IMG/VR virus record: IMGVR_UViG_3300045988_038444
Span: 1-43,689 of that record
Length of the DNA stretch: 43,689 nucleotides
DNA from: a virus
Taxonomy: Duplodnaviria; Heunggongvirae; Uroviricota; Caudoviricetes
Strand: one strand, 5' to 3'
Shown here: one piece after another, positions 1-43,689 of the stretch
How the letters are laid out: each line of letters starts with the position of its first letter
Position numbering within the stretch: the first letter of the stretch is position 1
Notes under the pieces: model-generated
Told to the model about the DNA's origin: nothing
The model's database searches: none
The model's input: the letters and a program-made list of their open reading frames with translations, nothing else
Translations under genes and position numbers: made by a program

Positions 1-105
1 CCTGTAGCAGCGCCTACACCAGCGGCAGCACCTGTAGCAGCGCCTACACCAGCGGCAGCACCTGTAGCAGCGCCTACACCAGCGGCAGCACCTGTAGCAG
101 CGCCT
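1..105. repeat. 30-bp tandem repeat, 3.5 copies, cut by the window start
   Basis: cctgtagcagcgcctacaccagcggcagca occurs exactly at 1, 31 and 61, with a partial copy from 91. In frame it encodes PVAAPTPAAA. Confidence 0.95.
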
Positions 106-249
106 GTGAAGGTGATGACTGAAAAAGCAGGTGGTGTAACTTACGAACAGTTTATTGCGCAAGGTTGGAACGATGAACAACTGATCGCTAACGGTTATAT
201 GGTAATGACCACCCCGGCCCCGAATTTTCTCAACGGTAACGGTTACTGA
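1..249 (+). CDS. C-terminal fragment of a repeat-containing protein; the start lies outside the window
   Basis: Frame 1 is open from base 1 to TGA 247-249. It reads (PVAAPTPAAA)x3, then a non-repetitive tail ...GVTYEQFIAQGWNDEQLIANGYMVMTTPAPNFLNGNGY. There is no start codon in the window, so it is absent from the ORF track. Confidence 0.55.
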   Translation, partial: PVAAPTPAAAPVAAPTPAAAPVAAPTPAAAPVAAPVKVMTEKAGGVTYEQFIAQGWNDEQLIANGYMVMTTPAPNFLNGNGY

Positions 250-291
250 TAGTTACTGGAACTGGGACGACATACCGCTTTAAACAGACAT

Positions 292-312
292 GGGGCCATA
301 GTGCCCCATTTA
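292..312 (+). promoter_or_regulatory. Conserved hairpin motif, copy 1 (GGGGC-CATAGT-GCCCC then ATTTA), 15 nt before the ATG at 328
   Basis: The 5-bp GC stem with a 6-nt loop can be read directly. The core CCATAGTGCCCCATTTA recurs at 595-611. Confidence 0.4.
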
Positions 313-327
313 TCAACGAGGTATAAA

Positions 328-582
328 ATGAATCAAGAACAATTTGTACAAGAACAAGAAATGTTTGAAAAATTATCTTTAGAAGACCAATTGTCATACG
401 TAAAGAAACACGGAGTGATTCAAAAAAGATTTAATAGCGTTTTAAGAACTTCCCGTGAAAATTTTGGTAAATTTTATTTCGCGTATGAAGTGCAAAACGG
501 TTATGGGTGGCGATTTGCACGCGCTTCTACAAAAGAAGAAAGTGATCGGTTATATAATGAATGGGTCAATAAGCGTTCATAA
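328..582 (+). CDS. hypothetical protein (84 aa)
   Basis: ATG 328 is preceded by GAGGT. The track ORF start at GTG 301 lies inside the hairpin motif. The gene is AT-rich. Confidence 0.6.
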   Translation: MNQEQFVQEQEMFEKLSLEDQLSYVKKHGVIQKRFNSVLRTSRENFGKFYFAYEVQNGYGWRFARASTKEESDRLYNEWVNKRS

Positions 583-590
583 CTGAAAAC

Positions 591-611
591 GGGACCATAG
601 TGCCCCATTTA
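591..611 (+). promoter_or_regulatory. Conserved hairpin motif, copy 2 (GGGAC-CATAGT-GCCCC then ATTTA), 17 nt before the DNA polymerase ATG
   Basis: Same core as 295-312, with one mismatch in the stem. Confidence 0.4.
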
Positions 612-628
612 CTTATCAGGGTTTTATT

Positions 629-2485
629 ATGTCAGATGCTTACGTTCACGATATTGAAAACTATCCTAATGTTTTTCTGTTCGGTGCTATTCACGCGTTA
701 ACTGAAACACCTTATATTTTTGAGATTTCACATCGTCGCGATGATCGTCAGGCTTTTTACCTGTTCACAGAATATTTGCGTGAACATCGTGCTGAAGAAG
801 TTGGTTATAACAATCTGGGTTACGACTATCCTGTTCAGCATTCTATTTTGAACAACATCATGTATATCACCAACGCAGACATTTACAAAAAAGGTGATTC
901 GATAATTAACGCTGGTGATGAAAATCGTTTTGCTCATATGGTGTGGGAAAAAGACTGGATAGTTCCCCAACTTGATTTGTATAAAATTCATCATTTCGAC
1001 AATCAGGCAAAACGAACAAGTCTGAAAACACTTGAATTCAATATGAGAATGGAAAACATTGAAGACCTTCCGTTTACCCCAGGGACTTATTTAACCGATT
1101 CTCAAATTGATACGCTTCGTCAATATCTGATACACGATTTGAAAGCGACTTTGATGTTTTATAAACACAGTAAAAAGCTGATAGATTTTCGTCGTGAACT
1201 TTCTGCTAAATACGGTCGTAATTTCATGAACCATAATGACACGAAAATCGGTAAAGACTATTTCATTATGGAACTTGAAAAATCAGGTATTCAATGTTTC
1301 GAACCGTGTAGCAGAAAACCACGACAGACGCACAGACCATCAATCGCATTGAACAGTGTGATTTTCCCTTATGTCCGTTTTGAACAGCCTGAATTTAATC
1401 GTGTTCTTAACTGGTTACGTCAGCAGGTCATCACTGAAACAAAAGGTGTATTTACAGATTTAAGCGCAGACATTAACGGGTTCTCGTTTGATTTTGGTAC
1501 GGGTGGTATCCACGGGTCTATTGAATCTCAAACTATCAGGTCCACTGAAAATTATGTGATCATCGATCTGGACGTTGCCAGTTTTTACCCGAACCTTGCG
1601 ATCAGTAATGAACTTTATCCGGCACATCTGGGAAAACAATTTTGCACCATTTATAAAAATGTTTACGACATGCGTTCCAGTTACCCGAAAGGTACACCAG
1701 AAAATGCAATGTTAAAACTGGCGTTAAACGGTGTGTATGGTGACAGTAATAACGTATACAGTCCATTCTACGATCCTGCTTATACAATGGCTATTACGAT
1801 TAATGGACAGTTACTTTTGTGCATGTTGGCTGAAGAACTTCTGAAAATCCCTGGTTTGTCCATGATCCAGGCTAACACAGATGGTCTTACGGTTTACGTA
1901 CCACGAGTGTTTACCGGACAAGTAGAACAGGTTCGTCACGCGTGGGAAAAATTAACCAGACTCCAGCTTGAAGAAGCGATTTATGACGTGATGTTTATTC
2001 GCGATGTAAATAATTACATCGCTGTTTATGAAGGCGGTAAGAAAGTTAAACGTAAAGGCGCTTATTGTCACAGTGTTGATCTGGGTTGGCATCAAAACCA
2101 CAGTATGCAGGTTGTTGCAAAAGCGGCTGAAGCAGCACTGGTACACAATAAAGACATTCATGATTTTATAACATCACACGAAGACATTCACGATTTCATG
2201 TTAGTGACGAAAGTACCGCGTAACAGCAAGTTATTATGGGGTGATAAACAGGTTCAGAACATTACCCGTTATTACGTCAGTACAGATGGTGCACCTTTGA
2301 CAAAAGTCATGCCACCGCTGGCAAAATCACTGAAACTGAACCCTGATGCGCCTGAACGCCGCATGTCCGTGTGCAAAGGTTGGTTGACCACTGAGTGCAA
2401 CGACATGAAACGTTTTAACCGGGCAACGCTAAATTATGATTTTTACATCAAAGAAGCTGAAAAACTCGTTGCACCACTTCGGTAA
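629..2485 (+). CDS. DNA polymerase with 3'-5' exonuclease domain (family-B-type motif order)
   Basis: 618 aa. Exonuclease motifs: HDIE, NNLGYDYP, YLIHD. Polymerase motifs: DLDVASFYPN (DxxSxYP), KLALNGVYG (KxxxNxxYG), ANTDG (TDx). Confidence 0.85.
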   Translation: MSDAYVHDIENYPNVFLFGAIHALTETPYIFEISHRRDDRQAFYLFTEYLREHRAEEVGYNNLGYDYPVQHSILNNIMYITNADIYKKGDSIINAGDENRFAHMVWEKDWIVPQLDLYKIHHFDNQAKRTSLKTLEFNMRMENIEDLPFTPGTYLTDSQIDTLRQYLIHDLKATLMFYKHSKKLIDFRRELSAKYGRNFMNHNDTKIGKDYFIMELEKSGIQCFEPCSRKPRQTHRPSIALNSVIFPYVRFEQPEFNRVLNWLRQQVITETKGVFTDLSADINGFSFDFGTGGIHGSIESQTIRSTENYVIIDLDVASFYPNLAISNELYPAHLGKQFCTIYKNVYDMRSSYPKGTPENAMLKLALNGVYGDSNNVYSPFYDPAYTMAITINGQLLLCMLAEELLKIPGLSMIQANTDGLTVYVPRVFTGQVEQVRHAWEKLTRLQLEEAIYDVMFIRDVNNYIAVYEGGKKVKRKGAYCHSVDLGWHQNHSMQVVAKAAEAALVHNKDIHDFITSHEDIHDFMLVTKVPRNSKLLWGDKQVQNITRYYVSTDGAPLTKVMPPLAKSLKLNPDAPERRMSVCKGWLTTECNDMKRFNRATLNYDFYIKEAEKLVAPLR

Positions 2486-2524
2486 ACCGTATAGAATTAT
2501 TTAAAACTTATTGAGGCGATAACA

Positions 2525-3061
2525 ATGCATACTTCACACAAATTTGTAACTGGTTCACCGATTGGTGTCTTTACTCCCGGTAAAATTTACAACCGTGTTG
2601 ACGGGTTCACCCGTGACGGTCGTTCCCGTGGTTTTTATATTGATGACCGTGGTGAATTCCGTTTAACAGATGATGATATGTTCGAACCTGCAGAACAGAT
2701 CCAACTGCGTTTACCACAGATGCCAATGTTTCCGGCCCGTCAGGAACGTCTTAAACTGGCTGCACGCTGGGGAACGTCTGAAATCAGTATCAGTAACTGG
2801 TACAAAGTTGATGACCTGATGAAACCGTGGCGCATCGGTGACGCTATCTGTGGTACTCGTGTTCTTACAGAACCTAATACAACGACGTTTAAACCCGGTG
2901 AACTGGCTGAACTGGCTAATTCCCGTGGTTATCTGCTGTCAGAATTATCCGTTCGTTGGGGGTGGCATTATGGATGTGAAACTTTACACACTATCAGCAT
3001 GGATCCGCGTCGTGTTGCGCTTATCTGGGATATGTTAGAAGGAATGAATCGTCATGACTGA
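2525..3061 (+). CDS. hypothetical protein (178 aa)
   Basis: Long ORF with GAGG upstream and coding-like composition. No motif recognised. Confidence 0.6.
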   Translation: MHTSHKFVTGSPIGVFTPGKIYNRVDGFTRDGRSRGFYIDDRGEFRLTDDDMFEPAEQIQLRLPQMPMFPARQERLKLAARWGTSEISISNWYKVDDLMKPWRIGDAICGTRVLTEPNTTTFKPGELAELANSRGYLLSELSVRWGWHYGCETLHTISMDPRRVALIWDMLEGMNRHD

Positions 3062-3401
3062 TTACAGTAAGATGGATGATAGAGATATTGATCGCCTTGT
3101 TTTGAAAGTTATTTACGGTGTTCATGCTGACGATAAAGATATCCAAGGTTGTTGGTCACGGGGCGGTTTCAAATATACCACTAATCCGACTGACGCAATG
3201 CCGATTATTATTGAAAATAAAATTAGTATTGTTTCAACAGATTCATCGTGGATCGCTTTACCTGACAATGCTGCTATTGATGGAATTACTGGTGATGCGA
3301 CAGAAATGATTTATGCGGATGACTCATGTGTTATTCACGCTAACCCACTCCGTGCCGCAATGATTGTGTTCTTACAGATGCAGGAAAACAACCATGATTA
3401 A
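3054..3401 (+). CDS. hypothetical protein (115 aa)
   Basis: The ATG overlaps the upstream stop, suggesting translational coupling. Confidence 0.55.
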   Translation: MTDYSKMDDRDIDRLVLKVIYGVHADDKDIQGCWSRGGFKYTTNPTDAMPIIIENKISIVSTDSSWIALPDNAAIDGITGDATEMIYADDSCVIHANPLRAAMIVFLQMQENNHD

Positions 3402-3744
3402 ACTCTGTTACATTGCCGGGCCTTATCGTGCTGATTGTGCGCTTAAAACATCCCGTAACGTGTCGCGCGCTGAACAGGCAGGTAAACGACTTGCTTTACA
3501 ACGTCCGGGGTGGTTCCCGGTTATCCCTCACAAGAACACCGAATTGTGGGACTTTGACGGCGGTTTACGCAATATACAACCCGAATACTACTTGTCAGGC
3601 ACATTAGAAGTTATGCGCCGTTGTGATGCCGTTCTGGTACTTCCTGATTATCGTCGTTCGTCCGGGACTATTGCGGAAATTGCAGAAGCTGAACGTCTGG
3701 GTATTCCTGTGTATTACAGTGTGGAGAGTATCCCACATGGTTGA
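3394..3744 (+). CDS. nucleoside 2-deoxyribosyltransferase-like / DUF4406-like protein
   Basis: MIKLCYIAGPYR...CDAVLVLPDYRRSSGTIAEIAEAERLGIPVY resembles that fold family (from memory). ATG 3394 follows AGGAAA. The track start at 3364 is upstream of the RBS. Confidence 0.45.
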   Translation: MIKLCYIAGPYRADCALKTSRNVSRAEQAGKRLALQRPGWFPVIPHKNTELWDFDGGLRNIQPEYYLSGTLEVMRRCDAVLVLPDYRRSSGTIAEIAEAERLGIPVYYSVESIPHG

Positions 3745-4516
3745 TGTTAAGTTATTTAATCAAGATTGTTTGTTCATGATGAACTTCATTACTGAAAAAT
3801 CTATTGATTTAATTCTTACAGATCCTCCGTATGGTACAACTGCTTGCAAATGGGATTCGATAATAGATTTAGATTTAATGTGGTCAAATTTAAATCGAAT
3901 CATTACGGATAAAGGGGCAATCGTTCTTACGGCAACACAACCATTTGCAAGTATTTTAGTAAATTCAAACATCAAAATGTTTAAATACGATTGGGTGTGG
4001 AATAAATCAAAACGAACTGATTTTGTAAGAGCAAAACTAAAACCAATGGGTGGTCACGAAAGCGTTTTGGTTTTCAGTAAAGGTTCTGTTGCGAATGGTG
4101 CATCTTCAATGATGAACTATTACCCACAAGGTTTGAAACGTATTAATAAAGTAGCTAAAAACGGCGGCGGTGGTTCTGGTTTTTTGGGTCGTAATGGTGA
4201 AAATTTAGGACCAAATAACAAGCTACACAAACCTACGTATATTCAAGAATTTACAGGATACCCATGCACTCAATTGAATATTCAGAGTGAGAATAAAACA
4301 GTTCATCCCACGCAAAAACCTGTAGAGTTAATGGAATATCTTATTTTAACTTACACAAAAGAAGGTGATACGGTTTTAGATTTCACAATGGGTAGTGGAA
4401 CAACAGGTGTTGCTGCCGTGAAAACTAATCGTAATTTTATCGGTATAGAGTTAGATAAAGAATATTTCGAAATTGCTAATAAACGTATTAATTTGGCATT
4501 GATGGGTATTTACTAA
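3737..4516 (+). CDS. DNA N6-adenine/N4-cytosine methyltransferase (beta class)
   Basis: DPPYG (motif IV) is near the N-terminus and FTMGSGTTGVAA (motif I) near the C-terminus. ATG 3737 follows GGAGAG and overlaps the upstream stop. Visibly AT-rich. Confidence 0.85.
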   Translation: MVDVKLFNQDCLFMMNFITEKSIDLILTDPPYGTTACKWDSIIDLDLMWSNLNRIITDKGAIVLTATQPFASILVNSNIKMFKYDWVWNKSKRTDFVRAKLKPMGGHESVLVFSKGSVANGASSMMNYYPQGLKRINKVAKNGGGGSGFLGRNGENLGPNNKLHKPTYIQEFTGYPCTQLNIQSENKTVHPTQKPVELMEYLILTYTKEGDTVLDFTMGSGTTGVAAVKTNRNFIGIELDKEYFEIANKRINLALMGIY

Positions 4517-4531
4517 CAAAGAGGATTGCTT

Positions 4532-4765
4532 ATGTCCACAATCGTTGAATTCAACCCTATGGATCCTGCTAAACGCCCGACAGGACGCTTTGCAAGATTG
4601 CCACAAACACGCGAACAGTTTTTTCCATTGTTAAACATGCGAGGGATTAAAACAGACCCACACGGGTTGATAGGAACATCCTTGTTTATGTACCGGACTG
4701 AATATCCGGTTCCTGCATCGTGGATTGAAGTATCGGTTGAAGATTTACTTAAGACTGTCTACTAA
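4532..4765 (+). CDS. hypothetical protein (77 aa)
   Basis: ATG 4532 follows AGAGGA. It is the last gene of the plus-strand block, and its 3' end overlaps the convergent o-spanin. Confidence 0.5.
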   Translation: MSTIVEFNPMDPAKRPTGRFARLPQTREQFFPLLNMRGIKTDPHGLIGTSLFMYRTEYPVPASWIEVSVEDLLKTVY

Positions 4766-4993
4766 CGCATTATGCATAGTTGCACATTTGAAATAAATAT
4801 CTAACCACTGGTCATTAACATCTGTTGAATCATTTCCTGTCAGACCGTTCAGCCGTGGAAGGTTTTCGGTCTGACACTTCTGAACTAATGCGGCCTGATA
4901 AACGGGCTTCTGCTTCGGTAACTCGTTCGTTGTACAGGCGTTGATATTCAGAAGTAAGACACTCATTACGAAAAACAGTATTAGTCTTTTCAT
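4745..4993 (-). CDS. o-spanin (outer-membrane lipoprotein, Rz1-like)
   Basis: Signal peptide MKRLILFFVMSVLLLNINAC with a lipobox Cys. The start lies inside the i-spanin gene in another frame and the ORF extends past it (overlapped spanin architecture). Confidence 0.75.
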   Translation of the reverse strand: MKRLILFFVMSVLLLNINACTTNELPKQKPVYQAALVQKCQTENLPRLNGLTGNDSTDVNDQWLDIYFKCATMHNALVDSLK

Positions 4994-5228
4994 GTCGTAT
5001 TTCCACGATTTTAGTATTCTGTGACCAGCCAGCTAAACCACGAAGTACATCATCCGCCAGTTCCTGTTGTGCCTTTAACCGTTGTTGTTCCCGTTGTGCA
5101 TCGTCTAAACGTTCCTGACGTTCTTCATTTACCCGTACTTTATATCCCGCGTGGTAACACGTATACGCACCTACGCTTAACACAAGAACGGTCGCAACAA
5201 CGGTGATTAACACACTACGGGTTGTCAT
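4830..5228 (-). CDS. i-spanin (Rz-like)
   Basis: N-terminal TMD (VLITVVATVLVLSVGAY) followed by a charged coiled-coil periplasmic domain. Follows the holin/endolysin genes. Confidence 0.75.
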   Translation of the reverse strand: MTTRSVLITVVATVLVLSVGAYTCYHAGYKVRVNEERQERLDDAQREQQRLKAQQELADDVLRGLAGWSQNTKIVEIRHEKTNTVFRNECLTSEYQRLYNERVTEAEARLSGRISSEVSDRKPSTAERSDRK

Positions 5229-5445
5229 TTGGCGTACCTCGTTGTTTATCTACAGCGATTTTTTTAGCACCAACATACTGACCTATACAGAAACCGAAAT
5301 AGGTTAACAACACTGTATCATCAAGTGTGCGGTCCACGGCCTGGTAAATCAGAATGCCTGTTACCACGAGGAAGCCTAAAGCCGCTTGTGCGCGGCTTAA
5401 AGAGATCCCCCCGGTTGTGTTACGTAATATACTGAATTTATCCAT
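5215..5445 (-). CDS. putative holin (two TMDs)
   Basis: From MDKFSILR... there are two hydrophobic helices (AALGFLVVTGILIYQAV, VLLTYFGFCIGQYVGA) and a basic C-terminus. It sits between the endolysin and the spanins. The track start at 5499 would overlap the endolysin. Confidence 0.55.
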   Translation of the reverse strand: MDKFSILRNTTGGISLSRAQAALGFLVVTGILIYQAVDRTLDDTVLLTYFGFCIGQYVGAKKIAVDKQRGTPNDNP

Positions 5446-5455
5446 GATTGTTATC

Positions 5456-5845
5456 TCACGCGGGATATTTCGCATGTGGTAACTGGAAGTGTGGACCATC
5501 TTTCAGTGTTTTCCAGTCACCACCCCATTCAACAGGGATATTCAGTTCTTTTGCAGCCTGTTTAAATGCAGTGGCAATTTGTTCGTAATACTTCCACTCC
5601 CACGACCCGGCAGATGTAGGATAAGCAAATACATCCACGGCGTGACCCGAAATATGGCGACTGTTCATCGTCTGACTTTTACCTGCAGCAACCAGTTGTC
5701 GTTGTCGTTCAACAGTTCGTAAACCTTCTGTGATACCGAAATCAACGGGTGATAACTGAAGTGCCCGACGCACGATTTTCACAAGATCTGAATTAACCCC
5801 TTTCAGATTATTTTCACTTCTCTGACTGAATTTAAAGTTACTCAT
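5456..5845 (-). CDS. endolysin, L-alanyl-D-glutamate peptidase (M15/VanY-like, T5-type)
   Basis: SRHISGHAVDV...WGGDW...DGPHFQL is the zinc-ligand pattern of this family. Confidence 0.85.
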   Translation of the reverse strand: MSNFKFSQRSENNLKGVNSDLVKIVRRALQLSPVDFGITEGLRTVERQRQLVAAGKSQTMNSRHISGHAVDVFAYPTSAGSWEWKYYEQIATAFKQAAKELNIPVEWGGDWKTLKDGPHFQLPHAKYPA

Positions 5846-6165
5846 TGCTTACTCCCGGTTTTACGTTGTTCCGCTTTCAAACCTTCAATAACAACTTTCA
5901 GGTCATTTGTTGACTGTGTTAGCTCTTTAACACTGGTGAGGATTTCAGCGTTCTGTGTTGCCTGATATTCAATTTTGATATCATGGACATCTACACGGGA
6001 TTCCACTCGTTTTGCCAGATTGAGCGCCTCGTGCGCATAGGTTTTTGCATCTACAATATCTTTTTCATTAGAATTGATTTGGTTTTGAGTTACCCCGTAA
6101 CCTACCAACCCCGTGGCAACAAATGCTATTATAGGCCAATACCTCAACACTGGGTTATCAGACAT
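5842..6165 (-). CDS. membrane-anchored coiled-coil protein; first gene of the lysis cassette (holin/antiholin candidate)
   Basis: Single N-terminal TMD (YWPIIAFVATGLVGYGV) followed by a coiled coil. Its stop overlaps the endolysin start. Confidence 0.4.
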   Translation of the reverse strand: MSDNPVLRYWPIIAFVATGLVGYGVTQNQINSNEKDIVDAKTYAHEALNLAKRVESRVDVHDIKIEYQATQNAEILTSVKELTQSTNDLKVVIEGLKAEQRKTGSKQ

Positions 6166-6191
6166 TGTTCTACACTCCTGGAGACTTAAAG

Positions 6192-9164
6192 ATGGCTAAC
6201 TGTAACGATTATATCAGTGCTGATGATTTGAAAACAGGCAAACAAGCGATTTTACATATTGAACACGTTGCGAAAAGTCGTGATGCTAACGGTAATCATG
6301 CGTTGGATGTTACCGATACGATCCGTGATCAATCAGTTACCAACAAGACGCTTGATGGTTTAGAAAACCTGTACAATCAGGCTATATCTCAGGTTGGCTA
6401 TATCACAATGGATAGCTTCGAAGATGGCGCGACATTAACATTGCCTAACCAGGTGTTGCGATATAAGTCGACAGGAGAATATTACCGATGGGACGGTGAA
6501 TTTCCTAAAACCGTTTCTTCTGGTTCAACACCTGAAACTGCTGGTGGCGTTGGTCTTGGCGCGTGGGTTAGTGTTGGTGACGCTTCATTAAGAAGCCAGG
6601 TTTCTGACCCTGATGGCGCAACAAAATATCCAGATTTGCAGATCGCAAGATGGAGAGACACATTCGACCCGCGCGGGTGGAATGCAAAAGGTGATGGGGT
6701 CACCGATGACACCTCAGCGCTTAATGGCGTATTAAACGCCGCACCAGTTGGTCAGAAAATTAATGGCAATGGGAAGACATATAAGGTCACATCCCTGCCT
6801 GACATTAGTAGATTCGTCAATACTCGTTTTGTATATGAACGTATTCCTGGTCAGCCTCTTTTTTATGCTTCTGAAGATTTTATCCAGGGACAGTTATTTA
6901 AAATTACAGATACACCGTGGTACAACGCCTGGACGCAGGATAAAACGTTTGTATATGACAATGTCATCTATGCGCCTTTTATGGCTGGAGACCGCCATGG
7001 TGTAAATAACCTCCATGTTGCATGGGTTCGCTCAGGAGATGACGGGAAGACCTGGACAACGCCGGAATGGCTTACAGATTTACATGAAAACCATCCCACA
7101 GTTAACTATCACTGCATGAGTATGGGGGTTGTCAGAAATCGCCTTTTTGCTGTAATTGAGACGCGGACCGTGAGAGGAAATAAACTGCAGGTTGCAGAGT
7201 TGTGGGATCGCCCAATGAGTCGCAGCCTTCGCGTTTATGGTGGTATAACGAAAGCAGCAAATCAGCAAGTCGCTTATATTCGCATTACTGATCACGGATT
7301 ATTTGCTGGTGATTTTGTCAACTTCTCAAACTCTGGTGTTACAGGTGTTACCGGGAATATGACGGTGACTACTGTTATTGATAAAAATACTTTTACAGTT
7401 ACGACGCAAAATACCCAGGATGTGGATCAGAATAACGAGGGTGGATACTGGAGTTTTGGTACATCATTTCACTCGTCACCATGGAGAAAAACCAGTCTTG
7501 GAACTATTCCTTCTTTTGTTGACGGAAGCACTCCTGTTACTGAGATTCACAGTTTTGCGACGATTAGCGATAACAGTTTTGCTGTTGGCTACCATAATGG
7601 TGATATTGGTCCACGCGAGCTTGGGATACTCTATTTCTCTGATGCTTTCGGTTCTCCTGGTAGCTTTGTTCGCAGACGCATACCTGCAGAATATGAGGCG
7701 AATGCATCTGAGCCATGTGTAAAATATTATGATGGCATTCTGTATCTGACGACCAGGGGGACATTAAGTACTCAACCCGGTAGTTCATTGCACAGAAGCT
7801 CTGATTTAGGTATATCATGGAATTCTCTTCGCTTCCCAAATAATGTTCATCACTCAAACCTTCCTTTTGCCAAAGTTGGCGATGAGCTGATTATTTTTGG
7901 CAGTGAGCGCGCATTTGGTGAGTGGGAAGGAGGAGAACCTGATAACCGTTATGCAGGAAACTATCCAAGAACATTTATGACCAGAGTTAACGTCAATGAG
8001 TGGAGTCTGGATAATGTAGAGTGGGTTAATGTTACTGATCAGATTTATCAGGGCGGAATAGTTAACTCTGCGGTTGGTGTTGGTTCAGTTTGTATCAAAG
8101 ACAACTGGCTGTACTACATTTTCGGTGGGGAAGACTTTCTAAACCCATGGAGCATAGGGGATAACAACAAAAAATATCCTTATGTTCACGATGGTCACCC
8201 GGCTGATTTGTATTGTTTCAGGGTGAAAATTAAACAGGAAGAATTTGTTTCAAGGGATTTTGTCTACGGAGCCACTCCTAACAGAACGCTTCCTACTTTT
8301 ATGTCGACGTCAGGCGTGAGGACGGTTCCTGTACCCGTTGATTTCACAGATGATGTTGCCGTCCAGTCACTGACTGTCCATGCAGGTACATCAGGACAAG
8401 TTCGCGCGGAAGTCAAACTTGAGGGTAATTACGCCATTATTGCGAAGAAAGTACCGTCTGATAATGTTACCGCTCAGAGATTAATCGTTAGCGGCGGTGA
8501 AACAACGTCTTCAGCAGATGGTGCAATGATAACGTTGCATGGTTCCGGAAGCAGTACTCCACGTCGCGCGGTATATAACGCACTCGAACATCTTTTTGAG
8601 AACGGAGATGTTAAACCTCATCTTGATAATGTAAATGCTCTTGGTGGGCCTAGCAACCGTTTCACCACTGCATACCTCGGAAGCAACCCTATTGTTACTT
8701 CTAACGGAGAGAAGAAAACGGAGCCGGTAGTTTTTGATGATGCTTTCCTGGATGCCTGGGGTGACGTTCACTACATCATGTACAAGTGGTTAGATGCTAT
8801 TCAACTGAAAGGCAATGATGCTCGTATTCACTTCGGGGTTATTGCTCAGCAAATTCGTGATGTATTCATTGCACATGGTCTGATGGACGAAAACAGTACG
8901 GATTGTCGTTATGCCGTTCTGTGCTATGACAAGTATCCACGGATGACCGATATGGTATTTTCGCACAATGAAATCGTTGAACACACTGACGATGAGGGTA
9001 ATGTCACTACCACGGAAGAACCTGTATACACCGAGGTGGTTATTCACGAAGAGGGTGAGGAATGGGGTGTTCGGCCTGACGGAATTTTCTTTGCTGAAGC
9101 TGCTTATCAGCGAAGAAAACTGGAAAGAATCGAAGCCAGACTTTCTGCTCTTGAACAGAAGTAA
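6192..9164 (+). CDS. tailspike endosialidase (endo-N-acylneuraminidase) with C-terminal intramolecular chaperone domain
   Basis: ATG 6192 follows GGAGA. Asp-boxes SGDDGKTW (7032-7055) and SSDLGISW (7797-7820). The C-terminal ~150 aa (...ARIHFGVIAQQIRDVF...RRKLERIEARLSALEQK) resembles the peptidase S74 chaperone domain of K1F/K1E endosialidases. Confidence 0.85.
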   Translation: MANCNDYISADDLKTGKQAILHIEHVAKSRDANGNHALDVTDTIRDQSVTNKTLDGLENLYNQAISQVGYITMDSFEDGATLTLPNQVLRYKSTGEYYRWDGEFPKTVSSGSTPETAGGVGLGAWVSVGDASLRSQVSDPDGATKYPDLQIARWRDTFDPRGWNAKGDGVTDDTSALNGVLNAAPVGQKINGNGKTYKVTSLPDISRFVNTRFVYERIPGQPLFYASEDFIQGQLFKITDTPWYNAWTQDKTFVYDNVIYAPFMAGDRHGVNNLHVAWVRSGDDGKTWTTPEWLTDLHENHPTVNYHCMSMGVVRNRLFAVIETRTVRGNKLQVAELWDRPMSRSLRVYGGITKAANQQVAYIRITDHGLFAGDFVNFSNSGVTGVTGNMTVTTVIDKNTFTVTTQNTQDVDQNNEGGYWSFGTSFHSSPWRKTSLGTIPSFVDGSTPVTEIHSFATISDNSFAVGYHNGDIGPRELGILYFSDAFGSPGSFVRRRIPAEYEANASEPCVKYYDGILYLTTRGTLSTQPGSSLHRSSDLGISWNSLRFPNNVHHSNLPFAKVGDELIIFGSERAFGEWEGGEPDNRYAGNYPRTFMTRVNVNEWSLDNVEWVNVTDQIYQGGIVNSAVGVGSVCIKDNWLYYIFGGEDFLNPWSIGDNNKKYPYVHDGHPADLYCFRVKIKQEEFVSRDFVYGATPNRTLPTFMSTSGVRTVPVPVDFTDDVAVQSLTVHAGTSGQVRAEVKLEGNYAIIAKKVPSDNVTAQRLIVSGGETTSSADGAMITLHGSGSSTPRRAVYNALEHLFENGDVKPHLDNVNALGGPSNRFTTAYLGSNPIVTSNGEKKTEPVVFDDAFLDAWGDVHYIMYKWLDAIQLKGNDARIHFGVIAQQIRDVFIAHGLMDENSTDCRYAVLCYDKYPRMTDMVFSHNEIVEHTDDEGNVTTTEEPVYTEVVIHEEGEEWGVRPDGIFFAEAAYQRRKLERIEARLSALEQK

Positions 9165-9171
9165 TAAACAA

Positions 9172-9197
9172 AACCCCGCTTCGGCGGGGTTGTTTTA
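9172..9197. terminator. bidirectional intrinsic terminator between the tailspike (+) and the ssb-like gene (-)
   Basis: AACCCCGC-TTCG-GCGGGGTT followed by GTTTTAT, with an A-rich tract upstream for the opposite strand. Confidence 0.7.
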
Positions 9198-9200
9198 TCA

Positions 9201-9611
9201 TCAGAACGGAATGTCGTCTGAAAAGTCCATCGGAGGCTCATTGCCTCCTTGTGGGCTTTGTTGTTTTTGTGGCTGCTGTTGCTGATTTGTTACCCATCCG
9301 CCTTGAGGTTGTTGGCCTGATTGCTGGCGCGGTTGCTGACCAGAATCATCACGTTTACCACCAAGCATCTGCATAACGCCACCCATCTGTGGAATGACAA
9401 TCTCCGTAGTGTATCGGTCTACGCCGTTGCTGTCAGACCACTTACGAGTGTGCAGCTGTCCTTCGATATAAACCTGTGAACCTTTGCGAAGGTATTCTCC
9501 TGCAACTTCCGCAAGTTTCCCGAAGATGACTATGCGATGCCATTCAGTCTGTTCCTTCTTTTCTCCTGTTTGCTTGTCTTTCCACTGCTCAGATGTTGCA
9601 ACAAAAAACAA
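9201..9611 (-). pseudogene. ssb: ssb homolog lacking the N-terminal ~35 residues of the OB fold; C-terminal tip is intact
   Basis: Aligns from memory with E. coli SSB from ...LATSESWRDK... onward ([40 protein letters not shown], Gln/Pro/Gly linker, [11 protein letters not shown]). An in-frame TAA lies 3 codons upstream of the nominal TTG start, and no RBS is visible. Confidence 0.65.
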
Positions 9612-9632
9612 GCCAACGGCTTAGATAACTTG

Positions 9633-12164
9633 TTATAAATCATCCTGATAATAACGTGCATCGTAATTGATGCACGTTAAACCTACCTGATAGTTATTAT
9701 CCCTTCCTGACGGTTCCATACTCTGAACAAGCATTGCTAATTTGCTACGCTCATCATCAGCACGGATTACATATGCTGTACGGTCACGCAACCATCCTGT
9801 ATAAATTTCTTCAGATGGCTGGTAAGCCATTATCACGGAAAATTTATCATCCCCGGCAGTTACAGGAATGTTTTCAAGTGTTCCCAGTCGGTGTGTTAAC
9901 GTTATGCTGTATGTATTACCCGTGGCGAACGTAACAGGATCGCTAAGAATAAGTGTTAAACCATCAACATCGACTACAATGCCTTCATGCTGTTTCATAC
10001 GAGTGTTATCAATCATATCCACACGCATGCCTGGAGTAGCCTGTAACCCGATACTAAGCGCTGTACATTCGTGAGTAATACGTTGGTAACGCAACTTATT
10101 CATCTCACGATTAGCGCGAATATTTGCAAGATATCGCGATTGACATGCGACAAGATCTATCTTATTGAGATTTGTTTCTTCACCTTTAGTTACATACAAA
10201 TACGATTTTTCATCATGATCGAAGTATTTAACCTGAACACCCGTATATTCTTTAGGTGGTGCGAAAGAACGTGTGCGTTTATCACTGTCAGGGATCTTAA
10301 ACGCGTGACCAAACTGCATTGCTGACTGGTCCTGCGGTAATTCAGGCCAGAAATACAATACACTACCGATCTGATACGGTTTAACATTCACCGTGTTACA
10401 GATAGTGTCCAATCCTTCTTCGTACGTCGTACTGTTGTTATCAAATGTATAACCAACTTCAATTGCTCGTTGGTCACCAAAATATTCAAGAATTTGTGCC
10501 TGAACAGCATATAAAGCATCACGATCAATGGTGTCTAATGTGCGACGACCAAATAAAGGATCTGTATGCATTGACATTACAACATCTGCAAAATTACTAC
10601 TTGCAACACCATCGTATACGCGCGTTGCAATCATGTTTAATTTACGTTCTTTTTGTTTCAGTGCAGCGTTTGTTGCTTTTGTCACTGTATGAATCAATGT
10701 CACATCACCATAGGAACGCGGAGAAACGTTCGTTATAGCGTATAAATCACGCCACTTGATATTATCAACAACAGATCCTTCAAAATCTTTATCTGTGTTT
10801 GATAGTCGTCTTACAGACACGTTGACAGGGCCGTCAAACGGGTTATCCACAATTAACGAATTACCTACGGCTTCTGTATAACGACCGCGGACAGACATAG
10901 AGTGTGTCACATTCGCTTTCACACCGTTCGGGTCCGACAAAACTACCTGGAAGTCACAGGTAAACGGATAAATGTCACCATCAGTTTTATACACTCCATT
11001 CTGTGCATAAAGATTAATCATCAACTTATCCGCACTGTCAATCAGATAAGGTCCGACAATATACGGCGTGGTACTGTCAAGAGACGGTGAAAACTTGTAT
11101 AAAATACTTCCGCTTCCTTCAATGGTTTCAAGTTCCCAGTAACCATCGTTTCGCAAATAAGCCTGTGTATATGCAGCCTGACCACTTTCAGACAGAGCAT
11201 CCCAACCTTCACGACCAGTAGTATCAATGATTAACGTATTCTCATCTGCATAAATAACGTCATATTCACCGGATAGATCATTACGTACATACGTGTTTAA
11301 CGGTAAAGTATTAGGTGTAAAACTGTAAAATTGTGATAAACGAATTTTACTACCGATTGGTGCACGTTCTGACCAGTCGATTGTAGTGTTATCGTCGCTG
11401 GAAATCGTAGTATCAATTTCACCTGTGCTGTAAATTTTAAAATTTGCTTTACTAATATCAGCATAGTTTGGTGGCTTAACTTCAGATCCGTCTGCTTCGT
11501 TCGATGACTTAGCAACCATGATCGGAAAAGTGTTAATATCAATCGCACCACCGATATTCATATATGGAGAACCATACCCTGGTGCATTACCTTTTTTATA
11601 AAAGTCTAATTTTTCACCGCTGATATTTACCGCAGGTGTAATACCATCACGAACGTCTTCGACTTCGTATTCACCAGCACCCAGACACAGAAACTGAACT
11701 TCGTATTCTGTTCGGTCAATGAAGATTCGGTAATCCATTAACAAATCAGGGTATACCAGTACACGACCACGAATATCAGAGATACGCTCACCCGGTCGCG
11801 AAGCATTAGTACGCCCCTGAAGCGCGTTGTTAGACGACGCTGAACGTGAGTTCTTAAGATTAGCCGATGCACTGGTATTCGGCATGAACAATTTTAAAAT
11901 GGGGTTTAAAATTGTGCTAATAACTTTCGTTATTGCACTAACCACTCCACCTTTTGGTAGTTCATAAATATGATAAACAGCGTCAGAATCAGTCAATACG
12001 CTGGGGTCAGTAACCCACTTTTGGGTAATATTTTCATCGTTTTTATAAATCAGTAACCCACGCGGGCGAACAGTACCCACGGGCCAGCGTTTCAGCATCC
12101 ATTCACCAAAGTCAACGTTATCAGCGTGTTCAACAGGATTAGTATGATAGATGACTTTAGACAC
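9633..12164 (-). CDS. tail tip / host-specificity protein (gpJ-like)
   Basis: 843 aa. Last and largest gene after the K-like protein in a lambda-like M-L-K-J order. Confidence 0.65.
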   Translation of the reverse strand: MSKVIYHTNPVEHADNVDFGEWMLKRWPVGTVRPRGLLIYKNDENITQKWVTDPSVLTDSDAVYHIYELPKGGVVSAITKVISTILNPILKLFMPNTSASANLKNSRSASSNNALQGRTNASRPGERISDIRGRVLVYPDLLMDYRIFIDRTEYEVQFLCLGAGEYEVEDVRDGITPAVNISGEKLDFYKKGNAPGYGSPYMNIGGAIDINTFPIMVAKSSNEADGSEVKPPNYADISKANFKIYSTGEIDTTISSDDNTTIDWSERAPIGSKIRLSQFYSFTPNTLPLNTYVRNDLSGEYDVIYADENTLIIDTTGREGWDALSESGQAAYTQAYLRNDGYWELETIEGSGSILYKFSPSLDSTTPYIVGPYLIDSADKLMINLYAQNGVYKTDGDIYPFTCDFQVVLSDPNGVKANVTHSMSVRGRYTEAVGNSLIVDNPFDGPVNVSVRRLSNTDKDFEGSVVDNIKWRDLYAITNVSPRSYGDVTLIHTVTKATNAALKQKERKLNMIATRVYDGVASSNFADVVMSMHTDPLFGRRTLDTIDRDALYAVQAQILEYFGDQRAIEVGYTFDNNSTTYEEGLDTICNTVNVKPYQIGSVLYFWPELPQDQSAMQFGHAFKIPDSDKRTRSFAPPKEYTGVQVKYFDHDEKSYLYVTKGEETNLNKIDLVACQSRYLANIRANREMNKLRYQRITHECTALSIGLQATPGMRVDMIDNTRMKQHEGIVVDVDGLTLILSDPVTFATGNTYSITLTHRLGTLENIPVTAGDDKFSVIMAYQPSEEIYTGWLRDRTAYVIRADDERSKLAMLVQSMEPSGRDNNYQVGLTCINYDARYYQDDL

Positions 12165-12516
12165 TTTTCATTCTCCAGAACGTGATTTCTTTATGTGCTG
12201 TCTTGATTATACTTAAAGGTGATCTGATTGTCTGTCCTGGTGAATCACCAGGTGGCTGATAACAATGATGAACCATTCCGCAATCCCACACGCCGACATG
12301 AAAACCGCCTGAATATCTGTTCTTCATCAGTACAAGCGCGCCTTGTTCCGGTGTGGTAATTGGTGAAAAACGTTTTCGCATCCATCTGACAAACGCAATA
12401 TCCCATTCATCACCTGAAACAGTTTTTAATATATGTGGGTAGTTGTGGACCTGATACCACTGACTAACCTCGTGTGTACAATTCCATTTGTCAATATCGT
12501 AGCGGTCACCGATCAT
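12157..12516 (-). CDS. tail assembly protein K-like, NlpC/P60 peptidase fold
   Basis: Cys-His-His pattern (WNCTHEV...GGFHVGVW...VHH). Its position matches gpK. Confidence 0.65.
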   Translation of the reverse strand: MIGDRYDIDKWNCTHEVSQWYQVHNYPHILKTVSGDEWDIAFVRWMRKRFSPITTPEQGALVLMKNRYSGGFHVGVWDCGMVHHCYQPPGDSPGQTIRSPLSIIKTAHKEITFWRMKSV

Positions 12517-13031
12517 GTTGCATACGCCAGCAATGTAGGAAAACGTTCAAACGTATATAATTCACCTGTCCCGGCAAAGTTCGTAATAGGTGGTGATGCT
12601 GTGAACGTACAACCCTGTGGTTCGGTAGTAATGTCACCAGATTCCAGAAGATATGGCCCATCCTGAATATCAGACATGGAACCATCTTCACGATAAACAA
12701 ACGTTCGTAACTCAACAGATGGTTTTTCATTACTGTCAAGCGGAATTAAGTCCAGATATACACCGACAACTTCATTCAGATCCTGAATGGTGAATGAATA
12801 ATCCTGTGATAAATCGTTTTGTTTATTCGCCTTCTTGACGGACATCGGAACGTATTCGTACTCATATTCCTTACCGTCTTCATGTACAGCGATAAATCCC
12901 GGATAAACACTGGTGATGTATAGCGGATTAGGCCATGAACTATGATTCAGTTTCACACCGTCAACAACACCTTTACCAGTTGTTGCAACGGTTAATAATT
13001 CACGCAGTTCGTCTTTCATTCTGGTGTCCAC
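12513..13031 (-). CDS. minor tail protein (gpL-like)
   Basis: Position between the M-like and K-like genes, with overlapping start and stop codons. Confidence 0.5.
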   Translation of the reverse strand: MDTRMKDELRELLTVATTGKGVVDGVKLNHSSWPNPLYITSVYPGFIAVHEDGKEYEYEYVPMSVKKANKQNDLSQDYSFTIQDLNEVVGVYLDLIPLDSNEKPSVELRTFVYREDGSMSDIQDGPYLLESGDITTEPQGCTFTASPPITNFAGTGELYTFERFPTLLAYAT

Positions 13032-13519
13032 GCGTTATTTAAGAGTAAGCCAGTATCAATAATTTCTTTAAGGTAACAAGCAGCATAATCACCCTGGCAT
13101 TTAGTGATTAACAATCGTGATGCCATTGCACAACGGTCGATTACCGGAACAGCTTGTAACTGTAAATCGACAGATCCTTTCCATCCTACAACAGAGGATG
13201 AAGGGTTACTGACAATCTGAACAACGTGTTCCTGAATCAAACCGTTCACAAACAGTTGCATCACAAACCGCTTACTACCTTCAGCGATTTCCAGATTATA
13301 AAAATCGTCCCACCACTGAAGCATCGCCGGACTATATAACTGAATTGTACACGATACCTGAGCAGGTCCACCAAAGGCGCTACGACCTAACCGTGATAAC
13401 GTCCCGGAAACATCAGATTTAGTTACACCCCACGGTGGGCTATAACTGTAATTATCACGCTCAGGTAACACCATTTTCGCGCCGTACTCAAGCCGTGGTA
13501 AATCATCTGTATTGCTCAT
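13016..13519 (-). CDS. minor tail protein (gpM-like / distal tail)
   Basis: Lies immediately downstream of the tape measure gene. Called on synteny only. Confidence 0.45.
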   Translation of the reverse strand: MSNTDDLPRLEYGAKMVLPERDNYSYSPPWGVTKSDVSGTLSRLGRSAFGGPAQVSCTIQLYSPAMLQWWDDFYNLEIAEGSKRFVMQLFVNGLIQEHVVQIVSNPSSSVVGWKGSVDLQLQAVPVIDRCAMASRLLITKCQGDYAACYLKEIIDTGLLLNNAWTPE

Positions 13520-16101
13520 TATATTTTCCTGTTCGCATCATAGTTAGACCTGAACGCTTTATTCGTCTGACTGTACGGGTCATTCCATTGTGCCGCTGAT
13601 TGTCGTGGGAATTCTTCACCTATGATAAGCACTACGTCATCCCGTGTTAATCCTTGTTTCACCTGAACACGTTCGCCACCGTAGTTATGAACCTGAATAT
13701 TAGGTGATGAACCACCTTCAGATCCGGGGGTGTATGTCCCACGATTCATTGCTTCCAGAGTGCTACGATAACGACTCGTAGCCTGTTTGGTACTGACAAA
13801 TTCACCATTACTCAAACGTGCGTTTATACTGTCACTCTGACCTGTACCCGGACCTTTAACATAACCACCCGTTGCAAAACCTGTTGCGGCCACAGACTGA
13901 ATGTTACCTAACACGCTTGTCCCGTATGATAAAGCCTGTGCAATGAACGGAATATTCGCCGGGAACGGCAACGCCATAGCCTGACTAACGGCTGTCCACA
14001 GGTTAATACTCGCCTGTGCGATACTAAAGGCTTTAGACAGTGCAAACATCGCTTTATATGCGTTTGATTGCTCACCTTTAGATTGTGCCAGACCAGCAGC
14101 CATTTGACCCAAAAAATCAGCACTGGATTGTAGCAACAAGCTGTAGTTAGCATTTGCAAGATTCATACGGGCTTGTTCCCCGGCCTGTTGAATCTGCGTT
14201 TTCATGTCCTGGTATTGTTGCTCGTTAATTAAATCTTGTTCACGGGCTTGTTGTATGACAGTAAGGCGTTGTGCTTCCTGTTGATTAACCTGATCAACCT
14301 GTGATTGATACGGGTTTAACTCACCCTGTACATCGGTTTGTACCTGTGAAACCTGACCAGCTAACTGTTGCGCCTGCTGTTGACGTTGCAATGCAGCCAC
14401 ATGTGCATCAACAGCGGCACGTTCAGCATCAGTCGCGTCTTTATTCAGTCGTGACTGTGCTTCTGCCTGTTGTGATGCCAGCGTTAACTGTTGACGTACC
14501 TGATATTCTTTCTGATATGTTGCTGTAAGTTGTTCAACAGACGACCCCTGTGTTAAGGCAATCTGAACCTGTTCACGGGCTAACTGAACATCATAATTAC
14601 CAGCATTGATTTTATCCTGAAGCGTTTTCAGGTATTTCTGGTTAGCAGCCTGATTACGTTCCAGTTCTTTCTGTGCACGTTTAGCCGCAGATGCTTCAGC
14701 ACTCGCTGATTTCTTCTGGTTTTTTTGATTTTCTTTATATTCTGCCTGTTGTTTCAACAACGCAGCATAGTCTGCAATCTGTTCCTTAGTTGCTTTATTA
14801 CCCAGTTTCTGACTTGCTGCCAGTTCATAGTTACCGTCAGCAAGCGCCTGGGTGTAGGTGATCTGTTCTTTCAGGTTTTTAATCTGTTTTTGTGCTTTCG
14901 CGTCTGATGCATTTGTCCCTTTTATAGAAATAGGTTTTGTAGCATCACGGTTTTTTTTAGCTTGTTCGTATCCAGCCGCAGATGCTTTAACAAATCTATC
15001 AACCTGGTCATTGTACGCTTTTGCATTATTTACATCATCGTTTGACCAGACCAGATCAGCAAGGGATGCCCCAGTAGCACCTGGTTGTAACTTAGATATT
15101 ACGCCAGCTATTGACCACAATTTATCAGCAGTTGTTGAATCATCGCCTAATTTATTGATGAAACCTGTAAGTGTATCAATAGCGTTTACAGCAAGATTTG
15201 ATGCTCCAGTCACGTCATTCATGCTTGCAACAAGCGTGGCTAACGATACAGATAACGAATTCGTAGCTTGATCTAAAGACCGTGGCAATTTGCTAAATTC
15301 TTCATCAACATTTTGCGTTTGACGAATAATAGCATTCAATGCTTGTTCCGCTGTGAGTTCACCATCCAGCATTTGCTGACGTAACTCACCCATTGAAACA
15401 CCTAAACCAGCAGCCATCTGTCTTGCCAGTTCTGGCATCTGTTCAACAATGCTGTTAAATTCTTCCGCACGAACTACACCAGATGAAATTGACTGACCAA
15501 ACTGACGTAATGCGTTAGACATTTCTTCAGCAGATGAACTACCAACACGACCTATTTTTTGAAGTGTTTCAGTTAATCGTAATATCTGATCGTTTGTTGC
15601 GCCGCTATCCTTTAATGACGATGATAAGGTTTCCCATAAACGTTCAGTATCAGCAAGACCACCACCTGTTTTAGAGGCAATATCCGCGAGTGTTTGAAAT
15701 GTTTGTTCGGCTGATGATGTACTCCCGGTCAATCTTGCAATACGAGCTTCGAGTTGATTAGCTGCATCACCCGCAACAATAAACGCTTTTCCTAACTCAA
15801 TAGCAGAAGACACCGCACCTATTGCCATAAAACCACGAACGGCGTTTGTTGCAAGATTTACGCCAGATGCCATCGACTTTAAAGATGATGTAGCGTTACC
15901 AGTATTTGACGCCATTACTTGTGCAGATTTTGCAGCTTGCTGTTCACTTTTTGATAAAGTGTTTGCCGCTTGTGCAGCAGATTTTGCAGAATTAGCTGTT
16001 TGGTCTAACTGGTTATTAAGGCTGTTAAGATTTCTGTCAGCGTTACCAGTGTCTATTTTTATATCAATCGGATACTGTGCCATTGTGGTTAACCTTTTCA
16101 C
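13519..16101 (-). CDS. tail tape measure protein
   Basis: 860 aa, Ala/Gln-rich with long predicted helices. Lies between the G/GT chaperones and the minor tail proteins. Confidence 0.85.
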   Translation of the reverse strand: MKRLTTMAQYPIDIKIDTGNADRNLNSLNNQLDQTANSAKSAAQAANTLSKSEQQAAKSAQVMASNTGNATSSLKSMASGVNLATNAVRGFMAIGAVSSAIELGKAFIVAGDAANQLEARIARLTGSTSSAEQTFQTLADIASKTGGGLADTERLWETLSSSLKDSGATNDQILRLTETLQKIGRVGSSSAEEMSNALRQFGQSISSGVVRAEEFNSIVEQMPELARQMAAGLGVSMGELRQQMLDGELTAEQALNAIIRQTQNVDEEFSKLPRSLDQATNSLSVSLATLVASMNDVTGASNLAVNAIDTLTGFINKLGDDSTTADKLWSIAGVISKLQPGATGASLADLVWSNDDVNNAKAYNDQVDRFVKASAAGYEQAKKNRDATKPISIKGTNASDAKAQKQIKNLKEQITYTQALADGNYELAASQKLGNKATKEQIADYAALLKQQAEYKENQKNQKKSASAEASAAKRAQKELERNQAANQKYLKTLQDKINAGNYDVQLAREQVQIALTQGSSVEQLTATYQKEYQVRQQLTLASQQAEAQSRLNKDATDAERAAVDAHVAALQRQQQAQQLAGQVSQVQTDVQGELNPYQSQVDQVNQQEAQRLTVIQQAREQDLINEQQYQDMKTQIQQAGEQARMNLANANYSLLLQSSADFLGQMAAGLAQSKGEQSNAYKAMFALSKAFSIAQASINLWTAVSQAMALPFPANIPFIAQALSYGTSVLGNIQSVAATGFATGGYVKGPGTGQSDSINARLSNGEFVSTKQATSRYRSTLEAMNRGTYTPGSEGGSSPNIQVHNYGGERVQVKQGLTRDDVVLIIGEEFPRQSAAQWNDPYSQTNKAFRSNYDANRKI

Positions 16102-16114
16102 GAAGCATATACAC

Positions 16115-16142
16115 AGTTTAACACGGGTCTAAAAAGCGACAA
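16115..16142 (-). promoter_or_regulatory. candidate minus-strand promoter for the tape-measure operon (TTGTCG, 16 nt, TAAACT)
   Basis: Read on the minus strand it sits back-to-back with plus-strand cassette P1. It shares CCCGTGKTAAACT with the terL upstream region. Confidence 0.35.
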
Positions 16143-16145
16143 ACG

Positions 16146-16187
16146 TTTAAAATAATTCTTGACGGATTACACAATGATGTGTAACCT
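16146..16187 (+). promoter_or_regulatory. conserved sigma70 promoter cassette P1
   Basis: TTTAAAATAATTC + TTGACG (16159-16164), 17 nt, TAACCT (16182-16187). Confidence 0.7.
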
Positions 16188-16217
16188 ACAATCAACAAAA
16201 CAACGGAGAGTTACAAA

Positions 16218-16397
16218 ATGGCTACTTTCATCATTCTTTTCTTAATCGCTGCTGTATATCTGATCCCAGCACTCATCGCGATTAACGTTAAACATAAACA
16301 ACAAACAGCAATTATTTTACTTAACATCTTTGCGGGTTGGACATTCGTCGGTTGGTTAGGTGCGTTAATCTGGTCTGTGTTAAAAAGCGACAAATAA
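16218..16397 (+). CDS. small membrane protein, superinfection-immunity (Imm_superinfect)-like
   Basis: 59 aa, just below the track cutoff: MATFIILFLIAAVYLIPALIAINVKHKQQTAIILLNIFAGWTFVGWLGALIWSVLKSDK. It has two TMDs and a GWTxxGWxxALIW signature. RBS is GGAGAG. Confidence 0.65.
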   Translation: MATFIILFLIAAVYLIPALIAINVKHKQQTAIILLNIFAGWTFVGWLGALIWSVLKSDK

Positions 16398-16398
16398 G

Positions 16399-17310
16399 AT
16401 GAGTAGGAAACGTTTAACCACAGAAGAGTTTATCACGCGTGCCCGTGAAGTTCATGGGCACAAATACGATTACTCACTAGTGGAGTATTTGAATTGGCGC
16501 ACACCTGTGAAAATCATCTGTCCTATACATGGAGTGTTTGAACAAATTCCTAATAATCATTTAAAAGGACGCAAGTGTTTATTCTGTGCAGGAAATCAAC
16601 AATCAAATACCAATGAATTTATCACAAGGGGGCGCGAAGTTCATGGGGGTAAGTATGGTTATTCGTTGGTGAAATATAAAGACTCTCGGACCAAAGTGAA
16701 AATCATTTGTCCAATACACGGAATGTTTGAACAACGTCCATATAGTCACTTGCAGCAAAAAGCAGGTTGCCCACAATGTGCTTGGGAACAATTGTCTGAA
16801 CAAAGACGTTTATCCGCCGAAGAATTCATTACTCGTGCTCGCGAAGTTCACGGGGACCGTTACGACTATTCGTTGGTGGAGTATGTTAACAATTCCACCC
16901 CTGTAAAAATTATTTGTTCAGAACACGGTGTGTTTGAACAGACACCGGGCAATCACACATTTATGAAAGCTGGCTGTCCCCAGTGCGCTGAAACAGGTTT
17001 TAATCCGTCAGAACCCGGCACGTTATATGTACTCGCTGATGATAAACAGTATCCCACTCTGATTAAAATTGGTATTACAAACGACTTAAAACAGCGACTA
17101 CGACAACTACAACGACGAACTCCGCATCTTGTGGTTAAACTTGTATCGTATCCGTTCCCACATGGCGCTGACGCTTACAAACTGGAACAAGAGGTACACA
17201 AGGTCTTTCACGAACTTAATGCGCGTCTCAAAGGCTTTGACGGTGCTACAGAGTGGTTTAAATACTCTCCTGCAATCCTCGATTACATAAATGAAAAAGC
17301 CCGGAACTAA
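16399..17310 (+). CDS. T5orf172 (GIY-YIG-related) homing-endonuclease-like protein with three N-terminal zinc-ribbon repeats
   Basis: Three ~60-aa modules (EEFITRAREVHGxxYDYSLVEY...KIICPxHGxFEQxPxxH...GCPQCA). The C-terminus reads GTLYVL...IKIGITNDLKQRLRQL...ATEWF. Confidence 0.75.
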   Translation: MSRKRLTTEEFITRAREVHGHKYDYSLVEYLNWRTPVKIICPIHGVFEQIPNNHLKGRKCLFCAGNQQSNTNEFITRGREVHGGKYGYSLVKYKDSRTKVKIICPIHGMFEQRPYSHLQQKAGCPQCAWEQLSEQRRLSAEEFITRAREVHGDRYDYSLVEYVNNSTPVKIICSEHGVFEQTPGNHTFMKAGCPQCAETGFNPSEPGTLYVLADDKQYPTLIKIGITNDLKQRLRQLQRRTPHLVVKLVSYPFPHGADAYKLEQEVHKVFHELNARLKGFDGATEWFKYSPAILDYINEKARN

Positions 17311-17330
17311 CCGGGCTTATGTTTATTTTT
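17297..17330. terminator. bidirectional hairpin terminator at the end of the endonuclease gene
   Basis: AAGCCCGG-AACTAA-CCGGGCTT with a T-rich tail downstream and an A-run upstream. Confidence 0.55.
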
Positions 17331-18025
17331 CTTCATCTCGACAACACGTGCAGACCGCAATGCTGTTAACAATTTCCATAGGAACTGTACATCAACGTTG
17401 TACACCCGTGCGTAACGTTCACAGGCAACCCAATCACTATTTATCAAATCAAGATAAGCATACCAATAAAAAACAGCATCAGGTCGCAATTCAGGACGTT
17501 TCTGTACAACAACCGGAACAGATATACCACGTGCAGCCGCCCCTTGTGTAACCCAGTCCAGGTCGTCCCCGTCTGTCTTATCGTTCCACAAGAGGAAGTC
17601 GATCAGTTTTTTTCAATCTGTTTTTCCCATTCGTCCTGGAAGAATGCGGAATTAATTGCGAACTGAATAACACGGCTGTAGATCACCTGACCAAAACGTT
17701 CATCACTTAACAATTCAATAGCTTCTTCGACACTGAATGGTTCCGGTTTGTCATCTTCACCAATCAGTTTCCAGTCCAGCATAAGAACGTTAGCCACAAA
17801 CTTAACACCTTCTGGTGTATATTCCTGATTCCACAGTTTTTCAAAGAAGTTTTCAGACAACACACCGTTCTGTTTTACATAGTCCGCGACTGTTACGTTA
17901 TATACCTGGTTAGCGGTGTTCAGGTTCAACACGGTGATACTGAAATTTTCATTTAAAATCAGTTCAGCAGAAGACTTCAGCACCAGTGGAGAAAGTGCTT
18001 TTTTCAGATGGTCAAACTTTGACAT
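17307..18025 (-). CDS. tail assembly chaperone GT fusion via -1 programmed frameshift
   Basis: The G frame reads ...GAA AAA AAC TGA. A slip on A_AAA_AAC (plus coordinates 17612-17606) enters the ORF at 17307-17591, which has no RBS or ATG of its own. Confidence 0.6.
17603..18025 (-). CDS. tail assembly chaperone G
   Basis: 140 aa and acidic. Lies between the major tail and tape measure genes and ends at the slippery site. Confidence 0.7.
   Translation of the reverse strand: MSKFDHLKKALSPLVLKSSAELILNENFSITVLNLNTANQVYNVTVADYVKQNGVLSENFFEKLWNQEYTPEGVKFVANVLMLDWKLIGEDDKPEPFSVEEAIELLSDERFGQVIYSRVIQFAINSAFFQDEWEKQIEKN
17606..17612 (-). promoter_or_regulatory. -1 ribosomal frameshift slippery heptamer A_AAA_AAC
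   Basis: The run of 7 T on the plus strand (17607-17613) is A7 on the minus strand and fits X_XXY_YYZ in the G frame. The stop codon follows immediately. Confidence 0.6.
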
Positions 18026-18058
18026 GGTTTTTTTACCTTTTATGTAGTAGACGATTAG

Positions 18059-18087
18059 ATAGTAATAGTTCTGTACAAATTACGCAA
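18059..18087 (-). promoter_or_regulatory. candidate minus-strand promoter for the G/GT genes (TTGCGT, 17 nt, TACTAT)
   Basis: Read on the minus strand. Its -35 lies 5 nt beyond the AT block shared with plus-strand cassette P2. Confidence 0.35.
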
Positions 18088-18091
18088 GAGA

Positions 18092-18133
18092 TTTAAAATA
18101 ATTCTTGACGAATTACATCTGTTAAGGTATCTT
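18092..18133 (+). promoter_or_regulatory. conserved sigma70 promoter cassette P2
   Basis: TTTAAAATAATTC + TTGACG (18105-18110), 17 nt, TATCTT (18128-18133). Confidence 0.7.
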
Positions 18134-18165
18134 TAACTCAACGAAACGAACTGAGGGTAAGAGGG

Positions 18166-18790
18166 ATGGCGATTATTAACATGGGTTGGCATAGTTCTGT
18201 TTTTGAAGGAAATGTTAAACTCCTGGAAGGGGCATATAGTCCTATCCATCGTAATGATATTGGTGGCGATTACCCACCATCTTATTTTCTATACGAAACT
18301 GATCATGGGTGCTGTATCAAAGAACGTGAACGTAACGGTTACCATGATTCAGATTTTGAAATGTTAATATGGAACCCTGAAACAAAAAAGCGCTTCATGG
18401 TATACATTTGCAACTACCCGTGGTTGGTGTTATCCATGCTATGGTTCACGCCCAGATGCAACACCAGAAGTTTTAGAAGCATATAATATTTATGAACAAC
18501 AGCAAGAGGAAAAACGGCAACGTTATTGCAAAATAAAAAGAGTAAACAAGCAACGCAAACTGAACGCACAGTTTAGATTAATAGTACGTGAATTTGGTGT
18601 TGATCGCGAACAAGTTGAAAAACTTTATAAATTATATCACCCAGATATGTTCCCTGTATTTTGTAAACTTCTTAACAGTAATTTACGTTCTGATTTCCGT
18701 AAAAGTTTACGTAAACAACTAGTTGATTGGTTAAAAGGGAACGGTAAGTACGATAAACCATTTTCACCTAAACAAATTCAGTATTTATGA
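18166..18790 (+). pseudogene. frame-disrupted hypothetical gene (island gene inside the tail module)
   Basis: The frame-1 ORF runs 18166-18486. The +1 frame is open for 141 codons (18368-18790) with protein-like sequence and no start codon until near its end. The two frames overlap around an A6 run at 18384-18389. Confidence 0.6.
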
Positions 18791-18792
18791 AT

Positions 18793-18819
18793 AAAAAAGC
18801 CCCGGTTTAACGCCGGGGC
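18793..18819 (-). terminator. intrinsic terminator after the major tail gene (minus strand)
   Basis: GCCCCGG-N7-CCGGGGC. On the minus strand it is followed by T6 (plus-strand A6 at 18793-18798). Confidence 0.7.
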
Positions 18820-18839
18820 AACCACTACCAACCACCATG

Positions 18840-20297
18840 TCATGCTGTAGGCAGATATGGGAACAAGCTGAACCCAATCATAAAACCGATCGACTCTTCT
18901 TCGTGGGCGTTACCGCTAACAGTGACTTTCACTTTTTCGCCCGTCACAAGGTTTTTGGAACCGTCGCCCAGTGTCATCGCAGGAATGTTAACCACGATTG
19001 CACCGTCACCGTTTACCCCGGCAAGTTCGAAGTTGACTGTTGCGTTGTTACGGATCGCAGCCAGTACAGCACCGTCTGTCATCACCGTTTCAGTTTCCAT
19101 TGTGATTTCCAGGTTACCGATGTTGGTAAACGCAGCACCCATCACGCCCAGCACGTTTTCACCTGACACGTTGTTATTCACGGTGACAGTAACGTCTTTC
19201 AGGAACGTACTGAGTCCACTATCATCGATCCCGGTCAGTCGTACACGGTTCAGGTTCGTTACGGTGTTGTACGCTTCGTTAGCCACGAATTCAACATACC
19301 CGGAACCCGGCAGCGCGGTTTCTGACGGTGCTGATAAATCCTGTGCTACAAACGTCAGATCCATTGTCATTTTTTCAGTCAACGGTGCGTTGATCGTCAT
19401 CTGGTTTGCAGCTACAGCACGCGCATATTCATAAATAACAGGTGTCGTGTTGTAACGTACTTCCATTGTGTATTCAGTTTTAACGAACTCTGCAGAGTCA
19501 ACAGGAACGTTTCGAACAAAACTGGAAACAAATAAACGTACAGTTTTACCCGTACCTTCTTCAGTGGTGAATTCACTGTTAGCGAGAGTCAGAATATGAT
19601 CACCAACCATAGTCACACGGGCCATTTTACTGGTTACGGACTGTGTTAGACCATCAATATAAACATACTGTCCCGGTACTAAACCCAGTGTGGAAAAATC
19701 CAGGGTGGTAGACGTCAACTGACCATTACTGTTAACAGCGATTTCACCAGACGCTGCAGCATGCCCCACGAGATATAAACGAGCTTCAGCAGGCGGTGAC
19801 GCTTCGGCACTAAGCCCTGACACGTTGATAGCAGTAGTGGTACTATCAGCGCCTACAGTTTTCAAACCGTTGTTTGCAGCCAGTGTAAAACCTGTCGCAT
19901 AAACAAGAGCACCTTTAGGTAATGCCGCATCAAGAGTAGTAACGTTATAAGCATCAGCGCCAACACTGGTAACGTCAATATCAATTGCACCAGCACCGAC
20001 CCATTTACTATAAAGGAATCCGTCACCCCAGTAGCGGAACGTATCAAGTGTCAGGTCTGTCTGAAAGCCCGGTGCAACTTCAACGTTAGTTACCGTGCCT
20101 TTACGTGCAGATCGGTCCGTACTGATCGGTGTACGCTGAGTCTTTGTAATATCAGCACTGTAAGAACTGATTTCATTCGGTTGTTGAACCGTCCAGGGTG
20201 TACCAAAAACAGGTTCACAGACTTTTGCCACACTGAGTCGTGTTGCGTTTACATCAGTCGCAGGTGTTTGCGAACATTTAAAAATTGATTCAGCCAT
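18840..20297 (-). CDS. major tail protein
   Basis: 485 aa, Thr/Val/Gly/Ala-rich and beta-type composition. Lies upstream of G/GT and is followed by a strong terminator. Confidence 0.65.
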   Translation of the reverse strand: MAESIFKCSQTPATDVNATRLSVAKVCEPVFGTPWTVQQPNEISSYSADITKTQRTPISTDRSARKGTVTNVEVAPGFQTDLTLDTFRYWGDGFLYSKWVGAGAIDIDVTSVGADAYNVTTLDAALPKGALVYATGFTLAANNGLKTVGADSTTTAINVSGLSAEASPPAEARLYLVGHAAASGEIAVNSNGQLTSTTLDFSTLGLVPGQYVYIDGLTQSVTSKMARVTMVGDHILTLANSEFTTEEGTGKTVRLFVSSFVRNVPVDSAEFVKTEYTMEVRYNTTPVIYEYARAVAANQMTINAPLTEKMTMDLTFVAQDLSAPSETALPGSGYVEFVANEAYNTVTNLNRVRLTGIDDSGLSTFLKDVTVTVNNNVSGENVLGVMGAAFTNIGNLEITMETETVMTDGAVLAAIRNNATVNFELAGVNGDGAIVVNIPAMTLGDGSKNLVTGEKVKVTVSGNAHEEESIGFMIGFSLFPYLPTA

Positions 20298-20333
20298 TGT
20301 TCTAAGCCTCGTTTGATTGCAATCATTCGTAGT

Positions 20334-20759
20334 TTAATATATTTCTTCGTATTCGTAACTAAGTACGACGTTCGTTAAAAACCACGCGTTATCACGACCC
20401 TGATGACGAATATCAACACTCGTGTAAATTAACGGGCGGTCCTGCCAGACACCTTCAAATAATTTTGCAAGCCGATCCGCAATATCAATACTCAAAGTGT
20501 CCATGCCATACTGAGCAGGTGTGCGTACCTGTAAAAAAACGTTTCCTGTTCTTAAACGACGACGACAAACACCTTCCCCACCCAGCGTGGTTATTGTCCA
20601 CGGACCGGGATTGTGTGTCAGAATCAGACCGGGTTTTTCTGTAGTGTCATCAGGGAGTTGACCAGAAGCGATTGTAAATCTGTCAGGCGTAATTTCCACG
20701 GGGAGATTCGCCAGAACGCGATTATAAACAATTCCTGAAACATCTGAGAGTGTCATCAC
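20334..20759 (-). CDS. tail terminator / tail completion protein
   Basis: 141 aa. Lies immediately upstream of the major tail gene. Called on synteny. Confidence 0.45.
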   Translation of the reverse strand: MMTLSDVSGIVYNRVLANLPVEITPDRFTIASGQLPDDTTEKPGLILTHNPGPWTITTLGGEGVCRRRLRTGNVFLQVRTPAQYGMDTLSIDIADRLAKLFEGVWQDRPLIYTSVDIRHQGRDNAWFLTNVVLSYEYEEIY

Positions 20760-21184
20760 TGATTAAACCTCACCATTATTCCGGCTTTTAATATAGCACG
20801 TTCGACAAACCCGGAAGGTGTCTGTGTACTGCTACCACCATTGAGAACCCCAATGTAAGGAACGTTGTTAGTAATATGCAGTTCCTGACCATTAACTTTA
20901 ATACTGCTGATAGTGACTGTATCCTGTTCGATACGTGCTTTACTGGCTTCAACATTACCTGTTGGTGTATCAGGACTATTAGCGGGTTGCCCCTGATCGA
21001 ACCACCAGTTGTTGCTTGCCCAGCCACTCAATATTGGTGTACCATCAGGAGGCTCACTTATGAGTATGTTACGTAGTGTTAAAACATATCTAATGACTTG
21101 ACGATCCGTAAAATCTTGTAAGTCGGCTTTTATGTCTTTAAACACTCCAGTAATACGATTTATATCATTGATTTTGCTAGTCAT
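20756..21184 (-). CDS. neck protein (HK97 gp10-like head-tail joining)
   Basis: The start is taken at MTSKINDIN (ATG 21184). The track start at 21250 would run into the divergent endonuclease gene. Function called on synteny. Confidence 0.45.
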   Translation of the reverse strand: MTSKINDINRITGVFKDIKADLQDFTDRQVIRYVLTLRNILISEPPDGTPILSGWASNNWWFDQGQPANSPDTPTGNVEASKARIEQDTVTISSIKVNGQELHITNNVPYIGVLNGGSSTQTPSGFVERAILKAGIMVRFNQ

Positions 21185-21206
21185 TGACAAACCTAAAGGT
21201 AGAAAA

Positions 21207-22103
21207 ATGGGCGGTAAAAGACTAACCAAAGAACAACTAGAGCATAACATAAAAGATATTTGTCAATCAAAAAATTACAAATTTATAAAATGGAAAGACG
21301 GGTTTAAAAACAAAGAATCACGAATTATTTTATCTTGTGTTACACACGGGGAATGGGACACTAAATGTTATCATTTTTTGAATGGTTCTGGTTGTCCGAT
21401 CTGTGGTGGAACACGAACCACAAAAGGGTTAAGAATTGCACAGATTAAAGACAGTTTAACAAATTCTAAATCAAAGTTTATTAAATTTAAAACTAATTTT
21501 CAAAATGGAAATTCTGTTTGTTTGCTGAGCTGTATTGATCATGGTGGATGGGAGACAACAGTCAATAGACTAATCTTTACATCTGTTGATTGCCCGTTGT
21601 GTATAACGAATAGACAGAAAACTAAACAAGAACGAGAAATTGAAATAACAAATAGATGTAAAGAAACAGGGTTGTTTTTTAATAAGATATTCGACGAACA
21701 TCCGACATGGAAATCTAAAATATCATTAAAGTGTTCAACGCATGGTGATTTTGTTACAACAATTAATTCTTTTCTTAGTAAACAAAAAGGTTGTCCAAAC
21801 TGTAGTAAAACAGGGTTTAAAGCTGGTAAGTATGCAACACTTTATGTCTTGCGGTCCACATGCGGTCGTTACGTTAAAATAGGTATCAGTAATTGTGTAG
21901 AGCAAAGAATTAATACACTTCGTAGAAAAACACCATTTGATTTTCAAGTAATAGAAAAATTGAATGGACACGGGGCAACCATTCGTTCACTTGAAAAAGA
22001 TTTTCATTCTCATTTTGAATCTGCAGGATTAACCGGGTTCGATGGTTGTACAGAGTGGTTAAAATGGAATCCAAATATAACCACTCTGATACGGATGTTA
22101 TAG
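21207..22103 (+). CDS. T5orf172 (GIY-YIG-related) homing-endonuclease-like protein, second family member
   Basis: Three Cys/His modules (CVTHGEW...GCPICGG; CIDHGGW...DCPLCI; CSTHGDF...GCPNCS). The C-terminus reads ATLYVL...VKIGISNCVEQRINTL...CTEWLKW. Strongly AT-rich. Sits antisense between two neck genes. Confidence 0.75.
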   Translation: MGGKRLTKEQLEHNIKDICQSKNYKFIKWKDGFKNKESRIILSCVTHGEWDTKCYHFLNGSGCPICGGTRTTKGLRIAQIKDSLTNSKSKFIKFKTNFQNGNSVCLLSCIDHGGWETTVNRLIFTSVDCPLCITNRQKTKQEREIEITNRCKETGLFFNKIFDEHPTWKSKISLKCSTHGDFVTTINSFLSKQKGCPNCSKTGFKAGKYATLYVLRSTCGRYVKIGISNCVEQRINTLRRKTPFDFQVIEKLNGHGATIRSLEKDFHSHFESAGLTGFDGCTEWLKWNPNITTLIRML

Positions 22104-22481
22104 TTATACCGCTCCAACAGGATGAATAAATGCCATATCATCCCCTAACAATCGTGGGTTTTGACGATCAAGAAGGCGATATTCTTTACCACGTTCATCA
22201 ACCACAACATCACCCCGATCAGGAACAAATCGTGGTTCAAAACTCTGACTATCCATAATTACCATCGTTGTGGTTATTCTGGTCATAGTAGTCGGATCCC
22301 ACTTTTCTAATGGGTAAATATAACCACGACACGTATGCGATTCAGTAACGGTTGTACCCGGTAATGTAGGATTAGACGGGTTGGGAACTGTTATCACACG
22401 TTTTACCGTCAAATCCTCACCTACTTCAGCAAGTGCACGAGTAACACCTTTCAGGACACTTTGACGTTTGTCTGCCATCAC
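22104..22481 (-). CDS. head closure / head-tail adaptor protein
   Basis: 125 aa. Follows the connector-like gene. Called on synteny. Confidence 0.45.
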   Translation of the reverse strand: MMADKRQSVLKGVTRALAEVGEDLTVKRVITVPNPSNPTLPGTTVTESHTCRGYIYPLEKWDPTTMTRITTTMVIMDSQSFEPRFVPDRGDVVVDERGKEYRLLDRQNPRLLGDDMAFIHPVGAV

Positions 22482-22888
22482 CGTTCACCCTCGTTAAGTG
22501 CACGACCACCGCTTTCAAGTGTTACAGGTGGGTTGTCGAACTGACCACGTTGAATAGCAGGTTGCATACCAGCGCCAGTTAATGTAGCTCCACCAACACC
22601 CATAAAACTACCTAACAAACCGCCACCTGAATCAGCGCCAGTATTAATACGTAAAATAAAATCTTTTTTAAGTTTATTCCAGGCGTCTGCTGACTGACTA
22701 CTGCTGAGTGAGATCGGACCTACTTTAATGTCAGTATCGTTGCTGGCAATAGACGCCATATAATCACAGAGAGCGACGCAAATACTGAGAGGATTTGTAT
22801 AACCGTTGTCAATGTACCACTGAATTTGTTCATCAGTAACATCAGGGACACTGATCAAATAACGAATACCTTCAACTGTAATAGCCAT
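22478..22888 (-). CDS. head-tail connector (gp6-like) protein
   Basis: The start is taken at MAITVEGIRY (ATG 22888, RBS AGGTGA). The track start at 23062 would translate through a terminator hairpin. Confidence 0.5.
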   Translation of the reverse strand: MAITVEGIRYLISVPDVTDEQIQWYIDNGYTNPLSICVALCDYMASIASNDTDIKVGPISLSSSQSADAWNKLKKDFILRINTGADSGGGLLGSFMGVGGATLTGAGMQPAIQRGQFDNPPVTLESGGRALNEGER

Positions 22889-22927
22889 GTGATCACCTGT
22901 GAGAAATGTTTTCGTTATATTAGCACG

Positions 22928-22953
22928 AAAAAAAGCCGTCTTAAACAGACGGC
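22928..22953 (-). terminator. strong intrinsic terminator ending the non-coding segment (minus strand)
   Basis: On the minus strand: GCCGTCT-GTTTA-AGACGGC followed by T7. Confidence 0.75.
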
Positions 22954-23459
22954 AAATGGCTCTGGGTGATAATGAGGGTTTTACATAACTGGTCATCCAC
23001 ACCTGACGTCCCAACATACCCCTATGCGTGACACGTGAATAACCAGTTATGTAAAACGACACGCAGTTCAGGATGTTTCACAACATGCTTTACCCACGAT
23101 TTGCGGCTTTCCCGCCAGCAAGATAAGGATCACCTCCTTATCAGCGAGTGTTTGGGTTGTGGCGGTTGGAATCGAACCAACTCCCATCGGTGCGATTCCA
23201 ACCGCAGTACGCGCAGCGGTCCGCTACATGACTAGTATTTTCACGGTCGCCTATCTGCTAGCTCGCCATTGAGCTTCACCACAACGGAAAGAGCACTGGA
23301 ACTTGGGCTGAGTATTACCGCATGTCTTTCGACTTCGAACCAAGGCTGACATTACCCAATGCTCTTACCTGTTATGTGCCGGTTACGTTTATCCGGCGTC
23401 TTTCGACCGATTAAGTGATAGTGTCTGCTATGCAGTTCTGTCACTGACTTAACAATAGG
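22954..23459 (-). ncRNA. candidate large structured non-coding RNA (function unknown)
   Basis: About 500 nt with no credible ORF on either strand. Contains many perfect hairpins, GAAA loops and a tRNA-like module, and is bounded by a gene stop and a terminator. See findings. Confidence 0.35.
23158..23283 (-). other. tRNA-like module (non-canonical, 126 nt)
   Basis: On the minus strand: acceptor TGTGGTG/CGCCACA (7 bp, one G-U), D-arm GCTC-AATGGC-GAGC, T-arm GTTGG-TTCGATT-CCAAC. There are 78 nt and no 5-bp/7-nt anticodon arm between the D-arm and the T-arm. Confidence 0.3.
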
Positions 23460-23813
23460 TCAAGAATAGTTATATGTCAAGCCTTGTGATTCACACCATT
23501 TAGCAGCGGCACTTTTACTACTAAACGATTCTGAATTCATCGGCATACCCATAACATAAACATTATAGGTTTTTGGCGCATCACGTCGGATTTCAGCCGC
23601 AGTGGTTGATGCCGATTCTTCGGTTGCTACAGTCACTGGTTCTTCAACGGTCGCAGTAGCTGGTTCAATGTGGCGCATACGCACAAGGGCGTTTAAAACA
23701 GCCGGGGTAGCTTTTGATGTTGATACTTTATCGCCAGCGGACATCTGTTTACCGTTCCACAGCATCGGACGGGTGAAAACATATTTCAGTGACGGATCAT
23801 ATGAATTACGCAT
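23460..23813 (-). CDS. hypothetical protein (117 aa)
   Basis: The start is taken at MRNSYDP (ATG 23813, RBS GAGG). The track start at 23867 runs through the capsid-gene terminator. Confidence 0.55.
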   Translation of the reverse strand: MRNSYDPSLKYVFTRPMLWNGKQMSAGDKVSTSKATPAVLNALVRMRHIEPATATVEEPVTVATEESASTTAAEIRRDAPKTYNVYVMGMPMNSESFSSKSAAAKWCESQGLTYNYS

Positions 23814-23828
23814 GATTTTAACCTCATG

Positions 23829-23855
23829 AAAAAAGGGGCAGCATAAGCCACCCCT
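23829..23855 (-). terminator. intrinsic terminator after the major capsid gene (minus strand)
   Basis: On the minus strand: AGGGGTGGC-TTAT-GCTGCCCCT followed by a T-run. Confidence 0.65.
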
Positions 23856-23875
23856 TAATGATATCACAGTTGTTA

Positions 23876-24895
23876 TTAAACCGCGTCGTAGAACAGAACG
23901 CCCAGGTCAGGTGCAACCATCTGAACATCAATGGCAAATTCCGCTTCAACGAAATTACCACGACGGCCTTCGACACCCGGATAGGTACGGATAGACGGAC
24001 CGTTGTTAACGCCCAGACCGATGAACTCGTTCCACACGAAGCCCGCAGCCGCAACAGGTTTCATATTGCCAACAGTCGGTTCAACATAGTTGAGCATCAG
24101 CACACCAGTTTTAGCAAACCGGAAGTCTGACAGCGGATTGCCGTTACTGTCTTCAACGCCATCAGCAGCCATGTTGACCACAGACTGCATGATTTCCAGT
24201 TCGTCAACTTCCAGCAGTGCAGCCAGTGCCTGTTTAGTCACGATCCCAGGGTTCTGAGTGGTAGAACCACCGTTAATACGGTCAATAACAGCCGGGCTAC
24301 GGGTCAGTGCGTCATACACGTCCAGCGTCATCAGTGCTTTGTTCCAGCGACGACCACCGGATGCCAGAGAGAACGCAACACGACGTGACAGGATATCACC
24401 AATCGGATCGGCATTCGCATTAGACCATTTCAGGAATCCACCCGTGGACGGAGACGAGCCTTTACCCTGGAAATCAAGACCCCATTTACCAGCGGTCAGG
24501 AATTTTTCAGCAAAATCCACTTCTTTGTTGATCAGCAACGCATCTGTGGTTACTGCTGACGCTTCCATATCCAGTTGCTGACCGTTTTGAACGTTTGCAC
24601 GTTTTTTGTCAGAAATAAAGATACGGATCGCATCGTCATCAACGGTGTAACCCTGGTTTTTGGTTTTGTAACCAATAGTATTAGCAACACCATCTTCGGC
24701 ACGTTTGGAGTTAACCGGACGACCGAAATAACCTTTCGGGTAAGTCAGGAATTTACCAGCAGCCTGGTTAACAGGAACTACCGGGAAATAACGAGTACCG
24801 ACAAACAGTGACGTATCCTGCCAGTAACTTACAGAAAAGTTAGACAGGAATGTATCTGGTGCGCCAACGTCGCGAAAATTCTGTTTGTAACTCAT
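23876..24895 (-). CDS. major capsid protein
   Basis: 339 aa. Follows the scaffold and decoration genes and is followed by a terminator. The composition is typical of HK97-fold capsid proteins. Confidence 0.8.
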   Translation of the reverse strand: MSYKQNFRDVGAPDTFLSNFSVSYWQDTSLFVGTRYFPVVPVNQAAGKFLTYPKGYFGRPVNSKRAEDGVANTIGYKTKNQGYTVDDDAIRIFISDKKRANVQNGQQLDMEASAVTTDALLINKEVDFAEKFLTAGKWGLDFQGKGSSPSTGGFLKWSNANADPIGDILSRRVAFSLASGGRRWNKALMTLDVYDALTRSPAVIDRINGGSTTQNPGIVTKQALAALLEVDELEIMQSVVNMAADGVEDSNGNPLSDFRFAKTGVLMLNYVEPTVGNMKPVAAAGFVWNEFIGLGVNNGPSIRTYPGVEGRRGNFVEAEFAIDVQMVAPDLGVLFYDAV

Positions 24896-24898
24896 CGG

Positions 24899-25309
24899 TT
24901 ATGCTCCTTTAGAATACGGTGCAATAAGTAATGCGGTAACTACCTGGTCTTCTTCAGTGGCTGCAGTTTGAGAAATAGCCACGACCAGTTGTGTATCAGT
25001 AGCGGTCTGGAATCGTCCGTCAGCACCAACAGCAAGCTCAACACCTGTGTCGAACGTTGCAGCAGCTTTTACTGGTACGAATTTTTCTTTTTCGTTTACC
25101 AGGTCGAAGAATACACCAGCAGTGGCATCATCAACAGCTACACCGTCGATACGACCGTCAGCCGTTGGGAATTTGTATTTAGGTACACACTGGTTAGTGT
25201 CACCTAAACTGGTATCCAGAACAAGACCAACACCTGCCGAAATAGCCACGGATGCAACGGCACGGGTCGGGCGCTCATAGTTCCAGTAGATTTTGCTGTT
25301 CTTAGCCAT
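24899..25309 (-). CDS. head decoration / cement protein (DUF2190-like)
   Basis: 136 aa, Gly/Ala/Val-rich. Lies between the scaffold and capsid genes. Confidence 0.45.
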   Translation of the reverse strand: MAKNSKIYWNYERPTRAVASVAISAGVGLVLDTSLGDTNQCVPKYKFPTADGRIDGVAVDDATAGVFFDLVNEKEKFVPVKAAATFDTGVELAVGADGRFQTATDTQLVVAISQTAATEEDQVVTALLIAPYSKGA

Positions 25310-26568
25310 TATTCGTCACCTCGCATCGCTTCGATTGCTTCCTGACCTTTTTTAGTTGCAGAAACTGCCTGCATAGCCTGGGTGCGTGTTTTACCCGGAT
25401 TTGCTTTCAGCCATTCGTTGATCATGTCTTCCAGTGCACTGGAACCTTTACCACTACCGTTCGGCGCTGCTGGCTCTTTACGTGCTTTCCAGAGTTCGTC
25501 GGCCTGTTTGAGTTTTTCAACCAGAAAGTTACGATCCGCTTCCGGTAAACGCTCAAGAGTCATGACCATTTGGGTTTTCTGTACCATTTCACCCGGAATG
25601 TGTGCGAAATCAGCGTTCACGGTTTTTTCAGCTTTCGCCAGTGCCGCTTCAGTCTGTGCTTTGCGAAGTTGTTCGTCCTGAGATTTCAGAACATCATACA
25701 TCGGACCAGCTACAGACTTCTGAACAACCTGACCAGCAATCGTGGTAAACGATTCATCAGCCTGTTTAGCCATCGTCACGAGGGCATCGCGAGCAGTGGC
25801 ATCCATTTTACGGAATGCTTCCTGATCAGATTCAGGCAGAGAATTATGATACGCCTTATGGACGTCGTTCATCTCAGCCAGGGCTTTGTATTTTTCCAGT
25901 TCGGACATTTCGATTTCCTCTGCCGTTTTTAAAACTTGAGGTACTTCCTGGTCCGGGTGTAATTTTTTCCACGCGGATCGGACTTTGTTTTTCACACCTG
26001 CTAAATCGGCTTCAGGGATTTCAACTTTGTTACCGCGATAACCCGGACCTAATGCAGCAAGTGCAGCGCCTACAATACGCGCATCAGGTTCACCGCCAGG
26101 GGTAGCTGTTAAACGAAGTTTCCAGGTTGAAGGTTTTTCTGGATCTGGCACATATGCATAATCAGATGCCGGGAAAACTTCACCGTCTTCAGTTTTACCA
26201 CCTTTCGCTTTATTCATCGAAATACCAGCGGCCTGTTGCAACGTTATAATATATTCATTTACCGCGTCACGCAATGCTGCTTGTTTATCGGTAACAGAAT
26301 CATCTTTTGCAATATCCTCTGCTGCTTCATAAAGCGCATCGTTCAACATCCACGAATTAGAGAGGAAATCACGAACTTTCTGTTCAAGTTCTTTTTCAGC
26401 CAGTGCCGCGCTGAATGTTGACTTTAAAAGAACAACAGCAGGCGGTTCTGAATGTGATTTAAGAACAAGAGCATTTGCTCCCTCGTGAGCAGGTTTTGTC
26501 ACGCCGGACAGAAAACCGATCTTCATCGATTTAGCGCGGCGTAAATGATTAGTACCATCTGTACGCAT
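25309..26568 (-). CDS. scaffolding protein
   Basis: 419 aa, Ala/Glu/Lys-rich and helical. Its ATG overlaps the upstream stop (TAATG). Lies upstream of the capsid gene. Confidence 0.5.
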   Translation of the reverse strand: MRTDGTNHLRRAKSMKIGFLSGVTKPAHEGANALVLKSHSEPPAVVLLKSTFSAALAEKELEQKVRDFLSNSWMLNDALYEAAEDIAKDDSVTDKQAALRDAVNEYIITLQQAAGISMNKAKGGKTEDGEVFPASDYAYVPDPEKPSTWKLRLTATPGGEPDARIVGAALAALGPGYRGNKVEIPEADLAGVKNKVRSAWKKLHPDQEVPQVLKTAEEIEMSELEKYKALAEMNDVHKAYHNSLPESDQEAFRKMDATARDALVTMAKQADESFTTIAGQVVQKSVAGPMYDVLKSQDEQLRKAQTEAALAKAEKTVNADFAHIPGEMVQKTQMVMTLERLPEADRNFLVEKLKQADELWKARKEPAAPNGSGKGSSALEDMINEWLKANPGKTRTQAMQAVSATKKGQEAIEAMRGDE

Positions 26569-26978
26569 TATTCCACATCCTCATAATATGCAGTTCCACC
26601 GATACTATATCCCGTATATTCACCAGTCTGAAACTTTTTCAAAACTTCGTCATCAGTTATCAACGTACCAACAATGACGCCTGTCTGATCCAGTTTATCA
26701 ACCAGTCCAAAACTTGCTGCAATGTCTTCGGTCATCGGGAACGCAAACACAACTTTCCCAACAGGTTGTTGATTATGCATATTATCCATGATGCGCTGAT
26801 CAGAATTCATGAAGTCCAACCATGCTTTCAGAGTGACATCCTCGGGAAATTGCTCGTTGTCCGTGTCTGTGTAAATTTCTAACTGACCTGTCTCCTGATT
26901 ACGTTTTTTACAGATACTACCCCAACCGAATACCATACGTAGTGAGTTGTCAACCTTATTAACTTTTACGTTAATCAC
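26568..26978 (-). CDS. XkdF-like prohead protease domain protein
   Basis: ...FGWGSI...TDTDNEQFPED...HNQQPVGKVV...GEYTGYSIGG resembles the XkdF/S78-type family (from memory). Confidence 0.45.
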   Translation of the reverse strand: MINVKVNKVDNSLRMVFGWGSICKKRNQETGQLEIYTDTDNEQFPEDVTLKAWLDFMNSDQRIMDNMHNQQPVGKVVFAFPMTEDIAASFGLVDKLDQTGVIVGTLITDDEVLKKFQTGEYTGYSIGGTAYYEDVE

Positions 26979-27385
26979 GGGGATTGTCCTCGTATTGTTT
27001 CAACATGACTAAATTCTAACATTTCGGATGAATAATTGCACTGGTGATACACGCTGTTTACAACGTTACCGAATATCTCAGAAAGATTCTTGATCGGTTC
27101 AACAGCAGTCGTTACTGGTTCAACAGCAGTCGTTACTGGTTCAACAGTAGTCGTTACCGGTTCAACAGTAGTCGTTACCGGTTCAACAGCAGTCGTTACT
27201 GGTTCAACAGCGTCCAGATGTTCAGCGACAACCTGGAAAAACACTGTGTTAGTTTCACGGTCAATAATAACCACTGTGCTGGAACTATCTTCAACAATGC
27301 TGAATGAGTAGTCGTAACGATCACCGTGAATTTTACGGGCGCGACGAATGAATTCGTCTGTAGCAACTCTGATGTTCGGATCCAT
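26975..27385 (-). CDS. repeat-containing protein with a degenerate endonuclease-type N-terminal module
   Basis: The start is taken at MDPNIRV (RBS AAGAAGGG). ATDEFIRRARKIHGDRYDYSFSIVED parallels EEFITRAREVHGHKYDYSLVEY of 16399-17310, but the Cys/His ligands are lost. This is followed by (VEPVTTA/T)x5. Confidence 0.5.
   Translation of the reverse strand: MDPNIRVATDEFIRRARKIHGDRYDYSFSIVEDSSSTVVIIDRETNTVFFQVVAEHLDAVEPVTTAVEPVTTTVEPVTTTVEPVTTAVEPVTTAVEPIKNLSEIFGNVVNSVYHQCNYSSEMLEFSHVETIRGQSP
27096..27213. repeat. 21-bp tandem repeat, about 5.6 copies
   Basis: ggttcaacagcagtcgttact-type units start at 27096, 27117, 27138, 27159 and 27180, with a partial unit at 27201. In frame on the minus strand. 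Confidence 0.95.
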
Positions 27386-27530
27386 ACATTCAACCCTTCT
27401 TGTTCTCTTAACCACAGGGTAGTTGTGTCGGTGTAATCCGTCAAGAATTATTTTGCGTATAGATTCATGGGAAGTATGCGACCCCCTATACCTTTTAAAC
27501 CTCTCCTACTTGCAGCAACTTTTACTACTT

Positions 27531-27637
27531 ATACTACTCTTCTATTTATCTATGTTTATTATGTTTTCTATAAAAAGATAACAAAAAGAATAAGATAGAG
27601 AGGGGTTGGTTAAAAAGTAAACATGACGAAATATATG
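27531..27637. repeat. dispersed ~105-bp AT-rich repeat, copy 1 (partner at 42606-42713)
   Basis: ...ctatgtttattatgttttctataaaaagataacaaaaagaataagatagagaggggttggttaaaaagtaaacatgacgaaatatatg aligns with copy 2 in direct orientation with few mismatches. Confidence 0.8.
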
Positions 27638-27652
27638 AATCTATGATCTACT

Positions 27653-27669
27653 AATACACGTTCTGTATT
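27653..27669. promoter_or_regulatory. palindromic operator-like site 1 (AATACA-CGTTC-TGTATT)
   Basis: Perfect 6-bp arms with a 5-bp spacer. Confidence 0.5.
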
Positions 27670-27715
27670 AGCCGCAACTCAAAATCATGAAACCTATGTA
27701 GAACTATGTGCAGTT

Positions 27716-27732
27716 AGTACACGTTCTGTATT
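27716..27732. promoter_or_regulatory. palindromic operator-like site 2 (AGTACA-CGTTC-TGTATT)
   Basis: Lies 63 bp from site 1 and ends 22 bp upstream of the -35 of P3. Confidence 0.5.
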
Positions 27733-27741
27733 AACTGCATC

Positions 27742-27783
27742 TTTAAAATAATTCTTGACGGATTACACCGACGCAACTATCTT
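27742..27783 (+). promoter_or_regulatory. conserved sigma70 promoter cassette P3
   Basis: TTTAAAATAATTC + TTGACG (27755-27760), 17 nt, TATCTT (27778-27783). Confidence 0.7.
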
Positions 27784-27814
27784 GTGGTTAACAGGAAGAA
27801 AAAGGAGACATGCA

Positions 27815-27883
27815 ATGATTTACTACATACTGGCTTTCATGATTTTCGCAGCACCTGTGATCGTAGGAATAGTAAGAGGTTAA
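27815..27883 (+). CDS. possible 22-aa hydrophobic leader peptide
   Basis: AGGAGA, 5 nt, then ATG. Encodes MIYYILAFMIFAAPVIVGIVRG. Its stop is 4 nt before the next ATG. Confidence 0.3.
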   Translation: MIYYILAFMIFAAPVIVGIVRG

Positions 27884-27887
27884 CAGT

Positions 27888-28436
27888 ATGAACGAACTGA
27901 CAAACACCAACGTTGATTTCACAATGTCCAGCCTGGATTTCTTGAAGAATGTTATCAACCCAGCACGTGTGGCTGAAGGTGAGGAAGTCTGGGTCCGTCA
28001 TAATGATTTCTTAGCCAGAGTTAAGGATGAATTAGAAGGTCAAGTTTTGGTTACGAAACTTTTCACACCCAAACTTCAGGGAAGAGGTGGCAATAGAAAA
28101 CCGTTTGAAGTGGTCGATCTAAACATGGATCAAATGCTTCTTGTGGGTATGCGTGAATCTAAAGCCGTTCGCAAAGCTGTATTAGCCAAATTAAAGAAGT
28201 TGAATAACCACCAACACCAACCGTTACTACAGTTACAGTGTGAAATCGGAGAATTGCACAAACAGAATGACGAACTACGTAACGAAATTGAAGTCGATCG
28301 TAAGACCTATGATTTGTTGTTGGTAGACATGAAAAAGTTATGGGAAGAGAAAGAAAATCTGCAAAAAGAATTAACTGCTTTGCGTAAACAGGATGATGTT
28401 CGTAAACGTGCGCTTAAACTTTTACTTGGGTTATAA
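27888..28436 (+). CDS. Rha-like / antirepressor-like regulatory protein with C-terminal coiled coil
   Basis: N-terminal SSLDFLKNV...RHNDFLARVKDEL...MLLVGMRESKAVRKAVLAKL resembles the Rha family (from memory). Confidence 0.4.
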   Translation: MNELTNTNVDFTMSSLDFLKNVINPARVAEGEEVWVRHNDFLARVKDELEGQVLVTKLFTPKLQGRGGNRKPFEVVDLNMDQMLLVGMRESKAVRKAVLAKLKKLNNHQHQPLLQLQCEIGELHKQNDELRNEIEVDRKTYDLLLVDMKKLWEEKENLQKELTALRKQDDVRKRALKLLLGL

Positions 28437-28439
28437 CCT

Positions 28440-28601
28440 ATGGGTAAAAAGAAACGGAAACAGCCTGTCAAGAAAGAACCATATAACCCACGGCATGTTA
28501 ATGAGTTATGGGCTAAAGATGTGGACGATTTTACTGAATCTGACTGGAGTAAAGTCACAAGGTTGATCGTTAAATTAAGACGACTATCGAGGTACGCGTA
28601 A
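28440..28601 (+). CDS. hypothetical basic protein (53 aa)
   Basis: MGKKKRKQPVKKEPYNPRH... Its stop overlaps the next ATG (TAATG). Below the track cutoff. Confidence 0.4.
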   Translation: MGKKKRKQPVKKEPYNPRHVNELWAKDVDDFTESDWSKVTRLIVKLRRLSRYA

Positions 28602-28876
28602 TGTGTTACTGTATGAAAAAAGTTGGTGACGAACTTCAAAAACGTCTGATGGAAAAAGTACCAGTAGGTTCGGAAGTCAGCACTAACCTGTTTGATAAAG
28701 TTGGCTGGGATAATCAGTGTTTCGGTCTGACGTCTGGTAAAACTTACGTTATGTTGAAATATCGTCTTGCATACCGTGCTAAAAAGAAAAACGGTGAACT
28801 GGCGAAGAACTTCACGCGCCTGGAAACCAACATCAAAATGTCTTATTGTCCATTCTGCGGGGAGAAACAGGAGTAA
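28601..28876 (+). CDS. hypothetical protein (91 aa) with a C-terminal CPFCG motif
   Basis: ORF in the track. Coupled to the flanking genes. Confidence 0.55.
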   Translation: MCYCMKKVGDELQKRLMEKVPVGSEVSTNLFDKVGWDNQCFGLTSGKTYVMLKYRLAYRAKKKNGELAKNFTRLETNIKMSYCPFCGEKQE

Positions 28877-28881
28877 TCGCT

Positions 28882-29111
28882 ATGGGAATGAAACAAATAT
28901 GGGATGGTAAAACCTTCCTTCTGTTGGTTGTGAAGTATTGATCCATCTGGCAAGCATTAACAAGTGGGTGGCACGAACTGTTCAGGGTTATGAAATATGG
29001 CCTTCTGTTTATGAAAATGATACGGCACATCACAGGGTAAACATAAAATTTGAAGATAATGTTCGTCTGTTATGTGATGTGCGACCTCTTGACTGGCGTG
29101 AACCTGATTAA
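28882..29111 (+). pseudogene. small gene with an apparent -1 frame disruption
   Basis: Strong RBS AGGAG, 8 nt, then ATG 28882. The frame stops after 19 aa. The -1 frame is open from 28911 to TAA 29109-29111 and reads NLPSVGCEVLIHLASINKWVARTVQGYEIW...LDWREPD. An A4 run lies at 28909-28912. Confidence 0.45.
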
Positions 29112-29114
29112 CTT

Positions 29115-29175
29115 GGTTCGATGGCTGTACTGAGTGGTTAAAATGGAATCCAAATATAACCACTCTAATACGTAT
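29115..29175 (+). pseudogene. 61-bp fossil of the 3' end of a T5orf172 endonuclease gene
   Basis: Matches 22036-22096 at 57 of 61 positions, would encode FDGCTEWLKWNPNITTLIR, and has stop codons just upstream in that frame. Confidence 0.75.
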
Positions 29176-29177
29176 AA

Positions 29178-30137
29178 TCACGGGATAACATTTATATCTT
29201 GAGGGAGAGAATAAGCAACCCGGCAACGACAATTAATCACGTTCGCAGCACTACCGTTAGGATCACGAGGAAACATAAGTGGTCCTAACGGCGTTGAAAA
29301 CGGTCTGTCCATTGGTATCCAGCCGTTCGTTTCACCTGTAGAAATATGCGCATCACGTGTCCGACCATCTTTTCTATATAACCAGCGCTTCAGCAATTCA
29401 TTACTAATAGCCCCGGTAATCTGTCCCTGACGTATTGCCTGATCCTGACCAACTGATACAGCACGAAGTGATTCAGTACGCGCTATTGTCTCTGTACGCT
29501 GTTTTACATAACGCAAGCGTGTCTGTTCGATTATCTGGTCAATCTTCACCTGTGATAGTTTCCCGGCACTTACAGCGTTCTTCGCACTGTCTGTAACAGT
29601 GGTCAGACTGTTCACATAACCTGCTTCACCTTTTTCCAGTGCTGATCGTAGACGTTGAACCGTCATTTCCTGCCGTGTGGTTAACCCTATTGATGATCGA
29701 AAATCACGGGCTATCTGACGCGGATTTCGTCCGGTTACCATACCCTGGTTAACTGCAATCTGAACAGCTTTGACTGTTTCGTCACTGACTTCACGGATCA
29801 GTTGTCCGACATAGTTGTTGATATATGTGCTGACCTGTGGGGTGACCAGACTGAACACAACCGGACCTGTTACAGCCGCTTTCGGTAGAACCTGAACGAC
29901 TACACGACCTGATTCAGCGATCGCATCTTCAATAACCGGGCGCAACTGTGCACTAAGTTCATCAGGAAGTGTTTCAAGAATGGGGAGTAACCCGGCAATA
30001 CCTTGGGTTTCAATAATGTATTCCAGGTTGGCTAACGACTCACTACGACGCACGTTTTCCCACACAACATCAAGTGCTTCGCGAATGCGAGCGTCATACT
30101 TGTCTGAAATATCCGGGTATGGGTCTTTAGTAGCCAT
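29178..30137 (-). CDS. head morphogenesis protein (Mu F / SPP1 gp7 family)
   Basis: 319 aa. The C-terminal ...TRDAH...NCRCRV motif is typical of the family. Confidence 0.8.
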   Translation of the reverse strand: MATKDPYPDISDKYDARIREALDVVWENVRRSESLANLEYIIETQGIAGLLPILETLPDELSAQLRPVIEDAIAESGRVVVQVLPKAAVTGPVVFSLVTPQVSTYINNYVGQLIREVSDETVKAVQIAVNQGMVTGRNPRQIARDFRSSIGLTTRQEMTVQRLRSALEKGEAGYVNSLTTVTDSAKNAVSAGKLSQVKIDQIIEQTRLRYVKQRTETIARTESLRAVSVGQDQAIRQGQITGAISNELLKRWLYRKDGRTRDAHISTGETNGWIPMDRPFSTPLGPLMFPRDPNGSAANVINCRCRVAYSLPQDINVIP

Positions 30138-30144
30138 AAAAAAG

Positions 30145-30166
30145 CCTCAGTTAACACACTGAGGCC
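30145..30166 (-). terminator. hairpin with T-run directly upstream of the head morphogenesis ATG (attenuator/terminator)
   Basis: On the minus strand: GCCTCAG-TGTGTTAA-CTGAGGC then TTTTTT then ATG. Confidence 0.5.
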
Positions 30167-30180
30167 GATTATATCACGTG

Positions 30181-30324
30181 TTACGGACGTGGAAGATTAC
30201 GTTTTTCAGTTCCCTGAATGCGGTTCTTAACTTCGCGGATCTGTTCTTCCAGAAACTGTAACGCTTTTTGTGCTCGTTCGTAGTCTATTTCAAGTTCACG
30301 TAATAATTTTTCATCTTTTGTCAC
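30181..30324 (-). CDS. possible small coiled-coil protein (47 aa, GTG start)
   Basis: VTKDEKLLRELEIDYERAQKALQFLEEQIREVKNRIQGTEKRNLPRP fills an otherwise empty gap. Below the track cutoff. Confidence 0.35.
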   Translation of the reverse strand: MTKDEKLLRELEIDYERAQKALQFLEEQIREVKNRIQGTEKRNLPRP

Positions 30325-30505
30325 GATTATAACGTCCTTTAAAACCGGGTCTGACCATCAACTTACCATTCACCACCGCGTGAAATTCACCATTGGTGTC
30401 ATCCATATATTTATAAACTGTCGCTTTGTTACACCCAATCCTCCTAGCAAGTTCTGTCACGTTGCCATAAACGGTGGGTAGTAATTCAGAAATAGTTTGA
30501 ACCAT
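30311..30505 (-). CDS. small helix-turn-helix DNA-binding protein
   Basis: 64 aa. VTELARRIGCNKATVYKYM is a classic HTH segment. Basic C-terminus. Confidence 0.6.
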   Translation of the reverse strand: MVQTISELLPTVYGNVTELARRIGCNKATVYKYMDDTNGEFHAVVNGKLMVRPGFKGRYNRDKR

Positions 30506-30687
30506 TATAATAGTTCCCCTCTGTCACGTGCCACACGTTCGATTAACCGAATCGTGGCAGACCGTTTATCACCGTCATAAGGTTCTTCATAACGAAGATC
30601 GTCTGTGAAAACGATTTGTTCACGGTCACAGTGAATAACAATAATGTCGTATTTGACCAGAAGGTCGAATGCTTGTTCACCGTTCAT
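30505..30687 (-). CDS. hypothetical acidic protein (60 aa)
   Basis: ORF in the track. Start and stop overlap the neighbouring genes. Confidence 0.5.
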   Translation of the reverse strand: MNGEQAFDLLVKYDIIVIHCDREQIVFTDDLRYEEPYDGDKRSATIRLIERVARDRGELL

Positions 30688-31312
30688 CGTTAAGATATTC
30701 CTCTGCGTGTAATGCTGCGTAACTGATCAGATCTTCCAGACTGTCACGATGTGGTGTTTCAGTGTCGGAATAGAAACGAACCGCTTTTAACAACATCAGG
30801 AACAACCATCCTTCACCCGGTGTTAAATCGCGCCCGGTAATTGTGTTAAACGCAGCAACGATTTTAGCTGACGAACGTTCCTGACCAGACGTGTCATACT
30901 GCTTACCACGTTCTGTCAGTAGCTGTTCAGCCTGTTTCAGTAAATCAGACGCTGTTGATGGTTGTTGAACAGGTGTGAATAGATGCGCCAGGTGTAAGTC
31001 TGCTAATGACTGTTGTTTATATTTTGTTATTTCATCATTAGTACGAATAGAATAACCATGTATGGCTAACTTGTCGTCATTAACACGAGTAACCATTACA
31101 TCCCGTGGTGAGACTGCAGGACGTTTTTCAACGATTTCCCAGAAATTTTCACTGCTCATTGTAAATTCAGTACCTGTTTCAATTCTTATCATGCGTGCAG
31201 ATACACGGGGTTCTTCTGACCAGTGATAGTCAACACTGAATTTATTAATTTTTGGTTTAACAACACAAGTAGCCCAGTCCGGTGCTTCACTCCAGTTAAT
31301 GTTATGCATCAT
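30677..31312 (-). CDS. hypothetical protein with a DUF6378 / dGTP-dATP-diphosphohydrolase-N-like C-terminal domain
   Basis: The start is taken at MMHNINW (GAGG, 5 nt, ATG 31312). ERGKQYD...AFNTITGRDLTPGEGWLFLMLLKAVR...HRDSLEDLISYA resembles that helical family (from memory). Confidence 0.4.
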   Translation of the reverse strand: MMHNINWSEAPDWATCVVKPKINKFSVDYHWSEEPRVSARMIRIETGTEFTMSSENFWEIVEKRPAVSPRDVMVTRVNDDKLAIHGYSIRTNDEITKYKQQSLADLHLAHLFTPVQQPSTASDLLKQAEQLLTERGKQYDTSGQERSSAKIVAAFNTITGRDLTPGEGWLFLMLLKAVRFYSDTETPHRDSLEDLISYAALHAEEYLNDER

Positions 31313-31342
31313 TCGTTCCTCATTGGTTAACGTTGACAGAAG

Positions 31343-31385
31343 TTTAAAATAATTCTTGACACATTGCAAGCAGTAACACTAACAT
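31343..31385 (+). promoter_or_regulatory. conserved sigma70 promoter cassette P4
   Basis: TTTAAAATAATTC + TTGACA (31356-31361), 17-18 nt, CTAACA/TAACAT. Confidence 0.65.
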
Positions 31386-31419
31386 TTGTCACGAACGAAA
31401 CACACTGAGGAATCAAACA

Positions 31420-31923
31420 ATGACTAACCTGTATATCAAAAAACTAACACCCCACGCTGAACTTCCAACACGTGTAACACCAGACAGCGCCGGGTTAGAC
31501 GTTCGTGCTTGCCTATGGGAAGAATCGGTAACTATATTCACAGAATCAGGCGCTAAAGTGGAACGTCCGGTTGTTGCAGGAACAATCGCATTATGGCCCG
31601 GCGACCGCGCTATGATCCCCACTGGTCTGAAAATGTCAGTTGATAACGGATATTGCATTAAATTTTATCCACGTTCCGGCATGAGTCTTAAACACGGTTT
31701 GTCACTGATCAACTGTGTGGGTATCGGTGATCGTGATTACAAAGAAGAATACTACGTTACGCTGACTAACCACGGACAGAAATTACAGACTATCGCAGAC
31801 GGTGAACGCGTTTGCCAGCTTATGGTTGAACGTGTCGAACCTGTTAATCTGGTTGAAGTGGAAGAATTACCAGATGTTGATAGTCAGCGTAATGGCGGGT
31901 TTGGATCAACAGGACGGGTATGA
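31420..31923 (+). CDS. dut: dUTP diphosphatase (trimeric dUTPase)
   Basis: Motifs AGLDV, YPRSG, GIGDRDYKEE, RVCQL and the C-terminal RNGGFGSTG. Confidence 0.9.
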   Translation: MTNLYIKKLTPHAELPTRVTPDSAGLDVRACLWEESVTIFTESGAKVERPVVAGTIALWPGDRAMIPTGLKMSVDNGYCIKFYPRSGMSLKHGLSLINCVGIGDRDYKEEYYVTLTNHGQKLQTIADGERVCQLMVERVEPVNLVEVEELPDVDSQRNGGFGSTGRV

Positions 31924-32249
31924 TGAACAATCGTGATTTATTAGTCAACGCAGCACGGGCTGCTGAAATCCAGGGTAAATATTACGTCGCGTACGACGAA
32001 CGTTATATAAACGAAGGTATTGATATAGGTAATGGTCGCCTGTGGAACCCTCTTACACGTAATGAGGATGCTTTCAGTCTGATGGTTAACATGTACATGG
32101 ATCTGGATGTTCGTGACAACGAAGTGACGGTTAATAACCCTGACACTGGCGTTAGTTATAAGCAACCAGTTAGCCACGGAGAAGATCGTGAAAAAGCAAC
32201 GCGTTTAGCGATCGTCAACTGTGCAGCAATTGTGGGGTCGTATTTATGA
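31920..32249 (+). CDS. hypothetical protein (109 aa)
   Basis: ATGA overlap with dut. Confidence 0.55.
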   Translation: MMNNRDLLVNAARAAEIQGKYYVAYDERYINEGIDIGNGRLWNPLTRNEDAFSLMVNMYMDLDVRDNEVTVNNPDTGVSYKQPVSHGEDREKATRLAIVNCAAIVGSYL

Positions 32250-32494
32250 CGATATTTAAAAACTCAATGGGCGATACTGTCGCGTATCTACCGAAAGTCA
32301 TTATTGCAGATCCATCCTGTGTTGATTACCCACACTGCAAGCAATCTGAAGCGACCTACAACGACCTGTGCGCTGATATTATGCGTGGTTGTGACATCGG
32401 TATTGAACGACTTCAGAAACTGCGGGAGGAATACGAAAAACGGTCTGTTCAGGCAGCAATGGGTTTACCGCCTGTATACGATAATTTAAAATAA
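32246..32494 (+). CDS. hypothetical protein (82 aa)
   Basis: ATGA overlap upstream. Its last codons lie inside promoter cassette P5. Confidence 0.55.
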   Translation: MTIFKNSMGDTVAYLPKVIIADPSCVDYPHCKQSEATYNDLCADIMRGCDIGIERLQKLREEYEKRSVQAAMGLPPVYDNLK

Positions 32495-32526
32495 TTCTTG
32501 ACGGATTACACAAGGACGTGTAACCT
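32485..32526 (+). promoter_or_regulatory. conserved sigma70 promoter cassette P5
   Basis: TTTAAAATAATTC + TTGACG (32498-32503), 17 nt, TAACCT (32521-32526). Promoter plus leader closely match P1 across 72 bp. Confidence 0.7.
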
Positions 32527-32556
32527 ACAAACATCAAAACAAAGGAGGACACAATC

Positions 32557-32901
32557 ATGTTATTCGCTATTTTATGGGTTCTTTTCTCTCTGATTATCGC
32601 GGGTGTTGCCAAACAAACGGGTCGCAACCCTGGTGCATGGTTCTTTATCGCATTTCTCACAAGTCCTGTGATCGGTGGTCTGATTCTGTTAATCGCATAT
32701 CTGTTTAACGGTAAGGTCGTAAGGGAACAACCGAAAGTGGTAACCACGGGGATGTTTAGTAACTACCTTGCAGCCTATAACTATGTTAATGAACATTACA
32801 CCATTGATACTGACTACCGGGCAGAAGCAGCCAGTGACCTGTTTAAGTATGCTACCTGTCGCGAGGACTGTGATAAACTGATCGCGAAGTACGTTAACTG
32901 A
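32557..32901 (+). CDS. membrane protein (two N-terminal TMDs)
   Basis: MLFAILWVLFSLIIAGVA...AWFFIAFLTSPVIGGLILLIAYLF followed by a soluble tail. RBS AGGAGG. Confidence 0.6.
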   Translation: MLFAILWVLFSLIIAGVAKQTGRNPGAWFFIAFLTSPVIGGLILLIAYLFNGKVVREQPKVVTTGMFSNYLAAYNYVNEHYTIDTDYRAEAASDLFKYATCREDCDKLIAKYVN

Positions 32902-32916
32902 CAGGAGAAAACTTAA

Positions 32917-33249
32917 ATGCGTTTTGAAATTCTTGAGCTTGTTAAATATGACAAGACTGCTGCTGAAATTCTGGTTGATGCAGTTGCTGACAACGAAGTG
33001 AAATTTAAACTACTTAACAAGGTCTGGAAATACATTGTAACCACGACTATTGTTGAGCAAGCATCACAGTTTAAAGAAGTTGTTGCTGATATGTACGCGT
33101 TCACTGGCGATGATGAGGTTAAACTACAACTGCTTGATAAAACGCTGGAACGTGCGATCAACAACAGTTATCCGTTACAGACTCGTATTCAGACTGCGGT
33201 TGATGAAGCGAGTAAATTACTGTCAATCGTGCAGCCTGAAACTAAGTAA
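32917..33249 (+). CDS. hypothetical protein (110 aa)
   Basis: ORF in the track with RBS AGGAGA. Followed by a terminator. Confidence 0.55.
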   Translation: MRFEILELVKYDKTAAEILVDAVADNEVKFKLLNKVWKYIVTTTIVEQASQFKEVVADMYAFTGDDEVKLQLLDKTLERAINNSYPLQTRIQTAVDEASKLLSIVQPETK

Positions 33250-33254
33250 AAATT

Positions 33255-33279
33255 AAGGGACCAGAAACGGTCCCTTTTT
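33255..33279. terminator. bidirectional intrinsic terminator (plus island / portal gene)
   Basis: AAGGGACC-AGAAAC-GGTCCCTT followed by TTT, with an A/T-rich tract upstream. Confidence 0.7.
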
Positions 33280-33282
33280 AAT

Positions 33283-34638
33283 TCAGTCGTCAATAGACGG
33301 TAACCCATCCCCGGCTTTATCAATCCCCGTAATAGGTAGACCCGCCTCTTTATATACGTATTCCTGAAGGTCTGGATCCGGGAATACAGGCGCGCCAGCT
33401 TGTGCAAGTCGTGCAAGTGCAGTGGTCAACGTTTCGATACTGTCTTTACTGATCGACCCGGCGCGAATCGACGGGCGGTATTCATCAGGAAATGCGTTTA
33501 ACGACCATAACTGCGGTATCAACTGACGATTAACACATTCTACAATGCTGTCAATACGTGATTGCATTGCGCGGATCCATAATTCAGTACGACTACCCAG
33601 GTTAGCATTATTCCCGGTATTACCACCCGTTCCGAAAAACATGAAATCAGCCAGTAACGCACGGGCAATACTGGTATCCAGGCGTTTAATCGTCCGGTCA
33701 ATATCCACAGAACTGGTCTGATTAGGTGTAACGAATTCCAGTTTCACCTGTTGTTCACCACCATACGTGGTAACACCTGTTTCGTTATCGTAACCCGTGA
33801 TATACGGTTTAGAATAAATCACCAGTCCTGATTGTTCATTGCGTTTGATATTAGCGACGATGTTTTCATAGTTATCAATCATCGCCTGTGCTGCCTGACG
33901 TTGTTGTTCAGGAACGTTGGGGTCATTAGCCGCTTTCTTAATATCTGCGTTAACAGTAATTACCGGGAACCCTGTACCACGTTCGGCAAGTATGGATTCG
34001 ATTTCCATATTCACTTTTTTGTAGTACCACGGACGATAAGCTGTGCGCAGCAGTGATAAACCTTCCGGGTTACCTTTATTCGGACTTGAAATCAAATGAA
34101 GCGAACGGTCACGCGTGATTAACGTCGTTGTACCCTGGTTAGGTGAACGTTGATAAATACCACGAACATAACCTGTCGGTTCTTCAATGTCCCAGCCAGC
34201 AAGCGTTTCAGGTGCTACAGGAACCAGACGGGCAATACCCACCGTGCCATCATCAAGGTCTTTCACCCAGATGTCATACCAACCCCAGCCAAACACATCA
34301 ACGTCTGTCCATGTCTGAACGAACGCGGACCAGGTATCGTCCGGGAGTGCACCACGCGGATCACCCATTTTATTTTCAACAGCATCCTGTAACCATTCTG
34401 AATAACGAATAGCTTCTGGATCATCTTTGTCAGACGGGTCAAAAATCCACTGTACAGAACGATAAACGCTACTCATAGCGAATAACACACCGCCAATAGT
34501 TTCGTCGTTCTCAGCCATCTGACGCAGAATACGACGGCCTTGTTTACCGTTCAGCTTAGGAAGGAAATCGTCGTTTACCTGGTTGCCTGTTCGACTGTAC
34601 CCGGCAACGGCTAGTTGTTCGAATTGTTGATCAGCCAT
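33283..34638 (-). CDS. portal protein
   Basis: 451 aa. RBS GGAG. The N-terminal ...GKQGRRILRQMAENDETIGGVLFAM... is typical of siphovirus portal proteins, and the gene sits upstream of the head genes. Confidence 0.8.
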   Translation of the reverse strand: MADQQFEQLAVAGYSRTGNQVNDDFLPKLNGKQGRRILRQMAENDETIGGVLFAMSSVYRSVQWIFDPSDKDDPEAIRYSEWLQDAVENKMGDPRGALPDDTWSAFVQTWTDVDVFGWGWYDIWVKDLDDGTVGIARLVPVAPETLAGWDIEEPTGYVRGIYQRSPNQGTTTLITRDRSLHLISSPNKGNPEGLSLLRTAYRPWYYKKVNMEIESILAERGTGFPVITVNADIKKAANDPNVPEQQRQAAQAMIDNYENIVANIKRNEQSGLVIYSKPYITGYDNETGVTTYGGEQQVKLEFVTPNQTSSVDIDRTIKRLDTSIARALLADFMFFGTGGNTGNNANLGSRTELWIRAMQSRIDSIVECVNRQLIPQLWSLNAFPDEYRPSIRAGSISKDSIETLTTALARLAQAGAPVFPDPDLQEYVYKEAGLPITGIDKAGDGLPSIDD

Positions 34639-34708
34639 GTTCTACAGGCTCCATACGGTTTACGGTTCTTAACGTATGTTATATCAGTGATGGTTTTTTT
34701 GCACGGTG

Positions 34709-34749
34709 TTAAAATAATTCTTGACGAATTGCAAACGTGCGATTATGCT
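34709..34749 (+). promoter_or_regulatory. conserved sigma70 promoter cassette P6
   Basis: TTAAAATAATTC + TTGACG (34721-34726), 17 nt, TATGCT (34744-34749). Confidence 0.7.
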
Positions 34750-34780
34750 TTAGTCATCAAATGAACGAAGGGTGATAACT

Positions 34781-35092
34781 ATGAAACCGAATGAAAATAT
34801 TACACAACTGGATATTGCTTTTGGACCTAAAAACATTGCTGAATTTCTCCCGGCGATGGGTAGTATTCCGAAAGAATTTTTCGAAAATTCTAACCCGTGG
34901 AATCAGTGGGTCAGCAAATGGTTCTTCAACGGTCTGAAAGAATACGCAGTTGCTGTTGAAGGTGTGAACTTTAAAGATGCTCACGCGCATATCAAAGTGA
35001 TCCTGGGTAGTTTCGAACCTAAACACGAACATAAAATTGCCGGGTGTGCGTATCTCGCGTCAATGTGGTTTGTACCGGAGACAGTTAAATGA
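34781..35092 (+). CDS. hypothetical protein (103 aa)
   Basis: ATG 34781 follows GAAGGG. The track start (GTG 34772) lies within the RBS. Confidence 0.55.
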   Translation: MKPNENITQLDIAFGPKNIAEFLPAMGSIPKEFFENSNPWNQWVSKWFFNGLKEYAVAVEGVNFKDAHAHIKVILGSFEPKHEHKIAGCAYLASMWFVPETVK

Positions 35093-35235
35093 ATCCAAGA
35101 AATATTAGTCGCCCGTGGGTTGAAAATTCACGCTCCGATCACTTCGAACGCCGTAAAGCAGAAGTTAAACGCTTGGTTGCCGCTGGTCACACTAAAAAAC
35201 GTGCACAACAAATTGCTAAAAGTAAGGGGTTTTGA
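35089..35235 (+). CDS. hypothetical basic protein (48 aa)
   Basis: ATGA overlap with the upstream gene. Encodes MNPRNISRPWVENSRSDHFERRKAEVKRLVAAGHTKKRAQQIAKSKGF. Below the track cutoff. Confidence 0.4.
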   Translation: MNPRNISRPWVENSRSDHFERRKAEVKRLVAAGHTKKRAQQIAKSKGF

Positions 35236-35238
35236 ATT

Positions 35239-35397
35239 ATGGTATATGTTCTGATTTTCATTCTTAGTAGTAACATGATCGGTAGTGCTGAATTTAATAG
35301 TAAATCTGCATGTGAACAAGTAAACAAAGATATTCGTACAGCCGGACACCACGTGTGGGCGAAATGTTATCCGAAAGGTATGATAAACGGAGAATAA
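35239..35397 (+). CDS. small protein with a hydrophobic N-terminus (52 aa)
   Basis: MVYVLIFILSSNMIGSAEF... Fills the gap on the coding strand. Below the track cutoff. Confidence 0.4.
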   Translation: MVYVLIFILSSNMIGSAEFNSKSACEQVNKDIRTAGHHVWAKCYPKGMINGE

Positions 35398-35399
35398 TC

Positions 35400-35735
35400 A
35401 TGAATCATGTAAACGCTATTCGCTGTAATGATGAATATCAGTGTTCACACTGTGGTAAATCGTGGGATATCCACGAAGAAGCGCCAGATTGTAAAATGAC
35501 ACTGGTTAGTGCAGATGTGTATAAAACTGTCAATTATTTTGGTTTGTCTTTAACTGTTCCTGAAGATATTGACTATATAGCCACGAATAGTTACGGGGTT
35601 GTTTACGGGTATTTTAGTGAACCAGAACTATGTGATGAATTTTGGGATAATCATCGTTACGGTATCCCAAAAGTGAGGCTTGCAACTGTAAACCTACACG
35701 GGCTGAACTGGCGGGAGACTCTAAGAAAATGTTAA
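35400..35735 (+). CDS. hypothetical protein (111 aa) with an N-terminal CxxC pair
   Basis: ATG 35400 follows GGAGAA. The track start at 35355 overlaps the previous small ORF. Confidence 0.55.
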   Translation: MNHVNAIRCNDEYQCSHCGKSWDIHEEAPDCKMTLVSADVYKTVNYFGLSLTVPEDIDYIATNSYGVVYGYFSEPELCDEFWDNHRYGIPKVRLATVNLHGLNWRETLRKC

Positions 35736-35890
35736 TTGGCTATGTACTGGTGCTTGTTCTACACGGTGTGGCTATTGAACCTGTGACAGAACGTATTATG
35801 ACGTTCGAACAGTGTCAGGGTGCTTTACAAGCTGAACAGGCTTACAACCCTGATAAAAATTACGGGTGTGCTGAAGTTTATCGGGACTAA
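35729..35890 (+). CDS. small protein with a hydrophobic N-terminus (53 aa)
   Basis: MLIGYVLVLVLHGVAIEP... Overlaps the upstream stop. Same architecture as 35239-35397. Confidence 0.4.
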   Translation: MLIGYVLVLVLHGVAIEPVTERIMTFEQCQGALQAEQAYNPDKNYGCAEVYRD

Positions 35891-35977
35891 TTATTATGGA
35901 ATACATGTACATTGCTTTCTCACTTCTGTTAATGATTGTTGTCGTTATTACAACTGAGAAAAAAAGAACAAGGTGTG

Positions 35978-36172
35978 ATGGGTTTAGCAGTTGCTCTGAT
36001 TCGTGTTCTTTCAATCATGTTGCTGGTAACCAGTTTTTCAATTGCTTTTGACATCGTGGAATTACAAAGCGATTATTACGGTTTTGTGAAACTTCAACAT
36101 CAGTTGACATACGCCGTCATATTCGGTTTAGGTTCTGTTAGCCTCGCTGTTCTTTCATCTTTCAGACATTGA
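35978..36172 (+). CDS. small membrane protein (64 aa); may extend upstream to 35896 through an A7 run
   Basis: MGLAVALIRVLSIMLLVTSFSIAF...AVIFGLGSVSLAVLSSF has two TMDs. An upstream ORF from ATG 35896 encodes another TMD in the -1-offset frame. Confidence 0.45.
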   Translation: MGLAVALIRVLSIMLLVTSFSIAFDIVELQSDYYGFVKLQHQLTYAVIFGLGSVSLAVLSSFRH

Positions 36173-36198
36173 AAAAAAGCCCCGGACAGTTCCGGGGC
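36172..36198 (-). terminator. intrinsic terminator (minus strand), second of two after terL
   Basis: GCCCCGGA-N4-TCCGGGGC followed on the minus strand by T7. Confidence 0.65.
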
Positions 36199-36261
36199 GA
36201 AGTCGATTAGTAAAACGTGAACGCGGAAAACTGTAATGGTACTATGAACGGACTGGTAAAC

Positions 36262-36291
36262 CCTCTGAAAACGGGCGGGAATAATCCCGCC
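36262..36291 (-). terminator. intrinsic terminator immediately after terL (minus strand)
   Basis: On the minus strand: GGCGGGA-TTAT-TCCCGCC followed by CGTTTTC. Confidence 0.55.
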
Positions 36292-36299
36292 ACACTGTT

Positions 36300-38063
36300 T
36301 TAAAAAATGTCACCGTATTCAGGAGTACCAACAGGATTCACACTACCAGTAAATGGTTCTTCGACAAATTCGGTGCGTTTTGGTGATAGTGCAATAACCG
36401 CAGCGTCGAAAAAGTTTGGTGACTTACTTCCGTTTGGTTTCTTGTCGATCACAATCTTCCCGGCACCGTTACTGGTATACGTTGGCTGACTTAACTCAGC
36501 TTCTAACCGTTGTGCGTTTTCCAGTGACGGATCAATCAGAATGATTTCGTCCGGATCCTGTGGTTGACCTTCCACATACCATTTATAAATTCGCTGACAA
36601 CGCAGGCGTAACGCCCACGATGCTTGTGCTTTATAATTTGAGAAATAATCTTTGTTTGATTTACGGTCTTTGTCACCAGGTTTTGTACCACCGATAATAT
36701 CACCACCCGGATCCACAACTTTTCCATTCGGTAACCACGGGCGCACACGGAAGCGTAAAATATCTTTCCGGTCATTTGCCGCTACTTTAACGCCTGTACC
36801 AACACCGTTAACTTCGTACCAGTATTCATCAACACCCAGCATATTAGCCATCGTCAACATTCCCGGTGCAGCCAGTTCAGCACCCCTGTGGTCAAGTTGC
36901 AGATGTGTCAGGAATACACCGTGAGCAATTACCAGCGCACTGGCATCTTCCCCACCGTCTGCTGCGTCCTGTCCGGCAATACGTTGACCTGTTGGTGTAA
37001 GTAGTCCATTAACTTTGCGCCATTCTGTGTCACGGAAAGCGTCAAAAGCAGCGCGTACCCATTCAGCTTTAATCAACACCCCCTGAACAGCAGCGGCATA
37101 ATCGCGGTCAACTTCCTGTGCGAAAATATGCTGTAAACCTTTTTCAGCGAACGATTGTTTTTCTCGCTTATACCATTCATCGTCTTTAGCCGGGTGATCA
37201 CGCCAGTCAAGAACCATTACACGCAATTTACCACGGGGTAATTTCTTGCCCGGTTCCCATTCCAGACCAGCTTTACGATTACGATAAAAAACGTTACCAA
37301 CACCGTTAACTGAACTGATGTCGATACGAACGTTGGTGTTAGCTGACAACGACGCTTCAATCAGTTCAGGACGGTCTACGTGTGCCGCTTCGTCCAAGAA
37401 GTAGACAGATTTACGACCACCACGACCGATGTTGTCACCAGCTTCACCAGTAATTGTTGCACCGTTTTCAGGGTTGATACATTTCATGTAAACCAGATGG
37501 TCTTTTTCACGCAGACCAACAGGACGTAATTCCGGTGGTAATGCGCGGATAATCTGGCGAATCTTTTCAAAAATACTATCCGGGTCACCCAGTTTATCGA
37601 CAAGCTGCTCTTTACGTGACCCCCAGCCAACTGAAGAACCAGGACGATACAGCCACGCCCACACGGATAAACCACAGGCTACCCAGGTCGCACCATAGTC
37701 TCGTGATTTTTCCCAAAGTCCTTTTTCTTTGTCTTCAAGCGCTTCATAAACAAACTGAACCATATCGATCTGACGTTCGAAAAGGCAGAAAGGCATGTTG
37801 GGTGGATATTCAGTACCGACGTTACGCGGGTCGTAAGTAAACGCCCAGTCGAGGATAAACGCTACCGGGTTTGTTTCGTAATACTTTTTCAGCACCGGGA
37901 CAATTGCCCGATCCGTGCGCATACGGTTTAACAGGTTAATACGGTCAATGTAACACTGCTTGTAATCCGGGCGTGGCTGACCTTTTCGCCAGATACGTTC
38001 GTCATTTGCGTAGGCATCACGCCAGCGCGGGTAATTATGAATATTTCCAGTAAACTTATTCAT
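36300..38063 (-). CDS. terL: terminase large subunit
   Basis: 587 aa. N-terminal ATPase region (...EKSRDYGATW..., VYFLDEAAHV Walker-B-like) and a C-terminal nuclease-type region. Confidence 0.88.
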   Translation of the reverse strand: MNKFTGNIHNYPRWRDAYANDERIWRKGQPRPDYKQCYIDRINLLNRMRTDRAIVPVLKKYYETNPVAFILDWAFTYDPRNVGTEYPPNMPFCLFERQIDMVQFVYEALEDKEKGLWEKSRDYGATWVACGLSVWAWLYRPGSSVGWGSRKEQLVDKLGDPDSIFEKIRQIIRALPPELRPVGLREKDHLVYMKCINPENGATITGEAGDNIGRGGRKSVYFLDEAAHVDRPELIEASLSANTNVRIDISSVNGVGNVFYRNRKAGLEWEPGKKLPRGKLRVMVLDWRDHPAKDDEWYKREKQSFAEKGLQHIFAQEVDRDYAAAVQGVLIKAEWVRAAFDAFRDTEWRKVNGLLTPTGQRIAGQDAADGGEDASALVIAHGVFLTHLQLDHRGAELAAPGMLTMANMLGVDEYWYEVNGVGTGVKVAANDRKDILRFRVRPWLPNGKVVDPGGDIIGGTKPGDKDRKSNKDYFSNYKAQASWALRLRCQRIYKWYVEGQPQDPDEIILIDPSLENAQRLEAELSQPTYTSNGAGKIVIDKKPNGSKSPNFFDAAVIALSPKRTEFVEEPFTGSVNPVGTPEYGDIF

Positions 38064-38094
38064 GGTTATCGGCCCGTTTGTAACTGTTCTGTAT

Positions 38095-38122
38095 AGTTTA
38101 CCACGGGTGATTGGTGGTGACA
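38095..38122 (-). promoter_or_regulatory. candidate minus-strand promoter for terL (TGTCAC, 16 nt, TAAACT)
   Basis: Same geometry and the same CCCGTGGTAAACT core as the region upstream of the tape measure gene. Back-to-back with P7. Confidence 0.35.
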
Positions 38123-38126
38123 GAGA

Positions 38127-38168
38127 TTTAAAATAATTCTTGACAGATTGCAGAAGTGGTGTCAGACT
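38127..38168 (+). promoter_or_regulatory. conserved sigma70 promoter cassette P7
   Basis: TTTAAAATAATTC + TTGACA (38140-38145), 17 nt, CAGACT. Confidence 0.6.
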
Positions 38169-38200
38169 CTGATTATCAATTGAACAGGAGTAACACAGGT

Positions 38201-38533
38201 ATGAATATTAAAGACCACAACGGATTATTTAAAGAAGTTCTTACCGTTCGTCTTGAACGTAATGCACAACCTGAATACGGGCAAAATGCCGTTTACTGTG
38301 TTCATTTTAAAGACACTACATTTTCATATTTTGAAGATGATGTAGACACTGTTGAAATTGGTGGCGACCTTTCAATATTCGTAAAACTTTATAATACTGA
38401 ACTTATGACTTACATGCTTCAAACGGTCCTGAATACGTTCGGTCGCACTGACGGGGTGTGTGTCACTACTCAGACAAAACAACAGGTGTTGCAAAACATC
38501 CGTGAACTACTGGAGCGCGTCGACCATGGGTGA
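38201..38533 (+). CDS. hypothetical protein (110 aa)
   Basis: ATG 38201 lies downstream of AGGAG. The track start at 38156 falls inside the promoter. Confidence 0.55.
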   Translation: MNIKDHNGLFKEVLTVRLERNAQPEYGQNAVYCVHFKDTTFSYFEDDVDTVEIGGDLSIFVKLYNTELMTYMLQTVLNTFGRTDGVCVTTQTKQQVLQNIRELLERVDHG

Positions 38534-38708
38534 TAAACCAAGTCTGACACCGTGGCGGATCCGTTTAAATGGTGATGATATTAGTACCATTTATGCTTAT
38601 CAGGATAAACCACGAAATTTAGCGCTGGGGCAATACGCGCAATTATTCATGTTGTCGTCCTGGCAAATTGTGCAACGCACACTGGAAAAGATTAAAAGGG
38701 GTTGTTGA
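38526..38708 (+). CDS. hypothetical protein (60 aa)
   Basis: The start MGDKPSLTPW overlaps the upstream stop (ATGGGTGA). Confidence 0.5.
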   Translation: MGDKPSLTPWRIRLNGDDISTIYAYQDKPRNLALGQYAQLFMLSSWQIVQRTLEKIKRGC

Positions 38709-38860
38709 TGATCATGAAACGCGTCGCCATTTCTGGTGTGGCCATTTTAATTCTTATAATAGTGTTTAGCATATTAATAGATAAAGGTGTGGATAATTTA
38801 TGTTTGCTTAATTTTATCAGTGTTACTTCTTTTTACCTTGGGTTATGGTGTTCAAAATAA
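38708..38860 (+). CDS. small membrane protein (50 aa)
   Basis: MIMKRVAISGVAILILIIVFSILI... TGATG overlap upstream. Below the track cutoff. Confidence 0.4.
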   Translation: MIMKRVAISGVAILILIIVFSILIDKGVDNLCLLNFISVTSFYLGLWCSK

Positions 38861-39249
38861 TGTGGAACATCTGTCATAAATCCGGGCGAGTACTGTTCAC
38901 TACGAATGATGAACGGACCGCTATGAATCGTGCTAAATATGGGTGGAGGGTTAAAAAAGTGGATGACCGTTACGAAATTGCAAAACAGCACGGAATGTCG
39001 ATAGAGTTCATCGACTGGTTTTGGGAGAACAAGAAAGCCAGTTTAGGTAGTGTCTGGTTTATCACTATGAGTACAATGTGGGAAGGGTGGAAAGGCGCGT
39101 TAGGTGATCCCGTGGGTGAAATTGTTGAAAGACCGTGTGAAGCAGAACTACGTTCTCCCGGTGAAACATACAAATACCTGCGTGGAAAACTCAACATGGA
39201 ACGTATGCCAGTAGGTACAAAGTTTTACGCCAGCCGAAACCCCTGTTAA
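38860..39249 (+). CDS. hypothetical protein (129 aa)
   Basis: ATG 38860 overlaps the upstream stop (TAATG). ATG 38845 is an alternative start. Confidence 0.5.
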   Translation: MWNICHKSGRVLFTTNDERTAMNRAKYGWRVKKVDDRYEIAKQHGMSIEFIDWFWENKKASLGSVWFITMSTMWEGWKGALGDPVGEIVERPCEAELRSPGETYKYLRGKLNMERMPVGTKFYASRNPC

Positions 39250-39320
39250 ATTATTGTAAAACCCATACCATTCTTACCAGTTCCGCACTACCCTGAAACT
39301 ATCAAACAGGAGTGCGGAAC

Positions 39321-39527
39321 ATGTTCAGATACGTTTTAAAATTACTCGCCATTATTGCAACATGGCTAATCATACAGTCCGGGTATGACCTGCGTGTTCG
39401 TAACCAATGTTCAGACTATCAACGCATTACACGAACTGCGACAATCTACAGTCACGGTATTTGTTACGCGGCAGACAGTGACGGACAGTTTAAAATAATT
39501 CTTGACGGTTTACACATCATCAGATAG
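39321..39527 (+). CDS. small protein with an N-terminal signal/TMD (68 aa)
   Basis: AGGAG, 8 nt, then ATG 39321. Encodes MFRYVLKLLAIIATWLIIQSG... Its last codons lie inside promoter cassette P8. Confidence 0.5.
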   Translation: MFRYVLKLLAIIATWLIIQSGYDLRVRNQCSDYQRITRTATIYSHGICYAADSDGQFKIILDGLHIIR

Positions 39528-39530
39528 ACT
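39489..39530 (+). promoter_or_regulatory. conserved sigma70 promoter cassette P8
   Basis: TTTAAAATAATTC + TTGACG (39502-39507), 17 nt, TAGACT (39525-39530). Confidence 0.65.
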
Positions 39531-39562
39531 TCAGTTTGTGTAAAACAACTGGAGTTATCACC

Positions 39563-39829
39563 ATGTTTAAAACTGGTCAACACGTAGAAGTCACCAGTCC
39601 ACGACTGTTAGAAGTTCTCGCACGTCGCAAATCTAAACCGTTCGGCACTGTTGTAGCGGTCGATCCGCAAGCTGAATACCCGGTTAAAGTTCGCATCACT
39701 GACGATACAGGGTTTCAAATCCCCTTCACGTTCAACGGTGAACAGTGCGATTACACTTTCTCATTTACTATGAACGGTCATCATGACCATCGTAGCCTGA
39801 CACCTGATTTAAGAGTGGTGAATGTATGA
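39563..39829 (+). CDS. hypothetical protein (88 aa)
   Basis: ATG 39563 follows GGAG. The track start at 39536 is upstream of the RBS. Confidence 0.55.
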   Translation: MFKTGQHVEVTSPRLLEVLARRKSKPFGTVVAVDPQAEYPVKVRITDDTGFQIPFTFNGEQCDYTFSFTMNGHHDHRSLTPDLRVVNV

Positions 39830-40068
39830 TGAGTACGAAAACAACAATTATCAACTGTTTTCGGAAAGTTACTGGGTACGATCCGAATGTAATTATCACC
39901 GCCAACGGTTTGTATTATTCGGTAGATAATTATGGTCTGAACAATACTTTATGGAGTGTTCCACCACAACAAATTATTACTGACCATAAACAACCACATC
40001 GTAAAACAGGTATTGCAAAAGCCCGACGCGATGCGAAGAAAAGAAGGAACCGGAAATTAAACGGTTGA
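39826..40068 (+). CDS. hypothetical protein (80 aa) with a basic C-terminus
   Basis: ATGA overlap upstream. Confidence 0.55.
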
Positions 40069-40102
40069 TTATCTCATTCACAAATTAAACAGGAAAACAA
40101 AT

Positions 40103-41017
40103 ATGAACTTCTTTAAAAACGCTATTATTTATCGTCTGACTAATCCTATGGCACTAATGGCCCAGTTGCCAACACTGGAAGACAGCCTGTGTGCGTTTCA
40201 ATTCAATCCATGTGGTTCACAGGATATGGCGCGTACTGGTTGGGTTCCGGCAACTGAACAACATCATACGCTGGTTCACCAGGCTAATGGGCAATATCTG
40301 CTGACCATCCAGAAACAGGAAAAGATTATTCCTGGTCCGGTCATTAAACAGCATCTGAACGCGCGAATCGCCAAACTGGAAGCGGAACAGGCGCGTAAAC
40401 TGAAGAAAACAGAGAAAGATAGCCTGAAAGATGAAGTATTGCACAGTCTGTTACCACGAGCATTCGTTAAAAACAGTCGTACACAGTTGTGGATTGATAT
40501 CACTAGCGGGTTGATCGTGGTTGATGCGTCCAGTGCTAAACGGACTGAAGACGCATTAGCACTATTGCGTAAATCCCTGGGTAGTCTGCCAGTCGTCCCA
40601 CTGACAACTGAAAACCCTGTTGAACTGACAACAACGGAGTGGGTACGTTCAGGAAACGCGCCAACAGGTTTCACAATGGGTGATTCTGCGGAATTGAAAG
40701 CAATCCTGACTGACGGCGGTGTTGCACGCGTTAAAAAACAGGATTTAACCAGTGATGAAATAGCCACGCATATTGAAGCAGGAAAAGTTGTTACAAAACT
40801 GGCTCTGAACTGGCTGCAGCGGGTAACGTTTACGCTAACTGACAGCATGACGTTAAACCGTGTGAAATTCTGCGACGGGTTGCTCGACCAGAACGACGAT
40901 ATCGATCGTGAAGACAGTCTGACACGATTTGACGCTGATTTTGTACTAATGACAGGTGAACTTCAGGCGCTGATCAAACAACTTATCACTGCTTTGGGTG
41001 GGGAGGCTAAACGATGA
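40103..41017 (+). CDS. rdgC: recombination-associated protein RdgC homolog
   Basis: 304 aa, colinear with E. coli RdgC as I recall it: FKNxxxYRL, [16 protein letters not shown], [31 protein letters not shown], [16 protein letters not shown], [25 protein letters not shown], DIDREDxxxRFDADFxLMTGEL, GLGGEA. Confidence 0.9.
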
Positions 41018-41346
41018 GAACAGAACAGGAACGTATTATTCAGTGGTTATGTTCTGGTGAAACCGGACTAAGCTCTAAAACGATGGTCTGCATTCACACG
41101 GGTAATGAAATGGGTTACGGCTGGGAGTTTAGAGCACCCTTTGACGTTTCTGATTTTCGCCGTTGTTGGTTCCTGGTTGAAGCTGTGCCAGAAATCAGAA
41201 ACAGTTTTCCGTTGATTGCTGAAAAGTGTCCGGCGTTTAAAGGTGTGATTGAAAACTGGGACGTTATTAGCGCAGCTTATGAACGTGAACGCGGATCCGG
41301 TAAATGTCCTGAAACGTATCGGTTACTGAAAGAAAGTTTAAAATAA
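41014..41346 (+). CDS. hypothetical protein (110 aa)
   Basis: ATGA overlap with rdgC. Its last codons lie inside promoter cassette P9. Confidence 0.55.
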
Positions 41347-41378
41347 TTCTTGACGGGTTGCACAAGGAAGTGTAATAT
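41337..41378 (+). promoter_or_regulatory. conserved sigma70 promoter cassette P9
   Basis: TTTAAAATAATTC + TTGACG (41350-41355), 17 nt, TAATAT (41373-41378). Confidence 0.7.
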
Positions 41379-41412
41379 TACCTCATTGAAACGAATTATG
41401 AGGAACCGGAAA

Positions 41413-41604
41413 ATGTTATTTACAAAAGAATGGTATGAAATCATGGAGTCTTTCGAAAAGAATTGCAAAGGGCGTTTTCGTTTTGACCGTGAAGAAAAAG
41501 AAATGTGGAAAATTGGTGCGTACTATCAGCAAGGAGAATGTAACGAGTGGTTCAAAATGTTTCTTGCTGGTTATATGGCTGGTCGTGCTACTTATCTCAA
41601 CTAA
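41413..41604 (+). CDS. hypothetical protein (63 aa)
   Basis: ATG 41413 follows GAGGAA. The track start at 41350 is the -35 hexamer. Confidence 0.5.
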   Translation: MLFTKEWYEIMESFEKNCKGRFRFDREEKEMWKIGAYYQQGECNEWFKMFLAGYMAGRATYLN

Positions 41605-41614
41605 TGCGTAAAAC

Positions 41615-41634
41615 GCCCCGTAAGGGGCTTTCTT
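41615..41634 (+). terminator. intrinsic terminator ending the plus-strand island
   Basis: GCCCC-GTAA-GGGGC followed by TTTCTT. Confidence 0.65.
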
Positions 41635-41697
41635 ATATCACCCTGTACCCTTGCACCACCCATCAACAGATCGTCGAAACGCAAACGGTTTCCGGCG

Positions 41698-42333
41698 TTA
41701 TTTAAGCGCTTTCTGATACAGTTGCGCGATGTCGTCAATAGTTGCACCTTCAGGAACACTCTGAACCACGTTTCCAACCACACCAGACAATTCCACACGG
41801 TCGATACTGTTCCCGGTGATCTTATCCAGTTGTTCAGACGCTTTTGCACGAGTTTTCGGGTCGAACAGTTCACGTGTCACCAGAATGTATCCACCCAGCA
41901 TGTAACGTTTGTAGCAAACTACGTACTGTTGTAGATGGCTGGGGATATCGTCGGTACTGTTCACCCACAGGTGTTTCGCTTCCGTGTCGTCTTCACCAGG
42001 AACGATGACACGCTGACAATACGGTTCCAGTAATTCTTCAGCCGTGCTTGCCGCTCGTTTCCACCACTCGACACGACTCGTTAACGATTCCCCTACAGAC
42101 TCAAGCGCATGACTTCCCATCGCGTCCAGATAGTTCAACACCTTCGTATTCGACAGGAGGCGATGTGCGGTCGTTGCAGCCGCTGCATCAGACGTGTGAC
42201 CCGGATAAGCCTCTAAAACACATCGCGTATTGCTGAAGCCGTTATTGACACGATCTAACCACAGGTTGGCGAACTTGAGCTGTTCCGGCGACAACTCCAG
42301 AGCAGCCCTTTTAGCCCGGTCTGAAATTTTCAT
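41698..42333 (-). CDS. terS: terminase small subunit
   Basis: The start is taken at MKISDRAKRA (GGGAGA, 7 nt, ATG 42333). LSPEQLKFANLWL...CVLEAYPGHTSDAAAATTAHRLLSNTKVLNYL matches the Terminase_2-type N-terminal DNA-binding region. Confidence 0.75.
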   Translation of the reverse strand: MKISDRAKRAALELSPEQLKFANLWLDRVNNGFSNTRCVLEAYPGHTSDAAAATTAHRLLSNTKVLNYLDAMGSHALESVGESLTSRVEWWKRAASTAEELLEPYCQRVIVPGEDDTEAKHLWVNSTDDIPSHLQQYVVCYKRYMLGGYILVTRELFDPKTRAKASEQLDKITGNSIDRVELSGVVGNVVQSVPEGATIDDIAQLYQKALK

Positions 42334-42605
42334 AAATTTGTCTCCCATAAATTTTAAATTAGTTTCCCACAGATACCCACGGGTTGTCCACACGCCCTGT
42401 TTTACAGCTAATACAATGTTAATATTAAGTTTACAGTTAGTGCACAATATGCATTAATTTTCGACTATATACATAAATACGTAGCCCATAATCACAATGA
42501 TTTCAAAGACTTGCATAAAAACATAGATTACAATAGGTATCTCCCAGACTTTTATTTTAGCTCTATTTACAGCTAATACACTATATGCACTATCTCTATC
42601 TTTCT

Positions 42606-42713
42606 ATACTACTTCTTCTTTATATCTATGTTTTCTATGTTATCTATAAAAAGATAATAAAAAGAATAAGATAGAGAAGGGTCGGTTAAAAAATAAACAT
42701 GACGAAATCTATG
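42606..42713. repeat. dispersed ~105-bp AT-rich repeat, copy 2 (partner at 27531-27637)
   Basis: Direct-orientation copy with few mismatches. Contains a degenerate version of the promoter cassette (TTAAAAAATAAACATGACGAAAT). Confidence 0.8.
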
Positions 42714-42729
42714 TTAAGTATAACTTTAA

Positions 42730-42913
42730 TGCACAACATGCACTATATAATTCACAACGTGCATTAGCTGTGCCAACATAGATACACAACGTGCACTAAC
42801 AGTTAATACACAACGTGCATCTTGCACTAACTGCTAAAGCACAACATGCACTAAGTGTAAATACACTAACATATAAAGCACGTCTTGCACTAGCTGCTAA
42901 TGCACGTTATGAT
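42730..42913. promoter_or_regulatory. iteron/operator array (at least 6 sites, core CACAAYRTGCA / TGCACGTYNTG)
   Basis: Sites at 42730-42742, 42751-42763, 42783-42795, 42807-42819 and 42838-42850, plus inverted-orientation variants at 42877-42889 and 42901-42913. A further site lies at 42441-42453. Confidence 0.5.
42885..42913 (+). promoter_or_regulatory. candidate sigma70 promoter for the gene at 42945 (TTGCAC, 17 nt, TATGAT), overlapped by iteron-like sites
   Basis: TTGCAC 42885-42890 and TATGAT 42908-42913. Lies about 30 nt upstream of the RBS AAGAAGGG. Confidence 0.45.
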
Positions 42914-42944
42914 TTATCCGTGGTCAAACAAGAAGGGTATGATA

Positions 42945-43689
42945 ATGAAAAAGAACCTTTTAGACGAATTAATAGATTTAAAAGGCGGGGTACAAAACGC
43001 TGTTGAATACCTTAATCGTCGAGGTGTTAAGGTGACTGTTGGTCGTTACAACCAATGGTTAAGCGGTAGGTTTCATCCTAAATATGAAACGATCAGTATT
43101 ATTCTTGAAGAGATTACTGACTTCACACTGTCACCCTTGCCAGTACAACATTCTGACGAAAACATTGTTCTTAAACACACAATACCGGTTACCGAACTGC
43201 GTCAGAAATTACCACACAGACGTTTTGCTAATAACTACTGGCAACGTGTCAGATACGTTGATTCACAGATCCTGGAAGCTGTTCACGGTCACGACGTGTG
43301 GACACGGTTTGAGGCGATGTGTGGTAATTTTGAATGTGCAAGATATGTGCTACGCAGAAATTTAAACGAACACACAATTACTGACAGTTGGATTCAAAAT
43401 GGTTTGCGCCGGGGATGGATCCCGGAATGTGTAAACGTAATGGTCGATTTGCTTGAAAAATACGAAGGCACCGGGACACCGTTTAACGTAATGGTTTGTG
43501 AACCACCTGTATCACGAGTGGAACCACCTGTATCACGAGTGGAAGCACCTGTATCACGAGTGGAACCACCTGTATCACGAGTGGAAGCACCTGTAGCACG
43601 AGTTGAAGCACCTGTAGCACGATTTGAACCGCCTGTAGTCGATGTCAGCGATTTGAAGGAGAAAATCAGACTGTATGCGTTATCACACA
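42945..43689 (+). CDS. N-terminal part of an HTH-containing, repeat-bearing protein; runs off the window end
   Basis: RBS AAGAAGGG, 7 nt, then ATG 42945. The frame is open to base 43689. The N-terminus ...GGVQNAVEYLNRRGVKVTVGRYNQWLSGRF is Cro/YdaS-like HTH. It ends in the (E-P/A-P-V-S/A-R-V)x7 repeats. There is no stop in the window, so it is absent from the track. Confidence 0.6.
   Translation, partial: MKKNLLDELIDLKGGVQNAVEYLNRRGVKVTVGRYNQWLSGRFHPKYETISIILEEITDFTLSPLPVQHSDENIVLKHTIPVTELRQKLPHRRFANNYWQRVRYVDSQILEAVHGHDVWTRFEAMCGNFECARYVLRRNLNEHTITDSWIQNGLRRGWIPECVNVMVDLLEKYEGTGTPFNVMVCEPPVSRVEPPVSRVEAPVSRVEPPVSRVEAPVARVEAPVARFEPPVVDVSDLKEKIRLYALSH
43500..43646. repeat. 21-bp tandem repeat, about 7 copies
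   Basis: gaaccacctgtatcacgagtg-type units start at 43500, 43521, 43542, 43563, 43584, 43605 and 43626. The distal units are progressively diverged. Confidence 0.95.

Follow-up and report, generated by a model that had tools for sequence, protein, structure and literature searches.

A putative early-promoter cassette heads plus-strand accessory islands among the virion genes of a 9NA-like siphophage

Introduction

Lambdoid morons are reported to consist of a promoter, a gene and a terminator inserted between late genes. Each moron has a different promoter and is usually oriented as the late operon. The A1-A3 promoters of T7 and the early promoters of T5 are host-polymerase promoters clustered at one genome end, and E. 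coli rrnB P1 is an example of a promoter with an UP element. In the T4-type phages RB49 and phi1, PeSL (promoter-early stem-loop) cassettes dot the small non-essential ORFan genes with numerous strong early promoters that are sigma70-like and nearly identical to one another. Each PeSL unit is compact, joining a terminator stem-loop to a promoter, and the units occupy a hyperplastic early region of their own (Arbiol et al. 2010, PMC2839356). We consider PeSL cassettes and lambdoid morons the closest analogues of the locus described here.

The window, the whole stretch of 43,689 nucleotides analysed here, comes from a virulent 9NA-like siphophage of E. coli/Salmonella with about 95% identity to the Escherichia phages KarinMuster_Bas82 and PJ16. 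The original prediction was that nine near-identical plus-strand promoter cassettes break the late genes into a strand-alternating mosaic. As an observation it was partly confirmed, and its interpretation was partly supported. The layout is real and group-wide, being common to 9NA, Sasha, Bas82, PJ16, PDP46 and two Klebsiella phages; the mechanism is not new but a familiar kind of phage regulatory cassette.

Results

Copies and anatomy of the cassette

The exact 15-mer AAAATAATTCTTGAC occurs nine times on the plus strand, starting at 16149, 18095, 27745, 31346, 32488, 34711, 38130, 39492 and 41340, which agrees with the predicted copies once the leading TT(T) is added. Allowing up to two mismatches yields 11 matches where 0.29 would be expected, a number that none of 100 shuffles reached. 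All copies had been placed on the plus strand; nine are, but the minus strand holds a further exact copy, the tenth (27454-27440), directed into the head-gene block. Each copy belongs to a cassette of about 70-75 bp with an A/T block, TTGAC(G/A), ATT(A/G)CA, a 17-18 bp spacer, a TAnnnT -10, a leader, a ribosome-binding site and ATG. The leader, which carries the ribosome-binding site, is about 25 nt long, uniform and A- and C-rich. Full sigma70 promoter geometry, ribosome-binding site and ATG are present in 10/10 copies and each faces a gene, with a uniform 30-35 nt from the -10 end to ATG.

TTGAC(G/A) followed by the predicted 17 nt and -10-like hexamer was found at all plus-strand copies, except that the spacer is 18 nt in P4. 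P1 (16146-16217, ATG 16218) carries the A/T block, TTGACG, 17 nt, TAACCT, leader and ribosome-binding site. TTGACG and 17 nt are followed by TATCTT in P2 (18092-18165, ATG 18166) and P3 (27742-27814, ATG 27815), and by TATGCT in P6 (34709-34780, ATG 34781). TTGACA is found in P4 (31343-31419; 18 nt, TAACAT; ATG 31420 of dUTPase) and P7 (38127-38200; 17 nt, CAGACT; ATG 38201). The remaining three are embedded in preceding ORFs, as had been noticed. P5 (32485-32556; -10 TAACCT; ATG 32557) overlaps the last codons (...VYDNLK*) of ORF 32246-32494, P8 (39489-39562; -10 TAGACT; ATG 39563) lies within the 3' end of ORF 39312-39527, where it is read as QFKIILDG, and P9 (41337-41412; -10 TAATAT; ATG 41413) overlaps the last codons (...KESLK*) of ORF 41014-41346. 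The minus-strand cassette P10 (27386-27457) has the exact core, TTGACG, 17 nt and TACCCT, and its ATG (27385) begins a gene (26975-27385) that continues into the protease, scaffold and capsid genes. P10 and P3 form a 61-nt inverted repeat that is 85% complementary. No terminator lies between P10 and the head genes, a misfit with a purely early role. P10 and the cassette variants on the late strand in relatives contradict a strict division into early plus and late minus strands.

A scan of related genomes recovered 67 distinct copies in eight genomes, including Klebsiella phages at only about 78% identity, and the 26-bp core was essentially invariant among them. The consensus block is TTTAAAATAATTCTTGAC-RR-ATT-R-CA, with T at -27 in 67/67, T at -26 in 66/67, C at -24 in 65/67 and A at -23 in 65/67 copies. 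Copies differ from one another in the spacer, the -10 and the leader. Of the 67, 54 have their best -10-like hexamer at 17 bp and 12 have it at 18 bp. Alignments of orthologous junctions again showed a fixed core and a variable spacer, -10 and leader. Relatives carry 8-12 copies each, upstream of small-gene blocks, and in 9NA, Sasha and Carvaje the exonuclease/SSB/DNA polymerase operon is also cassette-headed.

Accessory islands and terminators

Six cassette-headed plus-strand islands interrupt the virion genes, in line with the predicted minimum of six. A homing endonuclease gene at about 21208-22103 forms a seventh plus-strand insertion, one that lacks a cassette. Island 1 (16218-17310) encodes a superinfection-immunity protein (16218-16398) and a DUF723/T5orf172 homing endonuclease (16399-17310). 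Island 2 (18166-18790) holds an ORFan of 106 aa that appears to be a truncated, N-terminal portion of a family of 207-aa proteins. Island 3 (27815-29112) contains a 22-aa ORF, a 182-aa protein with an anti-repressor-like N-terminus (27888-28436) and small ORFans. Islands 4 and 5 (31420-33249, P5 internal) carry dUTPase and four ORFans, Island 6 (34781-36172) at least four ORFans, and Islands 7, 8 and 9 (38201-41604, P8 and P9 internal) ORFans and RdgC (40103-41017). Among the island genes, dUTPase, RdgC, Imm_superinfect and the T5orf172 endonuclease belong to early or accessory types, and the others are ORFans.

Plus-strand terminators close 4/6 island blocks. Bidirectional hairpins lie where Island 1 converges with the G/GT chaperone genes (17297-17318) and where Islands 4 and 5 converge with the portal gene (33255-33276); plus-strand terminators end Island 6 (36274-36291) and, ahead of terS, Islands 7-9 (41615-41628). 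A search for plus-strand terminators detected none at Islands 2 and 3, and no hairpin was found beside the internal cassettes. The virion blocks have minus-strand terminators 3' of terL (36179-36198; 8-pair stem with 7 G-C pairs and a T7 run as tail) and of the tail tube gene (18799-18819; no T-run on the plus strand), both strong, and a terminator also follows the major capsid gene.

Candidate promoters of the virion genes

P1, P2, P4, P6 and P7 stand back-to-back with the minus-strand tape measure, G chaperone, 31312 gene, portal and terL, respectively, as the original prediction said. It also rightly described hexamers at a fixed 5 nt from the AT block at these junctions: TGTCGC, TTGCGT, TGTCAA, TGCAAA and TGTCAC are each 5 nt from TTAAAAT. 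Their proposed role as minus-strand -35 elements fared unevenly: the hexamers are conserved at G (TTGCGT) and portal (TGCAAA), but not at the other junctions. At the 31312 gene, TGTCAA was rejected as a -35 because just 30 nt separate the A/T block from the ATG, and inspection of this junction revealed no recognisable promoter of the block's own.

The virion blocks have conserved -10-like elements of their own in 4/5 back-to-back spacers in all relatives examined. The candidate terL promoter (38095-38103, minus strand) has the extended -10 TGGTAAACT 31 nt before ATG 38063. This element is unchanged in 6/6 aligned relatives and its -35 position is not conserved; the hexamer there drifts from TGTCAC to TGTTAC, TGTAAG and TACCAG. 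The candidate tape-measure promoter (16115-16123, minus strand) has the extended -10 TGTTAAACT 31 nt before ATG 16083, and is kept in Sasha, where no cassette adjoins. Candidates for G (18059-18087, minus strand; TTGCGT, 17 nt, TACTAT) and portal (34678-34703, minus strand; TGCAAA ... TATAAC) are conserved in 7/7 and 8/8 aligned genomes, respectively. The pattern CGTGnTAWAHT occurs six times, on the late strand every time, against 0.86 expected. The layout had been said to demand either read-through of antisense islands or re-initiation at every junction. The conserved -10-like elements, together with the terminators of the virion blocks, suggest that re-initiation is more likely.

Homology breakpoints

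Comparison with seven relatives, which are mutually non-independent, gave 172 homology breakpoints. Of these, 31 were no more than 25 nt from a cassette, where 5.6% would be expected, and 22 were equally close to a terminator, where 2.3% would be expected; as distinct clusters, 16/78 were at cassettes and 8/78 at terminators. Part of this enrichment is to be expected, since mosaic junctions tend to fall at gene boundaries. Whole units are also cleanly present or absent. In PJ16 the entire Island 2 unit is absent, the gap ending at 18088 and 18789, and nothing corresponding to Island 1 is present at that position in Sasha, 9NA, Carvaje or PDP46. Islands 7-9 have nearly no counterpart in Sasha, where alignment is absent from 38157 to 41337 and homology returns at 41642. 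These breaks at cassette edges and terminators suggest that cassettes may also mark junctions of module exchange. The homing endonuclease of Island 1 could account for the presence or absence of that island without recombination between cassettes.

Discussion

The repeats are probably the standard early/accessory-gene promoter of 9NA-like phages, heading autonomous, exchangeable units. The cassettes would be read by host sigma70 RNA polymerase; in favour of this, none of the seven related records has an annotated RNA polymerase or sigma factor. The A/T block (about -48 to -37) may be an UP-like contact for the alpha subunit, and with the near-consensus -35 TTGAC(G/A) it would compensate a mediocre -10 (TAnnnT at 17-18 bp), which is weak in several copies (CAGACT, TACCCT). 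The uniform leader and ribosome-binding site would couple the promoter to the first gene of the block. Each cassette would thus launch a moron-like unit of small accessory genes, and most units would stop at an intrinsic terminator, often bidirectional, on meeting a virion block. The virion blocks would then not be one long operon; most may restart from promoters in the same short spacers, of the extended -10 type for terL and tape measure and of the -35/-10 type for G and portal. As the core is identical at all copies and in all relatives, it may double as a homology patch, and recombination between cassettes and at terminators would swap, insert or delete whole islands. In support of this reading, chimeric cassettes exist and one cassette subtype is present at three different loci.

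It is very improbable that the repeats have no promoter function and serve solely as boundaries or recombination sites, or remain from a mobile element. Breakpoints do cluster at them, and cassette subtypes occupy different loci in different genomes. However, the fixed distance to an ATG with a ribosome-binding site, and a core made of a near-consensus -35 plus A/T block, argue for a promoter; the copies have neither terminal inverted repeats nor target-site duplications, and core conservation far exceeds what a homology patch needs. An early promoter leaves the invariant ATT(A/G)CA unexplained, because at -28 to -23 it is, to our knowledge, no RNA polymerase contact. The core may instead be primarily an operator, at which a phage or host protein binds ATT(A/G)CA or an imperfect dyad, TAATTC-TTGAC-GRATTA, centred on the -35, and switches some ten units on or off jointly, which is compatible with promoter function. 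We regard this as rather unlikely. ATT(A/G)CA matches the -35 in invariance over the 67 copies, the dyad is symmetric at 6/8 positions, TTACAC-N6-GTGTAA palindromes span the spacer and -10 in a subset of copies, and in 5/5 genomes scanned the DNA polymerase gene is followed by conserved degenerate copies (TTTTAAATAATTCTATAC) in which the -35 is destroyed. Nevertheless, among about 30 island proteins, Pfam and PHROGs revealed no DNA-binding regulator except the anti-repressor-like N-terminus in Island 3, the dyad is weak (chance probability about 0.04 by a rough estimate that allows for the choice of centre), and the identical core also heads a toxin-antitoxin pair in Klebsiella prophages, which belong to another type and would lack a 9NA-specific factor.

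Two further alternatives concern the late strand. The original prediction proposed that one A/T block could serve as an UP element or factor-binding site for both the plus-strand early and minus-strand late promoters. As an UP element it would make the two directions share or compete for alpha C-terminal domains. The block lies at about -38 to -52 relative to the candidate minus-strand promoters and, read on the minus strand, equals the rrnB P1 UP element at 12/12 consecutive bases (AATTATTTTAAA); therefore, a shared UP element is geometrically plausible. The conserved -10-like elements lie 22-27 nt past the block in 4/5 divergent spacers, and the distance from block to terL -10 is constant within 1 nt across genomes. 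Against this, the tape-measure promoter of Sasha has no neighbouring cassette and so does not need the block; terL and tape measure have promoters of the extended -10 type; the gap from block to -35 position is 3-4 nt versus 7 nt in rrnB P1; the 31312 gene leaves no room for a promoter; and P3, P5, P8, P9 and P10 carry the block with no divergent late promoter. We consider sharing less likely than not. Considerably less probable is that a small number of distant late promoters express the virion genes, mainly through read-through or antitermination, the islands being crossed antisense and the junction -10s incidental. The 31312 block, with no recognisable promoter of its own, fits this, and hairpins within the late strand (30143-30166, 23833-23856 and 22935-22953) would suit antitermination. 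Yet the -10s of terL, tape measure, G and portal are kept at 78-95% identity while the island side turns over, CGTGnTAWAHT keeps to the late strand, strong terminators follow terL and tail tube, two convergent junctions hold bidirectional terminators, and no antiterminator is annotated among the relatives.

Like rrnB P1, the cassette has an A/T-rich block just upstream of the -35 with 12 consecutive bases shared, but this 12-mer is inverted relative to the plus-strand promoter and its offset to the -35 differs. The cassettes resemble the early promoters of T7 and T5 in their apparent host-polymerase type, strong upstream elements and repeated use to launch putative early genes; unlike these, they are interleaved with structural genes across about 25 kb. 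As with lambdoid morons, the islands appear to be autonomous units, each with a promoter and in most cases a terminator of its own, set between conserved virion genes and cleanly present or absent among relatives. The differences are that the present phage is virulent, uses a single promoter sequence some ten times and has most of its islands in antisense. With PeSL they share scattered near-identical promoters and indels or replacements between close relatives that are bounded by cassettes. In contrast to PeSL, the promoter and terminator are separate, at opposite ends of an island, and the cassettes are placed within the cluster of virion genes, for the most part in antisense.

Phage identity and genome layout

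The window covers the greater part of a 9NA-like siphophage genome (Nonanavirus/Sashavirus). Over bases 16000-32000, it is ~95-96% identical to the Escherichia phages KarinMuster_Bas82 (Bas82), PJ16 and PDP46, ~93% identical to the Salmonella phages Sasha, Sergei and Solent, ~83% identical to 9NA and ~78% identical to the Klebsiella phages Carvaje and VLCpiS10a. The minus strand carries virion and lysis genes, and the plus strand carries the DNA polymerase block and islands of small genes. Annotations of 9NA, Bas82, Sasha, Carvaje, PJ16, PDP46 and VLCpiS10a show the same strand alternation. According to Casjens et al. (2014), gene expression of 9NA-like phages had not yet been investigated, and promoters go unmentioned in that paper. 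ARAGORN found no tRNA in the window, and an Rfam search returned no family at threshold.

Several features of the layout stand apart from the cassettes. The holin gene (minus) and a 999-aa tail-fibre gene (plus) share the start coordinate 6165 with no spacer; the latter encodes a virion component from the 'early' strand and has no cassette. A noncoding stretch of ~400 nt (23062-23470, minus) separates the capsid-proximal gene from the next late gene. Inside it lies the tRNA T-arm-like sequence GGTTCGATTCCAACCGCCA, for which ARAGORN and Rfam gave nothing, and ~190 nt of the stretch (23160-23353) are unique to the window. Klebsiella relatives have a tRNA-Ser at this place, with which the stretch shares no homology. 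At 21170-22110, a second CapR/DUF723/T5orf172 homing endonuclease gene (ORF ~21208-22103, plus) lies antisense between two neck/tail genes, with no cassette and no obvious promoter. This insertion is missing in all seven relatives examined, and the ORF is a paralogue of the endonuclease gene at 16399-17310 in the first plus-strand island.

Cassette copies and their anatomy

The core AAAATAATTCTTGAC is present without mismatch at all nine plus-strand positions of the original prediction, 16146, 18092, 27742, 31343, 32485, 34709, 38127, 39489 and 41337 (cassettes P1 to P9). That prediction placed every copy on the plus strand, but a tenth exact copy, P10, lies on the minus strand at 27454-27440 within a cassette at 27386-27457. 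P10 and P3 form a 61-nt inverted repeat that is 85% complementary, with arms 290 nt apart. With up to two mismatches allowed, the core matches 11 times where 0.29 matches would be expected, a count that no shuffle out of 100 attained. In a position-weight scan, the ten copies scored 38-60 bits, everything else scored 14 or less, and the best shuffle scored 5 bits. Chance and low complexity as sources of the repeats are thus excluded by the match counts, the shuffles and the scan. We discarded a two-mismatch match on the minus strand (21331-21317), which lies inside homing endonuclease coding sequence and has a position-weight score below 8, and a weak match at 11895 (minus), also weak in Bas82, which falls within a conserved coding region and was treated as not meaningful.

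The consensus in the window reads TTTAAAATAATTC TTGACG gATTaCAc N9 TAnncT; next come a leader rich in A and C (TcAaCaAAAcaA), aGG and ATG. The predicted -35/-10 geometry holds in 10/10 copies: TTGAC(G/A) is followed by a -10-like hexamer at 17 nt (18 in P4). TAnnnT occurs at 17-18 bp in nine of the ten, P7 having CAGACT. In all ten, a ribosome-binding site precedes the ATG, which lies 30-35 nt beyond the -10 hexamer. A set of 67 distinct cassette copies, gathered from eight genomes, has G (52 copies) or A (13 copies) as the last base of the -35 hexamer, and the spacing to the best -10-like hexamer is 17 bp (n=54), 18 bp (n=12) or 16 bp (n=1). These 67 copies are near-invariant from TTT through the CA at -23 (A -28, 63/67; T -27, 67/67; T -26, 66/67; A or G at -25; C -24, 65/67; A -23, 65/67), and conservation drops sharply beyond -23. 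Alignments of the orthologous junctions G/P2, portal/P6 and terL/P7 show the same sharp edge. The other positional claims were also borne out: P5, P8 and P9 overlap the last codons of the preceding genes (VYDNLK and stop, QFKIILDG, KESLK and stop), five copies are arranged back-to-back with minus-strand genes, and the minus-strand hexamers lie 5 nt past TTAAAAT. Overall, the predicted repeat family is real and largely accurately described, with one minus-strand copy missed.

That the cassettes are promoters is well supported by this geometry together with the comparative evidence. RNA polymerase is not known to contact bases at the promoter-spacer positions that hold the invariant ATT(A/G)CA, an element for which the promoter reading does not account. 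A second, overlapping promoter that uses TT(A/G)CA as its -35 was rejected, as inspection of the copies found no -10 at 16-18 nt. With Zeng et al. 2019 (PMC6819911), the principal genomic study of these phages, outside the search, the literature searched contained no 5' ends for 9NA-like phages, no mention of the core sequence and no link between 9NA or Nonanavirus and early promoters. At 70 bp, the cassette is a candidate for a short, strong promoter in enterobacteria.

Two further elements resemble or adjoin the cassettes. A degenerate cassette, TTTTAAATAATTCTATACGGTTTACC (2489-2506, minus), whose -35 is destroyed, lies in the short spacer 3' of the DNA polymerase gene, on the strand opposite to that gene; the sequence is unchanged at the same site in 5/5 genomes scanned (window, 9NA, Bas82, Sasha and Carvaje), and the similar AATAATTCTATAC is found upstream of 9NA gp46. 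In the interval between P10 and P3, two 53-nt direct repeats (27632-27747), 72% identical and 63 nt apart, each contain a palindrome, CTAATACA-CGTTC-TGTATTAG and GCAGTTAGTACA-CGTTC-TGTATTAACTGC. At that position, 9NA, Sasha and Carvaje each have two copies of another repeat, which is palindromic in 9NA. From their sequence, the repeats have the appearance of a phage-specific operator pair. The first gene of any size beyond them (27888-28436) encodes a protein with an anti-repressor-like N-terminus.

Genes headed by the cassettes

The plus-strand cassettes head accessory genes, numbered here as islands 1 to 9; islands 4 and 5 form one block, as do islands 7 to 9. Island 1 encodes a superinfection-immunity protein and a DUF723/T5orf172 homing endonuclease, island 2 a truncated ORFan, and island 3 the protein with the anti-repressor-like N-terminus and small ORFans. 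Islands 4-5 encode a dUTPase and four ORFans, island 6 ORFans, and islands 7-9 ORFans and RdgC. Pfam and PHROGs searches of the island proteins found no regulators but for the anti-repressor-like N-terminus at 27888-28436. The exonuclease/SSB/DNA polymerase operon of 9NA, Sasha and Carvaje is headed by a cassette of its own, and in these phages another cassette precedes the small genes 3' of the primase gene. Because of this gene content, an early role of the cassette-driven units is suggested. The strict division into early and late genes by strand that had been proposed is supported only in part. The gene of island 2 (18166-18790) matches just residues 1-76 of a 207-aa PHROG family; Sasha gp43 has the full family length of 207 aa, and in the window a separate 47-aa ORF follows. 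This gene looks like a frameshifted or decaying copy.

By sequence, 6/6 island blocks have a promoter and 4/6 have plus-strand terminators, which the scans placed at the far ends of the islands. Terminator-like hairpins lie at convergent island ends at 17297-17318 and 33255-33276 (both bidirectional) and at 36274-36291 and 41615-41628 (both plus); the plus-strand scan found none for islands 2 and 3. Minus-strand terminators were located at 36198-36179, past terL, at 18819-18799, past the tail tube gene, and at 23856-23833, past the major capsid gene. From this analysis, the 9NA-like group gains a concrete, testable transcription map, in which about ten identical host-type promoters would serve accessory genes, separate restart promoters would serve virion blocks, and terminators would insulate convergent units.

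Candidate late-strand promoters and the A/T block

The original prediction assigned a minus-strand -35 to each of the five divergent spacers. A minus-strand -10-like element is kept in every relative examined at four of the five, and a conserved -35-like hexamer is found at the G chaperone and portal genes only. The G gene is preceded by TTGCGT, 17 nt and TACTAT, and the portal gene by TGCAAA ... TATAAC. At terL, TGGTAAACT lies 31 nt ahead of the ATG and is invariant in 6/6 relatives aligned, while the proposed -35, TGTCAC, drifts to TGTTAC, TGTAAG and TACCAG. At the 31312 gene, just 30 nt separate the ATG from the A/T block, and the ribosome-binding site of this gene almost abuts the block in the Klebsiella phages; judged from this spacing, an independent promoter does not fit there. 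The tape-measure gene, whose true start is ATG 16083, is preceded by TGTTAAACT. Its promoter appears to need no A/T block, because Sasha has TGTTAAACT upstream of this gene without an adjoining cassette. The layout had been thought to demand either read-through of the islands or re-initiation at every junction, and these sequences favour re-initiation at most junctions.

An extended -10 with a CG prefix, CGTGnTAWAHT, occurs six times, on the late strand only (16115-16125, 16427-16437, 20790-20800, 30168-30178, 37225-37235 and 38095-38105, all minus), against 0.86 expected, and 0/100 shuffles reached six. Four of the six sit 30-34 nt ahead of late-gene start codons, and the motif is a candidate late-promoter motif. 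The perfect extended -10 TGATATAAT is found 30 nt before the head-morphogenesis gene and 42 nt before the holin gene. The copy at the lysis genes (6208-6216) falls inside the tail-fibre coding sequence. At the head-morphogenesis gene (30137-30178, minus), TGATATAAT leads directly into a 9-bp hairpin, beyond which come a T6 run and the start codon, so that a promoter and a terminator-like stem-loop are fused in ~40 nt; this resembles the PeSLs of T4-type phages, but on the late strand. A palindrome, AACTGT-ACAGA-ACAGTT (38078-38100, minus), overlaps the terL -10 and start region; it has one mismatch in the window and is kept in all relatives, and GTACAGAAC recurs within the G-chaperone promoter spacer. 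This palindrome may be a regulator site for late promoters.

The A/T block TTTAAAATAATT lies at about -48 to -37 of the cassette promoter, the position expected of an UP element. Read on the minus strand, 12 consecutive bases, AATTATTTTAAA, are identical to the rrnB P1 UP element, and this 12/12 match is in inverted orientation relative to the plus-strand promoter. The rrnB P1 sequence had been confirmed beforehand by 100% identity in 5,426/5,426 complete E. coli genomes; the inspected copy has murI on one side and a 16S rRNA gene on the other. Relative to the candidate minus-strand promoters of four divergent spacers (terL, tape measure, G and portal), the A/T block occupies roughly -38 to -52. 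Because of this placement, divergent promoters may share the block as an UP element, as had been proposed.

Cassettes as probable junctions of exchange

Breakpoints were taken as the ends of unaligned gaps when the window was aligned with seven relatives. Of 172 gap ends, 31 fall no more than 25 nt from a cassette interval, a zone that takes in 5.6% of positions, and 22 fall equally close to a terminator hairpin (2.3% of positions), or 16 and 8 of 78 when counted as distinct clusters; the seven comparisons share ancestry and are not independent, and mosaic junctions tend to fall at gene boundaries anyway. Eight of the nine plus-strand cassettes match a junction in at least one comparison. Homology with Bas82, PDP46, 9NA and Carvaje ends at 18159-18168, just past the P2 leader, and is back where the terminator lies, at 18785-18789; in PJ16, the entire P2 unit, 18088 to 18789, is missing. 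With Sasha and PDP46, homology ends at 38156-38157, past the P7 leader, and that with Sasha is back at 41642, the content of islands 7-9 (38157-41641) being replaced in this phage. In Sasha, 9NA, Carvaje and PDP46, nothing that corresponds to island 1 lies at the same position.

The cassettes themselves are also mosaic. P3 of PJ16 is a chimera of a P10-type spacer and a P3-type leader, and the subtype GGATTACACAAGGACGTGTAACCTACAA... occupies the tape-measure junction and the P5 position, while PDP46 has it at the terL junction. The sequence on the late-gene side of the terL junction can be aligned in all genomes, and beyond the CA at -23 the sequences are unrelated. Breakpoints and chimeras are compatible with recombination inside the shared core. 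For island 1, the homing endonuclease could be the mover, without cassette recombination. Exchange of islands between cassette and terminator would explain why the mosaicism of the group is concentrated at these places.

In IMG/VR, the 23-nt pattern is multi-copy solely on 53-61 kb contigs of this phage type. Outside the family, single copies were found on a set of Klebsiella prophage-like contigs (~26-41 kb), each placed ahead of a DUF1902/HicA toxin-antitoxin pair that adjoins a tail-fibre gene. The 26-bp core with matching promoter geometry was seen in contig 2588254173_000002 (4740-5264) and about nine similar contigs. This distribution suggests that the cassette moves between phage types, and its use by prophage morons suggests that it works with host polymerase alone. 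A general bacterial promoter was considered and rejected: 596 Gb of species-representative genomes gave eight scattered single matches, against ~4 by chance. Because this is about the chance number, we regard the cassette as a phage element rather than a host promoter.

Comparison with known systems

T4 AsiA disables sigma region 4. A comparable switch could operate here, in a small siphovirus that encodes neither an RNA polymerase nor a sigma factor, although we consider this combined reading unlikely. The 26-bp core would comprise an UP element, a -35 and a factor-binding site, either ATT(A/G)CA or a dyad over the -35, through which a putative factor would switch all cassette units together. 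Early units would depend on the -35 and UP elements, and at least some late promoters (terL, tape measure, head morphogenesis and lysis) would be of the extended -10 type with no conserved -35, a split that would suit a switch disabling sigma region 4. The core would also act as a portable module for recombination, one that Klebsiella prophage morons share. The dependence of early promoters on -35 and UP elements, and the extended -10 type of late promoters, form a testable hypothesis.

The closest described system is PeSL of T4-type phages, in which strong sigma70-like early promoters are repeated among ORFans and recombination between PeSLs drives modular shuffling (Arbiol 2010, PMC2839356). 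As in that system, breakpoints between relatives cluster at the cassettes. In PeSL, however, a terminator stem-loop is fused to the promoter, and the 9NA-like cassettes are not PeSLs because this fusion is absent. P5, P8 and P9 have no adjoining terminator-like hairpin; the 71 nt upstream fold to -9 to -14 kcal/mol with no T-run. By analogy, the 9NA-like cassettes may work similarly to PeSLs. The islands are also like lambdoid morons in being inserted units, present or absent among relatives with boundaries at the unit edges, but they reuse one promoter and are mostly antisense to virion genes. In summary, the cassettes are a new, well-defined case of a familiar phage regulatory cassette rather than a new principle.

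Follow-up and report, generated by a model that had tools for sequence, protein, structure and literature searches.

In phage T4, Imm confers superinfection exclusion together with Spackle (PMC7677548). Gene 15 of HK97 is a membrane exclusion moron located between the tail assembly chaperone and tape-measure genes (Cumby et al., 2012; PMC3594210). T4-type phages possess mobile regulatory cassettes, the PeSLs (Arbiol et al., 2010, PMC2839356; Comeau et al., 2014, PMC4122927). For the group of phage 9NA, the genome announcement presents a lifestyle without molecular-level study (PMC4153490). The window (the whole 43,689-nt stretch of DNA analyzed here) covers the greater part of the genome of a K1-capsule-specific coliphage, a virulent siphophage of the 9NA-like type (Nonanavirus/Sashavirus) whose tailspike is an endosialidase. 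The locus compared with these systems comprises the following features:

13519-16101, minus strand: tape-measure gene
~16126..17291, plus strand: inserted moron-like unit of ~1.17 kb, with a putative imm 3'-end remnant, the P1 cassette, imm, and a homing endonuclease gene
16130..16143, plus strand: copy 1 of a 14-bp direct repeat (TAAAAAGCGACAAA), in the frame GLKSDKRLK*, the stop codon of which lies inside the cassette
16146..16217, plus strand: P1 cassette, with an A/T tract (16146-16158), −35 TTGACG (16159-16164), 17-nt spacer, −10 TAACCT (16182-16187), A/C-rich leader, and GGAG (16205-16208)
16218..16397, plus strand: imm, encoding a 59-aa two-helix membrane protein of the Imm_superinfect family
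16211..16393, minus strand: antisense shadow ORF of 60 aa with a TTG start, not a gene
16381..16394, plus strand: copy 2 of the 14-bp direct repeat, covering imm codons L55-K59
16399..17310, plus strand: free-standing homing-endonuclease-like gene, with three DUF723 zinc-ribbon repeats and T5orf172 (GIY-YIG-like)
17297..17318, both strands: bidirectional hairpin terminator between the chaperone and tape-measure genes, which predates the insert and closes the P1 unit
17307-17591, minus strand: tail assembly chaperone gene

The Imm protein of the window and T4 Imm belong to one Pfam family, align over the domain in BLASTP, and are both small two-helix inner-membrane proteins of virulent phages; the window protein differs in length (59 vs. 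83 aa), lacks the C-terminal tail, and is only 28% identical. The DNA channel of the window siphophage is thought to be built by the tape measure, whereas the T4 tail is contractile. With HK97 gene 15, the unit shares the genomic slot, putative transcription signals of its own, and a small inner-membrane product, that of HK97 blocking genome injection. However, HK97 gp15 is a single-helix YebO-family protein with no homology to Imm, and HK97 is temperate, gp15 coming from a prophage, while the window unit resides in a virulent phage, is oriented opposite to the tail operon, and includes a homing endonuclease. Similar to other free-standing GIY-YIG-type homing endonucleases (T4 seg, T5orf172), the latter combines a nuclease domain with repeated zinc-ribbon DNA-binding modules, lies intergenically between conserved essential genes, is polymorphic in presence, and has several paralogues per genome; unlike them, it is far more diverged (66–86% nucleotide identity) than its flanks (97–99%).

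The cassette family and the P1/P5 pair

The 15-mer core AAAATAATTCTTGAC occurs in ten exact copies in the window, vs. 0.29 expected even at two mismatches, and the 19-mer TTCTTGACGGATTACACAA has seven matches at no more than three mismatches, vs. 0.05 expected; hence, the repeat is far above chance, yet it forms a ten-member family and not a pair. The first-pass annotation had presented P1 and P5 as one cassette in duplicate, a description that has to be widened to at least ten copies in the window. Elsewhere, the core is seen in 15 copies in phage Bas82 and in ~10 copies in phage 9NA. The other cassettes of the window, and the gene behind P5, are:

18092..18165, plus strand: family cassette heading the second opposite-strand island within the tail gene cluster (ORF 18166-18486)
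27386..27457, minus strand: family cassette, the sole minus-strand copy, ahead of an ORF of 136 aa whose N-terminus is DUF723-like
27742..27814, plus strand: family cassette, with a 22-aa hydrophobic ORF (27815-27883) as the first cistron
31343..31419, plus strand: family cassette, with the dUTPase operon downstream
32485..32556, plus strand: P5 cassette, with −35 at 32498-32503 and −10 TAACCT at 32521-32526
32557..32901, plus strand: gene of a 114-aa membrane protein in which a linker joins two N-terminal helices to a C-terminal bundle of three helices
34708..34780, plus strand: family cassette, assigned by core copies and register
38127..38200, plus strand: family cassette, assigned by core copies and register
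39489..39562, plus strand: family cassette, assigned by core copies and register
41337..41412, plus strand: family cassette of the P1/P5 spacer subtype (CACAAGGAAGTGTAA), its Shine-Dalgarno sequence covered by a leader hairpin

In a cassette (~72 nt), a UP-like tract rich in A/T precedes −35 TTGACR and the core nATTRCA; the spacer measures 17 nt, the −10 element is of the form TAnnnT, and the leader that follows is unstructured and rich in A/C, leading to a Shine-Dalgarno sequence and a start codon. The 17-nt spacer, the TAnnnT-type −10, and the A/C-rich leader are seen in all ten window copies, and so is the register of the start codon, at +59 to +64 from TTGAC. The distance of exactly 72 nt from the cassette start to the ATG, pointed out earlier for P1 (ATG at 16218) and P5 (ATG at 32557), is thus correct for both, but it is a family-wide property and not special to the pair. 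The family heads nearly every rightward transcription unit; no family promoter was found before the second endonuclease gene (21132).

The cassettes resemble PeSLs in being a conserved many-copy promoter of sigma-70-like type whose A/T-rich upstream portion contains the stop codon of the preceding gene and whose 3' end bears a Shine-Dalgarno sequence and start codon, and also in their placement: copies precede small accessory genes, a few lie within virion modules, and they are located at indel or replacement borders. They differ in copy number (~10–15 here vs. ~50), in belonging to an unrelated lineage with non-homologous sequences, and in lacking the G/C-rich stem-loop terminator, in place of which there is a weak 6–9-bp hairpin in the P1/P5 subtype only. 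The hairpins of P1, P5, and the cassette at 41350 are A/T-rich (−8.6 to −15.5 kcal/mol per whole cassette), and the cassette at 18105 shows no hairpin beyond chance (z −0.5).

Within the family, P1 and P5 are the closest pair, with 76% identity downstream of the −35 element vs. 33–57% for other pairs. They can be aligned over the whole length without gaps, as had been claimed, with 59 of 72 positions identical, 58 of 63 up to the Shine-Dalgarno sequence; spacer, −10, and RBS leader are present in both, and GATTACACAA, TAACCTACAA, and CAAAACAA-GGAG are common to them. In Bas82, the two are identical for 27 nt past the −35 element. The stop codon of the gene upstream of P5 sits in TTTAAAATAA of the cassette. 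P5 is present in PDP46, AVIO78A, Bas82, PJ16, BDX09P1, 536P12, and Klebsiella phage KP13-27; P1, and the insert that carries it, are found only in the window, in four GenBank phages (BDX09P1, 536P12, Bas82, and PJ16), and in one IMG/VR contig; 9NA and Sasha have neither cassette, P5 being missing at the orthologous junction. P5 would then be the older copy, placed between two co-oriented core genes and supplying the stop codon of the upstream one, and P1 would be a recent paralogue of a P5-type cassette.

The gene of the 114-aa protein belongs to the core set of the 9NA group (9NA gp25, Sasha gp19); homologs are confined to this group, and the protein falls in PHROG 27401, a family of unknown function. 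The two N-terminal transmembrane segments assigned to it earlier are seen in hydropathy and as helices 2–20 and 25–51 of an AlphaFold model (pLDDT 74). The protein has no Pfam or PADLOC match, its model has no annotated match in BFVD, and only 4–5 full-length clusters are found among 1.8 billion representatives. By itself, the two-helix hairpin of the N-terminus is common and occurs elsewhere fused to zinc ribbons or SHOCT domains. Homology between the 114-aa protein and Imm was considered and rejected, as BLASTP yields no alignment and weak matches of both proteins to PHROG 8436 were judged to reflect hydrophobic bias. The two proteins being unrelated, the shared cassette does not imply a shared function.

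Predicted regulatory signals in the cassettes

P1 has the elements of a sigma-70 promoter: TTGACG (5/6), a 17-nt spacer, TAACCT (3/6, including A2 and T6), and an upstream A/T tract. A consensus scanner with a threshold of 4/6 per hexamer did not call it, TAACCT reaching only 3/6. Host sigma-70 RNA polymerase would fire P1 soon after infection, and, judging by sequence, the unit is probably expressed early. The minus-strand cassette at 27386..27457 lies upstream of head genes, hence early expression may not hold for the whole family. The spacer and the −10 element are spanned by an inverted repeat, TTACAC-N4-6-GTGTAA; the hairpin in the spacer was ruled out as an intrinsic terminator on either strand, since no T-run adjoins it.

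The same inverted repeat could mean that P1 and P5 share an operator rather than a recent duplication, with a phage or host regulator binding TTACAC-N4-6-GTGTAA and co-regulating P1, P5, and the 41350 subclass. Consistent with this, the repeat is present in P1 and P5 and, at 5/6 positions, in 41350 (fold z −1.7 to −2.3); P1 relatives vary in the central bases (ATGA, AAGGAC, AAAGAC) with the arms mostly kept; and the orthologous P5 of KP13-27 retains TTACAC...GTGTA despite ~69% flank identity. However, the left arm is merely the family-wide core ATTRCA, BDX09P1 and 536P12 have TTGCAC with no compensating change, the motif is absent from the 9NA orthologue of cassette 41350, no candidate regulator was found, and the likeness of P1 and P5 runs through the leader to the Shine-Dalgarno sequence, further than an operator requires, so that we regard a shared operator as improbable. 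It is also quite unlikely that the cassettes are other than plain early sigma-70 promoters, i.e., that some factor encoded by the phage (an activator, sigma-appropriator, or anti-terminator) recognizes the invariant 23-nt core AAAATAATTCTTGACRnATTRCA, in which case the units, including P1–imm, would be expressed in the middle or late phase. The extension of conservation 8 nt past the −35 element into the spacer, invariant between phages with flanks only ~70% identical, would fit such a factor, as would the weak and variable −10 elements and the copy preceding head genes; on the other hand, TTGACR, the 17-nt spacer, A2/T6 of the −10, and the upstream A/T tract make up the classical sigma-70 plus UP-element layout, DNA-metabolism or small accessory genes follow most copies, and neither an RNA polymerase nor a sigma gene is listed in the annotations of Bas82 and 9NA. 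The motif string was not found in the literature searched; Zeng et al. (2019), outside this search, may already describe the promoters.

The imm gene and the inserted unit

The 59-aa plus-strand ORF, which holds AGWTFVGWLGALIW, had been assigned from its sequence to the Imm_superinfect family as a protein with two transmembrane segments, and a Pfam HMM search had been proposed. This search gives a match to PF14373 at 62.5 bits (cut-off 27.9; E 3.4e-17), with residues 13–54 covering profile positions 1–42 of 42; T4 Imm scores 58.2 bits. The assignment is further supported by PHROG 1039 ("immunity to superinfection") and by BLASTP against T4 Imm (E 9e-8, 28% identity and 47% positives over 47 residues). 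Tblastn retrieves 841 phage records, including annotated T-even imm genes at ~40% identity. Kyte–Doolittle analysis shows hydrophobic segments at 1–26 and 31–48 and the loop NVKHKQQ, the pattern of T4 Imm being alike. The gene had been presented as missed by the ORF track; in related records it is not overlooked: Bas82_0048 and PJ16_056 are already annotated as "superinfection immunity protein."

Nucleotide conservation among relatives is 98–99% for imm, 66–86% for the adjacent endonuclease gene, and 97–99% for the flanks; the GC content is 37.8% for imm, 42.4% for the endonuclease gene, and 42.9% for the window. In close relatives, five sites of imm vary, all of them non-synonymous though conservative, and hence provide no signal of purifying selection. 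Both the sense and the antisense ORF are intact there, with only these five sites varying, so close relatives are uninformative as a judge between the two strands.

The ~1.17-kb unit lies between the tape-measure and chaperone genes, which in PDP46, AVIO78A, and Sasha are 72 bp apart; its description as moron-like thus finds support in these empty sites. The empty-site sequence is CACGTTAACCATAATATATGAAAAAGCC, and the insertion takes the place of 13 nt of it (TTAACCATAATAT). As to moron signals, a family cassette stands at the 5' end of the unit, and termination is assigned to the bidirectional hairpin that the empty site already had, its counterpart in Sasha being annotated as a terminator; the endonuclease gene has its stop codon in the loop of this hairpin. 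The endonuclease gene starts 1 nt past the imm stop, and its product, with a threefold internal repeat, matches T5orf172 (E 4e-13) and three times DUF723 (E 4e-17) in Pfam, and PHROG 681 ("endonuclease") with E 5e-85; homologues are found in 593 phage records, often in several copies per genome. It would be translated from the imm mRNA, spreading the unit into relatives with an empty site.

Shuffles of the 1.6 kb that hold the 14-bp repeat gave an exact 14-mer repeat of any kind in only 22 of 3000 cases, and in Bas82 both copies of the 14-bp repeat carry the same G>A change. Copy 1 is best read, on sequence grounds, as a remnant of an imm 3' end. The LKSDK tail is native to Imm, since Imm of Bas79 ends with VKSDDKK. 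A target-site duplication was rejected, as the 14-mer is missing from the empty sites of PDP46, AVIO78A, and Sasha and the tail is native to Imm; a longer homology including the GGTCT before both copies was rejected as well, three relatives having GGGCT at copy 2. P1 would have come with the insertion, which consists of a putative 19-nt remnant of an imm 3' end, then the cassette, an entire imm gene, and the endonuclease gene. A donor of the insert or of imm was not found, the next-best phage homologue being only 47% identical; two imm homologues with 63–65% identity are on tiny metagenome contigs with no useful context. Neither the junction of a full imm 3' end with the cassette nor the predicted deletion or excision junction of the 251-bp cassette-plus-imm unit was found in IMG/VR.

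The proposed role of Imm and gene exchange at cassettes

An exclusion phenotype is suggested only by the 28% identity with T4 Imm over 47 residues. Imm would insert in the inner membrane as a two-helix hairpin and, like T4 Imm, would block the DNA of later-arriving phages from reaching the cytoplasm. To our knowledge, no Imm-family protein of a siphophage has been tested so far, and a literature search under the Pfam family name yielded nothing functional on siphophage Imm proteins.

That the gene might instead be the antisense ORF, with the plus-strand ORF accidental, has next to no probability: the antisense ORF is open and intact in all five close relatives, but it starts with TTG, has no Pfam family match, and is open, or nearly so, opposite imm of both Bas79 and T4, as a shadow frame would be, while Pfam and PHROG models as well as 841 phage records agree with the plus frame; the earlier verdict that it is spurious is upheld. 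More weight, though still well short of an even chance, is due to the possibility that Imm does not exclude phages. It might have another membrane role (lysis timing, protection from lysis from without, or self-exclusion of progeny), or imm might mainly be a translated leader delivering ribosomes to the endonuclease gene, whose ATG lies 1 nt past the imm stop and is not preceded by an obvious Shine-Dalgarno sequence for this gene. The exclusively non-synonymous variation of imm points the same way, as do the derivation of the family name from T4 alone and the lack of a PADLOC model for Imm. Against this, the full Pfam domain is intact and scores highly, imm is conserved at 98–99% next to an endonuclease gene at 66–86%, and Imm-family genes adjoin tape-measure genes, with no endonuclease, in the unrelated siphophages Bas79 and Pseudomonas phage R656.

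In five of the ten orthologous cassettes of the window and Bas82, identity drops to 0.45–0.62 immediately downstream; for the cassette at 18092..18165, it is 0.98 upstream and only 0.53 downstream. In metagenomic relatives, orthologous cassettes drive different first genes, and P1 and P5 are themselves polymorphic in presence among relatives. The repeated cassettes would act as recombination junctions for the exchange of downstream genes. Taken jointly, the reading we prefer is that the rightward genes form small islands and operons with one conserved cassette at the head of each, that P5 is older than P1, that P1 lies within an imm–endonuclease insertion, and that Imm and cassette swapping would act as proposed above; we give it a probability of roughly 0.75. 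A bolder extension is offered only tentatively, as we doubt it more than we believe it: the cassettes would be functional analogues of PeSLs, i.e., portable elements that are gained (P5, P1), combine stop, promoter, and start in one piece, and supply homology for gene swap or capture, while P1–imm, given its 14-bp redundancy at the ends and its remnant of an imm 3' end, would have been copied from a cassette-flanked imm gene, at more than one unit length and via a tandem repeat or mini-circle, before being linked to the endonuclease and landing in the moron slot beside the tape-measure gene. The 14-bp terminal redundancy of the 251-bp unit is the sole hint of mini-circles.

Current views are not overturned by the imm gene and the cassettes, and, with imm already annotated in related phage records, the finding is largely ordinary. 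The cassettes nevertheless provide a ready, testable promoter map for a little-studied phage group, and the idea of promoter cassettes driving modular gene shuffling is carried beyond T4-type myoviruses. In K1-specific phage therapy, an exclusion gene could matter for the design of cocktails. An Imm-type gene of a virulent siphophage, in the slot of the injection-blocking moron of HK97, hints at a functional link of such proteins with the tape-measure injection channel.

A phage-wide family of promoter–leader cassettes

The two 72-bp promoter-plus-leader cassettes P1 (16146-16217, + strand) and P5 (32485-32556, + strand) have the sequences stated in the first-pass annotation, with 59/72 identical positions in the ungapped alignment, 58/63 up to the Shine-Dalgarno, and an ATG directly after each (16218 and 32557, respectively). 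The observation is correct and non-random: TTCTTGACGGATTACACAA has seven matches at ≤3 mismatches in the window vs. 0.05 expected, and the 15-mer AAAATAATTCTTGAC occurs there in ten exact copies (nine on the + strand, one on the − strand), with 0.29 expected even at two mismatches. However, P1 and P5 are not the duplicated pair described there; they are really two of the ten window members of a phage-wide promoter–leader family.

Each of the ten copies carries AAAATAATTC-TTGACR-nATTRCA as its core, a spacer of 17 nt, and a TAnnnT-type hexamer; an A/C-rich leader of the TCAACgAAACgAAC form; a GGAG-like Shine-Dalgarno; and a start codon 59–64 nt from the first T of TTGAC. As they align in register up to the start codon, the 72-nt spacing is a family-wide trait. 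This architecture is observed directly, and the same core is present in 15 copies in the related phage Bas82 and in about ten in 9NA; among IMG/VR and metagenome contigs, its occurrence is confined to the 9NA-like phage group.

Downstream of the −35, the closest pair is P1/P5 (76% identity), the second closest is the divergent pair 27444(−)/27755(+), named by TTGAC position (74%), and other pairs show 33–57%; in Bas82, P1 equals P5 over 27 nt past the −35. The divergent pair, a second instance of pairwise-similar cassettes, lies back-to-back about 300 bp apart (27386-27457, − strand; 27742-27814, + strand) and has its own spacer subtype, GATTACACCGACRCAAC. As its first cistron, cassette 27755 has a hydrophobic ORF of 22 aa (27815-27883, + strand; MIYYILAFMIFAAPVIVGIVRG) that ends 4 nt short of the next gene; since it joins the 59-aa ORF behind P1 (imm) and the 114-aa gene behind P5, a small membrane protein comes first in 3/10 cassettes.

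The leader of cassette 41350 contains a hairpin, CCTCAT...ATGAGG (41380-41404), that takes in the Shine-Dalgarno GAGG and may be a translational control element. In Bas82 (~54806, − strand) and one IMG/VR contig it reads CTCAC...GTGAG, with one pair altered on both sides (T-A to C-G); the 9NA counterpart is at ~1453 (− strand).

Judging from sequence, the cassettes are probably host sigma-70 promoters used early, given the consensus-like −35, 17-nt spacing, A2 and T6 of the −10, and a UP-like tract; the absence of an annotated phage polymerase or sigma gene; and their location before DNA-metabolism and small accessory genes. Against early sigma-70 use, the −10 is weak, P1 is not called by a generic promoter scanner, and one copy lies upstream of head genes.

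The insert between the tape-measure and chaperone genes

Positions 15900-17400 match the Sashavirus/Nonanavirus phages BDX09P1, 536P12, KarinMuster_Bas82, and PJ16 in BLAST; the P5 region additionally matches PDP46, AVIO78A, Sasha, 9NA, SP069, and several Klebsiella phages. The ORF at 6165-9164 (+ strand) encodes a complete endosialidase tailspike (End_N_terminal, beta-propeller, beta-barrel, tail-spike, and Peptidase_S74 chaperone domains). Given these relatives and the tailspike, we take the window to cover the larger part of the genome of a virulent, 9NA-like siphophage specific for the K1 capsule; in contrast to this predicted specificity, Bas82 needs the O16 antigen and 9NA has an endorhamnosidase.

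The proposed placement of the P1 unit and the endonuclease gene between the tape-measure (13519-16101, − strand) and tail assembly chaperone (17307-17591, − strand) genes is borne out, and PDP46, AVIO78A, and Sasha have the site without the unit. The empty site there reads CACAGTTTAACACG-TTAACCATAATAT-ATGAAAAAGCCCGG, where ATGAAAAAGCCCGG opens a hairpin terminator; in the window, ~1166 nt (~16126-17291) replace the 13 middle bases. The insertion, its borders, and the terminator are directly established.

Parts of the insert, in order
Part 1: GGTCTAAAAAGCGACAAACG
Part 2: 16146-16217 (+), P1 cassette
Part 3: 16218-16397 (+), 59-aa ORF (imm)
Part 4: 16399-17310, 303-aa ORF, starting 1 nt past the 59-aa ORF stop; three DUF723 zinc ribbons and T5orf172 (GIY-YIG-like)

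Transcription of the P1-imm-endonuclease unit opposes the tail operon, and the stop codon of the 303-aa ORF falls inside the loop of a bidirectional terminator that was already at the site (17297-17318). This hairpin, within the tail operon, occupies the chaperone/tape-measure gap in every relative, whether it has the insert or not (Sasha copy, 3013-3030), and may act as an attenuator setting tape-measure expression.

The same slot holds gene 15 of HK97, the first moron described (PMC3594210), whose product is an inner-membrane protein causing a tail-dependent block of genome injection (PMC3594210; PMC10883804); the slot is shared, but the protein is unrelated to Imm. Imm-family genes also adjoin the tape-measure gene in two unrelated siphophages:

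2501-2695 of the sequence compared, Skatevirus Bas79
1971-2558 of the sequence compared, Pseudomonas phage YMC11/02/R656

The location of imm beside the tape-measure gene is suggestive. The YMC11/02/R656 product (195 aa) is a fusion in which a zinc-ribbon-like C-terminal part follows the Imm domain.

Products of the genes behind P1 and P5

The Imm call for the 59-aa product was correct, and its family membership is established. The Pfam search gives a clear Imm_superinfect match (62.5 bits, cut-off 27.9) covering the whole 42-position model, on which T4 Imm itself scores 58.2 bits; PHROG 1039 ("immunity to superinfection") is matched at 68 bits and T4 Imm at E = 9e-8 (BLASTP). Hydropathy indicates two helices, and tblastn finds matches in 841 phage records, annotated T-even imm genes among them. 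Solely from homology to T4 Imm, the protein would block DNA entry. Its description as a missed gene holds for the ORF track, from which it is absent, but not for relatives, as the Bas82 and PJ16 records already name it "superinfection immunity protein", with an added "moron" flag in Bas82.

The antisense 60-aa ORF (16211-16393) is spurious, as had been proposed: it has no family match in Pfam, and its frame is a shadow frame that is likewise open across from Bas79 imm and almost so across from T4 imm. The two frames cannot be told apart from close relatives, which keep both intact and differ at just five sites; in imm all five changes are conservative yet non-synonymous (T3S, V24I, V44I, S53A, D58N).

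The endonuclease domains of the 303-aa ORF are directly established, and its widespread family turns up in 593 phage records, often as several copies per genome. The five phages with the insert share only 66–86% nucleotide identity in this gene, vs. 98–99% for imm and 97–98.6% for the tape-measure gene; its history is unlike that of its neighbours, by allele replacement or rapid decay. In PJ16 it is shortened. The endonuclease presumably mobilises the P1-imm unit. A second CapR/DUF723/T5orf172 endonuclease gene (21132-22103, + strand), which no family cassette precedes, lies within the tail gene cluster, much where 9NA carries gp46. Directly behind cassette 27444(−) comes a 136-aa ORF (26975-27385, − strand) that has VEPVTT repeats and an N-terminus resembling DUF723.

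For the 114-aa protein (32557-32901), the two N-terminal helices suggested earlier are recovered in the structure model (residues 2-20 and 25-51), followed by a low-confidence linker and a predicted C-terminal three-helix bundle (mean pLDDT 74). The protein is encoded by a core gene of the 9NA group (9NA gp25, Sasha gp19; PHROG 27401, a family of unknown function), and its full length is found in only 4–5 clusters among 1.8 billion representatives. The N-terminal hairpin alone (residues 1-47, 32557-32700; GRNPGxWFFIAFLTSPxIGG) is widespread, with 226 representative proteins at E < 0.001, being joined in other proteins to zinc ribbons or SHOCT domains; Pfam does not cover this module. Pfam, PADLOC, and BFVD yield no annotated match to the protein, and no similarity to Imm is found. 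That its promoter subtype is shared with imm does not speak for a role in exclusion.

Cassette history and gene-swap junctions

The P5-orthologous junctions of 9NA (gp26/gp25) and Sasha (gp20/gp19) have neither intergenic space nor cassette, and the cassette is present in the E. coli-infecting clade and Klebsiella phage KP13-27; therefore, P5 is a ~75-nt insertion. Its TTTAAAATAA contains the stop at which the upstream gene ends (...DNLK*); the same arrangement is seen at 41350 and is probable at 39502. P1 occurs only alongside the imm-endonuclease insert, in the window plus four phages from GenBank and a single IMG/VR contig, while PDP46 and AVIO78A have P5 and lack P1. From this pattern, P1 probably arose by copying of a P5-type cassette.

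The 14-bp TAAAAAGCGACAAA occurs twice, just upstream of P1 (16130-16143) and at imm codons 55-59 (16381-16394); an exact 14-mer repeat of any kind appears in only 22/3000 shuffles of the 1.6-kb region. A target duplication is ruled out, because the repeat is absent from empty sites. The upstream copy is in frame, encoding GLKSDKRLK* with the cassette's TAA as the stop, an ending that resembles those of genes upstream of P5 and 41350. In the simplest reading, imm in the donor would have had a family cassette behind it, and the insert would be slightly more than one 251-bp cassette-plus-imm unit. This cassette-flanked donor is supported by the C-terminus of Bas79 Imm (VKSDDKK), which makes a KSD-rich tail native to Imm. 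In Bas82, an identical G>A change in both copies suggests conversion (concerted change) between them, or a separate donor allele. No donor was found by phage tblastn or in metagenome contigs and IMG/VR, nor was the predicted excision junction in IMG/VR.

Comparison of ten orthologous cassette sites between the window and Bas82 shows identity dropping to 0.45–0.62 directly downstream at five (18105, 27755, 31356, 38140, and 41350), with the upstream flank or cassette still at 0.9–1.0 in most of these; metagenomic relatives also have different first genes behind orthologous cassettes.

Virion genes of the 9NA-like group lie on a single strand (− in the window), broken by many small opposite-strand gene islands, as also remarked in the 9NA genome announcement (PMC4153490). 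One such island, in the chaperone/major tail gap (18092-18486), shows 44–61% identity among phages otherwise 97% identical (compared with Bas82, PJ16, BDX09P1, 536P12, and Sasha gp43), its variable part starting right behind a conserved family cassette.

PeSLs, mobile promoter cassettes of T4-type phages, combine a sigma-70-like promoter, an A/T-rich upstream part with the stop codon of the preceding gene, and a 3′ Shine-Dalgarno with ATG; they border indels and are able to form mini-circles (PMC2839356; PMC4122927). The window cassettes likewise mark junctions with differing downstream genes. However, they lack the stem-loop terminator that defines PeSLs, hence the resemblance is functional rather than family membership; a weak hairpin, GGaTTACAC(A)-loop-(T)GTGTAACC, is seen only in P1, P5, and 41350 (z −1.7 to −2.3). 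Modestly new here are the insert remnant, which points to a cassette-flanked imm donor; the probable recent copying of P1 from a P5-type cassette; and the gain and loss of the cassettes themselves in a siphophage lineage, where they mark gene-swap junctions.

Follow-up and report, generated by a model that had tools for sequence, protein, structure and literature searches.

Two plus-strand genes, here called gene A and gene B, interrupt the structural module of a Sasha/9NA-like siphovirus genome segment of 43,689 nucleotides (hereafter the window), in which the virion genes are encoded on the minus strand. The aligned parts of the window are 91-95% identical to the phages Bas82, BDX09P1, AVIO78A, PDP46, PJ16, 536P12 and Sasha, and 81% identical to 9NA. 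The genes that flank A and B were identified by profile as those for Hc1, Neck1, the tail terminator, the tail assembly chaperones G and GT, and the tape measure. All are on the minus strand, and the initial description of two genes wedged antisense among the structural genes of a Sashavirus-like phage is thus borne out. Tandem-zinc-module T5orf172 genes, the class to which genes A and B belong, are among the commonest suspected homing endonucleases of phages.

21207-22103, plus strand: gene A, putative free-standing homing endonuclease, 298 aa (ORF and profiles)
21207-21416, plus strand: gene A zinc module 1 (domain parse)
21417-21614, plus strand: gene A zinc module 2 (domain parse)
21615-21821, plus strand: gene A zinc module 3 (domain parse)
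21822-22100, plus strand: gene A T5orf172/GIY-YIG domain (domain parse)
16399-17310, plus strand: gene B, putative homing endonuclease, 303 aa (ORF and profiles)
16399-16596, plus strand: gene B DUF723 zinc module 1 (domain parse)
16597-16797, plus strand: gene B DUF723 zinc module 2 (domain parse)
16798-16998, plus strand: gene B DUF723 zinc module 3 (domain parse)
16999-17307, plus strand: gene B T5orf172 domain (domain parse)
22104-22481, minus strand: Hc1, head closure (phrog_161, 1.4e-13)
20756-21184, minus strand: Neck1/tail-completion gene (phrog_169, 2.8e-28; alignment to relatives)
17603-18025, minus strand: tail assembly chaperone G (profile match)
17307-17591, minus strand: tail assembly chaperone GT, T segment (profile match)
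13519-16083/16101, minus strand: tape measure (profile match)

Modules, core residues and composition of genes A and B

Both genes had been called intact from the sequence, and each is indeed an uninterrupted ORF. In the case of gene A, the mechanical ORF opens at 21132, and the start at 21207 was taken from the orthologs, all of which begin with MGGKRL and possess an AAGGT Shine-Dalgarno sequence. The proposed architecture of three Cys/His modules followed by a T5orf172 domain was recovered in both proteins by profile search. Gene A matches the Pfam families CapR (PF21817) in three copies (2.4e-18, 66.5 bits), MUG113 (PF13455; 2.6e-8, 34.8 bits against a cutoff of 22.3) and T5orf172 (PF10544; 5.2e-5, 24.1 bits against a cutoff of 20), as well as phrog_681, annotated 'endonuclease' (1.2e-63). 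The corresponding matches of gene B are DUF723 in three copies (3.9e-17, 62.4 bits), T5orf172 (4.4e-13, 50.0 bits), MUG113 (47.3 bits) and phrog_681 (5.4e-85). The two proteins are only 27% identical to each other, and gp46 of 9NA is 39% identical to the gene B product.

In an alignment of 22 sequences, the invariant columns include nine cysteines that form three C...CxxC sets, together with Y213, L215, K224, G226, I227, N229, R234, E263, H267 and T282-E283-W284. The catalytic-core residues Y213, R234 and E283 are thus present in every sequence, gene B included. A histidine is additionally found in each zinc module of genes A and B, creating C-x2-H...C-x2-C units, and the position of the YIG tyrosine is occupied by a lysine (K224) in gene A. 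In predicted structures, the C-terminal T5orf172 domain models as a GIY-YIG alpha/beta fold, and each zinc module as a helix plus a three-stranded sheet. On the evidence of profile, modelled fold and core residues, the nuclease domain is assigned to the T5orf172 branch of the GIY-YIG superfamily.

Searches for more distant relatives were less informative. With the whole model, Foldseek returned nothing at E<=0.001 in the PDB, the tandem modules dominating the search and SLX1 reaching merely E~0.65-1.3; a profile search of PDB sequences found no solved T5orf172 relative, just chance zinc-finger matches, and no NCBIfam family was matched. Alignment of the family profile by hhalign to the catalytic domain of I-TevI (PDB 1LN0), an intron-encoded enzyme with the opposite domain order and a different DNA-binding domain, gave a plausible register with an E value of 0.21 that is not significant. 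Two other assignments were considered and set aside. Similarity to the PADLOC defence candidate PDC-S57 consists of partial nuclease-domain matches (8.5e-4 to 1.5e-6) covering ~35-80 of 212-221 positions, and a CapR-like domesticated repressor that has lost its nuclease does not describe either protein, as both keep a complete T5orf172 core.

Gene A had also been noted as conspicuously AT-rich, and it has the lowest GC content in the window, at 33.0% against a mean of 42.9% (sd 3.2%, for segments of 897 bp). Values this low were found in 0.4% of such segments, every one of which overlaps the gene A locus. The composition of gene B is normal (42.4% GC). Another low-GC block that is missing in relatives (3623-4516) corresponds to a DNA methylase and not to a further endonuclease. 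The dN/dS ratios are 0.11-0.32 for gene A orthologs, in the zinc and nuclease parts alike, and 0.16-0.19 for gene B; these ratios indicate purifying selection.

Empty alleles and the imported patch at site A

The sequence-only reading had pointed to related genomes as the place to look for endonuclease-minus alleles, and precise empty sites were found there for both genes. Gene A is absent from all 15 of the related isolate genomes, in which the Hc1 stop and the Neck1 start are 0-1 nt apart. In Sashaviruses, a single base separates the two codons (TGA-N-ATG), and in 9NA and the Klebsiella-type relatives they overlap as TAATG. In place of that single nucleotide, the window has an insert of 919 bp (21185-22103), and the Neck1 start now lies 919 bp from the Hc1 stop. 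The gene A termination codon (TAG, 22101-22103) directly adjoins that of Hc1 (22104-22106), and the distance from gene A to the Neck1 ATG is exactly 22 bp, in agreement with the gap and abutting stops first described. On the Hc1 side, just the last codons differ, the C-terminus being GAV* here and GAA* otherwise. Among loci in IMG/VR that could be assessed, site A is occupied in one of eight.

21185-21206, unstranded: 22-bp spacer belonging to the insert (read directly from the sequence)
21023-21184, minus strand: donor-like (9NA-like) Neck1 tract, 162 nt (alignment to Bas82 and 9NA)
21023-22111, unstranded: whole imported patch, consisting of the Neck1 5' tract, the spacer, gene A, and the last codons and stop of Hc1

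The spacer is a near-palindrome, ACCTAAAGGT, that creates back-to-back Shine-Dalgarno sequences for the divergent Neck1 and gene A, with AGGT 6 nt upstream of each ATG (Neck1 on the minus strand, gene A on the plus strand). It is conserved in the orthologs, and in two of them (L012 and L015) is a perfect palindrome, ACCTATAGGT. In the empty sites, Neck1 is translationally coupled to Hc1; since the insert carries a Shine-Dalgarno sequence, Neck1 here has its own ribosome-binding site in place of that coupling.

Transcriptional signals are less obvious. A promoter scan found 22 promoter-like sites against 17.5 +/- 3.5 in shuffled sequence, with no convincing promoter for gene A or gene B, and orthologs do not preserve the four minus-strand promoter candidates that lie within gene A. 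Neither strand of gene A contains an intrinsic terminator (a hairpin with a U-tract). Sasha has annotated terminators on both sides of a run of five genes that begins with gp38 and ends with the major tail protein. As site A splits a coupled gene pair, it is plausible that late transcripts read through ~0.9 kb of sequence antisense to gene A. The same would not apply to site B, where a native terminator already stands between GT and the tape measure.

The flank on the Neck1 side is itself unlike that of close relatives. Over the first 162 alignment columns of Neck1, 46 differences from Bas82 are found (28%), versus one in the next 270 nt, and the rest of the gene beyond the tract is ~99.6% identical to relatives. 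Nucleotides 64-134 of Neck1 are 100% identical to 9NA, and the GC content of the tract is 35.2% versus 44.2% in the remaining Neck1. From these features we infer a co-conversion tract that was imported with gene A. The backbone around the patch is 98-100% identical to Bas82, and the patch itself is 80-96% identical to the 9NA-like contigs that carry the endonuclease (L012, L014 and L015), which is as close as the nearest candidate donors come. Uncultured 9NA-like contigs contain orthologs of gene A (84, 82, 73 and 63% amino acid identity) at this very site, with the 22-bp spacer likewise present.

Two further samples, L017 and L022, share the chimera seen in the window. Compared with L017, 3 of 1081 bp are mismatched in the patch and 58 of 2501 bp in the flanks (Fisher p=1.5e-6); the block of low divergence (21015-22107) coincides with the patch. 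Relative to L022, the difference is also significant (1/1081 in the patch, 67/4000 in the flanks), with a near-identical block that runs from 20937 to 23196, 1.1 kb past the patch; because this block exceeds the patch, L022 delimits the element less sharply than L017. By these counts the patch appears younger than its flanks. Gene A is thus probably a recent invader of a Sashavirus backbone that came from a 9NA-like lineage with the same site occupied.

An ancestral occupied state, with the empty sites arising by repeated precise deletion in relatives, might be suggested by the deep divergence of the site-A orthologs (dS 0.6-1.8), because of which the element must be old in some lineage, and by the presence of a deletion remnant at a third site (29108-29179, see below). 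That deletion left a scar, however, whereas the empty A sites are scarless and tightly coupled in the Sashavirus, 9NA and Klebsiella-type clades, and gene A and the adjoining Neck1 tract are foreign to the Sashavirus backbone in both composition and phylogeny. An ancestral origin is therefore extremely improbable.

The site-B cassette and other family members

Gene B lies between G/GT and the tape measure, where the sequence-only reading had placed it, and its junctions are equally precise.

16125-17290, unstranded: site-B cassette of 1,166 bp (junctions aligned to those of Sasha, AVIO78A and PDP46)
16218-16397, plus strand: Imm-type superinfection-immunity gene, 59 aa (Pfam Imm_superinfect, 3.4e-17; phrog_1039, 1.6e-18)
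17297-17318, unstranded: terminator-like hairpin at the GT stop, native and bidirectional (a terminator in the Sasha annotation)
14891-16100, minus strand: tape-measure 5' region that co-segregates with gene B (comparison with phages lacking the endonuclease)

The cassette is found in place of 14 nt (ATATTATGGTTAAC) that in phages lacking the endonuclease connect the GT terminator hairpin to the tape-measure leader. The hairpin is also found in those phages; here, the last codons of gene B (EKARN*) are on its antisense strand, and the stops of GT and gene B overlap. The Imm-type gene, which had been overlooked initially, is positioned 1 nt upstream of gene B. With this adjoining plus-strand gene, the site-B insert is a two-gene cassette. 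The Imm-type gene is missing from one contig that bears gene B (L018).

Gene B is carried by Bas82, 536P12, BDX09P1 and PJ16, and is absent from Sasha, Sergei, Solent, PDP46, AVIO78A and 9NA. The gene is intact in the window, Bas82 and 536P12. In BDX09P1 it has a frameshift inside the nuclease domain, and in PJ16 it is truncated, with one zinc module fewer and an end that falls ahead of the TEW motif. Among carriers, the centre of the gene (16500-17100) is 64-90% identical (dS ~0.8), while the Imm-type (sie) gene and both flanks are 94-99% identical; because identity drops only in the zinc-module region, this region is itself a swapped mosaic segment.

The difference between carriers and non-carriers extends into the tape measure. 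Phages that lack the endonuclease have no match to positions 14891-15919 of the window and are 65-79% identical at 15900-16100, and their tape measure is ~971 aa in length versus ~860 aa here. For the 13 genomes with tape-measure length on record, the short form is found in all six that carry gene B (the window, Bas82, BDX09P1, 536P12, PJ16 and L018) and the long form in all seven that do not. Gene B is likely an older resident of a natural terminator gap that is decaying in some lineages.

Other members of the family occupy different positions in these phages. For instance, 9NA gp46 separates the tail terminator gene from that of the major tail protein, and PDP46_0032 is a full-length member that follows the head-morphogenesis gene. 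Sasha gp06 follows TerL and has DUF723 repeats that are 59% identical to those of gene B, with no T5orf172-type match in its C-terminal part. A search of the window for more paralogs found just a half-module in ORF 26975-27415 and the following remnant.

29108-29179, plus strand: non-coding 3' remnant of a third family member, 72 nt (similarity to the gene A C-terminus)

The remnant is 87.5% identical in amino acid sequence to the C-terminus of gene A, and adjoins the stop of the head-morphogenesis gene. The alignment block that holds it is 96.7% identical at the nucleotide level to PDP46, where the full-length PDP46_0032 sits, and Bas82 has neither gene nor remnant at this site. Intact, frameshifted (BDX09P1), truncated (PJ16) and remnant (29108-29179) copies are thus all represented, as expected of a cycle of invasion, decay and loss. 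All copies in the Sasha/9NA-like clade are antisense to structural genes. This orientation alone is not diagnostic, because many unrelated blocks of small genes are interleaved in the structural module of these phages and are equally antisense.

The same variable antisense blocks raise the prospect that genes A and B are ordinary morons, moved by homologous or illegitimate recombination between mosaic phages, whereby the nuclease would be irrelevant to their spread. Morons typically insert in terminator gaps such as site B, the near-identical block shared with L022 reaches well past the patch, and the mosaic boundaries could stem from ordinary homologous recombination between phages, with no involvement of a nuclease. 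Such an origin would not predict, however, that members at five intergenic sites are always a complete single gene with base-precise junctions, that the divergent tracts are one-sided and directly adjoin the gene, that the same site and 22-bp spacer recur in lineages whose flanks differ by 15-30%, or that a conserved nuclease core is under selection. Movement as simple morons is consequently improbable.

Relationship to known endonucleases and a model for homing

The arrangement had been described as that of classic free-standing homing endonucleases, and this view is strengthened by the base-precise empty sites, the one-sided donor-like tract of 162 nt, the same-site orthologs and the decayed alleles. 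All of the genomic hallmarks anticipated for such a gene were observed. Taken from sequence comparison, we estimate a probability of roughly 0.75 that genes A and B are free-standing homing endonuclease genes of the T5orf172 branch of the GIY-YIG superfamily. They add to T5orf172 homing endonucleases that have already been described, and the type of element is not itself new. Putative homing endonucleases of this kind have been reported in vibriophage ICP1 and other phages (Barth, Dunham & Seed 2023, PMC10448857), and share with genes A and B one to several CapR/DUF723/DUF4379 zinc-finger modules followed by T5orf172, a location next to essential structural genes and at the boundaries of recombined segments, and variable presence with degenerate alleles (PMC10448857). 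According to the same 2023 survey, homing and cleavage by phage T5orf172 endonucleases have no experimental demonstration (PMC10448857). The present genes differ in that the hosts are Sasha/9NA-like siphoviruses of E. coli and Salmonella, in that all copies in this clade are antisense to structural genes, and in that the junctions, the 162-nt one-sided tract, the donor lineage and the naive allele are base-resolved.

The Seg proteins of phage T4 (SegG, for example) provide a second comparison, as summarized in PMC10448857. In that summary, they are likewise encoded by intergenic, intron-less genes for GIY-YIG superfamily nucleases, and co-convert flanking markers as they spread during mixed infections; cleavage is sometimes distant from the insertion point, which would explain a one-sided tract (PMC10448857). 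The Seg proteins of that account have an N-terminal GIY-YIG domain and C-terminal DNA binding, whereas in genes A and B the order is reversed, with three tandem zinc modules that are presumed to bind DNA and lysine in place of the YIG tyrosine.

By analogy with these systems, the three Cys/His zinc modules would read a long DNA site, tethered to the C-terminal nuclease. In a mixed infection with a relative that lacks the gene, the enzyme would cut the naive allele near the empty site, and repair would use the carrier genome as template, copying the gene along with donor sequence beside it. An occupied allele would be immune, because the insert of 0.9-1.2 kb parts the two halves of the site. 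Since the foreign Neck1 tract lies on the 5' side of gene A, cleavage is predicted within the first ~160 bp of Neck1. The one-sided tracts 5' of both genes may reflect cleavage at a distance, as for T4 SegG, and gene B cleavage would, by the same analogy, fall within the tape-measure 5' region. The Imm-type superinfection-immunity gene is a passenger of the site-B cassette. Cleavage, target location, homing, timing of expression and late read-through are all features that we infer.

Domesticated or neo-functionalized T5orf172 proteins, kept for the benefit of the phage and not actively homing, represent the main rival. Such proteins might be, for example, sequence-specific repressors of their own operon, similar to CapR or I-TevI, or nucleases similar to Odn that act against competing phages or satellites. 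The finding that purifying selection extends to zinc modules and nuclease domain alike is consistent with a retained function, as are the linkage of gene B to a superinfection-immunity gene and the weak resemblance, at domain level, to PDC-S57, a candidate defence family, although the PADLOC matches do not extend beyond the nuclease domain and have E-values of 1e-3 to 1e-6. In addition, CapR and Odn provide precedents for co-option in the T5orf172/CapR family, in the descriptions available from PMC8096241, PMC8263062 and PMC10448857. In the case of CapR, from the V. cholerae satellite PLE (PMC8096241), the likeness to gene A is in the modules, which match the CapR homology domain of Pfam (PF21817). 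DNA binding by CapR requires conserved cysteine pairs, and sequence-specific binding by CapR-homology modules has been shown for CapR itself only (PMC8096241). CapR is, however, a small stand-alone repressor, a DNA-binding module alone with no nuclease (PMC8096241), whereas genes A and B retain the T5orf172 core intact. Odn, the origin-directed nuclease of ICP1, is described as requiring a conserved glutamate for T5orf172 activity, which corresponds to the invariant E283 here, but in the same accounts it has a RepA_N DNA-binding domain, targets a satellite origin and is not a homing element (PMC8263062, PMC10448857). Domestication also fits less well with the rarity of gene A in relatives and the decay of gene B in two lineages, neither of which is expected of a beneficial gene, and site-specific mobility is in keeping with the donor-like flanking tract and the same-site orthologs. 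Domestication is on balance unlikely, and homing remains the preferred interpretation.

As homing elements, such genes would reshape structural genes, by importing foreign gene ends at site A, and by carrying along, at site B, a difference of ~110 residues in the tape-measure protein, the determinant of tail length. The locus represents an unusually complete natural experiment, with an intact selected gene, base-precise empty targets in Bas82 (BASEL), Sasha and 9NA, and a 162-nt conversion tract that predicts the position of cleavage. The same-site orthologs of 63-84% identity are useful for decoding how three zinc modules specify a target, and the system is ready for a first experimental test of T5orf172 homing.

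A conserved hairpin at the 3' end of gene A

22051-22088, unstranded: perfect 11-bp inverted repeat at the gene A 3' end, CAGAGTGGTTA-N16-TAACCACTCTG

The 3' end of gene A includes a potential hairpin that overlaps the codons for TEWL...ITTL, and for which RNAfold predicts -18.5 kcal/mol in a 40-nt window. Nowhere else in the gene is the nucleotide sequence as conserved, and the three longest invariant runs are located there. A 9-bp core of the stem is invariant in five site-A orthologs, in two paralogs at the PDP46 site that are 45% identical, and in the remnant, which retains the hairpin at 29132-29165 though the rest of the gene is deleted. Substitutions are confined to the loop or the stem ends. 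Degenerate codons of the stem are invariant in 5/5 cases versus a 38% baseline, a post-hoc comparison (p~0.01) that is suggestive. As the stem does not vary among the copies compared, there is nothing for covariation to score. No U-tract accompanies the hairpin on either strand, and an Rfam search of 15.5-30.5 kb at a permissive threshold returned sub-threshold chance matches alone.

Protein constraint plus gene conversion may account for this conservation, and it is rather doubtful that the hairpin is a functional cis element carried by the mobile gene. If it were, one possibility is a 3' stem-loop that acts on the convergent structural-gene transcript, whose end lies 15-20 nt away, by stabilizing or processing it, and that would offset the cost of splitting the operon. 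Another is a shared DNA handle that would allow switching among sites that have just the 3' end of a structural gene in common.

The gene B neighbourhood

Gene B (16399-17310, plus strand), a putative T5orf172 homing endonuclease gene lying between the GT gene and the tape measure gene, is associated with the following two features.

13519-16100, in particular 14891-15919: tape measure gene, allele linked to gene B
16218-16397, same strand as gene B and 1 nt upstream of it: superinfection-immunity gene, T4-Imm-type

The tape measure is ~860 amino acids long in phages that carry gene B, as opposed to ~971 amino acids in relatives without the endonuclease gene, with perfect co-segregation of length and gene B, and a segment that sets tail length seems to be carried along with the endonuclease cassette. 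Mechanical ORF calling starts the tape measure at a GTG codon (16101), the alternative being an ATG codon at 16083 (MAQYPIDIK). Both the relatives and the conserved leader indicate that the ATG, and not the GTG, is the true start.

In Sashaviruses the T4-Imm-type gene accompanies gene B; L018, an uncultured contig bearing gene B, is without it. The sequence-only reading of this site did not include the immunity gene.

The centre of gene B (16500-17100), which encodes the Zn modules, is only 64-90% identical among carriers, with a dS of ~0.8, as compared to 94-99% identity in the flanks, and it has stretches that match Sasha gp06's DUF723 repeats at 70-83%. The divergent centre between similar flanks, together with the gp06 matches, suggests that paralogs have exchanged modules.

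An inverted repeat shared by the A-type genes

The A-type endonuclease genes, that is, gene A (21207-22103, plus strand) and its relatives, carry an invariant inverted repeat in their 3' end.

22051-22088 and 29132-29165: inverted repeat, 9-11 bp stem and 16-nt loop
29108-29179: remnant, non-coding, from the 3' end of a third T5orf172 gene, adjoining the head-morphogenesis stop codon
29178-30137, minus strand: head-morphogenesis gene

At 29132-29165 the repeat alone has been kept, the rest of the A-type gene being deleted. The site of the remnant is occupied by a full-length T5orf172 gene in PDP46, and by neither gene nor remnant in Bas82. The repeat lacks a U-tract and matches nothing in Rfam.

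Other loci

6165-9164, plus strand: tailspike, full endosialidase (End_beta_propel, 4e-231; End_tail_spike; Peptidase_S74 chaperone)
3623-4516, plus strand: N6/N4 DNA methylase, low-GC allele (Pfam, 3.8e-33)
18159-18785 (ORF 18166-18486), plus strand: antisense block that separates the major tail protein gene from the chaperone G gene
23160-23450: intergenic block, variable, flanked by the 194-aa gene (22478-23062) and 23460-23867
26975-27415, minus strand: conserved structural-module ORF that lies upstream of the prohead-protease-like gene

A complete endosialidase as tailspike suggests that the phage is specific for the K1 polysialic-acid capsule; the tailspike region was matched in none of the eight relatives compared. 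Most of the methylase allele (3729-4524) likewise had no nucleotide match in any compared relative, and the GC-rich (50%) intergenic block had no match, or a partial match only, in all relatives. The antisense block matches only Sasha gp43 (207 aa), at ~98.5% identity, and in the window an extra A at 18384 splits its reading frame, which indicates either a pseudogene or a sequencing error. In the conserved ORF, a DUF723-like half-module (TDEFIRRARKIHGDRYDYS) that lacks Zn ligands precedes a tandem repeat of VEPVTTA whose copy number varies by phage (5-6 in the window, 2 in Bas82 and 3 in PDP46).

Follow-up and report, generated by a model that had tools for sequence, protein, structure and literature searches.

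The gene-free segment of ~0.5 kb that lies 3' of the capsid genes in this 9NA/Sasha-like phage genome probably forms the 3' end of the capsid transcription unit as a non-coding RNA locus that is built of short mobile structured modules, one of which would be processed into a tRNA-shaped RNA. The window referred to below is the whole stretch of DNA that was analysed (43,689 nucleotides), and the evidence for this reading comes from the coding status and folding of the segment, from covariation in the tRNA-shaped module and from the distribution of the modules in other phages.

The gene-free segment and its boundaries

The segment is flanked by phage head and connector genes, and the ORFs within it are of 30-66 aa only, among them one of 66 aa on the plus strand and one of 39 aa on the minus strand. 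An earlier reading of this DNA from the sequence alone (the sequence-only reading) had described the segment as free of credible ORFs, and this is borne out, as searches of PHROGs and Pfam gave no match either for these small ORFs or for the upstream extension of the connector ORF. The same reading had considered the long N-terminal extension of the connector ORF not to be credible. The PHROG profile for this downstream gene spans residues 1-136 of 136, numbered from the ATG at 22888, and since the profile thus accounts for the whole protein, the extension is not real. The minus strand of the region 22925-23450 folds with an energy of -197.5 kcal/mol, compared to -158.2 +/- 6.3 for shuffled sequences (z = -6.27, a value equalled by 0 of 100 shuffles), and the z value for the plus strand of the same segment is -4.75. 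That the locus is read in the minus sense, as had been proposed, is supported by the G-U pairs in the covarying helices described below, as these would be A-C mismatches on the opposite strand. The tRNA-like module is also oriented in the same manner as the tRNA-Met in Akira and PSH-1, and in HK75 and E. coli 55989 it runs in the direction of the late genes. All eight of the structural features that the sequence-only reading had listed were confirmed in their positions by direct reading of the sequence, and they are included among the following features of the segment.

23452-23480, minus strand: sigma-70-like promoter, TTGACA (23480-23475), 17-nt spacer and TATTGT (23457-23452), 10/12 match
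23415-23444, minus strand: module M0, 5' hairpin GUGACAGAACUGCAUAGCAGACACUAUCAC, predicted in the minus-strand fold
23378-23409, minus strand: module M1, GUCGAAAGAC hairpin and GCCGG-AUAAACGUAA-CCGGC
23324-23333 and 23398-23407: two copies of GTCGAAAGAC (minus sense), from sequence reading
23378-23397: GCCGG-N10-CCGGC, from sequence reading
23280-23376, minus strand: P1 leader hairpin, abutting the tRNA-shaped RNA, with 5' strand CAUAACAGGUAAGAGCA (23376-23360) and 3' strand UGCUCUUUCCGUUGUG (23295-23280)
23359-23296, minus strand: variable tip V1 of the P1 hairpin, with a second GUCGAAAGAC hairpin and the T-loop-like motif GGUUCGAAG
23158-23283, minus strand: non-decoding tRNA-shaped RNA, from covariation, RNAalifold and a covariance model
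23162-23174 / 23193-23205: 13-bp perfect inverted repeat, from sequence reading
23122-23142, minus strand: SD hairpin GAUAAGGA-GGUGA-UCCUUAUC carrying UAAGGAGGUGAUCC, 8-bp stem
23068-23121, minus strand: hairpins GCGG-GAAAG-CCGC (23115-23103) and AUGUU-GUGA-AACAU (23086-23073)
22978-23057, minus strand: module M6, long hairpin with a 16-bp perfect stem (22978-22993 / 23042-23057)
23027-23014, minus strand: inner hairpin of M6, GCAUA-GGGG-UAUGU
22928-22953, minus strand: intrinsic terminator GCCGTCTGTTTAAGACGGC followed by T7, in RNA GCCGUCU-GUUUA-AGACGGC then U7 (GC-rich hairpin and U run)

The promoter-like site and the stop codon of the gene upstream overlap, and the sequence of the site is kept in Sasha, PJ16, PDP46 and L040; as promoter-like sites in this region do not exceed the count in shuffled sequences, the match is only suggestive. 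The terminator hairpin consists of 7 pairs (5 of them G-C) and it is retained, with an altered loop, in 9NA and SP069. A minus-sense transcript of ~520 nt would start at the promoter-like site (23480-23452), or arrive by read-through from the capsid genes, and it would end at 22953-22928. The earlier view of the segment as a dedicated transcript is supported to the extent that a promoter-like site and a strong terminator bracket it; the segment is a mosaic of independently mobile modules and not a single ornate RNA.

A tRNA-shaped RNA with a palindromic loop

The module at 23158-23283, which had been described earlier as tRNA-like, consists of the following parts.

23283-23277 / 23164-23158, minus strand: acceptor stem UGUGGUG/CGCCACA
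23274-23261, minus strand: D arm GCUC-AAUGGC-GAGC
23258-23204, minus strand: long arm (55 nt), after the D arm in the position of the anticodon arm
23231-23236, minus strand: self-complementary (palindromic) hexamer ACUAGU, in the middle of the long arm's apical loop (20 nt), predicted kissing-dimer site
23202-23186, minus strand: small hairpin GUUGG-AAUCGCA-CCGAU
23181-23165, minus strand: T arm GUUGG-UUCGAUU-CCAAC
23157-23155, minus strand: A-C-C directly 3' of the acceptor

The elements follow one another in the order acceptor 5' strand, D arm, insert, T arm and acceptor 3' strand; the acceptor, D and T arms are canonical, and the long arm and the small hairpin take the place of the anticodon arm. 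The module is detected neither by ARAGORN, which reports 0 tRNA genes and no tmRNA in the window, nor by Rfam, where the window shows no tRNA match and the tRNA-Sec model alone gives 17.8 bits (E = 1.2, against a gathering score of 47); it is covariation that establishes the module as genuine. The compensatory base changes that were sought in the alignment of the homologues (A2, 35 distinct sequences) are present, both sides having changed in 16 of the 34 pairs, and 97.6% of the cells in this alignment are paired, a level reached by 0 of 500 shuffles and to be compared with 28-51% in slid controls. RNAalifold arrives independently at the same tRNA-shaped structure, and as judged from the aligned sequences every helix of this RNA covaries. 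With the covariance model R1, the tRNA-shaped RNA is the sole match in the window (153 bits, E = 4e-33). The Rfam matches at the gathering score and at E <= 10 are of chance level only (viz. mir-2076, tRNA-Sec, suhB and STnc560), and in 10 related loci Rfam matched only genuine tRNA-Met genes.

A decoding tRNA was rejected, as a 5-bp anticodon arm with a 7-nt loop is absent directly after position 26, where the 55-nt arm is found instead. The only candidate for a 7-nt anticodon loop is AAUCGCA (CAGCGCA in relatives), which lacks both U33 (A33 is present) and a purine at position 37 (C37). Due to the replacement of the anticodon arm by the long arm and the small hairpin, this RNA cannot decode. 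A tmRNA, which combines a tRNA-like domain with a tag reading frame and pseudoknots, was similarly rejected, as neither ARAGORN nor Rfam gives a match. The module contains an invariant internal loop GCGCGUA, the conserved 20-nt loop and a second conserved hairpin loop; a tertiary pairing between the loop of the latter hairpin (CAGCGCA) and the internal loop GCGCGUA was sought, and no covariation is seen among the variants. The 3' end as encoded reads ACCC rather than ACCA. The 13-bp inverted repeat is peculiar to the copy in the window, where it arises from three substitutions that set this copy apart from the nearest relative (L039). The resulting helix competes with the T arm and the acceptor and it is favoured in the single-sequence MFE fold, due to which the window's copy may fold differently or be impaired.

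The hexamer at the centre of the long-arm loop is ACUAGU, UCUAGA, UCGCGA, ACCGGU, GCUAGC or UCCGGA in the aligned sequences, and it is self-complementary in every variant, with no exception in the 35 aligned sequences and in three further model hits that were inspected. Self-complementary or complementary loops that are maintained through paired substitutions are the classic signature of intermolecular loop pairing, and the HIV-1 dimerisation initiation site and the phi29 pRNA are known elements of loop-loop self-association. The maintenance of the loop palindrome in six different sequences predicts that the long-arm loop mediates a kissing homodimer. The window RNA thus resembles these two systems in a self-complementary hexamer, or complementary loops, kept by paired substitutions, whereas it differs from them in that its hexamer is part of a loop of 20 nt borne by a tRNA-shaped body and its dimer is a predicted one. 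The loop palindrome could alternatively be a symmetric DNA site.

The sequence also carries putative determinants of an RNase P substrate, viz. an acceptor of 7 bp that stacks on a T stem of 5 bp (12-bp stack), the T loop UUCGAUU, the elbow, a GG within the D loop, a U at -1 and A73-C74-C75. In the proposed course of events, the transcript would be cut by host tRNA-processing enzymes, with RNase P acting between 23284 and 23283, at the 5' end of the acceptor. RNase III may in addition cut the 16-18-bp stem of the P1 hairpin, and the product would be a stable tRNA-shaped RNA of ~126 nt, two copies of which would pair by way of their palindromic loops.

The leader hairpin, the cassette family and the mosaic of modules

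The last four bases of the P1 hairpin overlap the 5' strand of the acceptor, and in its outer part (CAUAAC/GUUGUG) this hairpin is in competition with the first four pairs of the acceptor. Its stem is of 16-18 bp. The V1 tip and the stem show 97-99% identity to the Klebsiella phages SopranoGao and SJM3 and the E. coli phage St11Ph5, and in PSH-1, ST1UNAM, PJ16 and phage P1 the stem is recoded with the pairing kept, compensatory changes being found in 8 of 15 pairs in a hand-assembled strand alignment. A P1-P2 cassette was defined by two adjoining elements, the leader hairpin CACAAC(A)GGUAAGAGCA / UGCUCUUNNCGUUGUG and, directly after it, an acceptor-type stem (UGUGGUG / CACCACA) that is followed by AC, and the window, with CAUAACAGGUAAGAGCA / UGCUCUUUCCGUUGUG and then UGUGGUG ... 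CGCCACA-ACC, falls under this definition. The unit of P1 hairpin and acceptor stem (P2) recurs in lambda, phage P1, HK75 and P22-like, Klebsiella and Salmonella phages; ~200 units were found, which carry 79 distinct V1 tips on the same P1 stem and many variants of the body (V2). The lambda unit begins 8 nt past tR', in the late leader, the same slot after tR' being occupied in lambdoid phages, and phage P1 has three units, which lie beneath the doubtful ORFs plp and upl. The units in lambda, phage P1 and HK75 lack annotation, and the earlier remark that nothing comparable is described for coliphages is therefore true of annotation only. In some cases the P2 slot is filled by a real tRNA, as in L099, where a tRNA-Arg directly follows the P1 hairpin, and elsewhere by other tRNA-like folds. 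Other tRNA-like copies cap a helix of ~20 bp that immediately precedes the SD and ATG in genes for N-like antiterminators. In a pattern scan of sequence contigs (18 nt, 16 specified bases), ~11 of 120 loci were true units, mainly from Enterobacterales, the rest being mostly chance matches in unrelated phyla, and a metagenome scan yielded 28 loci with no new loop variants. On the basis of these sequence comparisons, it is clear that cassettes of this type are widely distributed among the phages and prophages of Enterobacterales, and a search of the literature found no published description of the cassette elements.

The remaining modules show similarly scattered distributions. The inner hairpin of M0 (CUGC-NNN-GCAG) is also present in 9NA. 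M1 looks like the 3' part (a T-like arm) of a truncated preceding unit; it is found on its own in Jersey-like phages and in Klebsiella phages of 158 kb, and in PDP46 it closes a unit. The SD hairpin contains TAAGGAGGTGATCC (minus strand, 23140-23127), a perfect 14-nt complement of the 3' end of 16S rRNA, and it is retained in 9NA, SP069 and Sasha; in an unrelated locus (L083), a similar SD hairpin follows a tRNA-like module. The part 23068-23121, given above as two hairpins, can also be read as a 17-codon ORF starting with TTG (MLAGKPQIVGKACCETS). The length of this ORF is preserved in 9NA and SP069; the changes in 9NA are compensatory in the GUGA hairpin (AUGUU/AACAU to ACGUU/AACGU) and most of them alter the peptide. 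M6 is missing from 9NA and SP069, and in the arrays of Skatevirus and Akira its inner motif is found within a covarying outer stem, directly after the unit.

Overall, the segment splits into at least six modules, each of which occurs separately in unrelated phages, the sharing being at ~90-99% identity. In the close relatives 9NA, SP069, Sasha, PDP46 and PJ16 the same slot contains different sets of modules, which are present, absent or swapped, and as 9NA and SP069 are without most of them, the modules are dispensable for this type of phage. The boundaries of exchange coincide with conserved stems or lie near them, and endonuclease genes are located near the arrays (21132-22103 in the window, an HNH gene in Akira and an AP2 gene in Seszw). 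The homologous arrays of Skatevirus and Akira stand apart as units of their own, equipped with a sigma-70 promoter, a tRNA-Met and a terminator, and they are antisense to the flanking structural genes. Of the earlier proposal of a large structured RNA, the part that stands is that this is a non-coding RNA locus (z = -6.27); it is not one ornate RNA of ~0.5 kb, as its modules are separable.

Alternative explanations and the place of the cassettes among known RNAs

It would be a rather unlikely alternative that these elements act in cis as punctuation of the late mRNA, providing RNase III and RNase P sites and 3' stabilisers, with the SD hairpin tuning translation or ribosome loading and the excised RNAs having no function. 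The leader upstream of lambda N contains an RNase III site that controls N, and it is in the corresponding place that tRNA-like copies cap the helix before the SD and ATG of N-like genes; the location of the present locus between the capsid genes and a terminator, and that of the lambdoid unit in the late leader just past tR', are also in favour of this alternative. The likeness to the RNase III hairpins of the lambda N and late leaders extends to the long perfect stems, which in some leaders are capped by tRNA-like copies, and the P1 hairpin, in lambda a 16-18-bp stem just past tR', is itself a candidate RNase III site. RNase III sites in the lambda late leader are attributed to Daniels et al. 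1988, as cited in PMC7547250. However, a processing site does not need a maintained palindrome in a 20-nt loop, a second conserved loop or an invariant GCGCGUA, and the Skatevirus/Akira array, being antisense to the structural genes and having its own promoter and terminator, cannot punctuate the flanking structural mRNA there. Less probable again, and in our view quite unlikely, is that the modules are selfish or neutral mosaic debris, spread by recombination at conserved stems, perhaps with the help of homing endonucleases, into a slot where they are tolerated without benefit. The variation in module content among near-identical phages, with 9NA having almost none, the position of the exchange boundaries and the proximity of endonuclease genes are all consistent with this explanation. 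Against it, compensatory changes, G-U pairs and the signatures of the T and D loops are kept across lambdoid, P22-like, P1, Skatevirus and 9NA-like phages, and such RNA-level constraints in different phage backgrounds indicate selection on the folded RNA, which could be selection for the element's own spread.

The sequence-only reading had compared the segment to GOLLD and ROOL, i.e. one large ornate RNA with a global fold, and the segment does share with these RNAs that it is phage- or prophage-encoded, adjacent to a tRNA or tRNA-like neighbour and rich in hairpins over ~520 nt, with several GNRA-type loops and a strongly negative z value. Self-association has been reported for GOLLD/ROOL-like RNAs, and a loop self-association is predicted here. 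However, the units in the window are much smaller and separable; other genomes have the modules singly or in a different order, and close relatives differ by their gain or loss; and neither a global fold nor conserved long-range pairing between modules is seen. In the Infernal/Rfam scan that the sequence-only reading had suggested, none of tRNA, tmRNA, GOLLD, ROOL, HEARO, group I/II introns and known ribozymes matched the window at the gathering score; for GOLLD, ROOL, HEARO, the introns and the ribozymes this holds also for the 10 related loci, and none of these was found at E <= 10 in 22800-23600. The single-RNA comparison is accordingly disfavoured, and this explanation is very improbable. 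The least probable of all is a decayed protein gene or a working decoding tRNA, to which the ORFs of 66 and 39 aa and the cloverleaf-like arms could be taken to point: the ORFs are without family matches, none of the relatives examined has an intact gene in the slot (the observation by which a decayed gene was to be recognised), and a tRNA is contradicted by the absence of an anticodon arm in its place, the unfit AAUCGCA/CAGCGCA loop and the lack of any ARAGORN call.

Among known systems, the closest comparison is with phage tRNA genes, viz. the late-leader tRNAs of phage L, Sf6 and Stx phages and those of the ban operon of phage P1. P22-like phages carry tRNAs at this late-leader position (PMC8022706). 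The window RNA is like a tRNA in its 7-bp acceptor, GG D arm, UUCGAUU T arm and A73-C74-C75; genuine tRNAs and the tRNA-shaped RNA have the P1 leader hairpin in common, and they share slots after tR' in lambdoid phages, beside tRNA-Met in Akira and beside tRNA-Asn/Thr in phage P1. It departs from tRNAs in that an arm of 55 nt and an additional hairpin take the place of the anticodon arm, and in that neither ARAGORN nor the Rfam model for tRNA detects it. In YrlA the elements are circularly permuted, with the T arm first, then an acceptor-like stem-loop and then the D arm, and the two ends of the RNA make up the Ro-binding stem (Chen et al. 2014, PMC4201824). Both YrlA and the window RNA are non-decoding mimics of the D and T arms in bacteria and phages, but an identity as a YrlA- or Y RNA-like element was rejected, as the arms in the window are in the normal, unpermuted tRNA order, the flanking genes are head and connector genes with no Ro60 (TROVE) gene nearby, and there is no Rfam match. 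In phage T4, species 1 and 2 (rnaC and rnaD) are small stable RNAs of unknown function that lie in the tRNA cluster and are co-processed with it. They are alike in being small phage RNAs among tRNA genes, whereas no sequence relationship to the window RNA was found, and we know of no indication that they are modular cassettes or carriers of palindromic loops. Ponchon and Dardel reportedly engineered tRNA scaffolds for recombinant RNA expression in E. coli, in which the anticodon arm gives way to a foreign domain. The acceptor, D and T arms, which in the scaffolds serve processing and stability, are likewise kept in the window RNA, but the latter is natural and hypervariable.

Returning to the preferred reading, the most likely role of the locus would be that of a stable, late-expressed RNA by which some factor of the host or the phage, one with recognition of the tRNA shape, is bound or titrated, and our guess is that it may act as a natural 'tRNA scaffold' displaying a non-tRNA domain. 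It is a tentative extension of this, which we regard as possible but doubtful in its full extent, that the window RNA is a member of a large unrecognised modular 'tRNA-scaffold' family, inclusive of lambda and phage P1, in which a conserved leader and an acceptor/D/T frame would carry hypervariable domains and be excised by the host's RNase P and RNase III. The type in the window would act as a kissing dimer, and the hypervariability would stem from an arms race, with the RNAs serving e.g. as decoys or sponges for host factors of defence or RNA metabolism that recognise tRNA. Mimics of tRNA and phage tRNAs are already known; what appears to be new is the occurrence in unrelated phages of cassettes that reuse the tRNA frame and a common leader hairpin with dozens of RNA domains. 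The maintained palindromic loop provides a direct and cheap experimental handle, and as lambda carries a unit, the genetics is easy. If these RNAs are expressed and stable, they would add to the non-coding RNAs of phages a class, late or early, whose partners can be tested, and the long 'empty' intergenic regions in many phage genomes would be explained and their annotations corrected.

A non-coding and mosaic segment of the head operon

Positions 22400-24000 of the window are 98-99% identical to Salmonella phage Sasha and to the E. coli phages PDP46 and Bas82, and the window is that of a 9NA/Sasha-like siphophage. The genes on either side of the gene-free segment (22954-23459, read in the minus sense) are listed below.

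Genes flanking the segment
23460..23867, minus strand, upstream: small head-operon gene, phrog_19242
starting at 22888, minus strand, downstream: gene matching phrog_21889

Counting from the ATG at 22888, the phrog_21889 profile is covered over positions 1-136 of 136, hence the extension of this ORF to 23062 is spurious, and the start assigned to this gene in an earlier sequence-only reading holds. The same reading saw no credible ORF in the segment, and the only ORFs found there, of 30-66 aa, gave no family match in PHROG and Pfam searches; all eight features that it described were located at its coordinates by direct reading of the sequence. An intact protein gene in this slot, which it would have taken as the sign of a decayed pseudogene, is carried by none of the relatives compared. 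The minus strand of 22925-23450 folds at -197.5 kcal/mol compared with -158.2 +/- 6.3 for dinucleotide shuffles (z = -6.27), the value for the plus strand being z = -4.75. In BLAST comparisons with phage and E. coli genomes, the segment breaks into pieces with separate distributions.

Pieces of the segment (minus sense) and the genomes that share them
23409-23156, ~90% identity: intergenic DNA of PSH-1 and of the unrelated Skatevirus Seszw_1
23298-23150, ~90% identity: HK75, a P22-like phage and Akira; prophages in 175 of 5426 complete E. coli genomes
23380-23275, 97-99% identity: Klebsiella phages SopranoGao and SJM3; E. coli phage St11Ph5
23409-23356, 84-100% identity in short matches: Jersey-like phages and 158-kb Klebsiella phages

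The same slot in close relatives holds differing sets of modules, viz. another short module in 9NA, an acceptor stem with a ~40-nt insert and nothing else in SP069, the leader hairpin of the window, though with a different tip, together with the SP069-type insert of ~40 nt in Sasha, and additional units in PDP46, PJ16 and an IMG/VR relative (L040). Based on these comparisons, the segment is a mosaic of pieces and not one ornate RNA. The RNA locus and the tRNA-like module of the sequence-only reading are retained, and its single large RNA is given up due to the separate distributions of the pieces.

The array runs in the direction of the head genes, lies after a promoter-like site (10/12, a match at chance level) and ends at a strong terminator. 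A terminator-like hairpin (23833-23856, minus) lies directly after the major capsid gene, and an extended -10-like site TGCTAATAT (22917-22925, minus; 9NA counterpart TGATAGAAT) just downstream of the 22953-22928 terminator, due to which the head operon may comprise more than one transcription unit. A 323-aa ORF (21132-22103, +), some 850 nt away from the RNA locus, lies within the head-tail operon but on the strand opposite to its genes. Its domains are T5orf172/MUG113 (GIY-YIG-like), CapR and zinc-finger, and its PHROG match is phrog_681 'endonuclease'; it is absent from the corresponding position in Sasha and looks like a free-standing homing endonuclease.

The tRNA-shaped module and its palindromic loop

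Parts of the tRNA-shaped module (23283-23158, minus strand)
acceptor stem UGUGGUG/CGCCACA, then AA
D arm GCUC-AAUGGC-GAGC
55-nt arm after the D arm: outer stem GCAG/CUGC, internal loop AUA / GCGCGUA, inner helix, 20-nt loop
5-bp hairpin with 7-nt loop after the 55-nt arm, then short variable loop GGGA
T arm GUUGG-UUCGAUU-CCAAC
ACCC directly 3' of the acceptor 3' strand

In IMG/VR, this module was located by pattern scanning at 82 loci in 39 distinct sequences, and 35 distinct sequences were aligned for covariation. In this alignment 97.6% of the cells are paired and both sides have changed in 16 of the 34 pairs, so that the compensatory changes which the sequence-only reading had looked to as evidence for an RNA are present here. 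These values were reached by 0/500 shuffles, and pairing falls to 28-51% when the partners are slid by 1-3 columns. The same structure was obtained independently by RNAalifold, and the sole match in the window of a covariance model built from the alignment is the 23283-23158 module (153 bits). G-U pairs in several helices identify minus as its strand. The module cannot decode: the D arm is not followed by an anticodon arm, and U33 and a purine at 37 are both missing from the 7-nt loop (AAUCGCA in the window, CAGCGCA in most copies).

Relative to its nearest relative (L039), the window at 23162-23205 shows three substitutions in hairpin 2, GCGAUCGGCAUCG -> GCGGUUGGAAUCG. All three raise the complementarity to the T-loop/T-stem/acceptor segment and produce the perfect 13-bp repeat noticed earlier, hairpin 2 being retained via G-U pairs; the resulting window-specific helix competes with the T arm.

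The hexamer in the middle of the apical loop of the 55-nt arm is ACUAGU in the window and most copies, and UCUAGA, UCGCGA, ACCGGU, GCUAGC or UCCGGA in others. It is self-complementary in 35/35 aligned sequences and in all three further model matches inspected, and a looser scan of all loci, inclusive of metagenomes, found a palindromic hexamer in 34/34 distinct sequences with no additional version. A fixed hexamer is palindromic by chance in 1/64 of cases, every change of version required a symmetric double substitution, and the loop flanks (7-8 nt per side) show no mutual complementarity. Intermolecular loop-loop pairing occurs in the HIV-1 dimerisation site and phi29 pRNA, which the palindromic loop resembles. 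A maintained palindrome is a signature of such pairing, and a kissing homodimer of the tRNA-shaped RNA is predicted from it; alternatively, the hexamer could be a symmetric DNA site.

The P1-P2 cassette, its variants and its distribution

Comparison of arrays from many phages gives the repeated unit CACAAC-(A)GGUAAGAGCA-[V1]-UGCUCUUNNCG-UUGUGGUGAA-[V2]-CACCACAAC, in which the leader hairpin P1 (23376-23280 in the window) with variable tip V1 is directly followed by the acceptor-type stem P2 enclosing the body V2. The leader hairpin is conserved in sequence, and is recoded with pairing kept in PSH-1 and ST1UNAM, in PJ16/L040 (CCCACGAAUGAGAGUA / UAUUCUCAUUCGUGGG) and in phage P1 (CAACGUUGAGAACACUGG / CCAGUGUUCUCAACAUUG; AAGGGUA / UACCCUU); a hand-assembled two-strand alignment shows compensatory changes in 8/15 pairs. 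The V1 tips are of 79 distinct kinds among 197 units. V2 is the window-type tRNA-like body in 71 units; elsewhere it can be a tRNA-like body of another kind, in which the D and T arms are canonical and the inserts large, or a bare tetraloop, or a genuine tRNA, as in L099, where tRNA-Arg(UCU) begins 3 nt short of the end of the P1 3' strand. In a further form of about 40 units (e.g. L006 2099-2185, L157 2228-2356), the loops of a D-like hairpin, (A)GGCUGAU, and of a T-like hairpin, AGAUCAGCA, are complementary over the core GCUGAU/AUCAGC, one case covarying as GUCGA/UCGAC; this complementarity would mimic the tRNA elbow via a 5-7-bp loop-loop helix. Units also occur in tandem. GUUGUG can pair with either of two CACAAC copies, the upstream one, which would extend the leader hairpin, or the downstream one, which would form the acceptor; the altered GUUGCG of a phage P1 copy fits both partners.

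In a pattern scan of the genome collection, true units were essentially confined to Enterobacterales, and a short query spanning the boundary of P1 and P2 found matches in 392 phage records, for the most part those of Salmonella, Klebsiella and Escherichia phages. Lambda (DE3, EU078592) has one unit at ~1445-1620, starting 8 nt after tR' between orf-64 and S, with P2 = GUUGUGCUG/CAGCACAAC, in a region without annotation in EU078592. The unit lies between tR' and the holin gene in HK75, in an E. coli 55989 prophage and in lambda, and has the same orientation as their late genes. Phage P1 (AF234172, 2190-2900) has three units after tRNA-Asn/tRNA-Thr, in the Pban-ban leader, exactly beneath plp ('putative lipoprotein') and upl, two ORFs of the opposite strand whose annotations may therefore be spurious. 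The Skatevirus/Akira arrays are antisense to flanking tail genes, have their own TTGACA-17-TAGATT promoter, and end with tRNA-Met and a terminator; the tRNA after the Seszw_1 array (L003 2323-2399) differs by a single base, its anticodon being AAT versus CAT in PSH-1, ECO95 and Akira. Further copies of the tRNA-like module (L017, L020, L033, L051, L084, L093) form a second class. They cap a basal helix of ~20 bp immediately 5' of the SD and ATG of genes for N-like antiterminators (phrog_271), at the N-leader position, and in some lambdoid prophages they form an insertion in the tip of the N-leader hairpin.

A ~200-nt module, GATAGTTTTCGT...GACTTTGCGG...TAATAATGGGCAC (L005 ~3780-3985; also L011, L012, L205, L040, L327), recurs between units in the E. 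coli 55989 prophage, Akira, ST1UNAM, PJ16, L040 and phage P1, where it adjoins an annotated 'dicF-like region'; it could be an RNA or a small antisense ORF. Within the window, M1 (23409-23378), which recurs in other genomes, resembles the remnant of a truncated unit, with its T-like arm and 3' strand, and M6 (23057-22978) has an inner AUA-GGGG-UAU hairpin common to Skatevirus arrays, where the outer stem covaries. The hairpin 23142-23122 (minus) displays a 14-nt complement of the 16S rRNA 3' end, and a similar one follows the tRNA-like module in an unrelated locus (L083). A 17-codon TTG ORF (23068-23121, minus; MLAGKPQIVGKACCETS), unchanged in length in 9NA and SP069, opens 5 nt beyond the 3' end of this complement and 11 nt beyond its GGAGG core. 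The ORF may encode a leader peptide or arise by coincidence from the RNA hairpins; the substitutions in this region are compensatory in an AUGUU-GUGA-AACAU hairpin and mostly alter the peptide, and we lean tentatively towards RNA over peptide coding.

Proposed processing and relation to known RNAs

The locus is non-coding, structured and horizontally mobile, its core being a non-decoding tRNA-shaped RNA after a conserved leader hairpin. With its 12-bp acceptor/T-arm stack, T-loop/D-loop elbow, U at -1 and A73-C74-C75, this RNA is, by established tRNA biology, a plausible substrate for cleavage by RNase P, and the 16-18-bp stem of the leader hairpin is a plausible site for RNase III, sites for which were reportedly described in the lambda late leader in a 1988 study. 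Excision would yield a stable ~126-nt RNA, dimerising via its loop, which might, as a guess, bind or titrate a factor recognising the tRNA shape. However, the encoded 3' end ACCC, the rivalry of the 13-bp helix with the T arm, the chance-level promoter match and the dispensability of the modules in 9NA count against this mechanism.

Among known RNAs, a decoding tRNA is rejected on the lack of an anticodon arm and on the negative result of tRNA finders, and a tmRNA is likewise rejected, as ARAGORN found no tRNA or tmRNA in the window. The Rfam comparison proposed in the sequence-only reading gave no match at gathering score and only chance-level matches at E <= 10, and GOLLD, ROOL, HEARO and introns are rejected on this basis. 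YrlA, which is permuted and Ro-linked (PMC4201824), is rejected as well. In its mode of working, the tRNA-shaped module may be likened to tRNA mimics and the engineered tRNA scaffold. A literature search found no published description of the unit or its sequences. The element is a tRNA-like non-coding RNA in a widespread, unannotated cassette family, whose members include those of lambda and phage P1.

Follow-up and report, generated by a model that had tools for sequence, protein, structure and literature searches.

Locus and flanking elements

The window, the whole 43,689-nt stretch of phage DNA analyzed here, carries a tRNA-like module between the head and tail genes of a Sashavirus-like phage, co-oriented with both and following a long hairpin, P1. 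With its flanking elements the module would make up a minus-strand noncoding unit of ~520 nt, running from a promoter-like site near 23480 to a terminator near 22930:

23452..23480, minus strand: sigma-70 promoter-like site TTGACA-17-TATTGT, upstream of the noncoding unit (consensus scan only)
23379..23396, minus strand: small hairpin CCGG-AUAAACGUAA-CCGG before P1 (direct reading)
23280..23378, minus strand: long hairpin P1 with a variable tip, CACAUAAC-AGGUAAGAGCAUUG ... CAGUGCUCUUUCC-GUUGUG (motif matches and predicted fold)
23154..23285, minus strand: complete tRNA-like module ("T-type"), a five-helix cloverleaf (covariance model R1, RNAalifold consensus, pair counts)
23010..23025, minus strand: downstream motif AUAGGGGUAUGUUGGG, possibly a third noncoding module (exact pattern found elsewhere)
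22928..22953, minus strand: intrinsic terminator-like hairpin and T run, putative end of the noncoding unit (consensus scan)

Covariation supported the fold and the transcribed strand, and the putative promoter and terminator come only from consensus scans. The promoter-like match was no better than chance, with about one such site expected in the region, and the terminator-like hairpin carries a terminator annotation in phage Sasha. P1 lies upstream of the module and its last 6 nt overlap the acceptor-like stem. Its exact motif was found at >120 IMG/VR loci, and in loci L055 and L197 the stem sequence was altered on both strands with complementarity kept. Because the P1 stem covaries to other sequences, we rejected a boxA reading of its 3' strand (UGCUCUUU). 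Small hairpins similar to that in the window precede P1 in other loci. The downstream motif AUAGGGGUAUGUUGGG occurred as an exact pattern in Sasha, St11Ph5, and the two nearest relatives of this copy (L035 and L036), with variants downstream of the copies in Seszw and CECAV048. Sasha has a different short cargo in the same slot.

Fold of the module

A sequence-only reading of this DNA had described an interrupted tRNA shape, and our direct reading of the minus strand agreed with it on the acceptor, TGTGGTG (23283-23277) with CGCCACA (23164-23158), of 7 bp with one G-U; the D arm, GCTC-AATGGC-GAGC, at 23274-23261; the T arm, GTTGG-TTCGATT-CCAAC, at 23181-23165; the 78 nt between the D and T arms; and the total of 126 nt (23158-23283). 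The same reading held that the interval contains no 5-bp/7-nt arm, which is wrong, as GTTGG-AATCGCA-CCGAT at 23202-23186 forms one. From 5' to 3' of the RNA, the parts of the module are:

23277..23285, minus strand: 5' strand of the acceptor-like stem, GUUGUGGUG, 9 nt, the inner 7 nt being the acceptor described earlier; pairs with 23156-23164
23261..23274, minus strand: D arm GCUC-AAUGGC-GAGC with GG in the loop, A8 A9 replacing U8; nearly invariant among 74 variants
23204..23258, minus strand: extra arm of 55 nt, inserted after the D stem and before the anticodon-like hairpin; both stems covary
23231..23236, minus strand: self-complementary hexamer ACUAGU at the center of the arm loop, at the same position across subtypes
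23186..23202, minus strand: anticodon-like hairpin GUUGG-AAUCGCA-CCGAU; a 7-nt loop on a stem of 5 bp, two of them G-U (direct reading, pair counts)
23165..23181, minus strand: T arm GUUGG-UUCGAUU-CCAAC; compensatory changes in 3/5 pairs
23156..23164, minus strand: 3' strand of the acceptor-like stem, CGCCACAAC; CC comes next, and no CCA is encoded (direct reading and family comparison)

The acceptor-like helix spanned 9 bp by covariation (GUUGUGGUG/CGCCACAAC, 23285-23277 with 23164-23156), taking the forms GGUGAGGUG/CACCUCACC and UGAGUGGUG/CACCACUCA in relatives, with changes on both sides in 4/9 pairs in the family-wide counts. T-stem compensatory variants were GCCGG/CCGGC, GCAGG/CCUGU, and GCUGG/CCAGC. 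The acceptor, D, and T pairings placed by the sequence-only reading hold up. The acceptor and T stems covaried; the D arm was nearly invariant, so that covariation neither supports nor contradicts it. The anticodon-like hairpin, which reads ATCGG-CAGCGCA-CCGAT in relatives, is followed by a 4-nt variable loop (GGGA) and then the T arm, the geometry of a class-I tRNA. Its loop has the consensus NANCGCA and is non-canonical at positions 33 and 37 (A33, C37).

The genomic 3' end reads A-CCC in the window and A-CAC in Seszw, and A-CCA occurred only in some copies located in N leaders. Since P1-type copies encode no 3' CCA and the acceptor-like helix has 9 bp instead of 7 bp, RNase P processing or aminoacylation is uncertain. 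The phi80 M3 RNA is known as an RNase P substrate.

tRNA finders and likeness to tRNA-Arg

ARAGORN, run for tRNA and tmRNA, called 0 genes in the whole window, and Rfam 15 at gathering thresholds had no match there; with both searches empty we rejected a tmRNA. A relaxed Rfam scan of 22700-23800 returned only chance-level matches (tRNA-Sec, mir-2076, suhB, STnc560). The weak match to tRNA-Sec (RF01852) covered only 23157-23229 at 17.8 bits (E = 1.7) and was rejected against its gathering threshold of 47 bits. All four arms of the canonical cloverleaf were present with the right spacing, together with a fifth helix and an acceptor covarying over 9 bp. The decoding nucleotides U8, U33, and purine 37 were absent throughout the family, which has A8, A33, and C37. 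Neither RF00005 nor ARAGORN recognized the intact module. The tRNA finders fail because the conserved 55-56-nt arm is inserted between the D stem and the anticodon-like hairpin: with the arm deleted in silico, ARAGORN called relatives tRNA-Arg (GCG or UCG) at default thresholds and this copy tRNA-Arg only at a relaxed threshold (-ps90).

These calls would also fit a functional tRNA-Arg, one that decodes CGN codons for the phage with its 55-nt insertion removed or tolerated. C35 and G36 were invariant with G or U at position 34, and lambdoid late leaders do hold tRNA-Arg genes (argN and argO of 933W). We nevertheless consider a decoding tRNA highly improbable, as A33 and C37 stand in for the near-universal U33 and purine 37, A8 stands in for U8, and the D loop has just 6 nt and no A20. 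The 55-56-nt insert lies off the anticodon loop, is much smaller than any group I intron, and matched no Rfam intron, and by inspection its junction is a 3-by-7 internal loop instead of the two 3-nt bulges 4 bp apart of a bulge-helix-bulge; we rejected both intron classes. Nor would an intron have any use for the palindromic loop, which is conserved, and we know of no bacterial enzyme for such a splice.

The T-type family

The T-type family comprised 165 phage or prophage loci with 74 distinct sequences (40 variants at first, then 74). Covariance model R1 was built from 71 homologues, with this copy and the two relatives nearest to it withheld. R1 scored this copy at 137 bits (E = 9.7e-28), its sole match in the window, and genuine tRNAs at 22-23 bits (e.g., E. 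coli argU, 22.6). Beyond its R1 score, the copy in the window can form every helix and carries the hexamer ACUAGU and the loop AAUCGCA, which places it in the T-type.

RNAalifold independently predicted the five-helix fold, with compensatory changes in 17/35 pairs. In the named structure 96.7% of cells were paired, versus 26-51% in slid-partner controls, and 22/39 pairs had changes on both sides; the observed values were reached by 0/500 shuffles. Family pair counts gave 78 G-U versus 4 A-C, which establishes the strand whose RNA is under selection. On these comparative grounds, the module is a conserved, previously unannotated phage gene for a tRNA-shaped RNA. The literature that we searched by the sequence word AGGTAAGAGCA and by topic, with most subscription-journal papers outside its scope, did not describe this RNA.

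tRNA finders and Rfam would also reject a sequence that no longer functions, whether a tRNA pseudogene in decay or the remnant of a tRNA-associated attachment site, and this copy does carry a destabilizing cluster of private mutations (below). The earlier options of a disrupted tRNA gene and a vestigial att-type fragment belong here, and on the family data we rejected both. The interrupting 55-56 nt are conserved and covary, and they were present in 165/165 copies with no arm-less form in IMG/VR, which is not decay. Both acceptor strands were present, and the hosts of the module are lytic as well as temperate phages that carry it at non-att positions, with the same excess of G-U over A-C (78 versus 4). 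Compensatory covariation was family-wide and mean column identity was 85-91% across unrelated groups (Sashavirus, Skatevirus, lambdoid, Erwinia and Klebsiella phages or prophages), and a relic is scarcely credible. Among the three options raised from the sequence, a tRNA mimic fits best.

Prophages carried the module into 3% of complete E. coli genomes, and 180 prophage copies in RefSeq E. coli genomes were left unannotated. The DLP12 and Qin prophages of E. coli K-12 had neither P1 nor a T-type copy, and 933W had ordinary ileZ, argN, and argO genes with no P1 at that site. The further loci from a scan of a genome collection were limited to Klebsiella and Superficieibacter prophages, apart from one coding match due to chance and one contig that is probably a contaminant.

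Extra arm and palindromic loop

All copies found (165/165) carried the extra arm, which was 55-56 nt long across the family; the pattern used to search IMG/VR for an arm-less version of the module returned none. In the arm, an internal loop (AUA/GCGCGUA) separates a 4-bp stem (GCAG/CUGC) from a second, longer stem, which ends in a loop of 20 nt. Changes on both sides were seen in 8/9 pairs of the main stem. A pseudoknot between the anticodon-like loop (GCGC) and the GCGCGUA joiner had no consistent covariation among the variants.

The center of the 20-nt loop held one of seven hexamers, according to subtype: ACUAGU, UCUAGA, UCGCGA, GCUAGC, ACCGGU, UCCGGA, and UCUGGA, the last self-complementary only through G-U. 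That the hexamer changes between subtypes and stays self-complementary suggests a kissing-loop dimer mediated by the arm loop. Palindromic loop hexamers were not enriched in other cargo types (2 seen, 3.8 expected). By eye, the GAA and UGUA that flank ACUAGU in this copy resemble a loop E.

The hexamers are also 6-bp DNA palindromes, and together with the repeats CACAAC / GTTGTG / CACAAC they could be recombination or protein-binding sites that mark cassettes at the DNA level, the fold being incidental. Cassette-like mosaic boundaries, with the same flanks around different interiors, and a private mutation in this copy that resembles a DNA template-switch at a quasi-palindrome are in keeping with such an element. 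The pairing pattern is not: the 78 G-U versus 4 A-C and the G-U-only hexamer UCUGGA point to pairing in the RNA of one strand, five separate helices covaried, and a site that varies among seven hexamers would not be accepted by a dimeric DNA-binding protein. We consider a DNA element very unlikely.

A private alternative helix

The window copy also contains a perfect inverted repeat of 13 bp on the minus strand, GCGGTTGGAATCG (23205-23193) with CGATTCCAACCGC (23174-23162), read directly:

23193..23205, minus strand: 5' arm of the 13-bp repeat, overlapping the anticodon-like hairpin; pairs with 23162-23174
23162..23174, minus strand: 3' arm of the 13-bp repeat; reaches from the T loop through the T stem into the start of the acceptor strand (folding and direct reading)

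The sequence-only reading had proposed two mutually exclusive folds on this basis. They are real for this sequence, and they are not a feature of the family. The repeat arose through three private substitutions: the nearest relatives, L035 and L036, have GCGATCGGCATCG in place of GCGGTTGGAATCG, and all three differences perfect the repeat. By this comparison the 13-bp helix is private to this genome and not a conserved switch, and the three clustered substitutions apparently came from one templated event. In a simple energy model the alternative fold was 19 kcal/mol better than the family fold here, against a gap of 0-7 kcal/mol in 38/39 other variants and 11 in the remaining one. The private substitutions may impair folding of this copy, which may be non-functional given the model's preference for the alternative fold.

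Genomic settings across phages

The settings of the module varied, with copies after P1, inside lambda-type N-leader RNase III hairpins, and beside tRNA genes. In Skatevirus phages it was antisense to structural genes; in Seszw a tRNA followed it on the same strand; in CECAV048 a promoter-like site (TTGACA-17-TAGATT) preceded it; and in L203 a terminator lay directly 3' of it. The lambdoid phages always had the module in mRNA leaders in sense orientation, HK75 in its late leader after tR'. About 37/165 family copies had N-leader-type flanks. In lambda-type N leaders the module occupied the stretch from nutL to the N ribosome-binding site, the place of the RNase III hairpin in lambda. The lambda-immunity prophage L254 had the module in place of the interior of that hairpin with identical flanks, and the predicted folds of the L254 and lambda leaders had an extended basal helix in common, ~16 bp long with a single bulged A. 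Judged by a location between nutL and N and the helix CUUUGG-GGUGUG / CACACC-A-CCAAAG, the copy in the window was not of this type. Identical flanks around different interiors gave the slots cassette-like mosaic boundaries, and the interiors of other slots were hypervariable. An informal comparison of neighboring genes revealed no conserved partner gene.

RNase III processing of lambda N mRNA, which activates N synthesis, is established (Kameyama 1991, cited in PMC9032294). The module could be no more than a cis-acting "punctuation" element, in which the tRNA shape and the basal or P1 helix only attract RNase P or RNase III. Cleavage would split the leader (nut RNA, late leader, or upstream message) from the message that follows, or would determine how stable that message is or how well it is translated, and the released RNA would be functionless. 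Much of the genomic context agrees with a purely cis role: the module sits exactly at the lambda RNase III hairpin site in N leaders, where RNase III is established to activate N synthesis (PMC9032294); it follows tR' in the late leader of HK75; in this window the head and tail genes on either side run in its direction; and in lambdoid phages it is always in a sense-strand mRNA leader. For such a role a basal helix, or an acceptor and T arm, would suffice, yet the extra arm and the palindromic and anticodon-like loops were conserved and covarying. With the interiors of other slots hypervariable, the conservation of this interior needs a separate explanation. The antisense placement in Skatevirus phages and the terminator directly after the module in L203, as in a stand-alone RNA gene, also count against cis punctuation, which we judge unlikely while still giving it appreciable weight.

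Comparison with known RNAs

The module shares with tRNA-Arg, including argN and argO of 933W, the acceptor/T stack, the GG in the D loop, the UUCGAUU T loop, a 5-bp/7-nt hairpin with C35 G36, and a 4-nt variable loop, and family members lie beside true tRNAs. It differs in its 55-56-nt arm at position 26/27, its A8, A33, and C37, its 6-nt D loop, the 9-bp helix indicated by covariation, the lack of an encoded CCA here, and rejection of the intact module by ARAGORN and the Rfam tRNA model. T4 "species 1 and 2" (rnaC and rnaD) are small stable RNAs of the T4 tRNA cluster that are processed by tRNA maturation and have no known function. The likeness, drawn from description only, is that of small phage RNAs encoded with tRNA genes; to our knowledge the T4 RNAs bear no extra arm or palindromic loop.

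Kissing-loop dimers such as that of the HIV-1 dimerization initiation site use a 6-nt self-complementary loop sequence that is purine-flanked and varies by lineage yet remains palindromic. The arm loop resembles the HIV-1 site in having a lineage-variable, purine-flanked 6-nt palindrome in a hairpin loop. The biology is unrelated, and the phage loop has 20 nt, is probably pre-organized by non-canonical pairs, and would form a putative dimer.

Bacterial and phage YrlA, a Y RNA with a tRNA-like module, is noncoding as well; it imitates a tRNA in its D arm, its T arm, and its acceptor stem without decoding (Chen et al. 2014, PMC4201824). RNase P cleaves one member, and CCA is added to it (PMC4201824). 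YrlA is circularly permuted, its "acceptor" is a closed stem-loop, its ends form a Ro60-binding helix, and its gene adjoins rsr (PMC4201824), whereas the phage module has an open acceptor and the standard tRNA order, and the Rfam scans listed no Y RNA family. We rejected a Y RNA/YrlA assignment on this topology, which is unlike that described in PMC4201824, and on a local scan in which Rfam had no such match even at E up to 10.

A man-made parallel is the "tRNA scaffold" (Ponchon and Dardel; used in PMC3753655), in which an arm of foreign RNA is attached to a tRNA body at its anticodon side; the body recruits tRNA processing in E. coli and protects the recombinant RNA. The phage graft, unlike the engineered one, adjoins a retained anticodon-like hairpin, and a stabilizing effect is hypothetical.

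A further parallel is the lambda N-leader RNase III hairpin; some lambda-type prophages have the module inside it with flanks (CAAAGCAGAAGGCUUUGG-GGUGUG ... CACACC-A-CCAAAGCUAACUGACAGGAGAAU) identical to those of lambda. The 107-nt interior of lambda itself is unrelated and not tRNA-like, and the copy in this window follows P1 in a lytic-type phage. Any cleavage of T-type copies is putative.

Proposed function

What lies past a conserved structured RNA we infer. The module is most likely a non-decoding tRNA mimic cut out of a precursor. Stated in full, as a gene for a structured, non-decoding tRNA-like RNA that derives from a tRNA-Arg body, belongs to a modular family, and acts in trans as a mimic, we give this reading slightly less than an even chance. 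The RNA would keep the acceptor/T-arm stack, the elbow of D loop and T loop, and the anticodon-like hairpin, with a 55-56-nt arm at the junction of D stem and anticodon stem; the C35 G36 kept in the loop supports a tRNA-Arg body. The T-type would be one cargo of modular enterobacterial phage RNAs, in which a basal helix or P1 holds exchangeable tRNA-shaped inserts. Host RNases would excise it, RNase III at the long basal or P1 helix, in a cut likened to that of the lambda N leader, and/or RNase P at the acceptor. A stable tRNA-shaped RNA would then accumulate and, as covariation of the palindromic loop suggests, might pair with a second copy. More speculatively, it could work in trans by mimicking tRNA(-Arg), binding or titrating a host factor that recognizes tRNAs.

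A wider reading, which we regard as doubtful, is that of an undescribed exchangeable RNA-cassette system. The conserved basal helix, or P1, would serve as a pri-miRNA-like excision platform for RNase III and/or RNase P and release tRNA-shaped RNAs whose active parts are the variable anticodon-side domains, the T-type being a tRNA-Arg mimic, homodimeric through a kissing loop, that neutralizes a host tRNA-directed factor (e.g., an anticodon nuclease or another tRNA-sensing defense). If true, this would account for the swappable interior of the lambda N-leader hairpin. Phage tRNAs counter tRNA-targeting defense systems, and a conserved tRNA-Arg look-alike is therefore an obvious candidate for such a role.

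If the tRNA-mimic reading holds, annotation has missed a structured RNA that is common in phages of E. coli, Salmonella, and Klebsiella and that appears at sites where phage transcription is at its earliest (the pL leader) or its strongest (the late leader). It could serve as a model for how phages repurpose the tRNA fold in non-decoding jobs, whether phage small RNAs use RNA-RNA dimerization, and what makes otherwise identical lambda-type phages differ in the interior of the classic lambda N-leader RNase III hairpin. The tRNA finders rejected the module and protein callers placed spurious ORFs on it; a covariance model such as R1 would remove the false "hypothetical protein," "tRNA-Ser," and "polyubiquitin" annotations.

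The module and its extra arm

The minus strand of the window at 23154-23285 reads GUUGUGGUG AA GCUC-AAUGGC-GAGC UA, then a 55-nt arm, then G GUUGG-AAUCGCA-CCGAU GGGA GUUGG-UUCGAUU-CCAAC CGCCACAAC CC. The acceptor, D arm, T arm, 78-nt interval and 13-bp inverted repeat described in an earlier sequence-only reading were each found where that reading had placed them. It had further held that no 5-bp/7-nt arm was present, which was incorrect: GUUGG-AAUCGCA-CCGAU (23202-23186) is a hairpin with the dimensions of a canonical anticodon arm. Two G-U pairs in the window copy account for its being overlooked; the corresponding sequence in relatives is AUCGG-CAGCGCA-CCGAU. Next downstream come the 4-nt variable loop and then the T arm.

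The non-canonical element of the module, and the point at which tRNA finders fail, is an extra arm of 55-56 nt in the family of T-type homologues (23258-23204 here), located between the D stem and the anticodon-like hairpin. At its base is a 4-bp stem, GCAG/CUGC, which other subtypes have as GGG/CCC. Above this come the internal loop AUA/GCGCGUA and then a further stem of at most 9 bp, wholly different in sequence among subtypes yet still paired, and a 20-nt loop forms the tip. ARAGORN called no tRNA and no tmRNA in the whole window, Rfam 15 had no match for the module at gathering thresholds, and the sole match in a relaxed local Rfam scan was to tRNA-Sec at chance level (17.8 bits, E = 1.7). 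The module tested negative as a tRNA, tRNA-Sec, tmRNA, Y RNA and intron-containing tRNA. Once the arm was deleted in silico, ARAGORN with default settings called family members as tRNA-Arg (anticodon GCG or UCG), and the body is therefore tRNA-Arg-like; the arm-deleted window copy was called a tRNA at a relaxed threshold only. No arm-less version was found in IMG/VR with the pattern tried. C35 and G36 are invariant in the body, which also has A8, A33, C37 and a 6-nt D loop. These last four features argue against decoding. We give a decoding tRNA little probability, and likewise a pseudogene or a DNA-level element.

Covariation and strand

RNAalifold predicted five helices from 40 distinct variants (a 9-bp acceptor-like stem, the D arm, the two-part extra arm, the 5-bp/7-nt hairpin and the T arm), with compensatory changes in 17 of the 35 predicted pairs. 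The structure as we named it had 96.7% of cells paired, vs 26-51% when partners were slid by 1-3 columns, and both-sided changes at 22 of its 39 pairs; none of 500 shuffles reached the observed values. The D stem was invariant across the family and uninformative for covariation. Pairs included 78 G-U vs 4 A-C, and the selected molecule is therefore the minus-strand RNA. A covariance model built from 71 homologues, leaving out this copy and its two nearest relatives, scored the window copy at 137 bits (E = 9.7e-28) and genuine tRNAs at 22-23 bits (E. coli argU 22.6). While no tRNA model scored above noise, as the sequence-only reading had allowed could count against it, the pairings are conserved in homologous phages, and its finding stands because this conservation decides the matter. 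Comparative evidence supports an RNA that is conserved, structured and strand-specific, combining a tRNA-Arg-like body with an extra arm and a loop selected for self-complementarity.

A palindromic loop hexamer

One fixed position of the extra-arm loop holds, by subtype, ACUAGU, UCUAGA, UCGCGA, GCUAGC, ACCGGU, UCCGGA or UCUGGA. All are self-complementary, UCUGGA only via G-U. Since a 6-nt palindrome is unable to pair inside one loop, the simplest reading is an intermolecular kissing contact, through which the module would form a homodimer. The flanks of the hexamer (GAA on one side, A/UGUA on the other) appear by eye to resemble the loop-E/sarcin-ricin motif. Hairpin loops of other cargo types, the RNA inserts that follow hairpin P1 elsewhere, had two palindromic hexamers vs 3.8 expected; this lack of excess makes the hexamer specific to the T-type RNA.

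The 13-bp helix of the window copy

The nearest relative, L035, is 98.2% identical to the window over 8.4 kb. It and a second relative, L036, have GCGAUCGGCAUCG where the window has GCGGUUGGAAUCG, and all three differences turn mismatches into matches of the inverted repeat with the T arm, which is imperfect in the relatives. This pattern suggests that the three substitutions arose by templated (quasi-palindrome) mutation. The alternative fold is 19.1 kcal/mol better than the family fold in this copy, whose minimum-free-energy structure lacks the T arm. The corresponding gap was 0-7 kcal/mol for 38 of the 39 other variants and 11 for one. The two exclusive folds are real for this sequence, but the 13-bp helix is private to this genome and is not a conserved riboswitch-like design. 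The window copy is a mutated family member. Two stem substitutions leave its anticodon-like hairpin pairable by G-U, so it may still function if folded co-transcriptionally.

Distribution and annotation

BLAST matched the tRNA-like part in unrelated phages, including Skatevirus (Seszw, Skate, CECAV048), lambdoid phages (HK75, a Lambdavirus, a Wanchaivirus), Erwinia phage Midgardsormr38 and Pantoea phages. In all, 165 loci, representing 74 distinct sequences, came from pattern scans of IMG/VR and a genome collection. The module was present in 163 of 5,426 complete E. coli genomes and annotated in none; public records wrongly call the RNA a 58-nt "tRNA-Ser", a "hypothetical protein" (ORF57) or "polyubiquitin-A".

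Mis-annotated copies of the module
L003, 2675-2732
L193, 2556-2804
vB_EcoP-683R2
vB_EcoP-611R6

No description of the module was found in Rfam 15 or the searchable literature; we place it among the tRNA-derived noncoding RNAs of phages. One Cellvibrionaceae MAG contig (L195, JAUVQU010000080.1) had a late leader and module matching the commonest E. coli lambdoid (HK75-like) form, probably through contamination or mis-binning of the MAG.

The lambda N-leader slot and possible function

T-type modules occurred between a nut site (boxA and boxB) and an N-like gene in ~37 loci, with a small hairpin CCAAAG...CUUUGG before the module and A-CCAAAG after it. In prophage L254, oL/pL, nutL and N are those of lambda itself, and the leader matches that of lambda exactly save for the hairpin interior, where the 107 nt of lambda within CUUUGG-GGUGUGUG ... 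CACACACC-A-CCAAAG are swapped for the tRNA-like module. The predicted folds of both leaders have an extended basal helix in common, and the five-arm fold is the minimum-energy structure of the L254 interior. The lambda N-leader hairpin (L273, lambda 35386-35515; L254, 6800-6985) has a swappable interior slot. No other large structure lies between nutL and the N ribosome-binding site, and we therefore identify that hairpin as the probable RNase III site of the leader. RNase III processing activates N synthesis, according to Kameyama et al. 1991 as cited in PMC9032294. The family thus fills slots that, at least in lambda, serve as excision sites.

Our tentative overall picture, which we hold at slightly below an even chance, is of a structured tRNA-Arg-like RNA that would be excised by RNase III and/or RNase P, be stabilized by its tRNA body, dimerize and, more speculatively, act in trans as a tRNA(-Arg) mimic or decoy. 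A purely cis-acting processing role is a distinctly less probable alternative. The module stands as a gene of its own in some phages: Skatevirus copies are antisense to structural genes, with a tRNA following in Seszw and a promoter-like site preceding in CECAV048, and locus L203 has a terminator directly 3' of the module. The nearest RNAs by concept are the tRNA-like domain of tmRNA, the T4 stable RNAs, the engineered tRNA scaffold and the YrlA-type Y RNAs, which are Ro60-partnered tRNA mimics of permuted topology (PMC4201824); the nearest by location is the lambda N-leader hairpin.

Genomic setting and the P1 hairpin

The window phage is a Sashavirus-like (9NA-like) siphophage of Salmonella or E. 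coli. Its module sits in a ~570-nt gap between a gene ending at 23460 and a homologue of Sasha gp38, annotated as coding in no related record.

Features flanking the module in the window
23480-23452, minus: promoter-like site TTGACA-17-TATTGT (consensus match only; ~1 expected by chance in the region)
23378-23280, minus: P1 hairpin, CACAAC-AGGUAAGAGCAUUG ... CAGUGCUCUUUCC-GUUGUG, directly preceding the module
22953-22928, minus: terminator (consensus match only; ~1 expected by chance in the region)

Phages Sasha, Sergei and Solent have the flanks of the gap in common with the window and hold a different, much shorter insert in the slot. Homologues of the RNA differ by single-base indels, which argues against coding. 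Mechanical ORFs of 66 aa (23035-23235, plus) and 194 aa (22478-23062, minus) overlap the noncoding unit, and the true downstream gene begins past the terminator, judging from the Sasha annotation. Motif AUAGGGGUAUGUUGGG (23010-23025, minus), between module and terminator, recurs in Sasha, L035, L036 and phage St11Ph5, with variants in Seszw and CECAV048, and may be a third conserved noncoding module.

The module lies directly 3' of P1 in the window and ~92 other loci. The P1 tip is hypervariable, and its stem is changed on both strands and still complementary in L055 (AAUGGCA/UGCCAUU) and L197 (GAGAGUA/UACUCUC). P1 was found in >170 IMG/VR loci (L001-L192) ahead of many unrelated cargo RNAs closed by a common GUGGUG/CACCAC helix. 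Locus L099 has a genuine tRNA-Arg (UCU) after P1 (~7104-7184), starting exactly at the junction of the tRNA-like modules, and P1 is therefore also a leader for real tRNAs; in L181, L127 and L185 the cargo is a tRNA-like body of another kind, with insertions. Most common among the other cargo RNAs is type A (L111, L141, L186, L163 and ~30 others), which has hairpins at the D-arm and T-arm positions with complementary loops GGCUGA and AUCAGC, which covary to GUCGA/UCGAC in L141 and ACUGA/UCAGU in L186. This loop pair looks like a kissing-loop substitute for the tRNA elbow. Sequences of the wider family occurred in HK620, N4-like, Klebsiella, Cronobacter and Stx phages; phage P1 had a short match near upl, only to the region preceding the hairpin. 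A weak match (3 mismatches) to the P1 3' strand GTGCGCTTCCGGTTGTGG between ydfC and dicF in the Qin prophage of E. coli K-12 (L199 ~19241, plus) is probably chance. The variable tip of P1 in L175 (7921-7967, minus) holds a complete hammerhead type I catalytic core (CUGACGAG ... CGAAAC ... GUC) scoring 24.7 bits (local E-value 9e-4), short of the 34 needed at gathering. Past its tRNA-Ala, St11Ph5 (L005) has a 1.4-kb noncoding stretch (2230-3640) with a P1 hairpin and several T-loop-like GGTTCGANTCC motifs, uncalled by ARAGORN, that may represent additional tRNA-like RNAs in an array.
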